A stretch of DNA of 64,000 nucleotides from Chiloscyllium plagiosum. Its lineage: Eukaryota. A model generated the notes under the pieces. It did not search any database, was not told the DNA's origin, and worked only from the letters and a program-made list of their open reading frames with translations. Made by a program: the position numbers and the translations under genes. The stretch lies in contig NC_057753.1 in NCBI RefSeq assembly GCF_004010195.1, positions 2,395,285 through 2,459,284 of the forward strand. Direction: 5' to 3'. Shown piece by piece: positions 1 through 64,000 of the stretch (positions within the stretch are counted from its first letter, which is position 1; the number at the start of each line of letters is the position of its first letter).

Positions 1-1185
1 CTTTAGCAAGGCGTTCGACAAGGTTCCCCAAGGGAGAATGGTTAGCAAGGTTAGATCTCATGGCATACAGGGAGAACTCGCCATTTGGATACAGAACTGA
101 CTCAAAGGTAGAAGACAGAGGGTGGTGGTGGAGGGTTGTTTTTCAGACTGGAGGCCTGTGATCAGTGGAGTGCCACAAGGATTGGTGCTGGGTCCACTAC
201 GTTTTGTCATTTATATAAATGATTGGGATGAGAGCATAAGAGATATGGTTAGTAAGTTTCCAGATGACACCAATATTGGAGGTTTAGTGGACAGTGAAGA
301 AGGTTATCGCAGATTACAACAGGATCTTAATCAGATAAGTCAATGGGCTGAGAAGTGGCAGATGGAGTTTAATTCAGATAAATGTGAAGTGCTGCATTTT
401 GGGAAAGCAAATCTTAGCAGGACTTATACATTTCATGGTAAGGTTCTAGGGACCGTTGCTGAATAAAGAGACCTTGGAGTGCAGGTTCATAGCTCCTTGA
501 AAGTAGAGTCGCAGGTAGATAGGATAGTGGAAACGCGTTTGGTATACTTTCCTTGATCAGTCAGAGTATTCAGTACAGACGTTGGGAAGTCATGTTGCGG
601 CTCTACTGGACATTGGTTAAGCCACTGTTGGAATATTGTGTGCAATTCTGGTCTCCTTCCTATTGGAAAGTTGTTGCGAAATTTGAAAGTGTTCAGAAAA
701 AAGATCTACAAGAATGTTGCCACGGTTAGATGATTTGAGCTTCAGGGAGAGGCTGAACAGGCTGCGGCTGTTTTTCCGGGAGCATCAGAGGCTGAGGGGT
801 GACCCTATAGAGGTTTACAAAATCATGAGGGGCACGGATAGGGTAACGAGACATTTTTTTTTCCCTGGGGCGGGGGAGTCCAGAACTAGACGACATAAGT
901 TTAGGGTGAGAGGGGAAAGATATAAAACAGACCTAAAGAGCAACGTTTTCACGCAGAGAGTGGTACGTGCATGGAATGAGCTGCCAGAGGAAGTGGTGGA
1001 GGCTAATAAAATTGCAACATTTAAAAGGCATTTGGATGGGTATATGAATAGGAAGGGTTTTGAAGGATATGGGCCAATTGCTTGCAGGTGGGAATAGATT
1101 GGGTTGGCATATCTTGTCGACATGGATAAGTTGGACCGAAGGGTCTGTTTTCGTGCTGTACATCTCTATGACTCTATGATTCTAA
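1..1185 (+). mobile_element. CR1-clade LINE, 3' part (RT C-terminus and 3' tail), degenerate
   Basis: ORFs 122-466 (GVPQG.VLGP..F.IYIND, SKF.DDT) and 714-1097 (RLRGD.IEVYKI, R.VRAWNELPEEVVEA) are CR1 ORF2 motifs; ends in a (TCTATGA)n-type tail. Confidence 0.93.
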
Positions 1186-1755
1186 ATTCCAATTCGGTCA
1201 ATCAGTTTAACTTACACCACGAAAAATATATACCAATTTCCAATCAAGTTTGAATTGAGTATATTGACAATCTTAAAAGCCAATGACACAGTCCGATGCT
1301 TTGGGTTATAAGACTGGGGGAAAATTGAACCGTGGAGAGGAAAGCTGCGAAACCCAGCATGTACCAGAATGCTTGAAAAAAAACTCTCTTAAACGTACGT
1401 TTTCGATCAGTAACCTGTGACGCAGACATTCCAAAACAAGGAGAAAAGAAGGCACAGGAAGAACCGAAGACAAGAATCTACAGCTGCCTTGATTTGAGAT
1501 AAGAAATGTTGTTTTGTAAATCTTGATTTGCAGTTTTATCGGACTAGTGTTGTAGAAGGGTGGGTATAAGATATGTTAGACAACGAATTTGTAAATAATG
1601 GTTAGTTAATTATTCTCTTTTATACTTTAAGAAATAAAGTTGTTAATTCTTACTGTACATAGCCCTTGGACACTCGACGTTTTATGGATTAGTCCACGGG
1701 ATAAGTTTTTTCAATGCTTTAAGTTAAGCAGGAGAGTTTGGCACGTGTCATAACA
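1186..1755 (+). mobile_element. LTR fragment (3' part; same family as 9636-10353)
   Basis: Inverted homolog of 9636-~10215; AATAAA at ~1633; ends ...TGTCATAACA. The 5' part is displaced by the CR1 insertion. Confidence 0.75.
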
Positions 1756-2166
1756 ATTATCTGTACCCTAGACCAGCGACCAAATTATTTTATGCTTGCA
1801 GTATCTATCGAAATGTTGATTGCATGTTCACTTCATCTGTGTAGGAACAATTATAATCAAGTTAACTTCATTTTCCTCAACAATGATTAGTTTGACATCA
1901 ATACATTGGAATTAATCACATTGATTCAGTGAGATATGATACTGGATCCTTTAAATTTTCCAGTCTATTATTTTGCACCTTCATATTTTTTCAATGTTTT
2001 GTTATTGGAGTTTTGATTTTTTGCTTATTCAATACTGCTGCATTAATATTTGGTGTTTTTAAGTCCATTGTATTTTCATTTTGATCTCTTTGGAATATTT
2101 CTGCCTGCATTTCTCTATCTATGATAAATGATTTTACTCTCTCATTATCTCCCTCTTTTATTACAG

Positions 2167-3077
2167 CTAACTTGGTCGTTATTGTGATCCTTTCTCGAAG
2201 AACATGCGGTCTCTCTGGTTGTATCACTTATTACCTGGTATCAATGGCAGCGACAGATCTCCTGGTCATATTTTCTGCTGTCCTCTTAAACCGGATTGCT
2301 GGGATTTATTTTCCAACAACTTTCCTTTCCATCACCCCATTATGCAGTTTACGTTCTGCCTTGATTTATGCATCTATAGACTGTTCTGTCTGGTTAACAG
2401 TCACTTTTACCTTTGACCGATTTGTGGCCATTTCATGCGTGAAGCTGAAAATACGATACTGCACTGAAATGGTCGCTGCACGGGCTATAGGATTCGTGTC
2501 CACCCTGAGTTGCATAAAAAATGCCTTTTTATATTTTGTATATGAACCAATGTACATAATTAACAATATGCCGTGGTTCTGCAGCGCAAAGTTAATATTT
2601 TACACGTCACCTGCATGGGCTGCATATGACTGGATGCGATCCATTGTAACTCCCTGTCTCCCATTCATTTTGATTGTATTGCTCAATGCTCTGACCGTCA
2701 GACATGTTCTAGCAGCCAATAGAGCCCGCAAGAGAGTTCGGGTTCAGAGCAATGGACTGAACAAGAGAGACCTAGAGGTGGAGAAGCGGCGAAAGTCAAT
2801 TGCTTTACTTTTTTCCGTCTCGTGCAATTTCATCCTACTCTACTTATTATTCATGATAACAATCCTTTATGTTCGAATTGCCAACGTCACTTATTTCTCA
2901 GGTTCTGATTCCAATGAGTCAACATTCGTTCTTGAGGAATATGGGTTTATGCTTCAGCTTCTGAGCTCCTGCATCAATCCGTTTATTTATGCAGGAGTAC
3001 AGGCTAAATTCAGGACAGAATTCATAAATGGAGTGAAATATCCATTAAGATTATTGTGTAAGTCTTTCAAACTGTGA
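2167..3077 (+). CDS. GPR139-like class A GPCR, coding exon 2 (exon 1 presumably upstream of the window)
   Basis: Pyrimidine tract + TTACAG acceptor at 2161-2166; open frame with hydrophobic TM segments, LVSMAATDLL (TM2), TFDRFVAI (DRY variant) and NPFIY (NPxxY); close paralog of 40763-41673. Confidence 0.9.
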
Positions 3078-3119
3078 CAATCTGTTCACAGAGTCTGACA
3101 GCAAGGAAATATTCGATCC

Positions 3120-3480
3120 AATCATCCACTTCGTCAAGGTTACAAAACGAAAACCTTCTCATTTGTCTCCATTTGATCATACCACTCTAAACCTTTCCTA
3201 TTCATGTACTGATACATATGTCTTTTAAGTATGGCACTGCATCTACGTTTACCACTCCCATTGTCACTTCGTTCCACGTGTGTAACAACCCACTGTGTGA
3301 TAAATCTGACCTTCAGGTCGCTTTGAAATCTTGCCCTTTCACAATAAAAAAATAAGCCCTTCAGTTTTGAACACTCCGACCAGAGGGAAAAGAGCTTTGC
3401 TATTCACCTTATCCATGCCACTCGTGATTTTATGACCCTCTGCAAAGTCACGTCTCCACTTCAAGTGCTGCTGTAAAACA
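3120..3480 (-). mobile_element. Old CR1 3' fragment
   Basis: Antisense CR1 3'-end motifs (ctctaaacctttcctattcatg, ttcaccttatccatgcc); paralogous copy at ~12140-12330. Confidence 0.6.
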
Positions 3481-5599
3481 TGTCCACACAATGTGCATGA
3501 AAATATTGTTGGACCTTCACGTATTTGAATTTTGCTTTCACGTGCACATAAAAGCCAATTATATTATAAGCTCAAGTTTCAAGAAAGATAAATAGACACA
3601 TTGATAACGCAATTTTTTGAAACCATCAATAAATCAACACATTACTTCAAATCTAAGCAACATCATGTTACAATAAGAGGGTGAAAGCAAAATTTATTTA
3701 TTTATTATCTCATTAGGAATATTCTGCATCCGTAATTTGCATTATCCTGACGTTTCCTCTCAATGTTCACATTACAGATAGCCCGTCTTACAAAGAATTA
3801 CGTTTCTAAATTCGATTAGTGAATAATCTCAATGATTTTATTTTCAGCTGTTGTAGCTGGGTAGTTTAATGAGTGTTCATGGCGCTGACGATCACTGTGT
3901 AGTCATATCAATTAATCAACCATATAGTATTGTACAAATTATACCATTCTGTCCGTTGTGCAGGCACTGACACTTCACGTAGGGTTGACTTCGTGCTGTT
4001 TTCCTACCATTTCACCGTAAACCCGACATTACCGCATTTCAATATTCATCTAATGCCCACCGCATTGCCTTGAATGATCTTGCCTCGTCCACTATTCAAG
4101 AACTTGCATTCCTGACTTGACTACGAGCTGTGTAATGAAGCATATTTTCTTCCACACCATTTATTTCATTTGGAAGTTCACTTTAATCTTTCTCCTTCCA
4201 TTCTCTATCGTTTCACAAGTAGGAAGCATTTATCCCTATCTTTCTGCCTGATCCACATGCGATAATGCAATCGTTTCTTAGACCTTGTCCTCTCCAAGGG
4301 AAATTGTCCCAATTTCTCCAAGTTCATATTTTTAACTGAAGCTCTTTATCCCTGGAAACATTTTCATAAATGTCTGCAGAATTCTCACCAATTCATTCCG
4401 TCGTGCCCTCAAATATCCACAACTGTACAAAATACTTCAGCTGAGGTCTGACATAAGTCTTGATAAAGTACAACATTATCTCCTTTCAATTCTAGTCTGT
4501 GACCGAGTTAATTAAACCTGAATGCTCTAGTGATACCACATGAATATCCAGCCATTAGTCACTCAATTGAATTCATGCAGAAAATGCTTAAAGACACCAT
4601 CCAATAGACAATTGTTTGGTTCTACTGTCTTGCTAATTGCTGTTCCCGTTTCTCAGTTATTTATTACAATGTAACAGAAAGTAATAATAAAAAGAAAAGG
4701 AGGGGGATATAAATTCTTGTTCCTTAACATTAATGCAATTGAATTTTCATTCTGCAGGGGACAGATTGGGAGTGAAATGGAAAATCAAATTTTGGGGTGG
4801 ATTGGTTTTCATGGTAATGAATGTCCAGTTGACGACTTGGCATCTGCTGGCTGCTTTTTTTGATTTGAATAGTTATATAGATTGAGTGGTGTACGCTGGT
4901 AGTCATGTCTCTTTTCATTGGAAGAAAATAATGCAGCAAACATTATCCACGAATTTGTCGACATCTTTTTCTTAATTAAAACAGATTGAGAAAAAGACAT
5001 TATAACTATTTTTCATGCAATTATAGAAATTTGTCGTGTTCAACTTGACAATTACAGCATCACCCATCTTCAATGCATCACGCATGCCACTTAGGCCCTG
5101 GCCAAATATACAGTGAGTTGCCTCAAAGAGATCATTAAAATGTGTGCTATTAACATTTACAGTTTTTATTCAAAGTAATATAGGTGAATACCTGAAAATG
5201 CAATTCCATAATTTTCTCAAGACATTCTTAATACCAGACATACCATCAGTTTTCTTTACATGATCTAAAACATTCTTTGCCATTATCCTGCGTCGAAGTG
5301 CTTTAAATATTTACGACTTTAACTTTTTCAATTCGATTGTTACTTAAAATACATGAATTGGACGAGGTTTTCATTAAAGTTACCATGTACGACTAGAATT
5401 GGCATAATCGTTGCTGTTATTCTCGAATGACGGTACCTGCACTGAATGTAAACCTTCCCTGAACGGAATATGCCCTACAATGCAACGAAGACTAGAAAAC
5501 ATCTCCAGCGAGATAATGAGAGTTAACTCTTCAATTCTTCTGTGCTTTTCTTTAGGAATGGTAACTGTCCTCAATCAGTCTTACTTTTCCAAGGTTAAG

Positions 5600-5800
5600 G
5601 TGGGCATCCTTTGAAGTTGGGTACAAATGTGGATGGTTTAATATGTACCAGTATGCCTTGAGGGATGAGATTGTCGTGAAGGCAGCAGCTGAGCAATCTC
5701 ACATGGCTGTAGTGAGGTTTTTGTTTCATAGTGTGGTCAAAGAACTGAAGGACTGAGGAGTCACAGCAGCATGGCAGTGAGAGAGATTCACCTCTGATGA
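5600..5800 (-). mobile_element. Penelope-like element N-terminal relic
   Basis: Minus-strand translation QFFDHTMKQKPHYSHVRLLSCCLHDNLIPQGILVHIKPSTF resembles the N-terminus of shark Penelope ORFs (H..FL..CL...LIP.G); paralog at ~14470-14680. Confidence 0.55.
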
Positions 5801-5904
5801 GTGCCCACTTTGAAGAAATTCTCTGCCTCCCTCAAAGTAAAGCTGGAGGAACTTAGGGTGGAAAAATGTGACCAGGCCAATCCCACCCCCTGCAGGCGCA
5901 TAAA

Positions 5905-6270
5905 ATCATAGAGTCATACAACAGATCCTTCAGTCAAATTCATCTGCACCGACCAGATATCCCAATCTGACTTAGTTTCATTTACCAGTATTTGGCTCAA
6001 AACGCTCTAAACACTTCCTATTCATACACCCAACCAGGTGACTTTCAAATGCTGTAATTATACCAACTGTTAGCAATTGCCATATACATGCCAACCTCTG
6101 TGCGAAAAAGTTACCCTTCAGCGTTATAAAAATATCTTTCCCCTTTCATCTTAAACCTATGCTTTCTAATTGTCGACAACCTTGGTTAAAACCCTGACCT
6201 TGCACATCATAATTTTGTAAACCTTTGTAAGCCAAACATTCAGCCACTCGATTCTTCAAGGGATAAAAAC
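5905..6270 (-). mobile_element. CR1 3' fragment
   Basis: Begins tcatagagtcata (antisense tail); CR1 3' motifs follow; paralog at 14785-15250. Confidence 0.75.
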
Positions 6271-8439
6271 CGAGATATTTCATGCGTCTGTTTATAAGGA
6301 TTGAGGGGTCAGAGGTTGGGGACATTGAGAGGGACAGGGTTCACTGAGGGTGAAATGGAATGCTGACAGAGCAAACTGTGTCTGCTGACGAGGGTCAGAA
6401 ATCGAAGAAGTGGAACTGAAGAAACCTTAAGGAAAAAAAATCTCTGGTATCTTTATTTGTATTCATTTGTTAATATCCATTGTATCATTTGTCACAAATA
6501 ACCTTAAACTGGACCAGAATGAATAAGATGGTGGTGGTGGGTGGGGGTCAGAGTCAATACGATTTTTAAAGAATACTTGATGTCTATTTGAGTCTCGACG
6601 CTTGGTTTCACTTCTCACTCTTCCTGAAGAGTGTTCCACCAAATTAGGGGATCATACATCTCTTCTTGATCGTATCAAACTATCGGAATCTGCGGAGTTT
6701 CATATCCGTGCTAAATATCAAGGAAATATCTCCCGGAACGTGTTAAGCTTCGTGTGGTGAAACCAGCTGAACACAAGGGGAGAAGATGATTTCTTTTTTC
6801 TCGGAAGAGTTGAATGAAGGTGGAGTGCTTGCAGTGGTTGGGATGAACAGGAGACAAGTCCAGAAGGATTCAGCACAGAAAGGGGCAAATAGGCCTGGAG
6901 GGCACGTTTGAATGAATAGCTTGAACGATTGATCAGAAATGATAATTGTCCTAGCCTAAACACGAGGTAATACGATCTGTCCATATGTTAGAGAATAAAT
7001 CCGACAGTTTCAACTCATGTTTAATGAAAAACCTAATCATTAGCATTTCAACCTGCTCAGAGAAACCCAACCAGTTTTCGAACCTTTTGCTTCAATAATT
7101 GAAACCTGACAACAGGCTTTGAATTTGCACCAACTTTGCTGGTATAATATTAACAACTTGTTAAAGAAGATACAAAGTATAACTCACTGCATCTTCTAGT
7201 GTCAGTCAACCAGTCTTTTCCTCAGTCACCCTGCAATGTATGCAATCCAATTTTTTCTTCCTGCTGAAAGTCAACAATACACCGTCGATTTCTCCATCAC
7301 TCGAAAAGTGCATTCAATTGCATGGCCTGAGGTGGTAGCATGAAAAACCACGCCTCCAATAAGACACAAACCTAAATCTAATGCCCTAGACTCTGCAGCC
7401 ATGCTAAGCGGGTAACTATTGTATTGTCAACTTTCCTTCCAAGGGTATAACCGAAGTTTATTTTAGTTTGCCCATGCCCTCTCGTCTTCCATACTTCCCG
7501 TCTCAGAAACGCCTCCATTCTTTTAAAAAGACGATCACCTTCCAAATCATGACATGGTCTTGTCCCGCTCTATGTCCATACTCCACTCTAGTTATGCAAC
7601 TATCTAACATATCAATGCTATACTCTATCAATCATTGCAATGTTATTTACTTGATCATTTGTGTCCCTTTATTCAACTAAAAATCACCAGAACTCTGGGA
7701 TTCCACTTTAATATTATCGTTTGTCCATTTACCTGTCCTCTTTGTGACCCACCATCTTTCTAAATCCAATCAAGTGAAGAAGCAGGTTGCTATCTGCCCG
7801 AACATGCATATAAAATTCATTCAAGACTCAGATGATAATAACCTGCCTTGCGATTAACATATTCTGAGATCAACCCCTACTCCAAGATATGAACATGGAA
7901 ATTATGGTTATAGTTGCAGTGCACAAGCCGTGGTGTGCAGCACTGTCTGAGATGCTTTGTTTGGATAAGATAGTTTCAAAGAAGAGAAGAGATCTGGAAT
8001 TTGCCCTGGCCAATGTTGAACCTTTGAACAGTACCACAAGTGCTGCGTGTTTTTTCATGATCCAGTTTCAGGCTGTGACTGCTAAGCATGCAAATATGTT
8101 GGACCATATATCCTACAATACAATAATGACGAGTCCGAAAAAAAAAACAATTAATTTAAACTCGCAATGACATTTTAGGCCGTCTGATTTTCGTAAAAGT
8201 CTCGATGTAGTTGGTTATCATGTTCCACTTTCACCAGAATGGTCAAGGTCTCCGTTCACATTCAAATCGTGTCTCAAATAGGTTTGGCGTATGTGACCAC
8301 TTAACATTTTCTATTTTCCATCACAAATCTTTCCTCCTATTTCGATCTTACATAATTTAATTTATTCATGCATTCGATGACACAAAATCTAATTGACGTT
8401 ATCGACAACAACAAAAACATGGATGAGGCAGTGAACATT

Positions 8440-8752
8440 GGGCGGCACGGTGGCACAGTGGTTAGCACTGCTGCCTCACAGCGCCAGAGACCGGGTTCAA
8501 TTCCCCCCTCAGGCGATTGACTGTGTGGAGTTTGCACATTCTCCCCGTGTCTGCGTGGGTTTCCTCCGTGTGCTCCAGTTTCCTCCCACAGTCCAAAGAT
8601 GTGCAGGTCAGGTAAATTGGCCATGCTAAATTGCCCATAGTGTTAGGTAAGGGGTAAATGTAGGGGTATGGGTGGGTTGCGCTTCGGCGGGGCGGTGTGG
8701 ACTTGTTGGGCCGAAGGGCCTGTTTCCATACTGTAAGTAATCTAAATCTAAA
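8440..8752 (+). mobile_element. tRNA-derived SINE (HE1-like), full length
   Basis: GGCGGCACGGTGGCACAGTGGTTAGC A-box, GGGTTCAATTCC B-box, conserved core, (TCTAA)n tail; absent at the paralogous site ~16175. Confidence 0.93.
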
Positions 8753-9635
8753 TTTCTTATCAACAATATTTGCAGAGGTTGTAACGAGTCAAAAAAAAAT
8801 CTTCAACATCACAGTTACATATTTTCCTTACACGAATCAGTCGGAAGTGAGAAACTGTCATTATAATCGGAAATGAACCTGTCTAGTACTCACATACCCT
8901 GGACCGCAACTGTCATTGCCAGATTACAGCAGCAGGAAAAGGTTGCTCCGAACATAACATTAAAATTTTAAAATCGATACTCATGCTATGTTTTTGCTTT
9001 CTCAAGTAAAACCTATATGCAACATAATGAACAATTTTGCAGTTAAAGTCTCAGAGTGGAAGAATAAAAACAGACTGAAATACCATTCTCACGAGCAGGT
9101 GGTAACTGACAATTTAATAGATGTATTCAGAGAAGCCAAATTGTAGTGCATGGACGACGGTTATTTCCTGTGAAATCCATACAGAGCACCAACAGCCTTG
9201 ACATTTGGCATGTATCTAACACAAAGATAGCATGAGATAATAGGTGCAAATTCTTTCAGCAAGATATCCAACTCCATTTGATTGATCTGTTAAATTATGA
9301 ACTGAAGTTCTGGAATGTTATCATTATTTGAATAAAACTAAGAAGGAATACATCTGAGCATTTTTCATGATCGTAGTAACTTTATAGTCACGCTGAGCAT
9401 TGCAGAAATAATTTAAAAAAGCATACGTGGGTGCAGGAGTAGGTAATTCAGCCCATCCAGCCTGTTGTGCTAATTGATGCAAACATGTCTGAAACTACCT
9501 CAGTCTTCACTTTCCAACCGCACTCAGTAACACCTCAAAGGATACAAGTTGAAAATCTATCTATCTCCTCCTTAACTTAACTAAATGTCTTGCCATCCAT
9601 TGCAGTCTGGTGTAGTGAACATTCACAATCCTTTG

Positions 9636-10353
9636 TGTTACGACACGTGATAACCCGCCTGTTTAATTTAAAGCCAGCTGTGCAGAAGAGATTTATCCCA
9701 TGTAGTAATCTATTAAAAAAATTAAATGGTCAAAGATTATTTAAAGTGAAAATTAACAATTTTATTTCCTAAAGTATAACAGAGAATAATTAACTCACCA
9801 CTATTTCCAATTTCTTCCTCGAGCTTATATTTTACCTTCCCTACTGTAATACTAGTCCGATAAAACTCCCAATTAACATGTATATAAAAAAAACACACAT
9901 CTTATCTCAAAATCGGGCAGCTTTCGTTCTTCGATTCGGATCTACCTGTGTCTTCTTTTATCTTTTCAGAGGAATTTCTGTGTCACGGGTTACTGAACGA
10001 AAAGGTAATTCTAAAAGAGCTTTTTTTTTCAAGCAGTCTGTTTACACGTTGGGCTTGGCAGTTCTCCTCTCAACTGTTCAATTTTCCCGTGTATTATATC
10101 CCCAAAGCATCGGATTTGTCATTGGTTTTTAAGATTGTCAATATACAAAATATAAACTGGATGATGTTGATACTTTTCGGGGTATAGTTTAAATTGATGG
10201 ACCAAAATTGAATTTGTTTTTGTCTCCAGGGAATGAACCACTTGAGTTGTTAGGCCAAGTATTGCGTTGTGGCCTTATTGATAAGTCTTGGTGCTTTGTC
10301 CAGTAGTTCTGCTGCTTTTAAATTGCATAAAGGGTACCCACACCTTCATTACA
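9636..10353 (-). mobile_element. Solo LTR
   Basis: TG...CA termini, 4-bp target-site duplication TTTG (9632-9635 and 10354-10357), and an empty site in the paralog at ~17010. Confidence 0.85.
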
Positions 10354-10659
10354 TTTGAAAGACGTAATTTCTCCTCAACTCCGTTCTAAATCTTCTACCC
10401 TTGCTATGAAATTGTAATTATAAATTGCGCTATCACTTATTCCAAATAAACTCTATCTAATCTTCATCGTTACTGGTGGCAGTTTGTGGATTTGGAAAGT
10501 TCCTGTGCCATCAGTTGGAGTTTATTGCCTTTACCCCCAAAGTAGTGAGAATTATGGCACATGAGAGGGATTTTAAGAGTACACTGTCCTTCGAGAAAAG
10601 TAGTTTCAAGGAATATCTTGGGCCAGTATCGACTTGTCACTTGTTTAATAGCACTGACC

Positions 10660-11378
10660 ATGAATTTATTCGACATTAGCTCCGTACTTGCAGCCCCTGA
10701 TTCAGGTTGTTTTCTGCTGATGGATGGTGTGAAAATCATAATATTTCTAAAAAGTGTGTTGTCGTGACTTTGATTTTCATGTGAGGTTGGTCGTGGTCAG
10801 AAAATCTCTGTGAAGCAGTCATGAACAAAAGCGAACAGGGTAGAAAGAAGCATTATAACTTTCAACTGCAAGTATAGCACAACTTTACATCTGCTAATTG
10901 CGGACCCAGTAATATTAGATTAGATTGCATTACAGTGTGGAAACAGGCCTTTCGGCCCAACAAGTCCACACTGACCCGCCGAAGCGAAACCCACCCATAC
11001 CCCTACATTTACCCCTTACCTAGCACTATGGCAATTTAGCATGGTAAATTCACCTGACCTGCACATCTTTGGACTGTGGGAGGAAGCCGGAGCACCCGGA
11101 GGAAACCCACGCAGACACGGGGAGAACGTGCAAACTCCACACAGTCCGTCGCCTGAGGCGGGAATTGAACCCGGCTCTCTGGCGCTATGAGGCAGCAGGG
11201 CTAACCACTGTGCCACCGTGCCGCCCACATCCAGAGCATCGAACCAGAGGTATCGAATTAAAGGTAGTTCTGCTCGGAATAATTTAACCCTTCGTGCCAG
11301 ATACTGCGAATGGCGCCTTCAGTTTAATAATCATCAAGCTGCGGCTGATGCAGTTCATTTTGACTGGGTGCTGAGTCT
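10660..11378 (+). pseudogene. TCR alpha/delta-type V pseudogene (leader + V exon) disrupted by a SINE
   Basis: Leader MNLFDISSVLAAPDS-G|GT (10660-10705); V exon GQKISVKQS*TKANRVERSIITFNCKYSTT...DTANGAFSLIIIKLRL; stop codon, deletion, decayed YYC and RSS. Confidence 0.65.
10916..11226 (-). mobile_element. HE1-like SINE inserted in a V pseudogene
   Basis: Reverse complement of the 8440 family; absent from paralog 17316-17857. Confidence 0.93.
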
Positions 11379-14300
11379 CATGGACAGGAACTACTCGGAC
11401 CCTGGTCAACTGACTCGTTTGGTTATTTGTTACTTGGTGTTAAACCTTAAATGCGACACTGCAGTGGGAGGAAGATAACTCGATATTGTGATTCGCTGTA
11501 TCTGACGATGGCAAACCATTGCTTGACTAGAAAGTGACACAGCTTTTCCCATTTTGGCACTAGCTGCCAGATGTTAGGTCTGACAACTATGTAAAAGAAA
11601 GCAAGTAATTGCGATCATTCTGAAGTTTCTTTGTCTTTCAGAAGAATGTTTTTAAGTCGTATTCCATCAAAACACAAACATCAGTCAGTTCGTAAACCTA
11701 TTTCCTTTCAGTATACATATAATAAGTCTGAAACCCTAAATCATTAATTAGCTCCCTCGAACCTTACATTAGGTAAAAGTTTTACCAGTTCTCAACAGAC
11801 TGCCAAAAATTTGCAAATCATCTAATAGAAATGCACAAAGAGCTCACATTGATGCTATTTAGTATCTGGTGACTGCAGCTGTCAGAGTTTCAGATAAATT
11901 ATTCCAGTAAGTTAATCACTGTGTGAAGGATGTGTTAGGTACATCGATTCTCCAATTTAATTTGTACCGATCTCCAGTGTTTTCTCTCTTTCACTGACTG
12001 AAGTCTTCAATGAATTACAGATGCACCCAGAGCTTCTGCAGATTTAGTTTGGGAAACTTGGTCGAAGTGCATAACTTGTAATGAAGAGAGTCTATTTCCT
12101 TGCCCAAGATTCTCTGAACATACGAAACTGCCCTCTGTATGATAAAGCTGCTCTTCGGGTCCCTTTAAAATCTTTGTTCTCTCGCAATACAAGTATGCCC
12201 TTCAGTTTTGCACTCCTCTACCAGAGGGAAAAGACCTTTGCTTTTCACCTTATCCATGTCCCTCATGATTTTATAAACCTTGACAAGGATTCCTCATAAC
12301 TTGCCGTACTCCAGTGACAAATGCCCACTCTCGGTATATGAAAATATTGCAGACTCATCACATATTTGACTTTTGCTTTCACGTGCATAAAGTGAAAAAA
12401 AATTCCGTCTTAACTTCGAGCTGTGAGGAAGATAAATAGGCATCTTGATAATGCAATATTTTTTGCAAACGTTCTAGAAACTAACCACTTACTTCAAATC
12501 TAGGCAATGTCATTTTATAATACGAATTTGGAAGGAAAATTAAGTTATTTATCAACACGTTAGGAAAACGTAGTTTGTGATATCCCGACGTTTATTTTTC
12601 TCCATGTCCAGATTTCATTTAGCCCCTGTTCCATAAAAATAGCTTTCTAAATTCGATCAGTGAATAATTTCAGTGATTGCATTTAACACTCTTAGCCGGG
12701 TAGTCACACATGCATTCTTATGGGTGTTCATGGCACCGATGATCACTGTGGAGTGATATCAAATAATGTAAGAAATGGTACTATACAAAATGACATCATT
12801 CTCCCCATTTTTCTGGCACTGACGCACCGAGTAGAGTTTATGACTTTGTGCTGTGTTCCTACTATTTCCCCATAAACTTGCCATTGATGTCCCTAAATAA
12901 TCATCCAACACCAACTCATTATCTTGAATGATCTTGCCTCGTCCACCATTCCAGAAAGTGCATTTCAGAACTTGACCACAGCTGCGTAAAATACATTGTT
13001 TTTTCGACAGCATTTGCTTCATTTGCAAGTTCTCGTTAATCTTTGTCCTCACGTTCTCTGTCTCTTCAGAAGGGGGAAGAGTGTTTTGCCTTTCTTTCCG
13101 CCTTGCACCTCACAGGATTTTGCAGTCATCTATTAGATCTCCTTTGAACCTTTTCCTGTCCAAGGGAAATTGACCCAATTTCTCGAAACTCACTTTTTTT
13201 AACTGAAACTCTTCATGCCCAGAAACATTTCCATAAATATCAGCAGAATTCTAACCAATTCATTCTTACCCTCCCTCGAATGTCCACAAATGTGCAAAAC
13301 ACTTCAGCTGAGGGTTAACTAATGCCTTGATTAAAGTGTAGCATTATCTCCATCCTCGTGCAGTCTGTGACTGAGTTAATAATGCCTAAGCTACTGAATG
13401 CTCTAATAATAAAATATTAATATCGAGCCACTTCTCACTCCATTGAATCCATGTAGAACATGTTTAAACATATCTTCTATAAGGAAATTGTGTGGTTCTG
13501 CTGACTTGCTACTTGCTGTGCCCGCTTCTCAATTATTCATTGCAATTGCACAGAAAAGAGCAATAGAATGAAAGGAGGGATGTAAATTCTTCTTCCTATC
13601 CATTATTGCAATCGAATTTTAATTCCGCAGTGAACAAGGTGGAAGTGAAGTGGAAGCAGTAAGTCTGGGGTGAATTGATGTCAATGATAATGAGTATCCA
13701 ACTGACAACTTGGCTTCTCCTCGATGCTTTTTTGATTTAAATGGTTGTTGGATCAATTGTCTGGTGCACGCCAGTGATCATTTCCCTCTTCATTGCAAGA
13801 AAGTAGAGCAGCAATTGAATATCCAGAATTTGTCAACACTTCTTAATTAAATCAAATTGAGCAAAATAAATGCTCACTATTTATTTTATTGCAATTTTAC
13901 AAATTTATCGTCTTCAAATGGACAATTACAGCATCACCCATCTTCAATGCATCACGCATGACACTAAGACCACGGTCAAAAACAAAACGAGTTGTCTCAG
14001 AGGGACCTTTAAAATTTGTGCTACCAAAATTTCCAATCTAAAAAGACTAAAGGTGAATATCTGAAAATACAATTCTATAATTTCCTCAACACTTTTCTCA
14101 TATTAGACTTGCCCTCAATTTTGTTGTATGATCTGAAACATCTTTTGCTTTTATCCTTCTTCCAAGTGCTTTAAAATATGTATGCCTTTGACGTTTTCAA
14201 TTTTGATTGTTAGTTGAAAATACTTGAATTGGACAAACCTGTCATAAAAGTTGCCATGTCGTACAAGCATTGACATCATCAATGTAGTTATTATGTAATG

Positions 14301-14469
14301 ATTATATCAGCACTGAATATTACTCCCACTGAATGGAATATGCTCTTTAAACCACGACGTTTACAAAATGTCTGTAGAGAGAGAATGACAGTTAACTCTT
14401 CAATGTTGCCTGCTTATCCTGGAATGGTAACTATCCTCAATCGATCTCACCCTTGCAAAATGATGTTGG

Positions 14470-14680
14470 GCATCCTTTTAAGGAAGGTCCAAATGTGGGG
14501 GTTTTAAAATGTACTTTTAAGCGTTGATGGATTGGATAGCGTCTAAGAAATTTCACATGACTGTGGGAGCGGATTTGTTCCATGGTGTGGTCAAACAGCT
14601 GATGGGCTGAAGAGGTCACAGCAGTATGGTAGTGAGAGAAAGACTCGTTGAATTCACGTCTGATGGAAGCAGAGCATTTC
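14470..14680 (-). mobile_element. Penelope-like N-terminal relic (paralog)
   Basis: ORF 14437-14769 segment QLFDHTMEQIRSHSHVKFL...HFKTPTFGP. Confidence 0.55.
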
Positions 14681-14784
14681 TTCCAATTGCCCAGTTTGAA
14701 GTTCTCTGCCTCCATCAAAGTAAAGCTCGGGTCATTTAGTGTGGAGACATGGGAACAGTTCAATCTCAATCACTGTAGACACAG

Positions 14785-15250
14785 AGAATCATAGATTCTT
14801 GGAACATTAAAACAGACACTTTAGTCCAATTTATCTGCGCCGACTAGACATCCCAATCTGACTCACTCTCACTTGCCAGAATTTGGCCCATAACGCTCTA
14901 AACCTTTCCTGTCTATACACCCATCCAGATGTCTTTTAAATGGTGTAACTATACCAGCCTCCACCTCTTCCCCTGGCAGCTCGTTGCATAAACGTACCGT
15001 CCTCTGTACCAAAAAGTTACCCCTCAGAGTTTAAAAAAAAATCTTTTCTCTTTGATCCCAAACTTATGCCCTGTAATTTTGGACTCCGCTGCCCTAGGAA
15101 AAAGAACTTAACTAATCACCAAATCTTTCCCGTCATGATTTTGTAAACTTTTATATGCTTGCCCCTCAGCTTCTGATTCTCCACGGGAAAAAGCCCAACC
15201 CTATTCAGCCTCTCCCTATATTCCATGTCCCCTGGTATCAGTACCATCCC
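14785..15250 (-). mobile_element. CR1 3' fragment
   Basis: Antisense CR1 3'-end sequence. Confidence 0.8.
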
Positions 15251-17315
15251 TCAACCAGAACATTGTCTTGTTTCTTCTCAACTATTCTGACAGTCTGAAA
15301 AAAGTGATGAGGTTTAAATTCCCACTGCACAGGAAGAATAATCGTTTAATGTCTCACATCAGAGCCAATCTTCCATCATCTTAAACAAGCCAACATTGTT
15401 TTGACGGCTTGTGGTCCATGGGGAAGTTTTCCTTCTCCATTTAGGTATTCACACTTTTGAAAGTTTCAAAACTTTGGAAATTGGGATTTCTATCTTTTGT
15501 TTCCTTCAAATTTCTGTGCTGATGACTGACAATCTTTTTAAAAATCCCATCACAATTATCAGTCTTGTAAGATGTCCAGGGATGCAGATTTGTGGGAAAT
15601 TCTGAGACTGTTATTTTTAGAGAAAAGAAAAACGAGATATTTTGTGGCACTGTTTATAAGGATTGAGGGTTTAGGAGAGGGGTATTGTTACATTAAGAGG
15701 GACAGGGTTTGATGAGGGTGAAATGGAAGGGTGACAGAGCAAACTTTCTCCATTGACAAGGGTCAGGAATCGGCGAAGTGGAATGGAAGATAATTTAAGG
15801 GAAATTAATCTGGAATCTTTATTTGTTTATAACGTCTCTATCAATTGTCACGAAAAGCTTCTAACTGGACCAGGGTGCAGTGGGGGCCGGGGGAGGCAGG
15901 ATGAGTACGTGTTTTTATAATACTTGAAAATCTCAGTCTCGATACATTGTATCACTTCTTAATCTTCCGGATATAAAGAAAATACCACAAAATTAGGGGA
16001 CCATGCATCTTTTACTGACTATATACATGGGTAAAAACTATCCAAATCCCCAGAGTTTCAAGTTCGTGCTAAATGTCAAGGGAATATTCCCTGAACGTGT
16101 TAAGTTTCATGAGGTCAAAGTTTTCAATGAGAAAAAAAACTTAATTGAGAACAGAATTAAATGAAGTGGTGAACATTTGCAATCACCAATAGTTGCACAG
16201 GCTGTAATGTCTTTAAACAATCCTCATTATCGCAGTCACTTATTTTCCTGTCACGTATCAGTTGAAGTAAGAAACTGTCATTAGAATCGGAATGCACCTG
16301 TCACGTTCTCACATACCCTGGACTGCAGCTGTCACTCAAATAGATACTCAAGTTTTTTTTTTCTCTCATGAAAAACCGATATGCAACTTAATGACCAGTT
16401 CCATCATTACGTTAACAAAGTTGCAGGTAGAGTCCCAGAGTGGACGAATGCAAACTGACTGAAATACCATTCTCACGAGCAGGTGCTAACTGTGAATTAA
16501 ACAGGCGTATTCAGAGAAGTAAAACTGTGTAACGCATGGCCATTGGTTATTACCTGTGAAATCCATACAGAGCACCAACTGCCTTGACACCTGGCATGGC
16601 TCTACAACAAGGCAAGCATGTCATAATCGGTGCAAAGGCATTCTACGAGATATCCATTTCCATTTCATTTATGTATTAAATTATGAAACGAAGTTCTGGA
16701 ATTTAATTGTTATTTAAATAAAAATAGGAAGGAATACTTTTGACTATTTTTCTTGATCATAGTAACTTTATAGTTACTGCGGGACAGAAATAAAAACATC
16801 AAAATTCGGTGCAGGAGTAGGTAATTCAGCCCCATCCAGCCTGTTTACCATTTAAGGAAAACATGGCTGATCTTATCTCAGCCTCCACTTTTCAACTGCA
16901 CTCCATAACACATTAATCATTACTAGTTAAACATGTATCTGTTGCCTTCTTAACTCAACTCAATGTCTTGACATACATTGCACTCTGCAGTAGTGAAGAT
17001 TCGCGATCCTATGAAATAAATAATTTCTCCTCAACTCAATTTTATATCTTCTAATCGTGTGATAAAGCTGTTATGAAATTTTAATTATTATTTGTTCCAA
17101 ATCAAATCGTTATCTATTCTTGTTCTTTCAAGGCGCTTTGTGCGATTAGAACATTTATTTTGCCACTGGGTGGAGGTTATTCCCTTTATTCCCCACTTCA
17201 GTGAGCATTATGGCATAGAAACGTGATATTAATAGGACACTGCCCCTCGAGACAAATAGTTTCAGCGAATATCTTGTGGCAATTTCTACTTCCCGTTTGT
17301 TTAATAACACTTGCA

Positions 17316-17857
17316 ATTAATTTATTCGGCATTACGGCCGTGCTTGCAGCACCTGATACAGGTCGCTTTCTGGCGATCGATTATGGGTCAAATGCGAAAA
17401 CCACCATTATCTGAAAAGTGTCGTGTATGTGACTTTGATTTTCATTTATTTTTGGTCATGGTCAGGAAACCTCTGTGAAGCAAGGATTAACAAAAGCGAT
17501 CAGGACAGAAAGGAGCAGTATAACTTTCAACTGCAACGATAAGACTGAAGCGACTGGGCTTGTATACCCTTGAGTTTCGAAGACTGAGAGGGGATCTGAT
17601 AGAGACATATAAGATTTCGAAGGGCTGAATCGCCTACTCCTGCACCTATTGTTTATTGTCTATTGTCGATATCACCATTTCCCTTCTACTCATTGTTGAC
17701 GCAGTAATATCCGAGCATCGAACCAGTGGCATTGAAATAAGGGTAGTTCTAGTCAGAGTGATTTATCCCTTAGTGCTGTATACTTCGAATGCCGTTTTCA
17801 GTTTGGTAATCCTCAAGTTGCGACTGAGGCAGTTCATTTTAACTGCTTGCTGACTCT
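17316..17857 (+). pseudogene. TCR alpha/delta-type V pseudogene (paralog of 10660)
   Basis: Leader with ATG>ATT; GQETSVKQGLTKAIRTERSSITFNC...LLLIVDAVISEHRTSGIEIR...TSNAVFSLVILKLRL; small LINE fragment at ~17570-17660. Confidence 0.65.
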
Positions 17858-19641
17858 CATTGCCAGAAATATTTGGGCACTTCCAACTGACTTGTTTGGT
17901 CATTGTTGCTTGGCGATAGACTTTAAATGTGGCGTTGCAGTCATCCTCTTGGAGGAATATCACTCGGTATTCGGTGTGATGTGAGTGATACAGGATCACG
18001 TCAGTACAAAACTGGAAAAGATACTGCTTTCCGACTCAATCCAATTCCTAATCACGACAACAGCTATAGTGAGCTTTCGAAGTTTGTTTTGGTGACCGGT
18101 GTAAACGTGAAATTGCATTTCTTATGTTCAATTCTTAACCAAAACCAAAAGGACTTAACTCAAGGGAACGGTTTATTTTATAGAATTTCTTTCAAATTTA
18201 ATTTATCCTTTGTCGGTTAAGCGACTATCAGGAAATAATCTCCGTTTAGATTAAATGTGTCATCAAGCTATTAAAAAAGTTCGGCTGAATCAAATTCAGA
18301 ACATGGATTTGTCAGCAGTGAGATAGACAGCAATTCAATGCGTATGTGCTTACCCTCAAGTTAACGTATTACAGCTACAGAGCAAGGCACAATCTAGGAC
18401 AGCAATGAAAGCTTTGTGACAGTGTCTGCTTGACGCTGTGCGTGACGCCAGTTGAATGCGGCCATTGACTAAACTAACAATGTGTTTGGGCAGGCACTTC
18501 ACAACTCAAGAACTGATTCCATGCTTTTCACCTGAAAGGGGAATGTCTCAGAAATTACACTATACACGTGTATTATCATACTCAGTGCAAACTTCAAGGG
18601 AAGTTACTTAAGAATTACTTGTGCAACTTTAATTTTTACAAACCTAAATGTAAAATCTGGAAAGCAGAACTGTTTACACAGCTGCAGTCCTTTATTTCCT
18701 GAACTCGACAAATGAATTGCAAGTGCAAAATTCAGCCACATTGTACGAGGTATTTCTGATGACAATGCCGTTAACTTGGCAAAAGCTATTGAGGAAATCG
18801 TTGAAGAGTAAGTGTTGAATGCCTTCAACGAGTGGAAATTTGAATTTAATCATGTCTCACAAATGATTAGCGTGAATATGGAAGATCACAAATCCAAAGT
18901 GAATTGTATTAAAATCATACGCATTATGTAGCAAACGTAGCTTGCATCACATCATATCTGCATCAGAGATTTTACAAGTAAACTTCTTCAATACAGTTCG
19001 CTAAAATGAGAATAATGATTTTGAGCCCTATTCACTTGCGAAATATCTTCTAAGCATAGCATTAAGCTGATCCATCTAATTATATAATTGATCTCTCATG
19101 TTAATTAGATACTTCACGAAAGTCATCACAAGAAGCATAACCATTTAATTCATCTCTAACTGATGGCAAGAAGCAAATACTTGTAACATGATCGCTTTAT
19201 ATCAGCGCATAAAAGCACCAGAAGTAAGAATCAGGAGGAAGATTAGTTCATTCAGTCATCAGGTGTACTCCATCATTCCGTAGAATTGCGGATGAAATTC
19301 ATTTTGATCTCATTTTAACAGTGCAGCGTTCCTGTCTTTTTTTATTCCAGAGTACTCAAGTAACGCTATTTCAGTTTAAAGTCTACCAGTGTCTCATTTT
19401 CTGTAAAGGATTCATGAACTATAATTCTCCATCTTTATCTCGGCAGCAAACAGGCAATCACTGATAATCTCTATAGAAAAACTAACAAATCCGAATGAGG
19501 ATATACTATTGGCAAATCCGTAAGGCATAACATATTCCAATTCAGTCCTGTACACTGTTCCTCTATCAGGAACACGATTACTCCGCGCGTTTTTTTTTAA
19601 AAATAGTATTCTTAATCTACTACACCGCATTCTAATATTTA

Positions 19642-19730
19642 TCCTGATAACGCGTTTCGGCTCGAAACGTCAATTCTCCTACTCCCGGGATGCTGCATGA
19701 CCAGCTGCGCATTTCAAGCGCCACACTTTT
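19642..19730 (+). mobile_element. Decayed Penelope-derived repeat with degenerate hammerhead motif
   Basis: CTGATAA...GAAACGTC followed by aattctcct.ctcc..ggatgctgc, matching the reverse complement of the 53574 element. Confidence 0.6.
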
Positions 19731-21118
19731 GGACACATTGTTTTAGCTGTCGATCTTCACATAGGGTTTGGACCTATCAACGTTAACCTCTGGACTGCAC
19801 ATGAAAACGCTGGATTAGCTTTGCAATATTTTTATCCTTTTTCAAATGCTGATATTGATGCACGTGGCCAGATTCTACGACGCTAATTGGACTTCTACTT
19901 TACTTTCCGGTAAAATAAACAGATATATGAGAGAAACAGCTTTCCCATTTGTTTTTGATAAATGATTCAGTTACTATGTGGTAATACTTCACTTGTTCTT
20001 GTACTGGTTGTCAATGTGAAGGATGCAATTATATTTCAGGTGGATATTAGTATTTAATGTTTTCCTCAGATTTATGACATGCAAGTAATTAAATTAATGG
20101 ATCATTCAATTAAAGTAATAGTTAATGGATAATCATTTGTAATTCAAATTCATGCTTTCTTGCGTCCTCCTTGTAGAATAATCACATTTGTCATGAGATT
20201 TTTGAATGTGTAAGGAGCGCTGTGTATCCAATTCGGCATGTTTCATAAACTTAAAGAGAGCAGTAAGTGTAAAGATGTACAGAATAAATCCATAAATCAA
20301 TTTAGTAGATTTTTAAAAAAAACAGATAAAGGGGAACTCTTGGTAAAAGCAAGAGCAAACATCCTTAAAATCTAATCAGAGAAATGAACAGTCATGGAAT
20401 ACTTGAGAGCCGAAATTCACAATACAAAGAGAGTAGAGAGGTTCAAAATGCAATCAGAATGATAAATTAAAATTTACCCTTTTTATAGGATGGAGGGGAG
20501 GGCGGCTACATCCAAAGATTTGGACATGATAAATTGTTTACAGCGGCCAGAAATGTGCAAGCTGCTTGAATCAGCCATGGGAAGTGTGGGATCACGGGGA
20601 GAGGGTGGGTCTGGGTTAGATAAGCTGAATGGCCTCTTTCAGCACTGCACTGATTCTGTGACTCTGTGAAGTAGTGAACATAAATCTTTATTTGTGTGAA
20701 GCCCGTTGACAAACATTATTCACTATTTGTTGCATTCCAGCAATCGTTTTTTTTTAACACAGCGCAAGTCACCAACACAATAATGGGCATGGAATGTTAA
20801 CTTATAGGTAACATGACATGCAAAGGATGATGACAGTCCGGGTTTCCCACTACTAAAATGCGTTTGGTTAGGAAATAACGGGGACGTTATCTAGAGTAGT
20901 TTCGGATTTACAGAACCAAAACAGACAATTCACCTCACCAAAAAATGCCTCCTGCATAGTTTGAACCACCTTCTCTGTTCTGATTTTATAAAACTGCATA
21001 CTAATCAGAAAACAAACAATTGTAAACTCTCAGCCTTCTCTTTAGAGGATTGACATACTAAGTTCCATATTTCAAAGCTCATTGCCCAATTCCGCTGGGT
21101 AAAAGCAGCATTATCAAT

Positions 21119-21168
21119 ATGGAAATCAGAACAGTTCTTTCAGTTGCAATGGTTTATGCCTCACTTCG
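21119..21168 (+). other. Candidate leader exon for the V at 21865
   Basis: MEIRTVLSVAMVYASL is signal-peptide-like and followed by GT, but that donor is phase 2 while the V exon needs phase 1. Confidence 0.45.
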
Positions 21169-21864
21169 GTGGAAGAGCTCTGCTTTTCTGTTACTTTCTA
21201 TTATGAATACCCGTAGTCCTTTGGCTTCTCCAGACCTTGCCAATCTGTGTCACCACCTTCCTTATATCCATGCATTAATATTAATTTGTGCTCTGCCCGC
21301 TTAAGATATGTTTCAGGAACATGTGATCAGTATACGCTTGCATACGAAGTTGCATCAGTTCCTACCGCTAAATTTGAATTATTTTTTTTTTAAATGGTCT
21401 GGAATGAAGAATCTAGTGGTGACCAAAAATGCATAATCGATTGTCAGAAAATCCCATTTAATTCAATAATCTCCGTCAGGGAAGGAAACTAACATCCTTA
21501 CCTGGCCTGGAAAATTTGCGACTCCATATTCATAGCAATGTTACTGAATATTAAGTGTTCGCTGTATAATTAAGGATGGGCATTAAATGCTATGTAGCCA
21601 GCCACGCCATCGTCCTGTGAAAAGATAAATAAATAACTGCCAACTTTTGATCCACTTTTGTCAGATTATTAACCTTTGCAAAGTTTTGGCAAAGTTGTAC
21701 CTTAGCTAAGAAAAAGATCTTTGGGTATTGGAGAGTGGATGTGAGCTGCAAATCTTTTGTGAATGAATTAAATTTGGACCAGGTCCCTATATTTCTGGAA
21801 TACAAATCGGAAGGGAAGCAAGCTTCTTTTGTGCTTTACATGCGAATCACATTGCATGTTACAG

Positions 21865-22138
21865 GTGAAGAGACTGTTTTACAGTCATTTCCATCTCAGA
21901 CTCCGAGTGAATGGAAGACCGTATCGATACACTGTCACACAGCCATTTCATTCTTTGCGATATACTGGTTCATGCAAACTCCGAGTCAGAGTCTGAAGAT
22001 ATTGGTAATGGTGACCGGAAGCGAGACAGCAAGTAATGGTAGATTTCGAGCCGTCAGTCGAAGCGAAGAGAAAAGCAGCTCTCTGATTATATCAAGCTGG
22101 CGTCTAACAGACACTGGAACCTACTTTTGTGCCTTGCA
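21865..22138 (+). CDS. T-cell receptor alpha/delta-type V gene segment, V exon (open frame)
   Basis: TACAG acceptor; (G)EETVLQS...TVSIHC...IYWFMQTPSQSLK...SNGRF...SSSLIISS..LTDTGTYFCAL with conserved Cys-Trp-Cys, ending at an RSS. Confidence 0.9.
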
Positions 22139-22177
22139 CACAGTGTGGAAAGAAGTGACAGTGTCCGCACAAAAACC
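22139..22177 (+). promoter_or_regulatory. Recombination signal sequence, 23-bp spacer
   Basis: CACAGTG (22139-22145) + 23 nt + ACAAAAACC (22169-22177): consensus heptamer and nonamer. Confidence 0.97.
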
Positions 22178-22689
22178 TCCTCTACTAGGAGTATGCTGTA
22201 TTTTGAGCAATGTAAATAAAGGACGATATTTGAACTTTTGATGATGAAAATCGGGTGATATTCAACGTCTTTATGTTAGTCCAAACGAGACATTAGATCA
22301 ATCCCGATGTAAATTTAAAGTAGGCTTATTGCAGAGTGCTGACAAATTCGTTACTAGATAATTTGTGCATACTCCAATTATCAGCAGTTAACTGATGTCG
22401 TTCCCCATAACATTCATTTGGGCTTAGGTTTTCAGTGAATTTTTAAACTGTACATAAAAGTTGCTCGAAGCAGAGAGGAGCATTTCAGTTACATCGCATG
22501 TGCCCAGATGTTATACTGAACATTGTATTCTCTTTGGGGACGTTCCTGGGAAATTATACCTTGATATTTGACTGCTTTAGTGCAGTAACACAAATAAAGT
22601 AGCACGTTTCATGTGGTTAAGTTGCCAAATTGCACTAATTGTGATTTCAACACCTTTGTTCAGTCAGTCATGCTTTTATTGAGACTTTT

Positions 22690-22890
22690 GATTAGAACAT
22701 AGAACAGTACAGCACATGAACGAGTCCTTCCGCCCATGATGTTATGCTGAACATTACACCAATTAAACTAATTCCTTCTGCCTGTGTTTCGTCCATATCT
22801 CTCATTCCTTGCATATTCATGAACTTATCTAAAAGTCCCTGAAATGTCCCTAACATATCTGCCTCCTGCACCACCTTTGGATGCGTGGTC
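22690..22890 (-). mobile_element. CR1-type LINE 3' fragment
   Basis: agaacatagaacagtacagcac antisense tail; ORF 22692-22928 resembles the CR1 C-terminus. Confidence 0.7.
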
Positions 22891-23144
22891 AAGACCCCTA
22901 CCACTCTCAGTGTTAAATAATTGCTCACATATCTCCTTTGAACTTTTCCTGTCGAGTCTTGGTATTAGTATTTAGTTTGGTATTGCTATTAGAATAGCTA
23001 TGGGAACAATTTAAGGAACTGAAAGCTGAATACAACACGTGCAGAGGAACAGATTCTTCGACAGAATGTGCAAAACAATGTCAAAGACAATATGGTCATT
23101 CACAGCTGCAATGATTAAAACATTATCTTTCTTTGGAAATAAGA

Positions 23145-23790
23145 GTTGTGAAAATATCGAATTATACAACACGGAAACAAACCCTTTGGTCCATGCTGGC
23201 CATCTAATCGTGTCCTATTTGCCAGCAATTGCCCCATATCCCTCTAAACCCTTCCTATTCATGTGCTCATTCAGATGCTTTTTCGGTGTTGCAATTGCAT
23301 CAGCTCCACCCGTTCCATGCACACACCACCATTTGCTTGAAAAAGTTTCCAAATACATTGCTTTTAAATGTTACGCTCTTGCCTTAAACATCTGCTCTCT
23401 TGTTCTGGACTACCATACCCTGAGAAAATTGTCTTGACTATTAACCCTTTCCATGCCCCTCATGATTTTATAAACTTCACTCTTCAGCCTCTGAAACTCC
23501 AGTCAAAGAAGACCCAGCGTAACCAACCTATTTTTATAACGTCATTCCCTGCAAAATCCTGGTGAATCTTTTTTTCAACCTTCCCTAACTTAACAATATC
23601 ATTCCTACAGCAGCGAGACCAGAATTGAATGCCAAATCTTAAAAGTGGCCTAACAAATGTCCTGTACACAAGAATCACAGCATCTCAACTCCTATGCTCA
23701 AAACATTGACCAATGAAGACAAGCATGCTAAACGCCTTCTTCACCAGCCTGTATCTGAGACTCCAATTTCAAGCAACGAAGACCTACACC
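23145..23790 (-). mobile_element. CR1 3' fragment
   Basis: ORF 23484-23678 (YRTFVRPLL...QFWS) is CR1 ORF2. Confidence 0.8.
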
Positions 23791-23792
23791 CC

Positions 23793-23860
23793 CACTGTAA
23801 CTCTGCGACTATCACGATTACTGGGAATAAGGAACCATGGTCATAGTGACTGCAGGTAAG
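23793..23860 (+). pseudogene. Immunoglobulin heavy-chain-type J segment, pseudogene
   Basis: Heptamer-like CACTGTA (23793-23799); translation DYHDYWE*GTMVIVTA followed by G|GTAAG donor (GT at 23856); matches the shark IgM/IgW JH pattern DYWGQGTMVTVT(A/S). Confidence 0.8.
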
Positions 23861-24319
23861 AAGTATGAACATTTTTGGCAACTGTTACAATTGTTTAAAA
23901 TTCCTACTTATGTTAGTAATTCATTTCACAAATGAAACTTGTGCTCAGTGGATCCTGAGTTTGGTTTGGTTCCAATTGCTTTTTCATGAAAATTGGTTTG
24001 AGAACTCAAATTAGCATCACCAAAAATAAAACTGTTAAGTGACGGTTCAATTGCCAGTGGCTTTCCAGGTGTTTACCTGCTGGGCATACCGTGTAACTGG
24101 GTTACTTGAAACACGTAGTCTCTTAAATAGTTAGGCGTTTCAACAATCTCAGTTTAATCTCACTGGCAGTAAGCATCTGCGAGGTTTAGCAATGGCCAGC
24201 ATTACACACTCAATTAGGTTTGAAATGTGACAAAGCTTTAACAAAATTCGCTAAATTATCACTACTCATGTTTTGAATATATTCCAACTACTCGTAATAC
24301 TGTTGCCAATACGGTTTAG

Positions 24320-25670
24320 TTAGAACAAAAAAAAACAAAGAACAACGAAACGTTACTGCCCAGGAACAGGCCCTTCACTCTTCCAAGCCTGAGCCAATCC
24401 GAATCCACTGTCTAAACCGATTGCCCAGTTAATATGTATCTGTATCTCTCTGCTCCCCACTTATTCATAAACCTGTCCAGATGCACCTCAAGTAAATCTA
24501 CCGTGCCTGCCTCTACTAGCTCTGCTGACAAAAGTTCCAGGCACTTACCACCCTCTGTTTAAAGTAATTTTCACATGTATCCCTCTTAAACGTTTCACCT
24601 GTCACCTTGAATGCGTGACCAATCTCTCTGCTCATTAACCTAACACAAGGTTCTTCTGTTTAAAATATAGTCCGCTCTAGAATTAGACTTCTCAAAATGC
24701 ATTACCTCACATTTGACTGGATTGAACTCCATCTGCCACTTCTCTGCCGAACTCTCCAGTCTACCTATATTCTCCTGCATTCTTTGACAGTCCCCATGCT
24801 TTCTGCTACTCCACCGATCTTCGTGTCACCAGACCAAAAATGCCCTCTTTCAGATCATTTAAGTAAGTTACAAACAACACCGGCCCCAGGTTGATCCCTT
24901 TGGAACACTACTCGTCACCTTTCTCCATTTCGAGAAACTCCATTGAACTACTATTCTCTGTCTCCTGTTGCTTTTCCAGTTCTTTATCCAACTGGCTAGA
25001 ACTCCCTGCACATCATGTGACTTCACTTTCTCCATTAGTTTTTCATGGGGAACCTCATCAACGCCTTACTAAAGTCCATGTATATGACATCTAAAGCCCT
25101 TCCTGCATCTACCAACTTGGTAACTTCCTCAAGGAACTCTATCAACTTTGTAAAACACGAGCTCCCACGCACAAAACCATATTGCCCACCACTGGCGTCA
25201 GGCTTACTGGTCTGTCGTTACCTGGACTATCCCTCCTACAATTCTTGTACAGAGGGACAACATACGCAACTGGTTAGTACTTCTGCACTTCATCTGTGTT
25301 TAATGATCCTACAAAGATATCTGTCAGGGCCCCAGGTATTTCCTCTCTCACCTTCCTCAGCAACCTGGCATAGATCCCATCTGATCCTAGGGATTTGTCC
25401 ACCTTCATGTCGTTTAGCCTACCCAACATATCTTCCCTCCTTACGACAACATGATCCAAAGTAAACAAAATTCTATCTCCAATCTCAACATTCATCATGT
25501 CCCTCTCCTCACTGAACGTTGACGCAAAAGCAATCACTGAGAATCTCACCCATTTTCTCAGGTTCGACACACAACCTTCCTTCGTTATCATTTAATGGAC
25601 TTTTCTTCCGTTATCCTCCTGCTTCTTATATATGAATAAACGGCTTAGGATTATCTCTAATTCTGCTCAC
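24320..25670 (-). mobile_element. CR1-clade LINE, internally deleted
   Basis: ORF 25274-25591 (KVDKSLGSDGIYARLLR) and antisense YMDFSKA motif; (AAAGAAC)n antisense tail; same family as 51630-54090. Confidence 0.85.
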
Positions 25671-26509
25671 TTGGATACAGGATATAACTTGAAATTGCTG
25701 GGGGAGGAAATACTTCCTTCAGTTACGGTTGCACCAAGAATCCAGTTAGAAAGGGACAACTCAGCTGACCAATGTTAAAGAAAGTGGGGGTGTGGTGGGC
25801 AATGTGTGCACTTCGACATGGAGCTGTTGTTTTTTTTTCAAGGTAAGCTAATTTCTGTAAGCGTTTTTGCTGGAGAGATCTGAAGGTGCAACAAAGTTGG
25901 GTTGCAATAAACGTTTCCTGAACTTACCGTTGGTCTCAAAATCTCATTGAAAGCTATGAACTCCAATAGGTTGTTGTTTTAAAGCTTCTCATTTCTTTAG
26001 GTTATAGTTTATTTGGAATTACTAGCTCCTGTTTCTTGCCCAATATCGTATTTGATCTGCCATAATCTCTGACGGCCTTGACTGAAATTTTGAGTCAACA
26101 ATTGCTTTCATGTTCAATTGCAATATGGCCACCTATTGCAAAAGTGAAAATGCAACATTTCAAAAAAAACGAAGCTGGCTAATAGGAGCTTGTTTTTATT
26201 GTCCTGCATATGTTTTTTTTTAAAAGCGTGTATTTATTATAAGAATTATTAACAGTATACCCATCGCAGTTTTTCAATAACAATTCGGTTGAATGTTCGT
26301 GGATTTGGTTCAGGCGAGTGTCAGAAGCAAAAACAGAACGTCAGTATTATGTTAACATCACGTACATGATCACGCAATTTCCAGAAGCTGTTCCTTCAAT
26401 AATCATTACAACCAGCCCAGCATTTGAAGCATTAGCATAGCTTTTTAATCGTTTAGACGACTGACGAGACATGATCAGATGAGGGATATTAAGTTCGAGG
26501 AAGTAATAT

Positions 26510-26680
26510 TCCAGGCGGGCACGATAGCGTCATTTAATATGTATTTCGACAGGTAGATGTATGGGCAGGCAGCCTTGGAAATAGGTGACAGGCTTTGATA
26601 GAGGATCTGGATCGGCGCAGGCTTGGAGGGCCGAAAGCCCTGTTCCTGTGCTGTGATTTTCTTTTCTTTTTGTTCTTTGA
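26510..26680 (+). mobile_element. CR1 3' end fragment
   Basis: ggcttggagggccgaaagcc...cctgtgctgt followed by a tctttgt-type tail. Confidence 0.7.
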
Positions 26681-26804
26681 AATTATCACCATTTTGGGGC
26701 ATAAAATGGTTGAAATCACTTTGGAGCAGAACAATTAGACTCTCAAAGACACGATTAAGGCACAACGTCACAAATACCCAAAGGGTCAGTATAAGAAATA
26801 ATTT

Positions 26805-27082
26805 AGATTAGATTCCCTATAGTGTGAAAACAGGCCCTTTGGATTAACCAATCCACACCGATCCTCCGAAGAGTGAACCACGCAGACCCATTTTCCGAAT
26901 GCACCTAACACCATGGGCAATTTAGCATGTCCAATTCACCTGACCTGTCCATATTTGGACTGTGCGAGAAAACTGGAACGCACCCACAGGGAGAATGTGC
27001 AAACTCCACGCAGATAGCTGTCAGAGGCTGGAATCGAACCTGGAAAGCATCAGTGCTAACCACTAAGCCACTGTGCCACCCT
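26805..27082 (-). mobile_element. tRNA-derived SINE (diverged)
   Basis: Antisense HE1-like core and head (ctaaccactaagccactgtgccaccc). Confidence 0.85.
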
Positions 27083-27859
27083 AAATTGCTTTTATTTCTA
27101 ACAAGAGAGTCTCCAAATAGATGAAATGGATATTCCGCATTCAAATAGATTTTAAATCATAAGATTCGTGGGGCACTTAATTTGATAAGAAAGCTCTTAA
27201 TGAATGATAAAGGTGAATTGTCAATGCTGGGCGACAGGTCAGTGTTTCTTGAAATACTGCTATTAGCGCGCAATAACAGAGGAACATTCCAAGTTGTCAT
27301 TGGCAAATATGTGTAGATAAACACTCAGCTGCTAGTTTCAGATGGAGAATGAAGTGTTGATACAATCATTAATACTTAAATACGTGGAAGTCAATTTAAG
27401 TGATCCATATGCAGTTGTTTGAGCAGTTCGTGAAGTGAATTATTTGATAAATATCTCTGCTTATCGGACAAAAAATCAGATAGGTCACACACATGTGCAG
27501 AAAAGGTTTATTTTCAGAGGGAAGACATTAAGGAGAACCAAATGTGCCAGGTGATAAGAGTCGTGGAATATGATAAATATGATGAGAGTGAGGTGGAACG
27601 AGGAAAACATTTTTCAAAGTGCAATTTCTAAAGGTCAACCAGGTAACACAGAAATGCTGAGGCAGCTAGATATTGCGATCACACGTCAAGAGAAATGACA
27701 ATAAAGGGAATCTTTTAATATTACTTAAAATGTAAAAGGTAACCTGTCGAGATACATCTTTCTGATTAATGCAAGTAAGATGTTTTTTTGGACTAAGGAT
27801 TCTCAGAATCAATTGAACAAAGCGTCCAGAAATATAAACTCAGGTAGAAGCAAATTTTC

Positions 27860-29050
27860 TGTATATGAGGAAGTAACCAAGAAATATGATGAAAGGAGTG
27901 CAATAGACTTTATTTACTTAGACTTCGTTAAGGCTTCTGAGAAGGTTCCACATGGTAGACTAATTAGTTATGTTAGATCACATGGGTTTCAGGGTGAGCT
28001 TGCTCATTGAATTCAAAATAGGCTTAGCAACAGTATACCAAGAGAAATGGTTGACACTTGCTTTTCGAACTAGACCTCTGAGACTGGCGGTGTTCGACAG
28101 GGATCGATGCTGTATCTAATTGAATTTGTCATTTTATAAATGATTTAGATGAGAATATAAAAAACAGGATTGATAAGTTTACGGGTGACAGCAGATTGGT
28201 GGTCGAGTGGACAGTGAAACAAGTTATCTGAAATTAAGAAGTGATCTTCATCAGTTGGGTCAATGGGCTGAAGAGTGGCATATGTATATTACGTTGAATA
28301 AATGAGATGTAGTACATCGTGGAAAACAAACAAAGGCAATACATGTTCATTGAAAGGTGCGACATTGTGCATAATAGGGAGATGTAAGGATTTCAAAACA
28401 TAATTCTTTGAAATTCGCATCATATCCCGACACGATGGTTAAGAAGGCATTTGGAATGCTTGCCTTCAATACATAGACTTCTCAATGTACTCGTCAGAGC
28501 GTGATGTTGAGAGTGCACAGAAAGGTAGTCAAACCTTTTCTGGAAGATTGTGTCCAGTTCTTGTCACCCTGTTATAAGAAGGAGAGGGTTCAGAGGAGAT
28601 GTACCGGGCTATTTCCAGGAATGGAGTTTTTGAATTATAAAGAGAAGCTGGATTGTGTGGGACTTCTTTCTCTGCAGAGGGATGATATTGTAGAGATATA
28701 AAATAATGGAGGTGTAGAGATGCGTTTAATGCCAGGTGTCTTTTCCCTCGAGTGAGGAATTACAAGATTAGGGAACCCATCTATAGAGTGAAACGGGTAT
28801 GATTTAAAGAAAACATGAGGAGCAATCTTTTTTCGACAGAGATTAATTCTGTGTGGTATGAACTTCGAAAGGAGTTGGTGAATGGAACTGCAGTTGCAAC
28901 GTTTAAACGGTATTCAGATACGTACATGACTGCTTAGAAGGACATGGATCAAATGCAGGCAGGTTGGACGAGTTTAGTTTGGGATTATGGTCAATATGGA
29001 TTGGTTGGATCATGGGATTTGTTTCTGTGCTGTACGACTCTATGACTCCA
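27860..29050 (+). mobile_element. CR1 LINE 3' part, decayed
   Basis: DFIYLDFVKASEKVPHGRL and CVQFLSPCYKK motifs; tail gactctatgactc. Confidence 0.85.
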
Positions 29051-29704
29051 AGTCACTTGATTGAACTTAATAAAAGCAAACGGGGCTGGCCAATAATTCA
29101 CCACCCTAAACAAAATCGATCAAGCAGACTTTGTGTATTTTAATTAAAAGTGAATGCAGTGTCAAAGTCAGATTAATACTCAATTTCATGATTGCAAGCC
29201 TGCATTTATATTCTTGGCAGTGTTTCATTTCATTCTAGAAATATCTTTTGAAGGGATAATGACAAGTGCAATTCACATCAAGAATAATAGCACGGCAGAA
29301 CCACGTTCAACTTACGAAAACCTATTAAATTAAACATCAAAATGTTAACTTTCAAGGTAGGATAGTTCAATGTAAAACATGACTAAACTGTAAATAATAT
29401 GAAGAATCCATAATGTTTGTAAAATGGTAATTGTAAATGGGAAAACGATAAAATTAACACTGCGCAATGATGTCAGGGAATGTAACAAATCATACCTTAA
29501 AACTCATAAATAGTCAGAAGTCAGAGTACGTTTGCAATGCAAAACAGGAGAAAAATGGTTACATTGAACATGCTGTAGTAGTAAAGAGAAAACATATATT
29601 GGAGAAATTATGTCTGGAACGTGAAGAAGCATTTCTAGTAAAATGGGGGCAATTGCTTCATCTGATGAAACAGATTAGTTCCGATCTTACTGCAATACTT
29701 TATT

Positions 29705-29773
29705 TTGAATTCCAATGGCTGCAAGGACAGGATCGAAAATGGTAAACACCATACTTTTGAGTATTGCATGCAT
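29705..29773 (-). pseudogene. Orphan exon 1 of a third GPR139-like gene
   Basis: Reads MHAILKSMVFTIFDPVLAAIGIQ versus MHGIPKGLLFSIYYPILAVTGIP at 39089; flanks are also homologous; donor G|GT mutated to A|AT; no exon 2 seen. Confidence 0.75.
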
Positions 29774-30049
29774 TACTGCCAGAAGGTCTTTGCCCATTTT
29801 GCACCAGTGGGCTCCAGATAAATTGCTAGCTGGCTTGATAGTCTGGTTTACTTAGATTTGCGCAAAGAAACAGGTTAGTGCAGAGGATGCTGTACTGTTG
29901 TATATGACTCGGTAGAATCGACTGATTCATGGTATTGACTGGGGTCTAGCAGAATTCTATGATCCCAGTTGCATTTCTTCATTAGAACTTGAACTGCCTG
30001 GGTATTGACCTCAGGTGTAACAATAGTTTTAATTGAGAATACGAAGAGT

Positions 30050-31050
30050 GTTCAACCTGGAGTTTGGTGAACAGGGGCATTTCACAGAGATGTTTTCTGG
30101 TCCCTCTGCTCATCGTGATTTTTTAAAATGACTTGGAGCAGGAAATGGAAACGTGGGTTAGTAAGTTTGCCAATGACACGAAGGTTCATGGGGTTGGGGA
30201 TAGTGTAGAGAGATGTTGTAGGTTGCAATGGGACAATGAGAGGATGCAGAACTGCGCTGAGAAGTGGCCGATAGGGTTCAACCTGGAAAAGTGGGAAGTT
30301 ATTCGCTTTGGAACATCAACTTTGAATGTAGAATATTGGGATAATGGCAGGATTCTTGGCAATGTGGTGGAACTGAGGGATCTTGGTGTCTATGTCCACA
30401 GATTCCTCAAAGTTGTCACCCGAGCGATATGGTTCTGAAGGCGCATGGTATGTTGGCTTTCATTAGTAGGGGGGTTGAGTTTGTGAACTCTAAGCTTATG
30501 CCGCTGCTCGATCGAGCCCTGGTGAGACCACACTTGGTTTTTTTTTTTTTTGGTTCAGGTGGCCGGATTATAACGAAGGTGTAGAGCTTTATAAAAAGTG
30601 CAGAGGAAATTTACCAGGATGCTGCCTTATCTGGACAGCATATGTTATCAAGAAAGTTTTAGGGATCTTGGTCTTTTCTCATTGGAGTGAAGAGGGATGA
30701 GATCTGTCTAAATAGAGGTATACAAAATGCTGAGAGGAATAGATAGTGGTACACCAGAGGATTAATAAATGTATCAAGAGGTGGCATAATTTTAAGGTAA
30801 TTGGAGGTTGGTTTCGGGGAGATGTCAGAGGTTAGTTCTTTCCACAGAGTGTTGGGTACATGGAATGCACTGTCGGCAGTGGTAGTAGCGTCAGGTACAT
30901 TAGTGACATGTAAGCGAGTCTTGTATCGGCACATGAAAGCTTTTAGAACGGAAGACATGTAGATTAGTCTGATCCTGCAGTATGATAAACAACACAATGA
31001 CGAGGGCTGACGGCCTGTACTGTGCTGTATTGTTGTGGTTCTGTGTTGTA
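30050..31050 (+). mobile_element. CR1 LINE 3' part, decayed
   Basis: ORF 30133-30438 (SKFANDTK, RDLGVYVH). Confidence 0.85.
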
Positions 31051-31899
31051 GGAGTCATTAATTTATAATCAGCTGAGAACTGAAGAATCCTGTTCAGTTA
31101 GTGATAAACAGAAAGCAAGCAACCAATAAACAACAAACATAACATTGCTTCAGGACACGTTGGTCATGATGCCCGTCCAATAATTTATTCAAATAAACTC
31201 AATTAGGGTTCATGCGATATTTCAATGGTCTCAAATAATGTATCACTTACGAAAATTCTCCCTTTCCTTTTTTTTAACCAATGGCAAAACAAGTCCAAAT
31301 TTGCACGATGATTATTCACTAGCAACAGCACTGGCAACAACTCAACAGAACATCATTGGCACTGTGATGGGTGTGTCAGAATGAAAGGGCAAAAGCTGGA
31401 CCAAAACCCTGTTGAATGTCTTTGTAATTACAAATACTTTGTGGCGTTTTACGCATGTATAGTTTTTATGTATTCTTTCTTCCTTTCGTTCTTTCTTTGT
31501 AGTCGTTAACTCAATGGTATTGCACTTAAATCATGATTAACAACTAATAAAAAACTGCATTTACATGAATTCAACTGTTGTCATGGTACCTGCCTCAGGA
31601 AGCTAATATCGCCTTTGAGGGGATGATTCGTAGAGGTAATATGATAAAGCTGCATGATCAGAAGCTGTACTAATTATGTTAACTTGGATAAAATAACACA
31701 AAGATTATTCAATATCTATTCAGCAAATGCCAAGTAAACATAAAACGGTGAATGAATATTGCTGAGGAAGAAAGTATATCAGCAAAAGTTGGGAATCTAT
31801 CTTCCTAGCAAAGAACATCCCACCCAGAACGTTCCTGCTTCCACCACCGGACTCACACTATCCATGAAATTTTGCATTTTATGTGGCAAATCTGTATAG

Positions 31900-32075
31900 A
31901 CTGCACTGCCTTGGACACGATGGGAAATTTAGTATAGTCAACCGGTGTAATTGGCCCATCCTAGTCCTATGGTTGAAAACCGGACCTCCCAAATCCACGC
32001 AAACGCAGGGAGAATGTATGAAACTTCACATGCAGAATTGCTTCAGGCTGTGAGGCAGCAGTGATAACCACTGAA
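31900..32075 (-). mobile_element. Old SINE fragment
   Basis: acgcagggagaatgt...ctgtgaggcagcagtgataaccactg, antisense SINE head. Confidence 0.55.
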
Positions 32076-34589
32076 CTGCAAAATGTACAGTGCAAATTCG
32101 AAGATTGTATCTGTTCATTGGGATAGGGATATCACTAAGGTAGAGATTGATTATTGTAAATTTGGAGAATTGTTATACCTGATTTGCACAGTAACTAACT
32201 GCAAAAAAGAACTGGAACGTTGATAACTGCAAGCACCAGATACTAAATGCAAAGAGGACAACTGCTAGCTGTTTGCATTTCTGTTCGACAGGAGTTGTAT
32301 CACTTTCTAGTCAATTACATTGTCAGACGCAATGAATCATATTTTGCAGACAGTGCCATCACCATTCCGAGGTGTATTACATTCCATTAGAAGACAGAGA
32401 AGCTAACATAGTAGGAAAGAGTCGGCATTGTGTTCCCGGAGAAATCCAGCCTCCATAATTTTTATATTATCAAAAGTATTTTCTTCATTGCCATTCCCTG
32501 TTATCAGTATTCTTTTCAGAGCCACAACAGAGTATTAAACTTCTTTGGATTTTTTTTGTGTATTGTAAATTGCAGAAAATAATGTAAATGGTTAAGTGAT
32601 ATGCGTGGGTTTCTTCAATCTTGCGCAATTTATTAACACTCATTTTTTTCTCTCAAAATTTATCTCTTATTTGATGACTTGAAACTGCTAGCAAGTTACT
32701 GCTAGACGTATCTCGTTTTGTACCGAGGACAAGAGTTTTAACTCACTATATGTGATACAATATGCAGAGCAAAAGAACATTTTTGCTACTGATGCCCAAA
32801 ATGCAGCCATTGGCAAAAACTCTTGGAATAAAGACACCAATAAAGAATCCATTGAATTTGCCATGCTCCACAGGAATTCATCATTATAGTGAGGTGTCTG
32901 CTGTTATGCACAAGAATGCACGCGGGAATGGCACCAAGACCAGTCGTGTGTGTGTTTTGATGATCAGAGTAATTAAAGCTGAGTGCATTAAACAACAACC
33001 ACCCCCCCCCTCCCCCCTCCCCCGATTTGCCACTGGAATTCTGTGCAGACAATAGTTGGGGCAGTGGAAATTTTCATTCCTTAAAATGCATGACTAAAAT
33101 TGATGCCTTCACGACCACTTTCTGTGGCTCAGTCATGGGAATTTCCGCAGACCAGACAACAATCAATTTAATGTCAGTGAAGTCAATTTCACACTATGGT
33201 GAAATTGCAACTCGCATTTGCCATCTCCACATCATAACAATTAGGTTTGGCTTACGTTTCATGCTGATTTCGAATTGCTCAGACGGTCTTTGACAGCAAC
33301 ACATTGAAGTGGCTTCGGGTAATGCCAAAGGAAAGATATGTCAGGAGCAATATATTTCCTTCCCAAAAAAGTAAGTCATTCTGGGGTTTCAATGAATGTT
33401 CCCACATTATGACTCTGGATTGTAATGCTATTAGCAGACTGTGACCACATCCTCTAACATGAAATACTAGCATGCAAGTTCAGCAAACGAAGCAAAAAGT
33501 ATTGTTATTTTTGCTGTTCTTAATCACAGTCCTGGAGCAATGTCACTTAGGGTGGAGGAGGTGGGGTGGGATTACTGCCAACTGGCGTTATTACTGGACT
33601 GTTAATCCAAACAGCAAGTACTTTCTCGAGACCTGAGATTTAATCAAAGCAGCTGATGGAATTTCAAAACAACAACAACAACAAAAAAGTCGGAGCTAAA
33701 TGTGGAATGATGAAATATATTGTTGATTGTTGGGAAAGAAAACCGTCAGTTTCACAAATATCTCGTAGGGAAGGTAACTGCAATTTTAGCTAATCTCGTC
33801 CACATGTGACTCCAGAATGACAGCAATGCAGTTGATGCTTAACTGGCCTGTGTGCAATTCTGGATGGATAATAAATGGTGGCCCAGCACGGATTCATCTA
33901 CAACCCAGGAACGATTTTTTGAAAGAAGTCATTGCCTGCTCAGGAGAATCGGGAATGTTACATAAATATGTTAAATTGTCAGACTCTCATATCCACGGTC
34001 ATTGTCCGAATGGAAGCTTGAACCTACTGTTTCACTTTCAGTCAGGAACAGATCTAAGCTTAGCATCAATCTCAGATTTGGCATCATATTTCCAGCATTC
34101 CCCATGTTAGTTCACGTCTCTAATCCCAACTGTCAAGAAGCTTGTGTTCCTTGTTGTTGTAAAGGCCTATGGTTAAAGCTGACAATATGGCTGGCTGGAG
34201 CTTTTTAGTTGACAGAAAATGCTGAAAGAGGTTTACATAGTTATCTATGGCAGATGTTCACAGCCAGACTGGTGACATACACACAGGGTCACCGGATAAG
34301 AGAATAGAAGAGAAAAGGCAGAAGTGCTCAGTCAGGCATTCTTCATAAGAGAGGCATAGATGAAAACCATTTCAGCAAACTAATGTAAAAGTTCAAATTG
34401 ATACAGAGTAGAAAGTAAAGTGAATTCCCTTAATTAAAGCATGTTCAGGAATTTGGAAATTACATAAATGAGTGCACACAAACCTGTATATTTGTAAAAC
34501 ATAGTAATAGTTTTCTTTCAATTGATAGATATTTTGCACTGAATTACACAAGCTTTTCTGAGAGAAAGCATCTCTGAAATGCCAAGATA

Positions 34590-34890
34590 AAGAGTGATTG
34601 ACTCTGCTGCCTCTAAGTGCCAGGGACATGGGTTCCATTCAAGCTTTGAGTGACCGTCTGTGTGGCGTTTGTTACTTTCCCCTGGTGTCTGTGTAAATGT
34701 CATCGATTTCTTCCCACCGTCCAAGAATGTGCAGCTTAGGTGACCATGCTGAGTTGCCCATGGTAACTAGGGATGTGTCACTTAAGTGAATTAGCCATTG
34801 AAAATGCAGAATTGCATGAATAGGGGAGGGAGTTGAGTCTGGTTGGGTCAGTGTGCGCTCAATGGGACAAATGGGCTGCTTCCATACTGT
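34590..34890 (+). mobile_element. Old tRNA-derived SINE
   Basis: ctgctgcctc...gggttccattc B-box, SINE core, ccatgctgagttgccc. Confidence 0.7.
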
Positions 34891-35859
34891 GTTTATGAAG
34901 CGACGTACAGGAACAAACACCCTGAAGTTTGCAGTTTAATAATACCCCAAGTAGATATATGAATGTACAGTAATTTAGATTCATTGATAACTGTCATTAA
35001 CATTAAAACAATTCCGAAATGCAACTCACAGGCATTCAGGCAGAAATTCAGTTGACGTTTTCGAAGCAGTCAACTGCAGACAGTAAGAAAAAAAAAGGCC
35101 ACTTCACGGGGAAAATGGAGCACAAATGGTGTAAACAGAGCATCACTAAGAGAGCAGAAAAGTTTGTAAACATGGTAAATAAACAACTGTAGCTCAATTA
35201 CAGATCCTTGCATTCAAAGAGTGAGCGAATTTCACCCTCACCGATGGATAGAGAGAGTTAGGTTTATAAAGAATTACCTTCCTGTTTTAAACCCAATTTG
35301 AAGCATGAAAACTGCAGGTTCATAAACTGCAATTGCAAAACAGAGAGACATCGATCTTCCAGGTTCGAGAGCGACATAAAATGTTGTCTGTTTGATCGCC
35401 TTATTAAAAAAACTATAACATGAAATGTAAGTATATAACTTTGAGGTTACAAATTTTATTAAAATGTGTAGATATTCTCATCCTGTTATGTTGTTTATAC
35501 TAAAGTGATGAGGGAATTTGGAAGATTTCATCGTAGTAAGTGGATATCCAATTTATTAGTAATGAACAAGAGGTAGCTGGTAATTGCCTGGGAAGGAGTA
35601 TAACTGTCACATGCATTGTAAGATCCCACGGAAGTGATTGAGGTGTTTGGTCAATATCATGAGATTATGGGAGGACCTTGGGCTGTCCATGGAGCTGTGA
35701 ATCATTGATCACGCGTTTACAGATTTGGATGCATAGATTAGGGGTGTGTGGCAAAGAATGGCATCGATGTTGCATGCGATTATTTGAAAGGAAATGTTTA
35801 AAAAGGCTATCCATTTGAATCCTACACAATGCCAGTGAAACTACAGACTAGGCAAACCA

Positions 35860-38700
35860 GAGTGTCCCAGAGAGGGTCCTCTCCAATGCTACATGATAAA
35901 GAGCTCGAATTATTCCACGAAAGACGAATATTTCCCTTCAACAATGTCCAAACTGTCAGTTGACTTGGCATCAAACTCCTGTCACTAATGATCTGTGTAC
36001 CATTTATGATGTCTCCATTCCCCAACTATTTCACATGGGTCTGGTTCCACCTCAAAGTGGGAATTCTGTTATCCCAAACAGAGTACATGTCGTCCTCATT
36101 ACCGTCTCACCACGAAAAAGGGCGAGATGCTAAGTCTGAAACCATCTTCACAGTTGAACTGTAGCGCCTGTCATTCTAGGATGCACAGTTCCCTGTTGCT
36201 ATTCCATGTTACTTCATTCCCTTCATACACCACCACTTTCCTTTGGTTTCCCGTTGCAGGAATACAATCACATTACCCATTAGCCCAGATCCTCCAAACT
36301 TTAACTCTCTAGTAATCTTCTTGTCATTGCACTTTGCCCCCTTTTAAAGAGACTTGTTTCCTGCTCTTATTTACAATTTGTTATGGTTTATTTTTCCTTA
36401 ATGAGTATATTGCTTTCAAACCCGTTTTCTGCACATCTACAGCAATTCATGCACATTGAGTGCCACTTCCAGTTTCATCCCTTTCTTTAACGCCATGTTG
36501 GTTGTGGGGTTAACTGCATAATTAACCATCCCCCAGATGCATCTTTCTTTCTTTTTTCCTTTTTGTTTTATCTATTGATTTTGCGAAGGCATTCCATTTC
36601 CTGAGGTTTTGATGGGGTGGGATATCTAAAAGGGTAACTGCCGCATCATCTGAGGCGAGTGCTGCTGTATCCATGGTCAATCCAACCCAAAGTCCATCAA
36701 TTCTGGAACATTATGAATTACTCGCATTAGGTGTTTATGATGGTAATTGTCGTGTTTTCATCAAGAGCCTTCAACTACTCACCTTGGTATCACTCACTCT
36801 GGTTTGGCTCTGTCAGCACTTTGTATACTAAGGAGCTTACCTTACCTAGCACCTCATACGGTCCTGCAAATCTAGGGTCTAGGAAAGGTATCGTTACATT
36901 TTGCCCATTCTGCAGTTTCACTGGCATTGTGTAGGAGACAAAATATGCGAGATTTTCTGCATATTCATATCCATGGTATTTCCAGCTTCATAATTCGCGC
37001 TTTTTTATTCTCAATTAGCTGTTGTATCCACTTGTCTTTGAATTATCCGCCTACTTCCGTTGGTGCCGTGCTTGTGCTCACAGTGGATGCAGGCGACGCA
37101 TCTCTCTGCCTGTCAGTAACCACGAGAGTCTACATCTTGTAGAGGAGGCCACAGAAATTCCTATTATCATCAAGACATGAGGGATAATCATCAGTCAATC
37201 GTTCTGACATTGCTGTACCATATTGGCTGGCAGGTTCTTCAAGGTTCTATTCATTCTCTCCATTATTCATTTTGATTGTGATCCAAGGTACATGACTCCT
37301 TTGTTTAATCCCTTCCAGCGTTACTGCATTCTGCATCGAGTTGTAAAGTGCCTCTTCCTTGACCTGATATTATACTCGTCAATAAACATCAATTATTACA
37401 AATCTTTGCCAACGTACTTTCCATCCAGCTTTGTGGCATTAGATATAGAGTCATAAAATCATACAAATGTACAGCATGGAAATAGACCCTTCGGTCCAAT
37501 CCGTCCATGCCGACCGGATATCGCAACCCAATCTAGTCCCACCTGCCAGCACCCGGCCCATATCCCTCCAAACCCTTCCTATTTATATACCCATCCAAAT
37601 GCATTTTAAATGTTGCAATTGTACCAGCCTCCACCACTTCCTCTGGCAGCTCATTCCATACACTTACCATCCTCTGTGTGATAACGTTGCCCCTTAGGAC
37701 TCTTTTATAGCTTTCCCCACTCACCTAAACCTATGCCCTTTAGTTCTGGACTCCCTGACCCCAGGGAAAAGACTTTGTCTATTTATCCTATCCACATCCC
37801 TCATGCTTTTGTTAATCTCTATAAGGTTACCCCTCAACCTCCGACGGTCCAGGGAAAACAGCCTCAGTCTGTTCAGTCTCTCCTTATAGGTCAAATCCTC
37901 CAAACCTGGCAACATCCTTATAAATCTTTTCTGAACCCTTTCAAGTTTCACAACATCTTTCCAATAGGAAGGAGACCAGAATTGCACGCAATATTCCAAC
38001 AGTGGCCGAATCAATGCCCTGTCCAGCCGTAACATGACCTCCAGACTCCTGTACGTTCGAGTTGGAAACGTTTCTATCTGTTTGGTGAAGAAACTTATTA
38101 TGAACAGGATATGTTTATATCGTCCCCGATAATGGGTAGAGGAAACACAATATCAGGGACCTTCCACTGGCCTTGTGTGCCTAAGAACTCCCTTCTTCTC
38201 ATTTCTCTTCGTCAGTTTTGGGCAGATATTGGATATTTTTAATGTAATGTTCGCTATGTACTTTTGTTGGCTGCCATGACCATATCTCTTTTGGCCTCTC
38301 CATAGTGGTCACCCACCGGTGATATCCATATTTAAAATGGTAACAATAAATCATCCGATGCCTGTCTGCCTCGCGTGCTGCAAAATTAACTTCACAAAAT
38401 ACCACACCCTCCTCTGAATGGCTGTCATTTGTGCCTTAATTTCCTCTGATGCCTTGCCTTCCAATACATTTTGAAACTCTTCATCCTTTCCTTGTTCTCC
38501 TGCCAAATCAATTGGGCCCCATCTTTCTTTTCCAGCGCTTCTTTTCCTTCAATTTGTAGCAGTCATTCTTCTTCAGTCGTTGCTTCTTTTTGGGTTAATT
38601 CATCTACCTAGTTATTTCTCTCTGGTGATAATTATAATTAGCCTTTACATTCATTATTCCATACTATCTTCCATTCACCTTTTCAAATATTTATTGCTGT
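35860..38700 (-). mobile_element. Endogenous retrovirus relic (integrase and 3' region), inverted copy
   Basis: Minus-strand GIKQRSHVPW...MERMNRTLK; homologous to 47750-49960. Confidence 0.75.
37447..38053 (-). mobile_element. CR1 3' fragment inserted in the ERV
   Basis: ORFs 37533-38035 (RPLLEYCVQFWSP, WNELPEEVVEA). Confidence 0.92.
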
Positions 38701-39088
38701 ACGTGGGCGAACAGTAGCGCATTTCTGTCAACATGTACATATACTCTCACATCCGGAAAATACAGTATTTTTGAATGTATTGTGTCATGGATATCAAGTT
38801 TTATCCAACTACTCATAGAGTGCCTATTATGCGTTTGAGAAGATGGAGACATTAATGATTATGTAATCTCTTATTTGCTCACTTTAGTGCCATGTTAAAC
38901 CATCTGAAAACAAAAAAAATAAATCTGTGCCACCCAGCAAAATCTGGCAGGCAGCAGATGCACTCATTTTATTCTCAAACTAAGTTTTAAAGAATCAACC
39001 ATCTAATTAGCCCCCTGGGGCCTGGCATTAACTTTTATTACCACCAATCTTCAGTGAATTGCAGAATGCGCTCAGAGCTTCAGCAGAA

Positions 39089-41673
39089 ATGCATGGAATA
39101 CCGAAGGGTCTTCTGTTTTCAATTTACTATCCTATCCTTGCAGTTACCGGGATTCCAGGTTAAGTATTTGACTTAGTAACTCAGCCAATCATCACTGAAC
39201 TGCATTTTTTGTACCATTCAATCAACAATGCATCTCCCTTTCCCTCTCACGATGCATATTAACTTTCGTCAAGGTAGGTTTTCTTTGCTCTACTTGTCTA
39301 ATCTCTTCCCGGATACAAAATCACGACAACGCTACTAATTCGTCTTCAGATGACACAATCGACAAAATGGTAACATAACTTCTCAGTAGTAGTGGCTTAA
39401 TTTTCTTCTTGAATATTATTATGTAACCACTTGTCAGTGTACATCTCTTACAAATCTGTTATAGTTACACGTCTTTTGAGTTTTGCTATTTGCTGACAGT
39501 TACATATTTTCTTCATTTACCAATAACAACCCATCACGTAGATAAACTTGGGCTCTTTTTTCACACCGCTTTCGTATGTAGCTTTCTTCTTGTTATTACA
39601 GTACGAATATAATCCTGTTCTCGCCATTGGTCTCGTCCGAATCTTTGATCGGTTTTCAAGGTATAACTAGCATCCCATTATATTATTGATGAGCTTATTG
39701 TATGTGGTTTATCTTGGTGTTGTCAGTTTAAAAATATTGTTTTCTTCCGTGGCTCACATAATTCAAGTGTCAATTAACAAACTCTTCTTAGCGTGTGACA
39801 TCCAATTGTCAGTGCATTGTGTGCCTAATATCACAAGTTTCTCACAGTGTCAACGAAGTGTTACGGCGTTATTCAATGTGTACATAAGTGATGATACTGC
39901 AAATTATCAGTTGAGAGCGATTTTGGAATATTGAAGTATTTTTGCTGATTTTGATGCAGTAGTTTCCTGAACAGGCACAGTGCAGCATCGCTATGGTTTC
40001 AGTTGTACAAGACAGCAAGATTTTGGATTATCTCTGTGAAATTGTAACTGTCTATAGATGACAGAGCATGCTGCTTTGTTCTCGTTCTCCCAAACTCATT
40101 GTTTGATTCCAATTCTCTCGCATGTTGCGCTGTTGATGGCACTACTCTGTCAACTGTTGAGAGTCGGATTTTCTCCTGCTGACAACATCTGATAATGTGT
40201 TATATTCTTTCCACCTTCAGCAATTTTTCCAAGTTGAGTGTGAAACTGTATCTGGTAGCACCTCTGAAATGGAAAGTGAAATACTTTTATTTCAAATATC
40301 CACTGCAGGATAAGGTTAATCAATAGTTACATGTAGGAGGGTATTGCTTCGACTCAGAACTCCGATGGTTGAACAGAAGATTCATTTTACTGCACACGGA
40401 AAGGCTCCAAGTTTTCAGTGCCCGTGATTGGCAATTAACATTTTTATTTGCTCGCACTGTCGGCTAAAATGTCCATTGCATGCTTATTTACCTCTGTTTA
40501 AGAATAACTCTGAGCAAATTGGCTTACATGTTCCCGAACACTGATGACGTATTCTACACACATTGGAATGAATCGTATGCATTCAGGGAGAGATATCATA
40601 TTGGTTAGTTTTAGTTTCCCAGTCTATTATTATGCACCTTTTTATTTAGTATTGTTTCCATTTTCTTCATTCCTACTGTATTGCCTTGCTATGTTTATGA
40701 ACCCATGCGGTTTTCGTTTTGAGCTCAACGAAGTCTCTAACTGCCTCCCTTGTTTATTACAGCTAACCTGGTCGTGATTGTGATCCTGTCTCGAAGAACA
40801 TGTGGCCTCTCTTGCTGTATCACCTATTACCTGGTATCAATGGCAGTGGCAGATCTTCTGGTCATATTTACTGCTGTCCTCTTAAACCGAATAGCTGGTA
40901 TTTATTTTCCATTAAGTTTTCTTTCCATCACTCCATTGTGCAGTTTACGTTCTGCCTTGATTTATGCATCTATAGACAGTTCTGCCTGGTTAACAGTCAC
41001 TTTTACGTTTGACCGATTTGTGGCCATTTCATGCCAGAAGCTGAAAATACGGTATTGCACTGAGATGGTGGCTGCATGGGTTATAGGAATCGTGTGCACG
41101 TTGAGTTGTATAAAAAATGCCTTCTTTTATTTTGTATATGACCCTATATACGTAATTAAAAATATGCCATGGTTCTGTCGTGTGAAAGTTATATTTTACA
41201 CGTCACCTGCCTGGGCTGCATTTGACTGGATGCGATCCATTCTAACCCCCTGTCTCCCATTCATTCTGATTGTACTGCTCAATGCTCTGACGGTCAGACA
41301 TGTTCTAGCAGCTAATAAAGCCCGCAGGAGAGTTCGGGCTCAGAACAATGGAGAGAACCAGAATGACCCAGAAGTTGAGAAACGGAAAAAGTCCATTGTT
41401 TTACTTTTTGCCATTTCGTGCAATTTCATCCTACTCTATTTACTATTCATGATAACGATTCTCTATGTCCGAATTGCCAATGTTACTTATTTCTCAGGTT
41501 CTGATTCTGGTGAACCAACATTCAGTCTTGAGGAATATGGATTTATGCTTCAGCTTCTGAGTTCTTGCATCAATCCCTTTATTTATGCTGGAGTGCAGGC
41601 TAAATTCAGAGCAGAATTAATGAATGGGGTGAAGTATCCATTGAGGTTATTACGTAAGTCACTCAACCTATGA
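39089..41673 (+). CDS. GPR139-like class A GPCR, two exons (39089-39158, 40763-41673)
   Basis: Exon 1 MHGIPKGLLFSIYYPILAVTGIP-G|GT (phase 1) joins TACAG|CT-AAC to give ...GIPANLVVIVIL (complete TM1); TFDRFVAI, NPFIY; stop ends at 41673. Confidence 0.92.
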
Positions 41674-41689
41674 CAGCAGGAAAATTCTG

Positions 41690-43370
41690 CACCAGTAGTT
41701 TATGATAACACGTTTCCTCTAAATGCCCAAATTTCAAATAGCCCTTCTTCCAAAAAATATTTTTCTTAGTTTTCAAACTCTCTTGGCTGCGTGATCACAG
41801 GTGCATTCTTAAGAGTGTTCATGGCGTTTACGTTCACTGCAGAGTGATATCAAGTGGGCGTTGTGACGTAGTACCATTTTCCTACCATTTACCAGTATCC
41901 TTGCTATTACTCTATTTGAATAAATATGTTATGGCAGTCCTATTGCCTTGATTGAGCTTGCCTGCTCCAGTATTCCAGAAAGTGCATTCGAGAACTTGAC
42001 CACCAGCTGTGTGATAAGGCATATATTCTTCTCCAGCATTTGATTCATTTGCAAGTTCTATTTAATCTGTGTCCTCCCATTTTGTATTTTTTTCATATCT
42101 GGGTTCAGTGTATCTCTATCTTTCTCTCTAAACCTCATGTGATTTTGCAACCACTTATGATACCTCTTTTGAATCTTGTCCTTTCCGAGGGAAATTGTCC
42201 CAATTTCTCACATCTCACTTTTTAAGTGAAGCTCTGAATCCTTGCACACATTTTCATAAATGTCTGCGGAAGTCTCTCCAAAGCACTCTAAAATTGTACA
42301 AAATACGTCAGTTGAGACTGAACTAATGTGTTGGTAAATTGCAACATTATCTCCTTTCTCTTCTTTCTGTGACCAAGTTAATAACTCCAAATGAGATATG
42401 CAGTATCAATAAAATATGAATATCAAATTATTCTGACGTCAGTGGAACATGAAGAAAATGTTTAAAACCATATTTCGTGATACAGTCGCGTGTTTCGTCT
42501 CTCTTGCTACATGCTATTCCTGTTTCTCAGTCATTCAGTGAGATTTCACAGAAATTTATAATAGAACGAAAGAGCAGTGTAAATTCTTGTCCCTTTACAT
42601 TATTGCAATAGATTTTTAATTCCGCGGTGACCAGAGTGGGAGTAAGGTGGAAATAGGGTGTCTGATCACTATCGTCTGATTGACAATGTGGATCTGCTAG
42701 ATGTTTTTTGGATGTGCATGGTAGTTCAATCGATCGTTTGGTGAACACCCGTTGTCATTTCGCCCTTTTGTGGAAGTAAGTAGAGCAGCAAATGATCATT
42801 CCGTAGATTCTTCAGCATTCCTTTCTCAATGAACAGCAGATTGTCAAAATAAATTCTCAACATTTACTTCAATGTAATTTTAGAAACTTGTCGTGTTCAA
42901 GTTGATAACTACTGCCTCACCCAACTTCCACTGCTCATCCTTACTCGTCTTAGCATGGACAAAATTATAATGAATCGCTTCAAAGGGACCTTTAAACTGT
43001 GTACTATTTAAATTTCCTCAATGAATAGAACTGAATATTCAGGTGAATACCTGAAATAAAATTCCATAATTTCACATATTTGCACTTTTAACTTTTTCAG
43101 TCTTGATTGCCAGCCCTGCATTTGAAAATACTTGAATTAGAATACAGTATGGCATTATAACCAGAATTGGGCATCACCAATACAACCATCCTAAAATAAC
43201 GCTATCAGCACTGAAACTAACCTCCAATGAATGGAATATATCGAAAAATGCTGAAAATACAAGGAAGATCAGAAAACGTCTTTTCAGAACGAATAACAGT
43301 TAACCCTTCAATGTTACTTGCTACTCCTGGAACGTTTACTGTCCTCGATCAGTCATACTCTTTGGAAGTA
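41690..43370 (+). repeat. Partial third copy of the post-GPCR duplication unit
   Basis: Collinear with ~3740-5590 and ~12580-14450. Confidence 0.8.
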
Positions 43371-43965
43371 AACGTCTTTTGTCATAATCAGCGATGGGCA
43401 ACAATGGTACCAACTGAATCTTTCTCCCTGGAAATTGTGGCAATTAATTCCCCAAAACGATGGTCTTTATGCAGGAAGATCATGGTCATTTAAGATCAAA
43501 TATCTATGCCTCACGCATGATTATACCGGTGAATCTGGTGTACACACCGTGCAAAAGTCACTTATTGACAGTGTTCTGGAGAATACCACGTTTTACCTGC
43601 ATTGTAGGATTGAAATATTCACAATTTTGACGGAACATACACCGACTAACTATTGCTGAATCGATATATTAAAGCTGGCATCATGAGCCAAAAACAATTG
43701 CTCCATGGATATTGATAGTACAAGGGAGAATCAAGGGGTCAGTTAGGGCTAAATGTATGACCGGAGTAGCAGACAAATTGATTATCAGGTTCCACTCCAT
43801 GAGTATCAGGTGTGATAACAAAAGATCGCAAGGCACCATTTTTTTCAAAACAAACAGAAGGGAAAACTGTTAAAAACAACGGTGATGGACAATTAATAAA
43901 GTTTGTGAGAAGATTTGTAGCTCGGGTGCTCGTTGCTGTGGTTCTGTTCGCCGAGCTGGAAATTT

Positions 43966-44002
43966 TACGTTTCGTCCCCTGTCTAGGTGACATCCTCAGT
44001 GC
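43966..44002 (-). ncRNA. Minimal hammerhead ribozyme motif in Penelope pLTR (stem I partner deleted)
   Basis: GCA-CTGAGGA-tGTCaCCTagacAGGgGAC-GAAAC-GTA. Confidence 0.65.
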
Positions 44003-45197
44003 TTGGGAGCCTCCTGTGAAGCGCTTCTGTGGTGTTTCCTCCGGCATTTATAGTGGCCTGTCCCTGCCGCTTCCGGTTGTCAGTTTCAGCTGTCAGCTGT
44101 AGTGGCCAGTATATTGGGTCCAGGTCGATGTGTTTGTTGATGGAGGTTGTGGATGAGTGCCATGCTTCGAGGAATTCCCTGGCTGTTCTTTGTTTCGCTT
44201 GCCCTATAATGGTAGTGTTGTCCCAGCCAAATTCATGTTGCTTGTNNNNNNNNNNNNNNNNNNNNNNNNNNNNNNNNNNNNNNNNNNNNNNNNNNNNNNN
44301 NNNNNNNNNNNNNNNNNNNNNNNNNNNNNNNNNNNNNNNNNNNNNNNNNNNNNNNNNNNNNNNNNNNNNNNNNNNNNNNNNNNNNNNNNNNNNNNNNNNN
44401 NNNNNNNNNNNNNNNNNNNNNNNNNNNNNNNNNNNNNNNNNNNNNNNNNNNNNNNNNNNNGTCCTTTGGGTTGCGGCATGTCCTCATTCCGTTGTCTTTC
44501 CCTTAGGCATCTGTTGATGAAATTGCGAGGATATCCGTTATTGGCGAATACCTTGTATTGGTGTTCCTCTTCCTCTTTTTGCAGTTCTGGTGTGCTGCAG
44601 TGTGTTGTGGCCCTGTTGAATAGTGTCTTGATGCAACTACGTTTGTGTGTATTGGGGTGGTTGCTTTGGTAGTTCAGGACTTGGTCTGTGTGTGTGGCTT
44701 TCCTGTGTACCTTAGTGGTGAATTCTCGGTTTGGTGTTCTCTGTACCCTCACGTCTAGGAATGGGAGTTGGTTGTCCTTTTCTTCCTCACTCGTGAATCA
44801 GATTCCTGTGAGTGTGGAGTTGATGATCCGGTGTGTTTTCTCTATTTCCGTGTTTTTAATGATTACAAAGGTGTCATCAACGTATCTGACCCAGAGTTTG
44901 AGTTGAATTTGTGGTAAGACTGTTTGTTCTAACCTTTGCATTACTGCTTCTGCTATGAGTCCAGAGATGGGTGAGCCCATGGGTGTGCCGTTGATTTGTT
45001 CATATATTTGGTTGTTGAATGTGAAGTGTGTTGTGAGGCACAGGTCCAGTAGTTTGAGTATGCCGTCTTTGTTGATGGGTTCAACGTCCTGTTGTCTGTT
45101 ATGTCTGTTTTCAGGTTGGCTATTGTTTCTCTGGATAGGGCTTTGTCAATATTTCTGATGATGTCCAATAATTCCTGTGTTGATTGTATAGAGTTTC

Positions 45198-45513
45198 TGA
45201 TTAGATTACTTACAGTGTGGAAACAGGCCCTTCGGCTCAACAAGTCCACACCGACCCGCCGAAGCGCAACCCACCCATACCCCTACATTTACACCTTACC
45301 TAACACTACGGGCAATTTAATTTAGCATGGCCAATTCACCTGACCTTGCACATCTTTGGACTGTGGGAGGAAACCGGAGCACCCGGGGGAAACCCACGCA
45401 GACACGGGGAGAACGTGCAAACTCCACGCAGTCAGTCGCCTGAGGCGGGAATTGAACCCGGGTCTCTGGCGCTGTGAGGCAACAGTGCTAACCACTGTGC
45501 CACCGTGCCGCCC
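45198..45513 (-). mobile_element. HE1-like SINE nested in Penelope
   Basis: Near-identical to the 8440 family, antisense. Confidence 0.93.
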
Positions 45514-46887
45514 ACTAAGTCTGGATCCGCTGATCAGGTGTTTCAGTTTCTGCTGTAGTTCTTTAGCCAGTTTGTGTGATGGTGTCCCTGGTAGTGATAC
45601 TATGGGTCTTAGTGGGATGTCTGGTTTGTGCACTTTAGGTCGTCCGTAGAATCTGGGGCTGTTGTTGCTTTCAGGTTTCATTCTTTGTAGGTCAGGCCTG
45701 GTTATCTGTCCGTTTTTTTGTAGGTTCCTCAGTGTGTTGTTTATCCTATTGATGAACTGTGGGGTGGGGTCAAACTCCCTCTTTTGGTAAATGGTGGTAT
45801 CTGTAAGTAGTTGTTGTGCTTTTTGGATGTACTTTGCTTTGTCCAGGATGACCGTCATTCTGCCTTTGTCTGCTGGTAGTATGATTATGTTCTTATCGTT
45901 TCTTAGTGATTTTAGTGCTTCCCTCTCCTTGGTGTTGAGGTTATGTGTTTGTCTTTTCCTTGTTATCAGGGGTACGATACTTTGTCTCACTGTTTGTTGT
46001 GTCTCTTCTGTCAGTCCATTGTTCCTGAGTATGCATTCTAGTGCTGCAAGGAAGTCTGCTGTCTTGGCGTCCCTGTAGTTGTAGTTGAGCCCCTTGGCCA
46101 GTATTGTTCTTTCCNNNNNNNNNNNNNNNNNNNNNNNNNNNNNNNNNNNNNNNNNNNNNNNNNNNNNNNNNNNNNNNNNNNNNNNNNNNNNNNNNNNNNN
46201 NNNNNNNNNNNNNNNNNNNNNGGAGAGGTTTTTAACCCAGGTGTGTGTTGTGGTGTCCTCTTTGTTGTGTGTTAGTTTGGCCATTTTTCCTTTTAGTGCC
46301 GTTTTTTTGCGGTGTGTATTCCTGTTCTGTCCTATGGTGACAGCCTGTTCTATGGTCCGGGTCCATTCCTGATTAGTGGTTTTTGAAATTAACGACTTTT
46401 GGCGCGCAATTTCTTGTCTGTATCTGTGAAGTCGGTTGTGAGCGTCTGTAATCATTACCTGGATCATCCTGAGTCCGTTCTGTCTGGCTGTGTCTCTGGC
46501 TTGTGGGTTTTTGACTGGCGGTCTGTATCTGACACTTGGTGGAAGGATTCGATTCTTTCGGTATTCATGCAGGAACCTGAGTTGTTCGTATGTGGCGCTT
46601 AGGCGGTTAGCGCAGGATTCCCATTTCCTGGCTTGTCTTCGCGTCTCTCGCCCGTAGGTGTTCAAAGTTTGTGAGAACAATTATAGGGCAAGCCAAACAA
46701 ACTACAGCCAGGGAATTCCTCGAAGCATGGCACTCATCCACAACCTCCATCAACAAACACATCGACCTGGACCCAATATACCGGCCACTACAGCGGACAG
46801 CTGAAACTGACAACCGGAATCGGCAGGGACAGGCCACTATAAATGCCGGAGGAAACACCACAGAAGCGCTTCACAGGAGGCTCCCAA

Positions 46888-46927
46888 GCACTGAGGATGT
46901 CACCTAGACAGGGGCCGAAACGTTTGC
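46888..46927 (+). ncRNA. Minimal hammerhead ribozyme motif in the inverted Penelope pLTR
   Basis: GCA-CTGAGGA-stem II-GAAAC-GTT-TGC; GCA/TGC stem I and palindromic AACGTT in the stem III position. Confidence 0.7.
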
Positions 46928-49900
46928 AACAAAACTTTCCAGCTCGCCGAACAGGACAATTAACAAAACTAAGATTTATTGTGAAATCTGGAACAGAATG
47001 CCCTCCTAAGTCAATTTAATGCAGACAGTCTAACTTCGCTGAGTTCTGTGGACAGACAGCCTGTCCTTGCAAGTTTTGCAAATAATCTAATTCGGCAGAG
47101 TCAGGGGAAAACTCAAGAGCAGAAACACATTTTTCAACAGTAAAGGAAAAGGAAAACAATTCCTTATGTGGAAAAGGGCTCGAACTGTTCCCGAGCTGAT
47201 TGTCCTTGTGGTGAGATAAGGCTGAGCGAAGTATGCTATAAAGAAAACATGTGAATGATACTCGGGAACCCTTGCATAAGGCATTTTGTCAAGTACAGAG
47301 GGTCCCTTTGCAAAGGCATGTAAAATTGTTTTATTTGCTCTTGCTAGCATTTGAGTTGAGTCAATTTAATTTCCACGACAACAACACCGTGATTATTTAT
47401 GACAGGAGACAGATAGAGGCAGAAGTAGGAGATCAACAGGAGAATGCAAAATCATGTTAAAATAATTTGTGACGGCTCCTTATCTGAATCGAGAAAGGAA
47501 AACAGGTTGTGTTATTAATGTAGACGATTAACATGGAGACGAAGTTGGCAGTAGAGCTCTCAAACTGACAAAGAGTGCTCAAGCAACTCAGTTGACAGCA
47601 GTGGTATATATAGTGAGTACCCAGTACAATATCGCTCAGGATCTGCCATCTAATCAGATAGTATGCATGTGCACAGCAATTTGAAAGAATGCCTTCTTTG
47701 TGGGACATAACAGAATATGCACTGAGCGACGGATATGTCCTACCATCCGCCCCTTTCAAAATGGTGAAAGGACGAGAACATGGAATAATGAAACTGAAGA
47801 CTCGTTAGAAGTGATCACGAGGTCGATGTGCCAAAAAATGAGGTAACAGGTGAAGAAGAATGTCTGCCGCACATTGAAGGAATCGAAGCGCAGCAAGAGA
47901 AAGAGTAGTTTCGAATTGATTTGGCAGGAGATAACAGAAAAGACAAAGATTTGCAAAAAGTATTGAAAGGGCAGAAATCGGTGGAACTTAAGTGATAAAA
48001 GGGCATACATAGAAAGGAAGGTGTGGCTGTGCTGAAGGAAATTTGCCGTACCTCAGGGAGAAAGGAATCAGATGATTTATTTTTACCACAATATATATGG
48101 ATATCAAGGTGGATGAATACTGTGGAGAGGCAGAACGAGGTATTTTGGTGGCCACGAATGAAGGGGACATGCAACAATCCATAAGAATTTGTCCAATAAT
48201 TGCTCAATTAATATCAGCAGAAATGTGAAGAAATAGTTCTGAGACCCACAAGGCCAATCGAGTCGCCCTGCACAAATCTACAAATTGACTTTAGGTTTCC
48301 ACAACCCCTTATCACGAGAGAACATCAGCATATCCAGCTGATAATGGATAAAATCACCAAATGTGTAGAGGTGTTTCCCACTCAAACTAACACTATTTAG
48401 ATTCCACCATCTACGTTGGAAACGGTTGTTAATTATTGTGGTTGTGTGACGAGTATAAGTCAGATCAAGGATGAAGTATTTTATGGCCCAGTTGATGTAG
48501 AGTGCCATGACACTACAAGGGATTAAGCAAAAGTTCCACATACCTTGGGCCACAATCCAGTGAAGTAAAGGAGAGAATGAATAGAACCCTGGAGGACATG
48601 CTGACCAAAATACCAATATCAGAACACTTGGTAAATAGTCTTGACAAATAGCCTCATGTCCTGATAATAGCAGCAAAAACTATGGCCTCCTCTACAAGAG
48701 TGAGCCCCTATAGGTTCATGACAGGCAGAGAGATGCGTGGCCTCCAGCCACTGTTAGTCAAGACCAGAGCCAACAGAAGTAGACGGATTAATGAAAGACA
48801 AGTGAATAAAACAAGGGGTTGAGAGTGTAGAAATGCTGAACTACGTAGCTACAAATATCATGGATAAGCATGTAACGCATGTTTTGACTCCAAGGCAAAA
48901 CCAGTGGAGCCACAAGCTGGCAAAAGGTAAAGGTACCTGCGCATCAAATACACCCAAATGGTCCTGAGATTTGCAGGACAATATGAGGTGAGAAGATAAC
49001 GTGAGCCCCACAATATGTAAACCGATTTCAGCTCCAAATAATCGCTGATACCAAAATAAGTAGTTACAGCCCTTTGGATGAAACACGAAAATTGCCACCA
49101 TAAGCACGTAATTCTAGTAATTCGTGATGTCCCAGAATTGGGAGACTTTGGGTTAGACTGGCCATGTATACATCAGCACTCGAACCAGATGGTGGGGCAA
49201 TTACCCTTTTAAATATACCACTCCCCGAAGCCTCCAGGAATAGAATGCTCTTGTGGTATCATGAGACAAAACAAGAGATAAAGAAAGAAAGGTTAAGCTA
49301 GCAGGATATTTACTGACGTGGTTAACCCCGCAAACGATATGGCGCTAAATGAAGTGATGGACAATTAGAAGTGACACTGATTTGCATGAATTGCTGATGG
49401 GGTGCAGAAATTTAGCATGTAAGTAATGTGCTCACTAAAGAAAAATAAATGATAATAAATTGCAAATAAGATCAGAAATTACATTTCTTTTACAGGGGAC
49501 CCAGCCAATGAGATGATGATTACTGAAGCTTTATATTTTGGTTAAGCTGGGCTAATGGATATTGTGATTACACTCCTCCAACAGGAAACCAAAGGGAAGG
49601 GGAATGGAGTAAAATTCAATAGTAATAACAAACTGCGCATTGCAGAGATTCAGACAGTAAAGCTTAGCTGTTAAAATAGCTTCAGACTCACCATCACACT
49701 CTTTTTTAGGCTGAGACGGTACCGTGGACGGCAGGCGTACTGTCCAAGTAAACTAGATTGCCATTTTGAGGTTAAAAACGGACCGATGTGAAATTGCAGG
49801 GTAATGGGGGCAAGAGAAAATGGACACCGATTGTGCACCACTTTATGTAAAGTTACTGACAAGATTAGACACTGTTAGAGAGAAATGTCAAAGTGGACTC

Positions 49901-50264
49901 CTGATTCCCGTGTGCAGGAGAACAAATCGACCATTGCTCAGAGCCCTTTATCAGCCGGCATTTGAGAGGGCTCTCTCTCTCTCTCTCTCCGACATTCTGG
50001 TTACCCAACGAAGCACAACACTTTTGGACATTTCACATTTAAATAATCCCACGCAACACGGATGCCAATATTAGCTGCACCCCTAATCTATACATTCAAA
50101 GCTGTAAACACAGGATCAATGACGGACAGCTCAATAGACAGCCTTCATTCCTCCCATAATCTCTTGATGTCTACCAGTCATCTCCGTTATTAGTCCTTCG
50201 GATCTTACAATGCATTTGACAGTTATTCTCCTCCCCAGACATGTACCACTTAAATCAAGTTAAA

Positions 50265-51550
50265 GAGTCATAGAGTCAAAAAGATGCACAGCGCAGAAAC
50301 CCCTTCGGCTCAACATGGCAATGCCGACCAGATCCCAACGAACCTAGTCCCACCTGCCAGCACGTGGCCCATATCCCTCCAAACCCTTCCTACTCATATG
50401 CCCGTGCAGATGCCTTTTAAATGTTGCAATTGTACTAGCCTTCACCACATCCTCTGGCAGCTCATTCCATACACGTACCACCCTCTGAGAGAAAAGGGTG
50501 TATTTTATGTCTTTCCCCTCTCACCCTAAATCTATGCCCTCTAGTTCTGTATTCACCCACCCCAGGGAAAAGACCGTGTCTGATTATCCTATCGATGAGC
50601 CTCACGACTATATAATCTCTGTACGGTCACCCTGCAGCCACTGACGCTCCAGAGAAAACAGTCCCAGCCTGTTCAACCTCTCCCTATATCTCAAATCCTC
50701 CAACCCTGGCAACATCCTCGTTAATCTTTTCTGAACCCTTTCAAGTTTCACAGCATCTTTGCGATAGGAAGGAGACCAGAATTACACGCAATATTCCAAC
50801 AGTGGCCTAACCAATGTCCTGTACAGCCGCAACATAACCTCATAACTCCTGTTCTCAATACTCTGACCAATAAAGGAAAGCATACGAAAAGCCTTCTTCA
50901 CTACCCTATGTAGCTGCGCCTCCACTTTCAAGGAGCTATGAACTTGCACTCCAAGGTCTCTTTGCTCAGCAACACTCCCGAATATCTTTCGATTAAGCGT
51001 CTATGTCCTGCTAAGATTTGCTCTCGCAAAATGCAGCGCTTCACATTCATCTAAATTAAACTCCACCTGCTACTTTTTAGCCCATTGGCCATCTGACCAA
51101 GATACCGTTGCATTCTGAGGTAACCTCCTTCACTGTGCACTACACCTCCAATGTCGGTGTCTTTTGAAAACTTACTAACTATAACTCCTCTGTTCACATG
51201 CAAATCATCTATATACATTATGAAAATTAGTGGACCCAGCAGCGATTCTTGTGGCACTCCTTTGGTCACAGGCCTCCACTTTGAAAAATAATCCTCCACC
51301 GTCACTCCTCTGTCTTTTACCTCTGAGCCAGTTCTCTGTCGAAATGGCTAGTTCTCCCTGTATTCCATGAGATCTAAACTTGCTACCCAGTCTACCATTG
51401 GGAACCTTGTTGAAAGCCTTGTTGAAGTCCATATAGCACATGTCTACCGCTCAGCCCTCATCAATCTTCTTTGTTACGTCTTCAGAGAACTCAATCAAGT
51501 TTGTGAGACATGATTTCCCAAAAACAAAGAAATGTTGTCTATTTCTAATC
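50265..51550 (-). mobile_element. CR1 LINE 3' part
   Basis: ORFs 51051-51441 (YMDFNKAFNKVP, GVPQ.S.LGP); antisense tail agagtcatagagtc. Confidence 0.92.
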
Positions 51551-53573
51551 ATAAGAAACTGGATAATAACTTACCGCAATGAATTTTTCCAAATTCCTTA
51601 ATTACCTTATTTCAAACAAGAGAAAAATAATAAAGAACAAAGAACAAAGAAAATTTACAGCCCAGGAACATGCCCTTCGGCCCTCGAAACCTGAGCCAAT
51701 CCAAATGCACTGTCTAAACTTATCGCCCAATTCCTAAGCATTGGTATCCCTCTGCTCCCCACATACTCATGCATTTGTCCAGACACACCTTAAGTGAATC
51801 TACCGTGCCTACCTCTCCCGCCTTTGCTGGCAACACGTTTCAGGTATCTACTGACCTCTGTGTAATGTACTTGCTGCGTATATCCCCCTTAAACATTTCG
51901 CCTTTCACCTTGAACGCATGATTTCTCGTTATTGAATCCCTCACCCTGGGAAAAATGCTTATCTCTACCCTATCTACCCTTCATGATTTTGTAAACATCA
52001 ATCTGGTCGCCCTCAATCTCATTTTTCCTCATGACAATATTCCTAACCTATTCAACCTCTCGTCATGGTTAACGCCTTCCATACCGGGCGACATCCTTGT
52101 AAACCTTCTCTGCACCCTCTCCAATGGGTCCTCATCCTTTTGGTAATGTGGCGACCAGATTTGTACACAGTATTCTAAATGCGGCTGTACCAAAGTCTTG
52201 TTCAATTTCAACATGACCAGCCAGCTCTTATGACCAATACCCCGTCCAATCAAAGCAAGAATACCGTATGCCTTCTTGACTGCTCTCCCCACCTGTACAG
52301 CCGCCTTCAGGGTATAATGGACCAGACCTCCCAGATCTCTCTGCTCATTAACTTTTCCCAAAGCTCTTCCGTTTACAGTGTATTTGGCTCTAGAATTAGA
52401 CTTCTCAAAATGCACCATCTTCCATTTCCCTGGATTGAACTCCATCTGCCTCTTCTCCACTCAACTCTCCATTCTATCGATATTCTCCTGTATTCTTTGA
52501 CAATCCCCTATGCATTCTGCTATTTCACTAACATTTGTGTCATCTGCAAACTTACTGACCAAACCAAAAATGCCTTTTTCCAGATCATTTATGCATATTA
52601 CAAACAATAGTGGCCCCAACATTGATCCCTATTGAAAGTCAGTGGTCTCCTTTCTCCCTTTCGAGAAAGCCCTTTCTACTACTGCTCTCTGTCTCCTCGT
52701 GCTCAACCAGTTCTTTATCCACTTAGCTAGAACACCCTGCATACCATGTAACTTCACTTTGTACATTAGTGTACCACGGAGAACCTTATCAAACACCTAA
52801 CTAAAGTCCATGTATATGACATTTACAGCCCTTCCTTCATCTATCAACTTGGTCACATCCTCAAAGAACTCTATTAAGTTGGTAAGGCACGATCTTCCTC
52901 GCACAAACCCATGTTTCCTATCACTGATAAGTCCATTTTTTTCCAAACATAAAGCGATTTTATCCCCCAGTACCTTCTGCATCAACTTTCCCACCACTGG
53001 CGTCAGGCTCACTGGTCTGTAGTTACCTGGAATATCCCTACCATCCTTCTTGTACAGGGGGACAACATGAGCAATCCTCTAGTCCTCTAGCACCTCACCT
53101 GTGTTTAAGAATGCTACAAAGAAATCTGTCAGAGCCCCAGCTATTTCCACTCTCGCAACCCTCAGCAGTTTGGGATAGATCCCATCCAGTCATGCGGATT
53201 TGTCCACCTTAATATCCCTTAGTCTACCCAACACATCTTCCTTCCTTCTGTCAACGTGATCCTGATAAACAAACTTCAGTCTCTAATCTCAACATTCATC
53301 ACCTTCCGTTCTTCAGTGAACACTGATGCAAAGCAATAATTGAGAATCTCACGCATTTTCTCAGGTTAGACACACAACCTTTCTTCCTAATGCTTTACTG
53401 GACCAACCTTTCTCTAGTTCCCCTCTTGCTTCGTATATAAGAAAAAAAAGGCATTGGGATTCTCCTAAATTTTAATCACTGAAGATAATTCATGACCCAT
53501 TTTCACCTGCTTGATTCCTCGTTTAAGATTGGTCCTACTCTCCCGACATTCCTCCAAGGCCCACTCTGTTCTT

Positions 53574-53731
53574 GGAGAAAGTGAGGACTACAGATGCTGG
53601 AGTTCAGAGCTGAAAATGTGTTGCTGGAAAAGCGCAGCAGGTCAGGCAGCATCCAAGGAGCAGGAGAATCGACGTTTCGGGCCTGAGCCCTTCTTCAGGA
53701 ACCTGGGCTTTTCCTGCAACACATTTTCAGC
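53574..53731 (-). mobile_element. Short non-autonomous Penelope-derived element with hammerhead ribozyme
   Basis: TSD CCCA(C/T)TCTGTTCTT at 53560-53573 and 53732-53745; short inverted copy of an internal segment at ~53707-53731. Confidence 0.8.
53667..53701 (-). ncRNA. Minimal hammerhead ribozyme
   Basis: TC-CTGAAGA-aGGGCtcagGCCC-GAAAC-GTC-GA: intact core, perfect 4-bp stem II, GUC cleavage triplet. Confidence 0.8.
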
Positions 53732-54109
53732 CCCATTCTGTTCTTATCTGCCTGGATCTTATTTATGCTTCCCTTTTCCTTTTGGCTAGTTGCAGGATTT
53801 CTCCTGTCATTCATGGTTCACAAATCATGCCTGTCCTATCCATTATTTTGAACAGGACATGCCTATCCTGCACTATCTTCAACCAATATTTGAAAGTCTC
53901 CCACACATCAAATATGGACTTTCCATCAAATAGCTATGCCCAAACCACATTTGCGCGCTCCTGCCTAATTTCGATGTATATTGTCTTGGCCTAATTTGGT
54001 ACCTTTCCCTTAGGACCACTCTTATCTTTGTCAACGAGTACTCAAAAACTTACAGAATTGTGGTCACTATTTCCAAAAACATTCCCACTGCAAATTCCCA
54101 AAGTCCATT

Positions 54110-54295
54110 AATGTTAAGATTAGGTGGTTTGGCCATGCTTAATTGTCCATTGTAAGCAGGGATATGTAGGTTGATTATAATAGCCATGGGCAATGCGGAA
54201 TTACATAGATAAGGTAGAGGATTGCGTTTGGGTGGGGTTCTCTTCAGTAGATCAATGTGGTCTTAAATGCCCAAATGGCCTGCTTCCACACTGCT
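54110..54295 (+). mobile_element. SINE 3' half
   Basis: ggccatgcttaattgtcc...gcctgcttccacactg. Confidence 0.65.
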
Positions 54296-55064
54296 TCTGT
54301 GATGAGATGTCTTGGAACAAACAGCCTAAAATTTACAGTGAAGAAGGAGCTAAAATGACTGTTTGATTCCACAGTAATTGAGATTCAATGTGTAATGCTC
54401 AAAATGGTCTAGCTCATTCCCCAACACCAGCTCCAGTATGGCCCCTTCCCACAAAAGAATGTGCATTTCTACAATTATTTCTTTAACAAGCCTAAGAAAT
54501 AGAGGACAGCTTCTCTTTCGCTCAACACTGGGAGATCAAACACAGTCTCTCTGTTTTGCAACTATAGTTGAGGACCCCTGCAATTTGCATGCTGGACATT
54601 GGTTTTGATGCAAACTTTTATTTCTCAATAACCTTCACTGTCTCGATCCTAGGCTGGACCTCTTTACTAAATAAGATAGCATCGATTCGAAATTCATTGA
54701 TGAAGAGGTGAAATTCAGTTAATGTCAACTTTCCCTTGATCTTTGGATGCAAATATCTGTACTTGAGCAGCAATTAATTATTTTCCATGCTTTGAAATCT
54801 CTTCTGCTCTCCAAATGATTGGCTGTTTACCCAATTTTCCTGTCTGGAGGGCTTTTCTTTTTACAGTGTACAATTGGCTGCTCATAAAAGCTCAACTAAA
54901 TGCCTGCCTGGATGCGTATGTGTGGAAATTCACAATTCTTAGATTGGCCTTTAAAGGGAATCACGACAATTACCCGATGAATCTCAATTACGATGGGATC
55001 AAATAGTTATTCTAGTTCCTTCTACACTGTAAACCTTTCCAAGACACCTCATCATGGAAGCAGT

Positions 55065-55370
55065 ATGGAAGCAGGCTATTTGGCCATTTAAGTCCACATT
55101 GACCCAGTGAAGAGAACCTCACCCAAACTCTACCTTATCCATGGAATTCTGCATTTCCATGGCTATCATTATTAGCCTACATATCCCTGCTTACAATGGA
55201 CAATTCAGCATGGCCAAACCACCTAATTTGCACATTAATGGACTTTGGGAAGTAATCGGAACAATTCTGCACAGGCACTAAAAAATGTGCAAACTTTATA
55301 CAGACACTCACCTGAGTGTTGAATCGAACCCACGCCTTTGGTGTTGTGAGGCAGCCCTGCCAGCCACTCA
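55065..55370 (-). mobile_element. Old tRNA-derived SINE
   Basis: Antisense SINE core and B-box (gaatcgaaccc). Confidence 0.7.
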
Positions 55371-55379
55371 GAGATGGCA

Positions 55380-57820
55380 CTTCCCATTATATAGGTTGAG
55401 ACACGCTCGAAGCAGATAAATGGAAATGCAGACATCTTTAGCTCAGATAAATTAAATGAGTTACAGGAGGAAAGTGAAAATTTTAAGCCATTGTATCAAA
55501 AGGCATTCACAGAAAAAGAATACGATTGTATCCCTGAATATTATTATCGTAGAATGACGTCTTTATGAGGAAATGGAGATCATCACATACTCAGGCATTT
55601 CAGATGAGCAGAAGTTCATTAAGTCTTATTCTCGGGGTTAAAGAAAGTAGCTGTTGCGAGTGGCGCGTGAGCTGCCTCTGGCGGTTATTTAGGAGTAAGA
55701 AAAACTCAAGATAAAATACAAAAGTCATTTTTACAGACCTGGACTGCATAATGAAATTGTTGAATTTTGCCTGATATGTCATATATGTTAGGTAATTGGA
55801 AAACCACGGTCAATGATAAAACCCATATATTTAATATCTATTCCTGCATTTGAGGAACATTTTACAAGAGTCTTAATTAATTGCAGAAAACCCCTTCCTC
55901 AACCCAAATGTGACAGTCAGTATTTGTTTATAATAATAGATGTGTCCACTATATTTCCAGAGGCGTAATATCACAGGGAAAAGGACTGTAGATGATTGCT
56001 CAATTTTTTCGCGACATAGGACTACTGACAGAGATACAGTCAGATCAAGGGTGCAACTTCACAGCGTAATTATTCAAGGAAGATTATGGGCTTCTTAAGA
56101 ATAAAACAGTCCCAATCTACTGCATACCATCCAGAGTCACAGGGAGTCCTGGAAATGTTGCATCAGACATTAAAAATCATGTTGAGGGTTTATAGTCAAG
56201 ACGATCTCGATGAATAGGACTAGGGAATTTCGTTTGTGCTTTTTTTTTGCGGTCAGAGTTTCACGAAATGAGTCGACCAAATTCTGTCCATTTCAATTTG
56301 TTTATGGGCATAAAGTGAGATCACCGCTAATACTGACTAAGGAGAAATGGTAAGTCATAATTCAGAGATCACGTATTTGGACTACGTGTCAAACTTTAAG
56401 GAATGGAGCGGGAATGTTGGCTTGACTGCATTTAAAAGTATCATAGCACACTATGAGACAGGAAGCAGACAAGAAATCAAAAAGTCGCAATTTTGCTGTT
56501 GGGGGGAAGGTGTTAGTGTTATTTCTCGTGAAAGATGTACCTTTAAAAACAAGGTTTAGTGAACTTTATCAATTCGAAAGGAAATTGAGTGAGGTGAGCT
56601 ATTTGAAAGTACTCCAGACAGAACAATTCTCACGTTAATGTGCTCAAATGGTATTTTGATAGGGAATGAAAGCCAAAGAAGACTGTGTTATTGCTTACAG
56701 ACAAGGAAAAACCAAGTTCAGGGGATTCTGAATTAGACACTCCTCAAGTTAAATTGGACAATGAGAAAGTTGTCAAAACTTGGGGTAAATTATTGAGTTA
56801 CTTTCCAGAGGAAAATTGAAATGCCCTGAAAGAGTGATAACTATCACATGGGGAGATGTGTGGAAATACTCTGGGAAGTACTAACCTAATTATACATGGT
56901 GTAGATCCAGAAAATGCTGTTCCTATTAAGCAACATTTATTTGTCATAACTCTTTAAAATTGACGCAGGTTCACAAGGACACTGGACGCATGCTCCAAGA
57001 AGACATAGTCGAAGCGAATTATAGTGACTGCAGCTCAGCAATCGTAATGAAGTCAAAACCAGATGGTACCAAAGGGTTATGTGTGAACTGTTGCAAATTA
57101 AATGCAGTTAAAAAGATTGATGTATATATCTGATTCCTCGTTTGGAAGATTGTATTCAGAAAGTGGGACAAGCAGCTTATATATCTGAGTGGGAGTTTGC
57201 TCAGAGTATACTGGAAGGTACTTTGTCATAAAGATCGAAGGCAGTTTTGGCTTTTGTAACACTGAATGGACAGTATCGATTTGAAGTCATGCCATTTGGT
57301 ATGAGAAATGCGCTAGCCAAATTTCAGAGACTAACCATCAGGTTAATTGCCGGTCGACCCAACTGCGTTGTATATATCGATGACATAGTGACTTTTATCG
57401 CACGGGGAAAGAACATTTACAATATTTATCCGACTTGTTCGATCAACTTCGGAAGGCAGGCTTGATGATAAACCTGGTTAAAAGTGAATTTATCAACGCC
57501 AAAGTCACTTTCTTTGGCCACTTTGTTGGATATTATTAAAGGCCCCACGGGATGCAAAAACAAAAGTAATTGGGGAGTTTCCCATACCATGGACAAAGCG
57601 ATGAGTACAATAATTCCTGAGATTGAGTGGATTTCATCGAAAACGTGTACCAAAGGTTGGCAGCGTGGCTGCTCCAGCCAATAAGTTGCTCAAGAAAGGC
57701 AAGACGTTTCAGAAAACGGCAGGCTGTCAGAAGGCATTTGACAGTCTGAAAGCTGTATTAACCACTGCTGCAGGATCAGCCAAGCCTAATTGTGCAAGAC
57801 ATTAAAGATGGCTATTGACT
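55380..57820 (+). mobile_element. Ty3/gypsy LTR retrotransposon pol relic, Gmr1-type (IN before RT)
   Basis: GG.LGVRKT...FCLICHIC (zinc finger, ~55680-55790), QSDQGCNF (~56040) and AYHPESQG (~56120) precede RT PFGMRNA and YIDD (ORF 57247-57465). Confidence 0.85.
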
Positions 57821-57824
57821 CGGA

Positions 57825-60800
57825 AAGATGGCGGCGATTCTGTAGAACTACTGTGGAGAGCTCTGCCGAACAGCCAAGGCATACTGGTGGGTTTTTTTTT
57901 GCCATCCCTGGCCAACTTATGTGGTGGAATTATTACATTAAATCCTTACCGATCACATATTTGTTAAAATTTGGGAGTGGGAAGGACGCGAAAGGGAAAA
58001 GGAACAAGCAAGCAACAGCAGAGAGGACACCCCCCTGCAGCACCTACGACACCAGAGACAGCAGCAGCAGCAGCCTCTCCTGAACCCCCCGGAGACCCAA
58101 CAGACTCACAGGAATTGGCTGCGGCGATGGAGAGACTTACCTTGAAAGTTGGGGCTGCGATTGAGGAGATCCGTGGGGAGATTCGTGCCCAGGTCCAACC
58201 TATTGCATCAATGCTGCAGAAGCATGAGCAGGATATCCAGGGCCTCGGGGAGAGGCTGGAGGAGATGGAGGGTTGAAGTAAGGCCTCGGAAGCTGTGCTG
58301 GAGTCCTCATCCAGTCGAATCTAGGTGCTGGAGCGAGAGGCACAGGCCTTGCGAGACCATATCGACGACCTCGAAAATCGAGGTCGGGGGATAAACCTCC
58401 GCATTGTCGAGCTCCCGGAAGGTGAGCAGCCAGTTTGCTTCTTTGAAAGCTGGCTGCCGAAGGTTTTGGGCGTACACATCAAGCCCAGCAGGCTACAGAT
58501 TGAAAGGGTTTATCAGATTACAGTGCACTCGTCAGGCCCATGTGCAGCGCCCCCGCTCGGACCCAGTGCACTTCCATTCATTTCAGGACAAGCAAAAAGT
58601 CATAAAATCTTCCAGATCCCTGGGTAAGGATCCACAGGCACTGCTGTATAAGGGGCCAAAAATCATGTTTTTCCAGGGTTTCTCTGCAGCTGTAATTCGA
58701 AAGAAAAATTCCTTCGATTTAGGTAAAAAGTGGCTGAGGAACCTGGGCATCCAGTACTCCCTGAAATACTCTGCACTGCTTCATTTCAGGCACGAGGGCT
58801 CAGTTTATACATTTGACTCGGCGGATAAGGCTAAAAACTTTGTAGACACTTTAAAATAGATGGATTGGCCTTAATTTTCGTTCTCTTTTCTATCTTTCCC
58901 TAAGTTTTCTCTTCCTTTTTTAAATCCCTTTCTTGCTCCGTAACAATTTCCTTTTTGGAAAGGGGGGGAAAGACCTTGGAATACGTTGTTCCTGTTTCTT
59001 TTAATAACTGTGAAGGAGGGGATGGGTAGAGTGAGTGCCTCCTATGGGAAGGGGGAAGCGTCTTCTATTCAAGATTTTATAGTTAGTTTCCTGTGTAGAT
59101 TTTTGATAATAATAGTTCTTTAAAGTTATGATAGAGTAGTTTTTGTATGTATAGTTTTTCGATTATCTGAGTCTTTATTAACTTATTCTGGGCGCTTTGT
59201 AAGCAAGGTTCTTCCTCCGAGGGTTTCAAGGGTCTCTGAAAGGGGATGTGGCTAAGTAGCTTATTAAATGTTGCACCCGGAACATTAAGGCAAGTCATTT
59301 GTCTATCAAAAGGAAAAAAAGTGCTTTCTAGCCTGAAGAGGGAAAGGGTTGATATCGCTTTGTTGCAGGAAACCCATCTTGATGATGGTGAACACATGAA
59401 ATTACAACAGGGCGGTTATGACCGGGTTTTTTTTTTAGATTAGATTACTTACAGTGTGGAAAAAGGCCCTTCGGCCCAACAAGTCCACAGCGACCTGCCG
59501 AAGCGCAACCCACCCATTCCACTACATTTACCCCTTTTACCTAACACTAGGGCAATTTAGCATGGCCAATTCACCTAACCTGCACATCTTTGGATTGTGG
59601 GAGGAAACCGGAGCACCCGGAGGAAACCCACGCAGACACGGGGAGAATGTGCAAGCTCCACACAGTCAGTCGCCTTAGTCGGGAATTGAACCCTGGTCTC
59701 TGGTGCTGTGAGGCAGCAGTGCTAACCACTGCGCCACCTTTACTACTAAAAGTAGGGGAGTGGGGGTATTTATCCATAAAACTCTGCTGTTCACATTATG
59801 AGAGCAGGTGAAAGATGAGCAGGGACGGTTTGTGATACTTAAAGCCCTGATACATAGGGAGGAAGATGGCATTTTAAACGTCTACTGTCCTCCAGTGCAT
59901 CCCATCAAATGTTTGATTAGTGCTTTCTCTAAGTTGAGTGCTTTTCGAACATGGCACATTATTATAGGAGGGGATTGTAATTTTCTTTTGGATCCAACAG
60001 TGGACAGGATGCCTTGTGGGCCCCTAACTATTTCTTCGCAGGCCAAGCAGGTGGTTAAGTCTTATGGGGCTGGTGGATATGTGGAGATGTCTTCACCCTA
60101 CCTGCAGGGATTTCATCTTGTTTCCGAGCACACATAAATGTCACACGAGGACTGACCTCTTTCTGGCTCCCACGGCAATTCTGGATTTGATTATGGGTTG
60201 TAAAATTGGGAATATCTATTTCTGATCATGGGGCAGAATATTTGGAGCTTAAGGCCAAGAGTATGGGCTAGGTTTGCGGCATTGGCATTTGCACCCTTTT
60301 CTCCTTCAGGATTCCAAATTTGTGGAATACGTTTTGAAGGAGTTTCAGGAATTCTTGACTATCAACGACTAGTAGTCCATCTGTGCTGTGGGAACTGCTA
60401 AGGCCTTTGCTAGGTGGTTAGCTATTTCCTATTCGGCTAGCTGGAAACGACAGAAGGAGGAACAGCAGCGTCGACTTGAGACACGGTTGAAAGCCGCCAA
60501 GGCGGCACATTTCGCGTGGCTTTTGGTGACTAAGCTACAGTGGATAACGGTCCTCCGGGCCGCCTTGAATTCAATACTGATGCAAAACGCAAAGGAAGAA
60601 CCTGATTTTGCTAGACAGAGACTGTTCGAATATAGAGATAGGCCAGGGAAGTATTTAGCGTACCTGACTAGGAAAAAGCGTGCTCCCCAATCCATTACTT
60701 AAAAAGATTAATGAGGCTTTTCGGAGCTTTTACTCTGAATTGTATTGGTCTGAAGGTTGCGAAGTCAGGAGGGTTAAATGGAGATCTTTTTTTAAAAACC

Positions 60801-62430
60801 TGGACCCCCCAGAGGTAACCTTGGAACAGGCCTCTCTCCTTAATGTCCCCTTGAAAGTTCAGGAAATACAGGAGGCAGCTAGGCAACATCAGACTGGGAA
60901 ACCGCCTGGCTCTGATGGTCTCCCGGTTGATGTTTATAAGGAGCTTATAGGTATTCTGTCAGAGCCGATGTTGGAGACTTACAATCACTCCTACATGCAT
61001 GAATGTCTACCACCATCTTTGAGCGAAACTAATACGTCCTTAATTCTTAAGATGGGGAAGGTTCCTGAGGATCGTGCCTCATACCGGCCCATTTCTCTAT
61101 TAAGTTCAGATTTGAGGATTCTGTCTAAGATCCTGGCGCTGAGATTGGAAAGGGTGTTACCCCATATTATTAAAGAGGAGCAGACAGGTTTTTAAAGGGG
61201 CTGTAGGTCCTCTAATAATATTAGAAGGTTGCTGGATATGGTCCAAGTTTGTCAGCAACGATCGATTCAGGGGTTGGTGATTTTCCTAGAGGCAGAGCAA
61301 GCATTTGACCGGGTCGAATGTCCGTATCTTTTTTATGTCTGAGAACAGTTTGGGCTGTGTGGAGTCTTTGCTAGGTGGGTGGAGGTTTTATATCACCTCC
61401 CTCTGGCTGCAGTCATCACCAGCTGAGTGAAGTCTGGGAATTTTAGTATTGGTACGGTTGATCGGCAAGGTTGCCTTTTCTCACCGTTGTTGTTTATGTT
61501 AGTGATAGAGCCGCTGGCAGAGGCCATTCGTCAGAACGTCCAAGTAACCGCTCCGGAAGTGGGACCGAGGGCACACAAGATTGCGATGTATGCGGATGAT
61601 GTCCTTGTGTTTTTTTCGAACCTGATGACCTCCGTACCCCATTTGATACAACGTATCAATTCATTTGGGGTTATTTCAGAATATAAGATTAACTTTACAA
61701 AATCGGAGGCTTTGCCTTTGGGGAAACTCAAGGATGTACCAGAAGTTGAAAGCGGCCATAAATTCTGTGGTCACGGGCAGGATTCCGATACCTAGTCATT
61801 TTTATTACCCCCAAGTTTGATCTGTTATTTCGGTCTAAGTTTGCTCACTTGTTCGACAATATTAAGTAAGATCTCCAGAGATGGGAAGCTCTTCCAATTT
61901 CATGGCTGGGCCGAATATCTCTCATTACAATGAATATTCTTCCTCGTTTGCTCTATCCCATGTGTATGCTCCCTATAATGTTTCCCAGGTCCTTACTAAA
62001 TTGCAGTTGCGTCAAGAAGGGGGAGGAGTTGATTTCCCAGACATCAGAATTTATCAATTGAGTTCCCTGCTGTCCTTTGTCTGCGATTGGGTAGGTAACA
62101 ATCCAAACTCAATATGGCTGGATATTGAGACCTCCCAAGCAAAGTGCCCTCCTATTAACCGGTTTTTCAATGATAAGATGAGGACAATTATGGACCACTG
62201 CTGGAACCCCATGAGTACAGTCAAGGCATGGAGGGCGATGCGTCAGAGTTAGGGTTGTTTATCCAAGGCGTCGCCACTTACACATATAGTTGGTATGCCA
62301 GGGTTCCAACCGGGGATGATGTACTCAGGGTTCAAACTATGGGCAGCGAGAGGAGTTGCTAGTTTGGAAGACTTGTTTCAGGGGGAGTTATGATGTCTTT
62401 TGGGCAACTGAGCCGTAAATATTGGTTGCC
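57825..62430 (+). mobile_element. L1-clade LINE, near full length, decayed
   Basis: 5' AAGATGGCGGCG; ORF1 coiled coil and DLENRGR.NLRIV.LPEG; ORF2 endonuclease LLQETHL and IIGGD.N; RT YRPISLL, RQGC.FSP.LF, YADD. Confidence 0.92.
59436..59738 (-). mobile_element. HE1-like SINE nested in L1 ORF2
   Basis: Antisense copy of the 8440 family in a T-rich site. Confidence 0.92.
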
Positions 62431-64000
62431 CAGCAAATGCGACTGGCAATTTCAGCATTGACTTCAGTGACCTTCTATTGATTTGTGATGCGATCTGGAG
62501 AAAATACCACTAATGAGCAACAGCAAGTGGTCGTGACAGCATCAATTTCAGTCATGCAATTTAAGGGATGAAAGTTTTCACTTTCCCAACTGTTGTCTAA
62601 ACAGGACTCCAGTTGCAAATTAAGCAGATTTTGTTTAATGTGCTCAGCTTTGTTCGGACCAGCATATCCCATACACGACCGGCCTTGTTGACATTCCTGC
62701 GCGCATGACAACATACATCTCATAGTTTTTATTGATTCCTGTGGAGCATGGAAATTTCACTGGATTCTTTGTTTTGCTCTTCTTGCAAGAGTTAGTGCCT
62801 CTGGCTTCAACAGTAATTTGTTTTCTTCTCCCTGTATCATATAAAGTGAGTTAAAACTTTTGTCGGCGGACAAAATGTGAACAAAAGTCACGACAGTAGT
62901 TTACAAGCAGTTTCAAGCCACCAAATACGATATCAATTCTAAGAAAAAGGAAAGAGGTGTTAATAAATTGTGCAAGAGGGAAGAAACCAATACATATCCC
63001 TTGATGATTCGCAAAGTTTCTTTGTGCTATTTGTGTTTTAAAAAAAATCAAGGGAGTGCAATACTCCCATGTGTTTTGTTTTTAATATTAATAACAGCAA
63101 ATGGTAATGAAGAAAATATTTCAGATACTAGTCAATCACGGAGGCTGGATTTCGAAGGAACACCATGCCAACTATTTACTACTTTGCCAGCATCCCTGCC
63201 TTCTATTGGGACAACATATACAGAGGGATGGTGATGGTACTGTACGCAAAATATAATTCACTGTATCTGATTATGGCAAATCATTGTTTCATTATAAAGT
63301 GAGACAGCTATCCCAATTTTGGCAGGACGTCCCCATTGTTAGGAATGACAACTCTATATATAAACAAGTAATTGCGATTATTCACTTTACTGATATCGTT
63401 GTCAGGATTTAAATGCAATCGCGTTGTGTTATAGAAAGAAAGAAGGAAATCCTACACAGAACTAAGTTCATGAGTAAATTACTACAAAGTTAGTGTAATC
63501 GCAAGGTCCTTCCTGGGTGGCCCTGGTACAATTTTTACACTTGCATTCTAACAAACGTTTTGCAGGGTCAATGACATTCTGTTCAGTTGTGGCCACTGCT
63601 GTTGTTGGTGTACAGTGAAGGTGCAAATTTGGACTTGTTTCACCACCACCAAAATAATAGGAATGGGGGAATTTTCATAGTTGGTATGTTATTTGAGACC
63701 ATTGAACTATCGATTAAATCCTGATTAACTTCATTGTTTTTTTTATTGAAAGCACAGTATTACCAATGCGCATTAAAGCAATGCTATATTATGCCACTTA
63801 GTGGTTGACTATTTTCTGTCTGTCTCTGACTGATCAGTATGCTCTTTTCTCATCTATTATAAATTGATGACTCCAGAGTGTTTCATCTTTACTGTTACTT
63901 GTGCAAGGAACTGCCTCAGATAGACTGCACCTTTGTTCTTCTCCACATGGAAGAAATCGCTTAACTAGAAGCATTGCTCACCTTGTTCATAACTCTTACA

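What the first reader, a model, noticed from the sequence alone, without database searches (positions are those of the whole stretch)
2167..43370. GPR139-like GPCR genes and TCR V segments appear to be co-duplicated as one cassette
Seen: the sequence downstream of GPCR 1 (from ~3300) runs collinearly into a V pseudogene (10660). That block is repeated (12140-18040, second V pseudogene) and begins again behind GPCR 2 (41690-43370). A third GPCR exon 1 lies inverted at 29705. Inference: the unit of birth-and-death here is GPCR + V, so a lineage-expanded orphan-receptor family sits inside an antigen-receptor locus. It could be exposed to lymphocyte-specific chromatin opening, or to clonal deletion/inversion by V(D)J recombination. 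This loosely parallels olfactory receptor genes next to mammalian TRA/TRD. Both GPCR frames remain open while neighbouring Vs decay.
Basis: partly seen in the sequence, partly recalled or inferred. Interest (0 to 1): 0.75.

Follow-up and report, generated by a model that had tools for sequence, protein, structure and literature searches.

The report
Shark receptor genes among TCR segments
In this shark DNA, genes of a very large orphan-receptor family sit between T-cell-receptor-type V segments, but the old duplications here each copied a different mix of pieces, so the two are likely neighbours shuffled together rather than one repeating receptor-plus-V unit.

Summary
The repeats are real; the fixed cassette is not supported. 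The window is shark DNA with six loci of a large 'probable GPR139' family (two open coding exons, four 5' remnants) and three V loci (two decayed, one with a perfect 23-RSS). Block A (3284-11487) was copied once as block B (12126-17971, distance about 0.3). B starts inside a CR1 relic 207 nt past GPCR1's stop codon and holds no GPCR coding exon. The exon-1 remnant just before B resembles a different dead paralogue. GPCR2 shares only about 1.7 kb of 3' flank, mostly an old LINE relic (distance 0.39), and no V follows it. A third, inverted duplication carried GPCR 5' remnants without any V. The GPCR exons show purifying selection (dN/dS 0.22). The decayed Vs have no RSS, and the RSS-bearing V's best leader splices out of frame. 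Linkage to TCR J/C and lymphoid expression could not be tested. Best reading: a GPCR array interleaved with scattered TCR alpha/delta-type Vs, like olfactory genes around mammalian TRAV1. The scan has noted the GPCR family many times on other DNA of this genome; I found no note or paper on the interleaving.

The parts
1757..2166 (+). 3' part of GPCR1 intron, homologous to GPCR2 intron 40412-40762; exon 1 of GPCR1 is not in the window
   Evidence: (64% identity)
2167..3077 (+). GPCR1 exon 2, open; class A 7TM of the shark 'probable GPR139' family
   Evidence: 87% to whale shark P0002
3284..11487 (+). Block A: CR1 relic (3086-3478), old LINE-like relic (about 3986-5214), unique flank, V pseudogene 1; younger SINE and LTR-like insertions
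10660..11400 (+). Probable V pseudogene 1: leader 10660-10705, V exon from 10786, SINE inserted 10915-11228, stop and frameshifts, no RSS
11488..11919 (+). Promoter region and exon-1 remnant (ATG 11831) of a dead GPCR paralogue; closer to the 32285 remnant than to GPCR2 and sharing an in-frame TAG with it
   Evidence: (E 1.4e-6)
12126..17971 (+). Block B: tandem copy of block A, starting inside the CR1 relic, without a GPCR coding exon
17316..17880 (+). Probable V pseudogene 2: leader without ATG (17316-17361), V exon broken by a short insertion, no RSS
21119..22177 (+). TCR alpha/delta-type V of another family: leader 21119-21168, open V exon 21865-22138 with Cys, Trp and Cys, perfect 23-RSS 22139-22177; best leader donor (phase 2) does not match the acceptor (phase 1)
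29578..29804 (-). GPCR exon-1 remnant (ATG 29773) with lost donor; no exon 2 found
   Evidence: E 1e-12
32179..32285 (-). GPCR exon-1 remnant with in-frame TAG
   Evidence: (E 2e-5)
31051..38793 (+). Left arm of an old inverted duplication; holds a GPCR 5' remnant, no V
   Evidence: K 0.34-0.44
39004..39020 (+). Homeodomain-like site next to an O/E-like site, 69 nt before GPCR2's ATG; weak on its own
   Evidence: only match in the window; 15 of 100 shuffles have one or more
39089..41673 (+). GPCR2, complete two-exon gene, 326 aa
41669..43375 (+). Block C: GPCR2 3' flank homologous to the start of A and B, mostly an old CR1-like relic; not followed by V-ward sequence
47662..63874 (-). Right arm of the inverted duplication, broken by younger CR1, LTR-type and L1-type insertions; GPCR promoter remnant at 63256-63383

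Best explanation
A tandem array of a very large shark orphan-GPCR family is interleaved here with scattered TCR alpha/delta-type V segments, and old duplications with different breakpoints likely copied whatever lay between them, so the V travelled as a passenger rather than as half of a fixed cassette. Inferred order of events. (1) An old duplication (distance about 0.36-0.39) gave GPCR1 and GPCR2 with their shared 3' flank; how far that copy first reached is unknown. (2) At a similar depth an inverted duplication copied 31-39 kb to 48-64 kb with GPCR 5' remnants and no V. (3) Later (distance about 0.3) a tandem duplication, probably by unequal exchange at a CR1 relic, copied GPCR1's 3' flank and one V but no receptor coding exon. 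The open GPCR exons were kept by purifying selection (shown); the Vs and several GPCR copies decayed (shown). The receptors most likely work as members of a sensor-type repertoire regulated independently of T cells (inferred, weak). The region is probably an outer part of the shark antigen-receptor chromosome (inferred, not shown).
For: Block B begins at 12126, matching 3284 inside a CR1 relic, 207 nt after GPCR1's stop. An exon-2 profile finds only GPCR1 and GPCR2. The four V-ward profiles (AB2-AB5) each hit two full copies, none beyond 17971; the unique stretches after 43375 align to A and B no better than shuffles (7 of 8 comparisons below the null maximum, 1 just above). Over 1592 three-way columns A-B is 75.9% identical, A-C 69.6% and B-C 70.1%, so there were two events of different age. 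GPCR1-GPCR2 dS 0.36 (0.27-0.47) matches the flank distance 0.39; dN/dS 0.22 (0.14-0.34). The exon-1 remnant before B scores 114 against the 32285 remnant and 63.5 against GPCR2, and shares an in-frame TAG with the former. Its 600-nt region scores 139 against GPCR2, where equal-length B-C pieces score 422-510. The family is large and dispersed: 1328 relatives; among the 120 listed, 17 whale shark proteins lie on 5 contigs, 8 zebra shark proteins on 7, horn shark proteins on 5. In DNA run X1, summed contig depth is about 11-12 on the flank and up to 17,691 inside exon 2 (not a copy number). Shark TCR alpha/delta-type Vs are described as scattered between IgH clusters, in both orientations over about 9 Mb in the white shark (PMC12227049 section 6 and Table S1).
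Against: An exon-1 remnant on the + strand does sit directly before block B, and the A-B homology ends (11487) where that remnant's upstream region begins (11491). That is the layout expected if a whole GPCR+V unit was duplicated and then lost its intron and exon 2. GPCR1's own exon 1 is outside the window, so the remnant could not be compared with it, and the GPCR1-GPCR2 intron is itself only 64% identical. The copy behind GPCR2 may once have reached a V and been cut later. Only 64 kb were seen. Linkage to TCR J/C rests on an unchecked scan note (NAR-TCR V 10.4 Mb away on the same piece) and on a contig-length match in catshark.
Confidence: 0.7

Rival explanations
1. One reading: GPCR+V is a repeated cassette. 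Block B was a full GPCR+V copy that lost its intron and exon 2, and the GPCR2 copy lost its V.
For: Order exon 2 - flank - V - promoter/exon 1 - flank - V, with the junction at 11487/11491. The flank behind GPCR2 is the same as behind GPCR1.
Against: It needs two separate later deletions. The exon-1 remnant is closer to another dead paralogue than to the GPCR1/GPCR2 type. The inverted duplication moved GPCR pieces without V. The RSS-bearing V has no detectable DNA similarity to the pseudogenes and no GPCR coding exon beside it. The family lies on many contigs per species.
Confidence: 0.15
2. The Vs are orphons in a GPCR array that is not usefully linked to any TCR D/J/C, so none of them rearranges.
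For: No J, D or C was seen in the window; there is one strong RSS only. Two Vs are decayed, and the third has an out-of-phase leader. The nearest TCR element in the scan's notes is 10.4 Mb away (unchecked). This rival is largely compatible with the best explanation and differs only on linkage.
Against: The V exon is open with a perfect RSS (0 perfect RSS in 50 shuffles) and has 53-61% relatives in other cartilaginous-fish or unnamed records. Shark TCR alpha/delta Vs are known to spread over megabases of the antigen-receptor chromosome.
Confidence: 0.1
3. The interleaving is functional: the GPCRs are lymphocyte receptors that share the locus's chromatin opening, or lose copies clonally when a distal V rearranges.
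For: Physical interleaving; purifying selection; a + strand V with a perfect 23-RSS lies upstream of GPCR2, so a join to a downstream D/J would delete or invert GPCR2 (geometry from the sequence).
Against: No expression evidence. The Vs next to GPCR1 lack an RSS. GPCR2's upstream region carries a homeodomain plus O/E-like pair recalled from olfactory promoters, though weakly. Relatives lie on many other contigs.
Confidence: 0.05

Closest known systems
Olfactory receptor genes interspersed with TRAV1 at the 5' end of mammalian TRA/TRD (PMC2275272, passage seen)
   Same: A class A GPCR multigene array with TCR alpha-type V segments in between.
   Different: These receptors are not olfactory receptors by any hit here (7tm_1 only; best solved relative GPR139). 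At least two V families are involved and most are dead. Position relative to TRAC/TRDC is unknown.
Trypsinogen genes intermixed in the TRB locus (PMC2275272, passage seen)
   Same: Unrelated passenger genes inside or beside a TCR locus.
   Different: Different gene family and different locus.
Elasmobranch antigen receptor complex, AgRC (PMC12227049: abstract, sections 6 and 15, Table S1 seen)
   Same: TCR alpha/delta-type V exons scattered in both orientations over megabases between other genes.
   Different: The main text has 0 occurrences of 'GPR' or 'G protein', and Table S1 lists only Ig/TCR and marker genes (psmb5, VSIG1). That this window belongs to the AgRC is inferred, not shown.
GPR139 (human; PDB 7vug, 9m42)
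   Same: Best solved relative of P0001, E 1.1e-9; short N-terminus; databases name the shark proteins 'probable GPR139'.
   Different: The similarity is weak and close to that of PrRP receptor and GPR119 (E about 1e-7); GPCR2 itself had no PDB hit at 1e-10. The shark family is multi-copy, while GPR139 is single-copy and highly conserved (abstracts; copy number recalled).

Membership tests
   Block B has no exon 2; block C has no V; the inverted arms have no V
   The exon-1 remnant before B groups with the 32285 remnant rather than GPCR2; GPCR1's exon 1 is missing and there are too few units for a tree
   No genome held
Functional TCR alpha/delta V segment (21119-22177) | V-set domain with Cys, Trp, Cys in an open frame | tested here: met
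   Pfam V-set E 8e-10; alignment A1
Functional TCR alpha/delta V segment (21119-22177) | 3' RSS with 23-nt spacer | tested here: met
   Perfect heptamer and nonamer at 22139; 0 perfect in 50 shuffles
Functional TCR alpha/delta V segment (21119-22177) | Leader exon splicing in frame | tested here: not met
   Best nearby leader ends in phase 2, acceptor needs phase 1, and a stop follows. Two phase-1 candidates about 2 kb upstream and weak phase-2 acceptors exist; an assembly indel is not excluded
Functional TCR alpha/delta V segment (21119-22177) | Alpha/delta type rather than beta, gamma or Ig | tested here: inconclusive
   The one functionally named hit among 10 looked up is a TCR alpha V; atlas and PDB lists mix TRAV, TRBV, TRGV and antibody V; no chain with a C region was found
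Functional TCR alpha/delta V segment (21119-22177) | Rearranges to TRA/TRD D, J and C | not testable with these tools
   No RNA read or contig on the V exon in 3 RNA-type runs, which is no test
V pseudogenes (10660, 17316) | Leader-intron-V anatomy with V-domain similarity | tested here: inconclusive
   Anatomy fits; HMM support modest; no Pfam or PDB V match; best RSS-like match has 6-7 mismatches
Class A (rhodopsin) GPCR | 7tm_1 domain with DRY-like and NPxxY motifs | tested here: met
   Pfam 7tm_1 E 2e-19 and 5e-19; DRF and NPFIY in both translations
GPR139 orthologue | High identity to mammalian GPR139 and single copy | tested here: not met
   E 1.1e-9 only; 1328 relatives, many per species
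GPR139 orthologue | Activation by L-Trp/L-Phe, habenular expression | not testable with these tools
   No assay and no expression data
Shark 'probable GPR139' multigene family | Nested among database members with the same two-exon layout | tested here: met
   Clade of both window genes with P0001, P0002, P0121 at SH-aLRT 100 (quick tree, 54 of 124 fetched relatives); same exon-1 peptide type
Elasmobranch AgRC | Same chromosome as TRAC/TRDC, IgH clusters and PSMB5 | not testable with these tools
   Indirect only: 3 of 3 catshark hits lie on a 133,841,611-nt contig and catshark AgRC genes run to 133,540,320 on chr17; a scan note puts a NAR-TCR cassette on the same piece (unchecked)

The most novel reading that the evidence does not exclude
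The shark antigen-receptor chromosome carries a multi-megabase array of an undescribed sensor-type GPCR family with RSS-bearing TCR V segments embedded in it, so each T cell that uses a distal V would delete or invert part of the array and carry a somatically altered GPCR repertoire; sharks and mammals would have paired a chemoreceptor-type array with the TCR alpha/delta V region independently.
Probability: 0.07. Interest if true: 0.75.

Novelty: new member of a known kind. Interest (0 to 1): 0.3.

Why it matters
As it stands it adds a detail to the map of the shark antigen-receptor region: its scattered V segments are probably embedded in an orphan-GPCR array, echoing olfactory genes around mammalian TRAV1 with another receptor family. 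It also warns that shared flanks in a birth-and-death array need not mark a functional cassette. If distal Vs were shown to rearrange across the array, or the GPCRs were lymphocyte-expressed, it would tie a large unstudied receptor family to V(D)J recombination.

Tried and rejected
Whole-genome dot-plot and distance to TRAC/TRDC: no genome held.

Expression: no RNA holder listed for GPCR2. Single-cell runs X5 and X6 (one sample; about 2% and 6% of each run read) gave 0 reads on GPCR2 and 0 on the V exon; one X5 read lay on an intronic repeat. X7 gave only short pieces of paralogues and repeats. This is no test and counts neither for nor against expression.

Finding a rearranged chain with this V: near-length search found no candidate; the longer-length search found 8 non-shark Ig-domain proteins; P0275 (269 aa) runs on past the V like germline read-through and shows no recognisable C region.

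V identity of the pseudogenes by library search: Pfam 0 of 3 fragments, PDB 0 hits and 3 chance ubiquitin hits. C-terminal fragments with stops were scored only in scripts, where the C halves alone were not clearly above chance (14 and 17 bits against a shuffle mean of 12 for the longer piece).

Gene conversion between the GPCR exons: rejected as a main factor, since dS matches flank distance; one 30-codon stretch has only 1 synonymous change.

Block C as an unrelated LINE insertion: its core does resemble CR1 (scores 143-188 against null maxima 106-111), but it starts at the GPCR2 stop, is collinear with pieces on both sides of the core and has the same age as the exons, so common descent is preferred.

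Cryptic 12-RSS at GPCR1's stop (3076, -): 4 matches in all against a null mean of 1.9, maximum 5; treated as chance.

Chromosome length of bamboo shark chr44, to place P0121: not in the supplements searched, one of which was cut when stored. The catshark paper's supplement could not be read and may bear on chr17 length and on GPCR expression.

The careful tree did not finish; the quick tree was used.

Literature: nine searches listed no paper that, by title or abstract start, treats GPR139-like genes in shark TCR loci. Term look-ups for GPR/GPR139 found 0 occurrences in PMC12227049, PMC10751288 and PMC11979771, and for G protein/GPCR 0 in PMC7677710. Subscription papers on the nurse shark TCR alpha/delta locus are not in the library.


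Full report
Source and limits. The window is shark DNA: the best database relatives of its GPCRs are from Hemiscyllium (88%), Rhincodon (86%) and Chiloscyllium. No genome is held for it, so everything structural rests on these 64 kb.

The GPCR genes. Two class A exons are open: GPCR1 exon 2 (2167-3077) and GPCR2 (exon 1 39089-39158, exon 2 40763-41673, 326 aa). GPCR1's exon 1 is not in the window. The exons are 85% identical in protein, with dS 0.36 (bootstrap 0.27-0.47), dN 0.079 and dN/dS 0.22 (0.14-0.34), so they are under purifying selection. They belong to a large family that databases call 'probable GPR139': 1328 relatives, spread over several contigs per species among the 120 listed. 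Similarity to human GPR139 is weak (E 1.1e-9 for P0001; none at 1e-10 for GPCR2). In a quick tree of 54 of the 124 fetched relatives, the two genes form a clade with P0001, P0002 and P0121 (SH-aLRT 100). GPCR1 joins the whale shark gene (89) and GPCR2 the bamboo and epaulette shark genes (88), which hints at an old split but is not firm. Four more loci survive only as 5' remnants: exon 1 at 29773 (-), 32285-32179 (-) and 11831 (+), and a promoter piece at 63256-63383. The reversed-window control gave no hits for these profiles.

The V segments. One V (21119-22177) has an open V-set exon and a perfect 23-RSS; 50 shuffles gave no perfect RSS. Its closest single-domain relatives are a Scyliorhinus torazame protein (61%) and unnamed Logan proteins (53%). 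An alpha/delta assignment is likely but not proven. Its best leader ends in phase 2 while the acceptor needs phase 1, which puts a stop at the junction, so it may be non-productive. Their scores are modest and within the whole-window null in a frameshift-aware scan. They have no RSS (6-7 mismatches at best) and no detectable DNA similarity to the RSS-bearing V.

The duplications. Self-alignment shows three events. First, GPCR1 and GPCR2 share the 3' end of the intron, exon 2 and about 1.7 kb of flank (A-C 69.6%, K 0.39, matching dS). That flank is largely an old CR1-like relic. It ends at 43375 and nothing V-ward follows. Second, 31051-38793 is repeated inverted at 63874-47662 in six collinear pieces (K 0.34-0.44); it carries GPCR 5' remnants and no V. 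Third, block A (3284-11487) was copied as block B (12126-17971) more recently (K 0.24-0.32). B starts inside a CR1 relic 207 nt after GPCR1's stop and has no exon-2 trace.

Is B a GPCR+V cassette that lost its middle? The exon-1 remnant at 11831 lies just before B, and its upstream region starts at 11491, where the A-B homology ends. Against it, the remnant is closer to the 32285 remnant (score 114) than to GPCR2 (63.5) and shares an in-frame TAG with it. Its region scores 139 against GPCR2's, where equal-length B-C pieces score 422-510. So it probably comes from a different, already dead paralogue. The caveat is that GPCR1's own exon 1 is unseen and the GPCR1-GPCR2 intron is only 64% identical (score 238 over about 355 nt). 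The simplest history is unequal exchange at CR1 relics copying flank plus V without a receptor. No duplication seen has both a GPCR coding exon and a V in both copies.

Wider context. Flajnik et al. 2025 (PMC12227049; abstract, term passages, sections 6 and 15 and Table S1 seen) describe TCR alpha/delta-type V exons scattered between IgH clusters, from 8.2 to 17.1 Mb on white shark chr27 in both orientations, and do not mention GPCRs in the main text. All 3 catshark GPCR hits lie on a contig of 133,841,611 nt, and catshark AgRC genes run to 133,540,320 on chr17. That these are one sequence is my inference from length. Unchecked scan notes place further GPCR clusters 0.9, 3.7, 4.2, 4.6 and 6.0 Mb beyond this window and a NAR-TCR cassette 10.4 Mb beyond, on the same piece; the few lines shown for the GPCR notes mention no V segments. 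In mammals, TRAV1 segments are interspersed with olfactory receptor genes and trypsinogens lie within TRB (PMC2275272, passages seen). For PMC7677710 I saw term passages and a supplement search, for PMC10751288 a term count, and for PMC11979771 three passages; its supplement was unreadable.

Function. Expression could not be tested. DNA run X1 shows depth of about 11-12 on the flank and thousands inside exon 2, in line with a very large family but not a copy number. A homeodomain-like site beside an O/E-like site lies 69 nt before GPCR2's ATG; it is the only such pair in the window, but 15 of 100 shuffles have one. The motif definitions are recalled and the lead came from scan note e1-8026807. 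It leans weakly towards sensory regulation. Only the 22139 RSS could expose GPCR2 to V(D)J deletion or inversion, and only if a D/J partner lies downstream and this V is used.

Verdict. Observation partly confirmed; interpretation partly supported. The interleaving of this GPCR family with TCR-type Vs is real and I did not find it in print in nine searches. The cassette model is the less likely history (about 0.15 against 0.7). It is a new member of a known kind of arrangement. Interest 0.3; novel case probability 0.07, interest 0.75 if true.

Noticed in passing
window 21119-22177: V with a perfect 23-RSS whose best leader splices out of phase; DNA run X1 holds contigs with 3-10 differences over parts of it, suggesting close paralogues or alleles elsewhere.
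   Followed up: partly
window 31051-38793 and 47662-63874: Old inverted duplication whose arms flank GPCR2, so the complete gene sits in the spacer of a decayed palindrome.
   Followed up: partly
window 39004-39020: Homeodomain-like plus O/E-like site pair before GPCR2; the TAATTAG part is also kept before the 11831 remnant.
   Followed up: partly
window 43941-46957: Young retroelement on the - strand with 93% identical inverted terminal copies (43941-44213 / 46677-46957), two N gaps and a SINE insertion; looks Penelope-like (label recalled, Pfam gave no informative hit).
   Followed up: no
window 57800-62430: Decayed L1/Tx1-like LINE with ORF1-like and RT pieces (RVT_1 E 8e-6), next to a decayed LTR-type pol region at about 55370-57800.
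   Followed up: no
window 1184-1755 and 9636-10215: Two inverted copies (74%) of an LTR-like repeat, one in GPCR1's intron and one inserted in block A only.
   Followed up: no
window 8439-8751, 10915-11228, 45199-45515, 59434-59738: Young SINE family, 90-93% identical copies; one interrupts V pseudogene 1.
   Followed up: no
window 3076 (-): Weak 12-RSS look-alike overlapping GPCR1's stop codon; within chance.
   Followed up: yes
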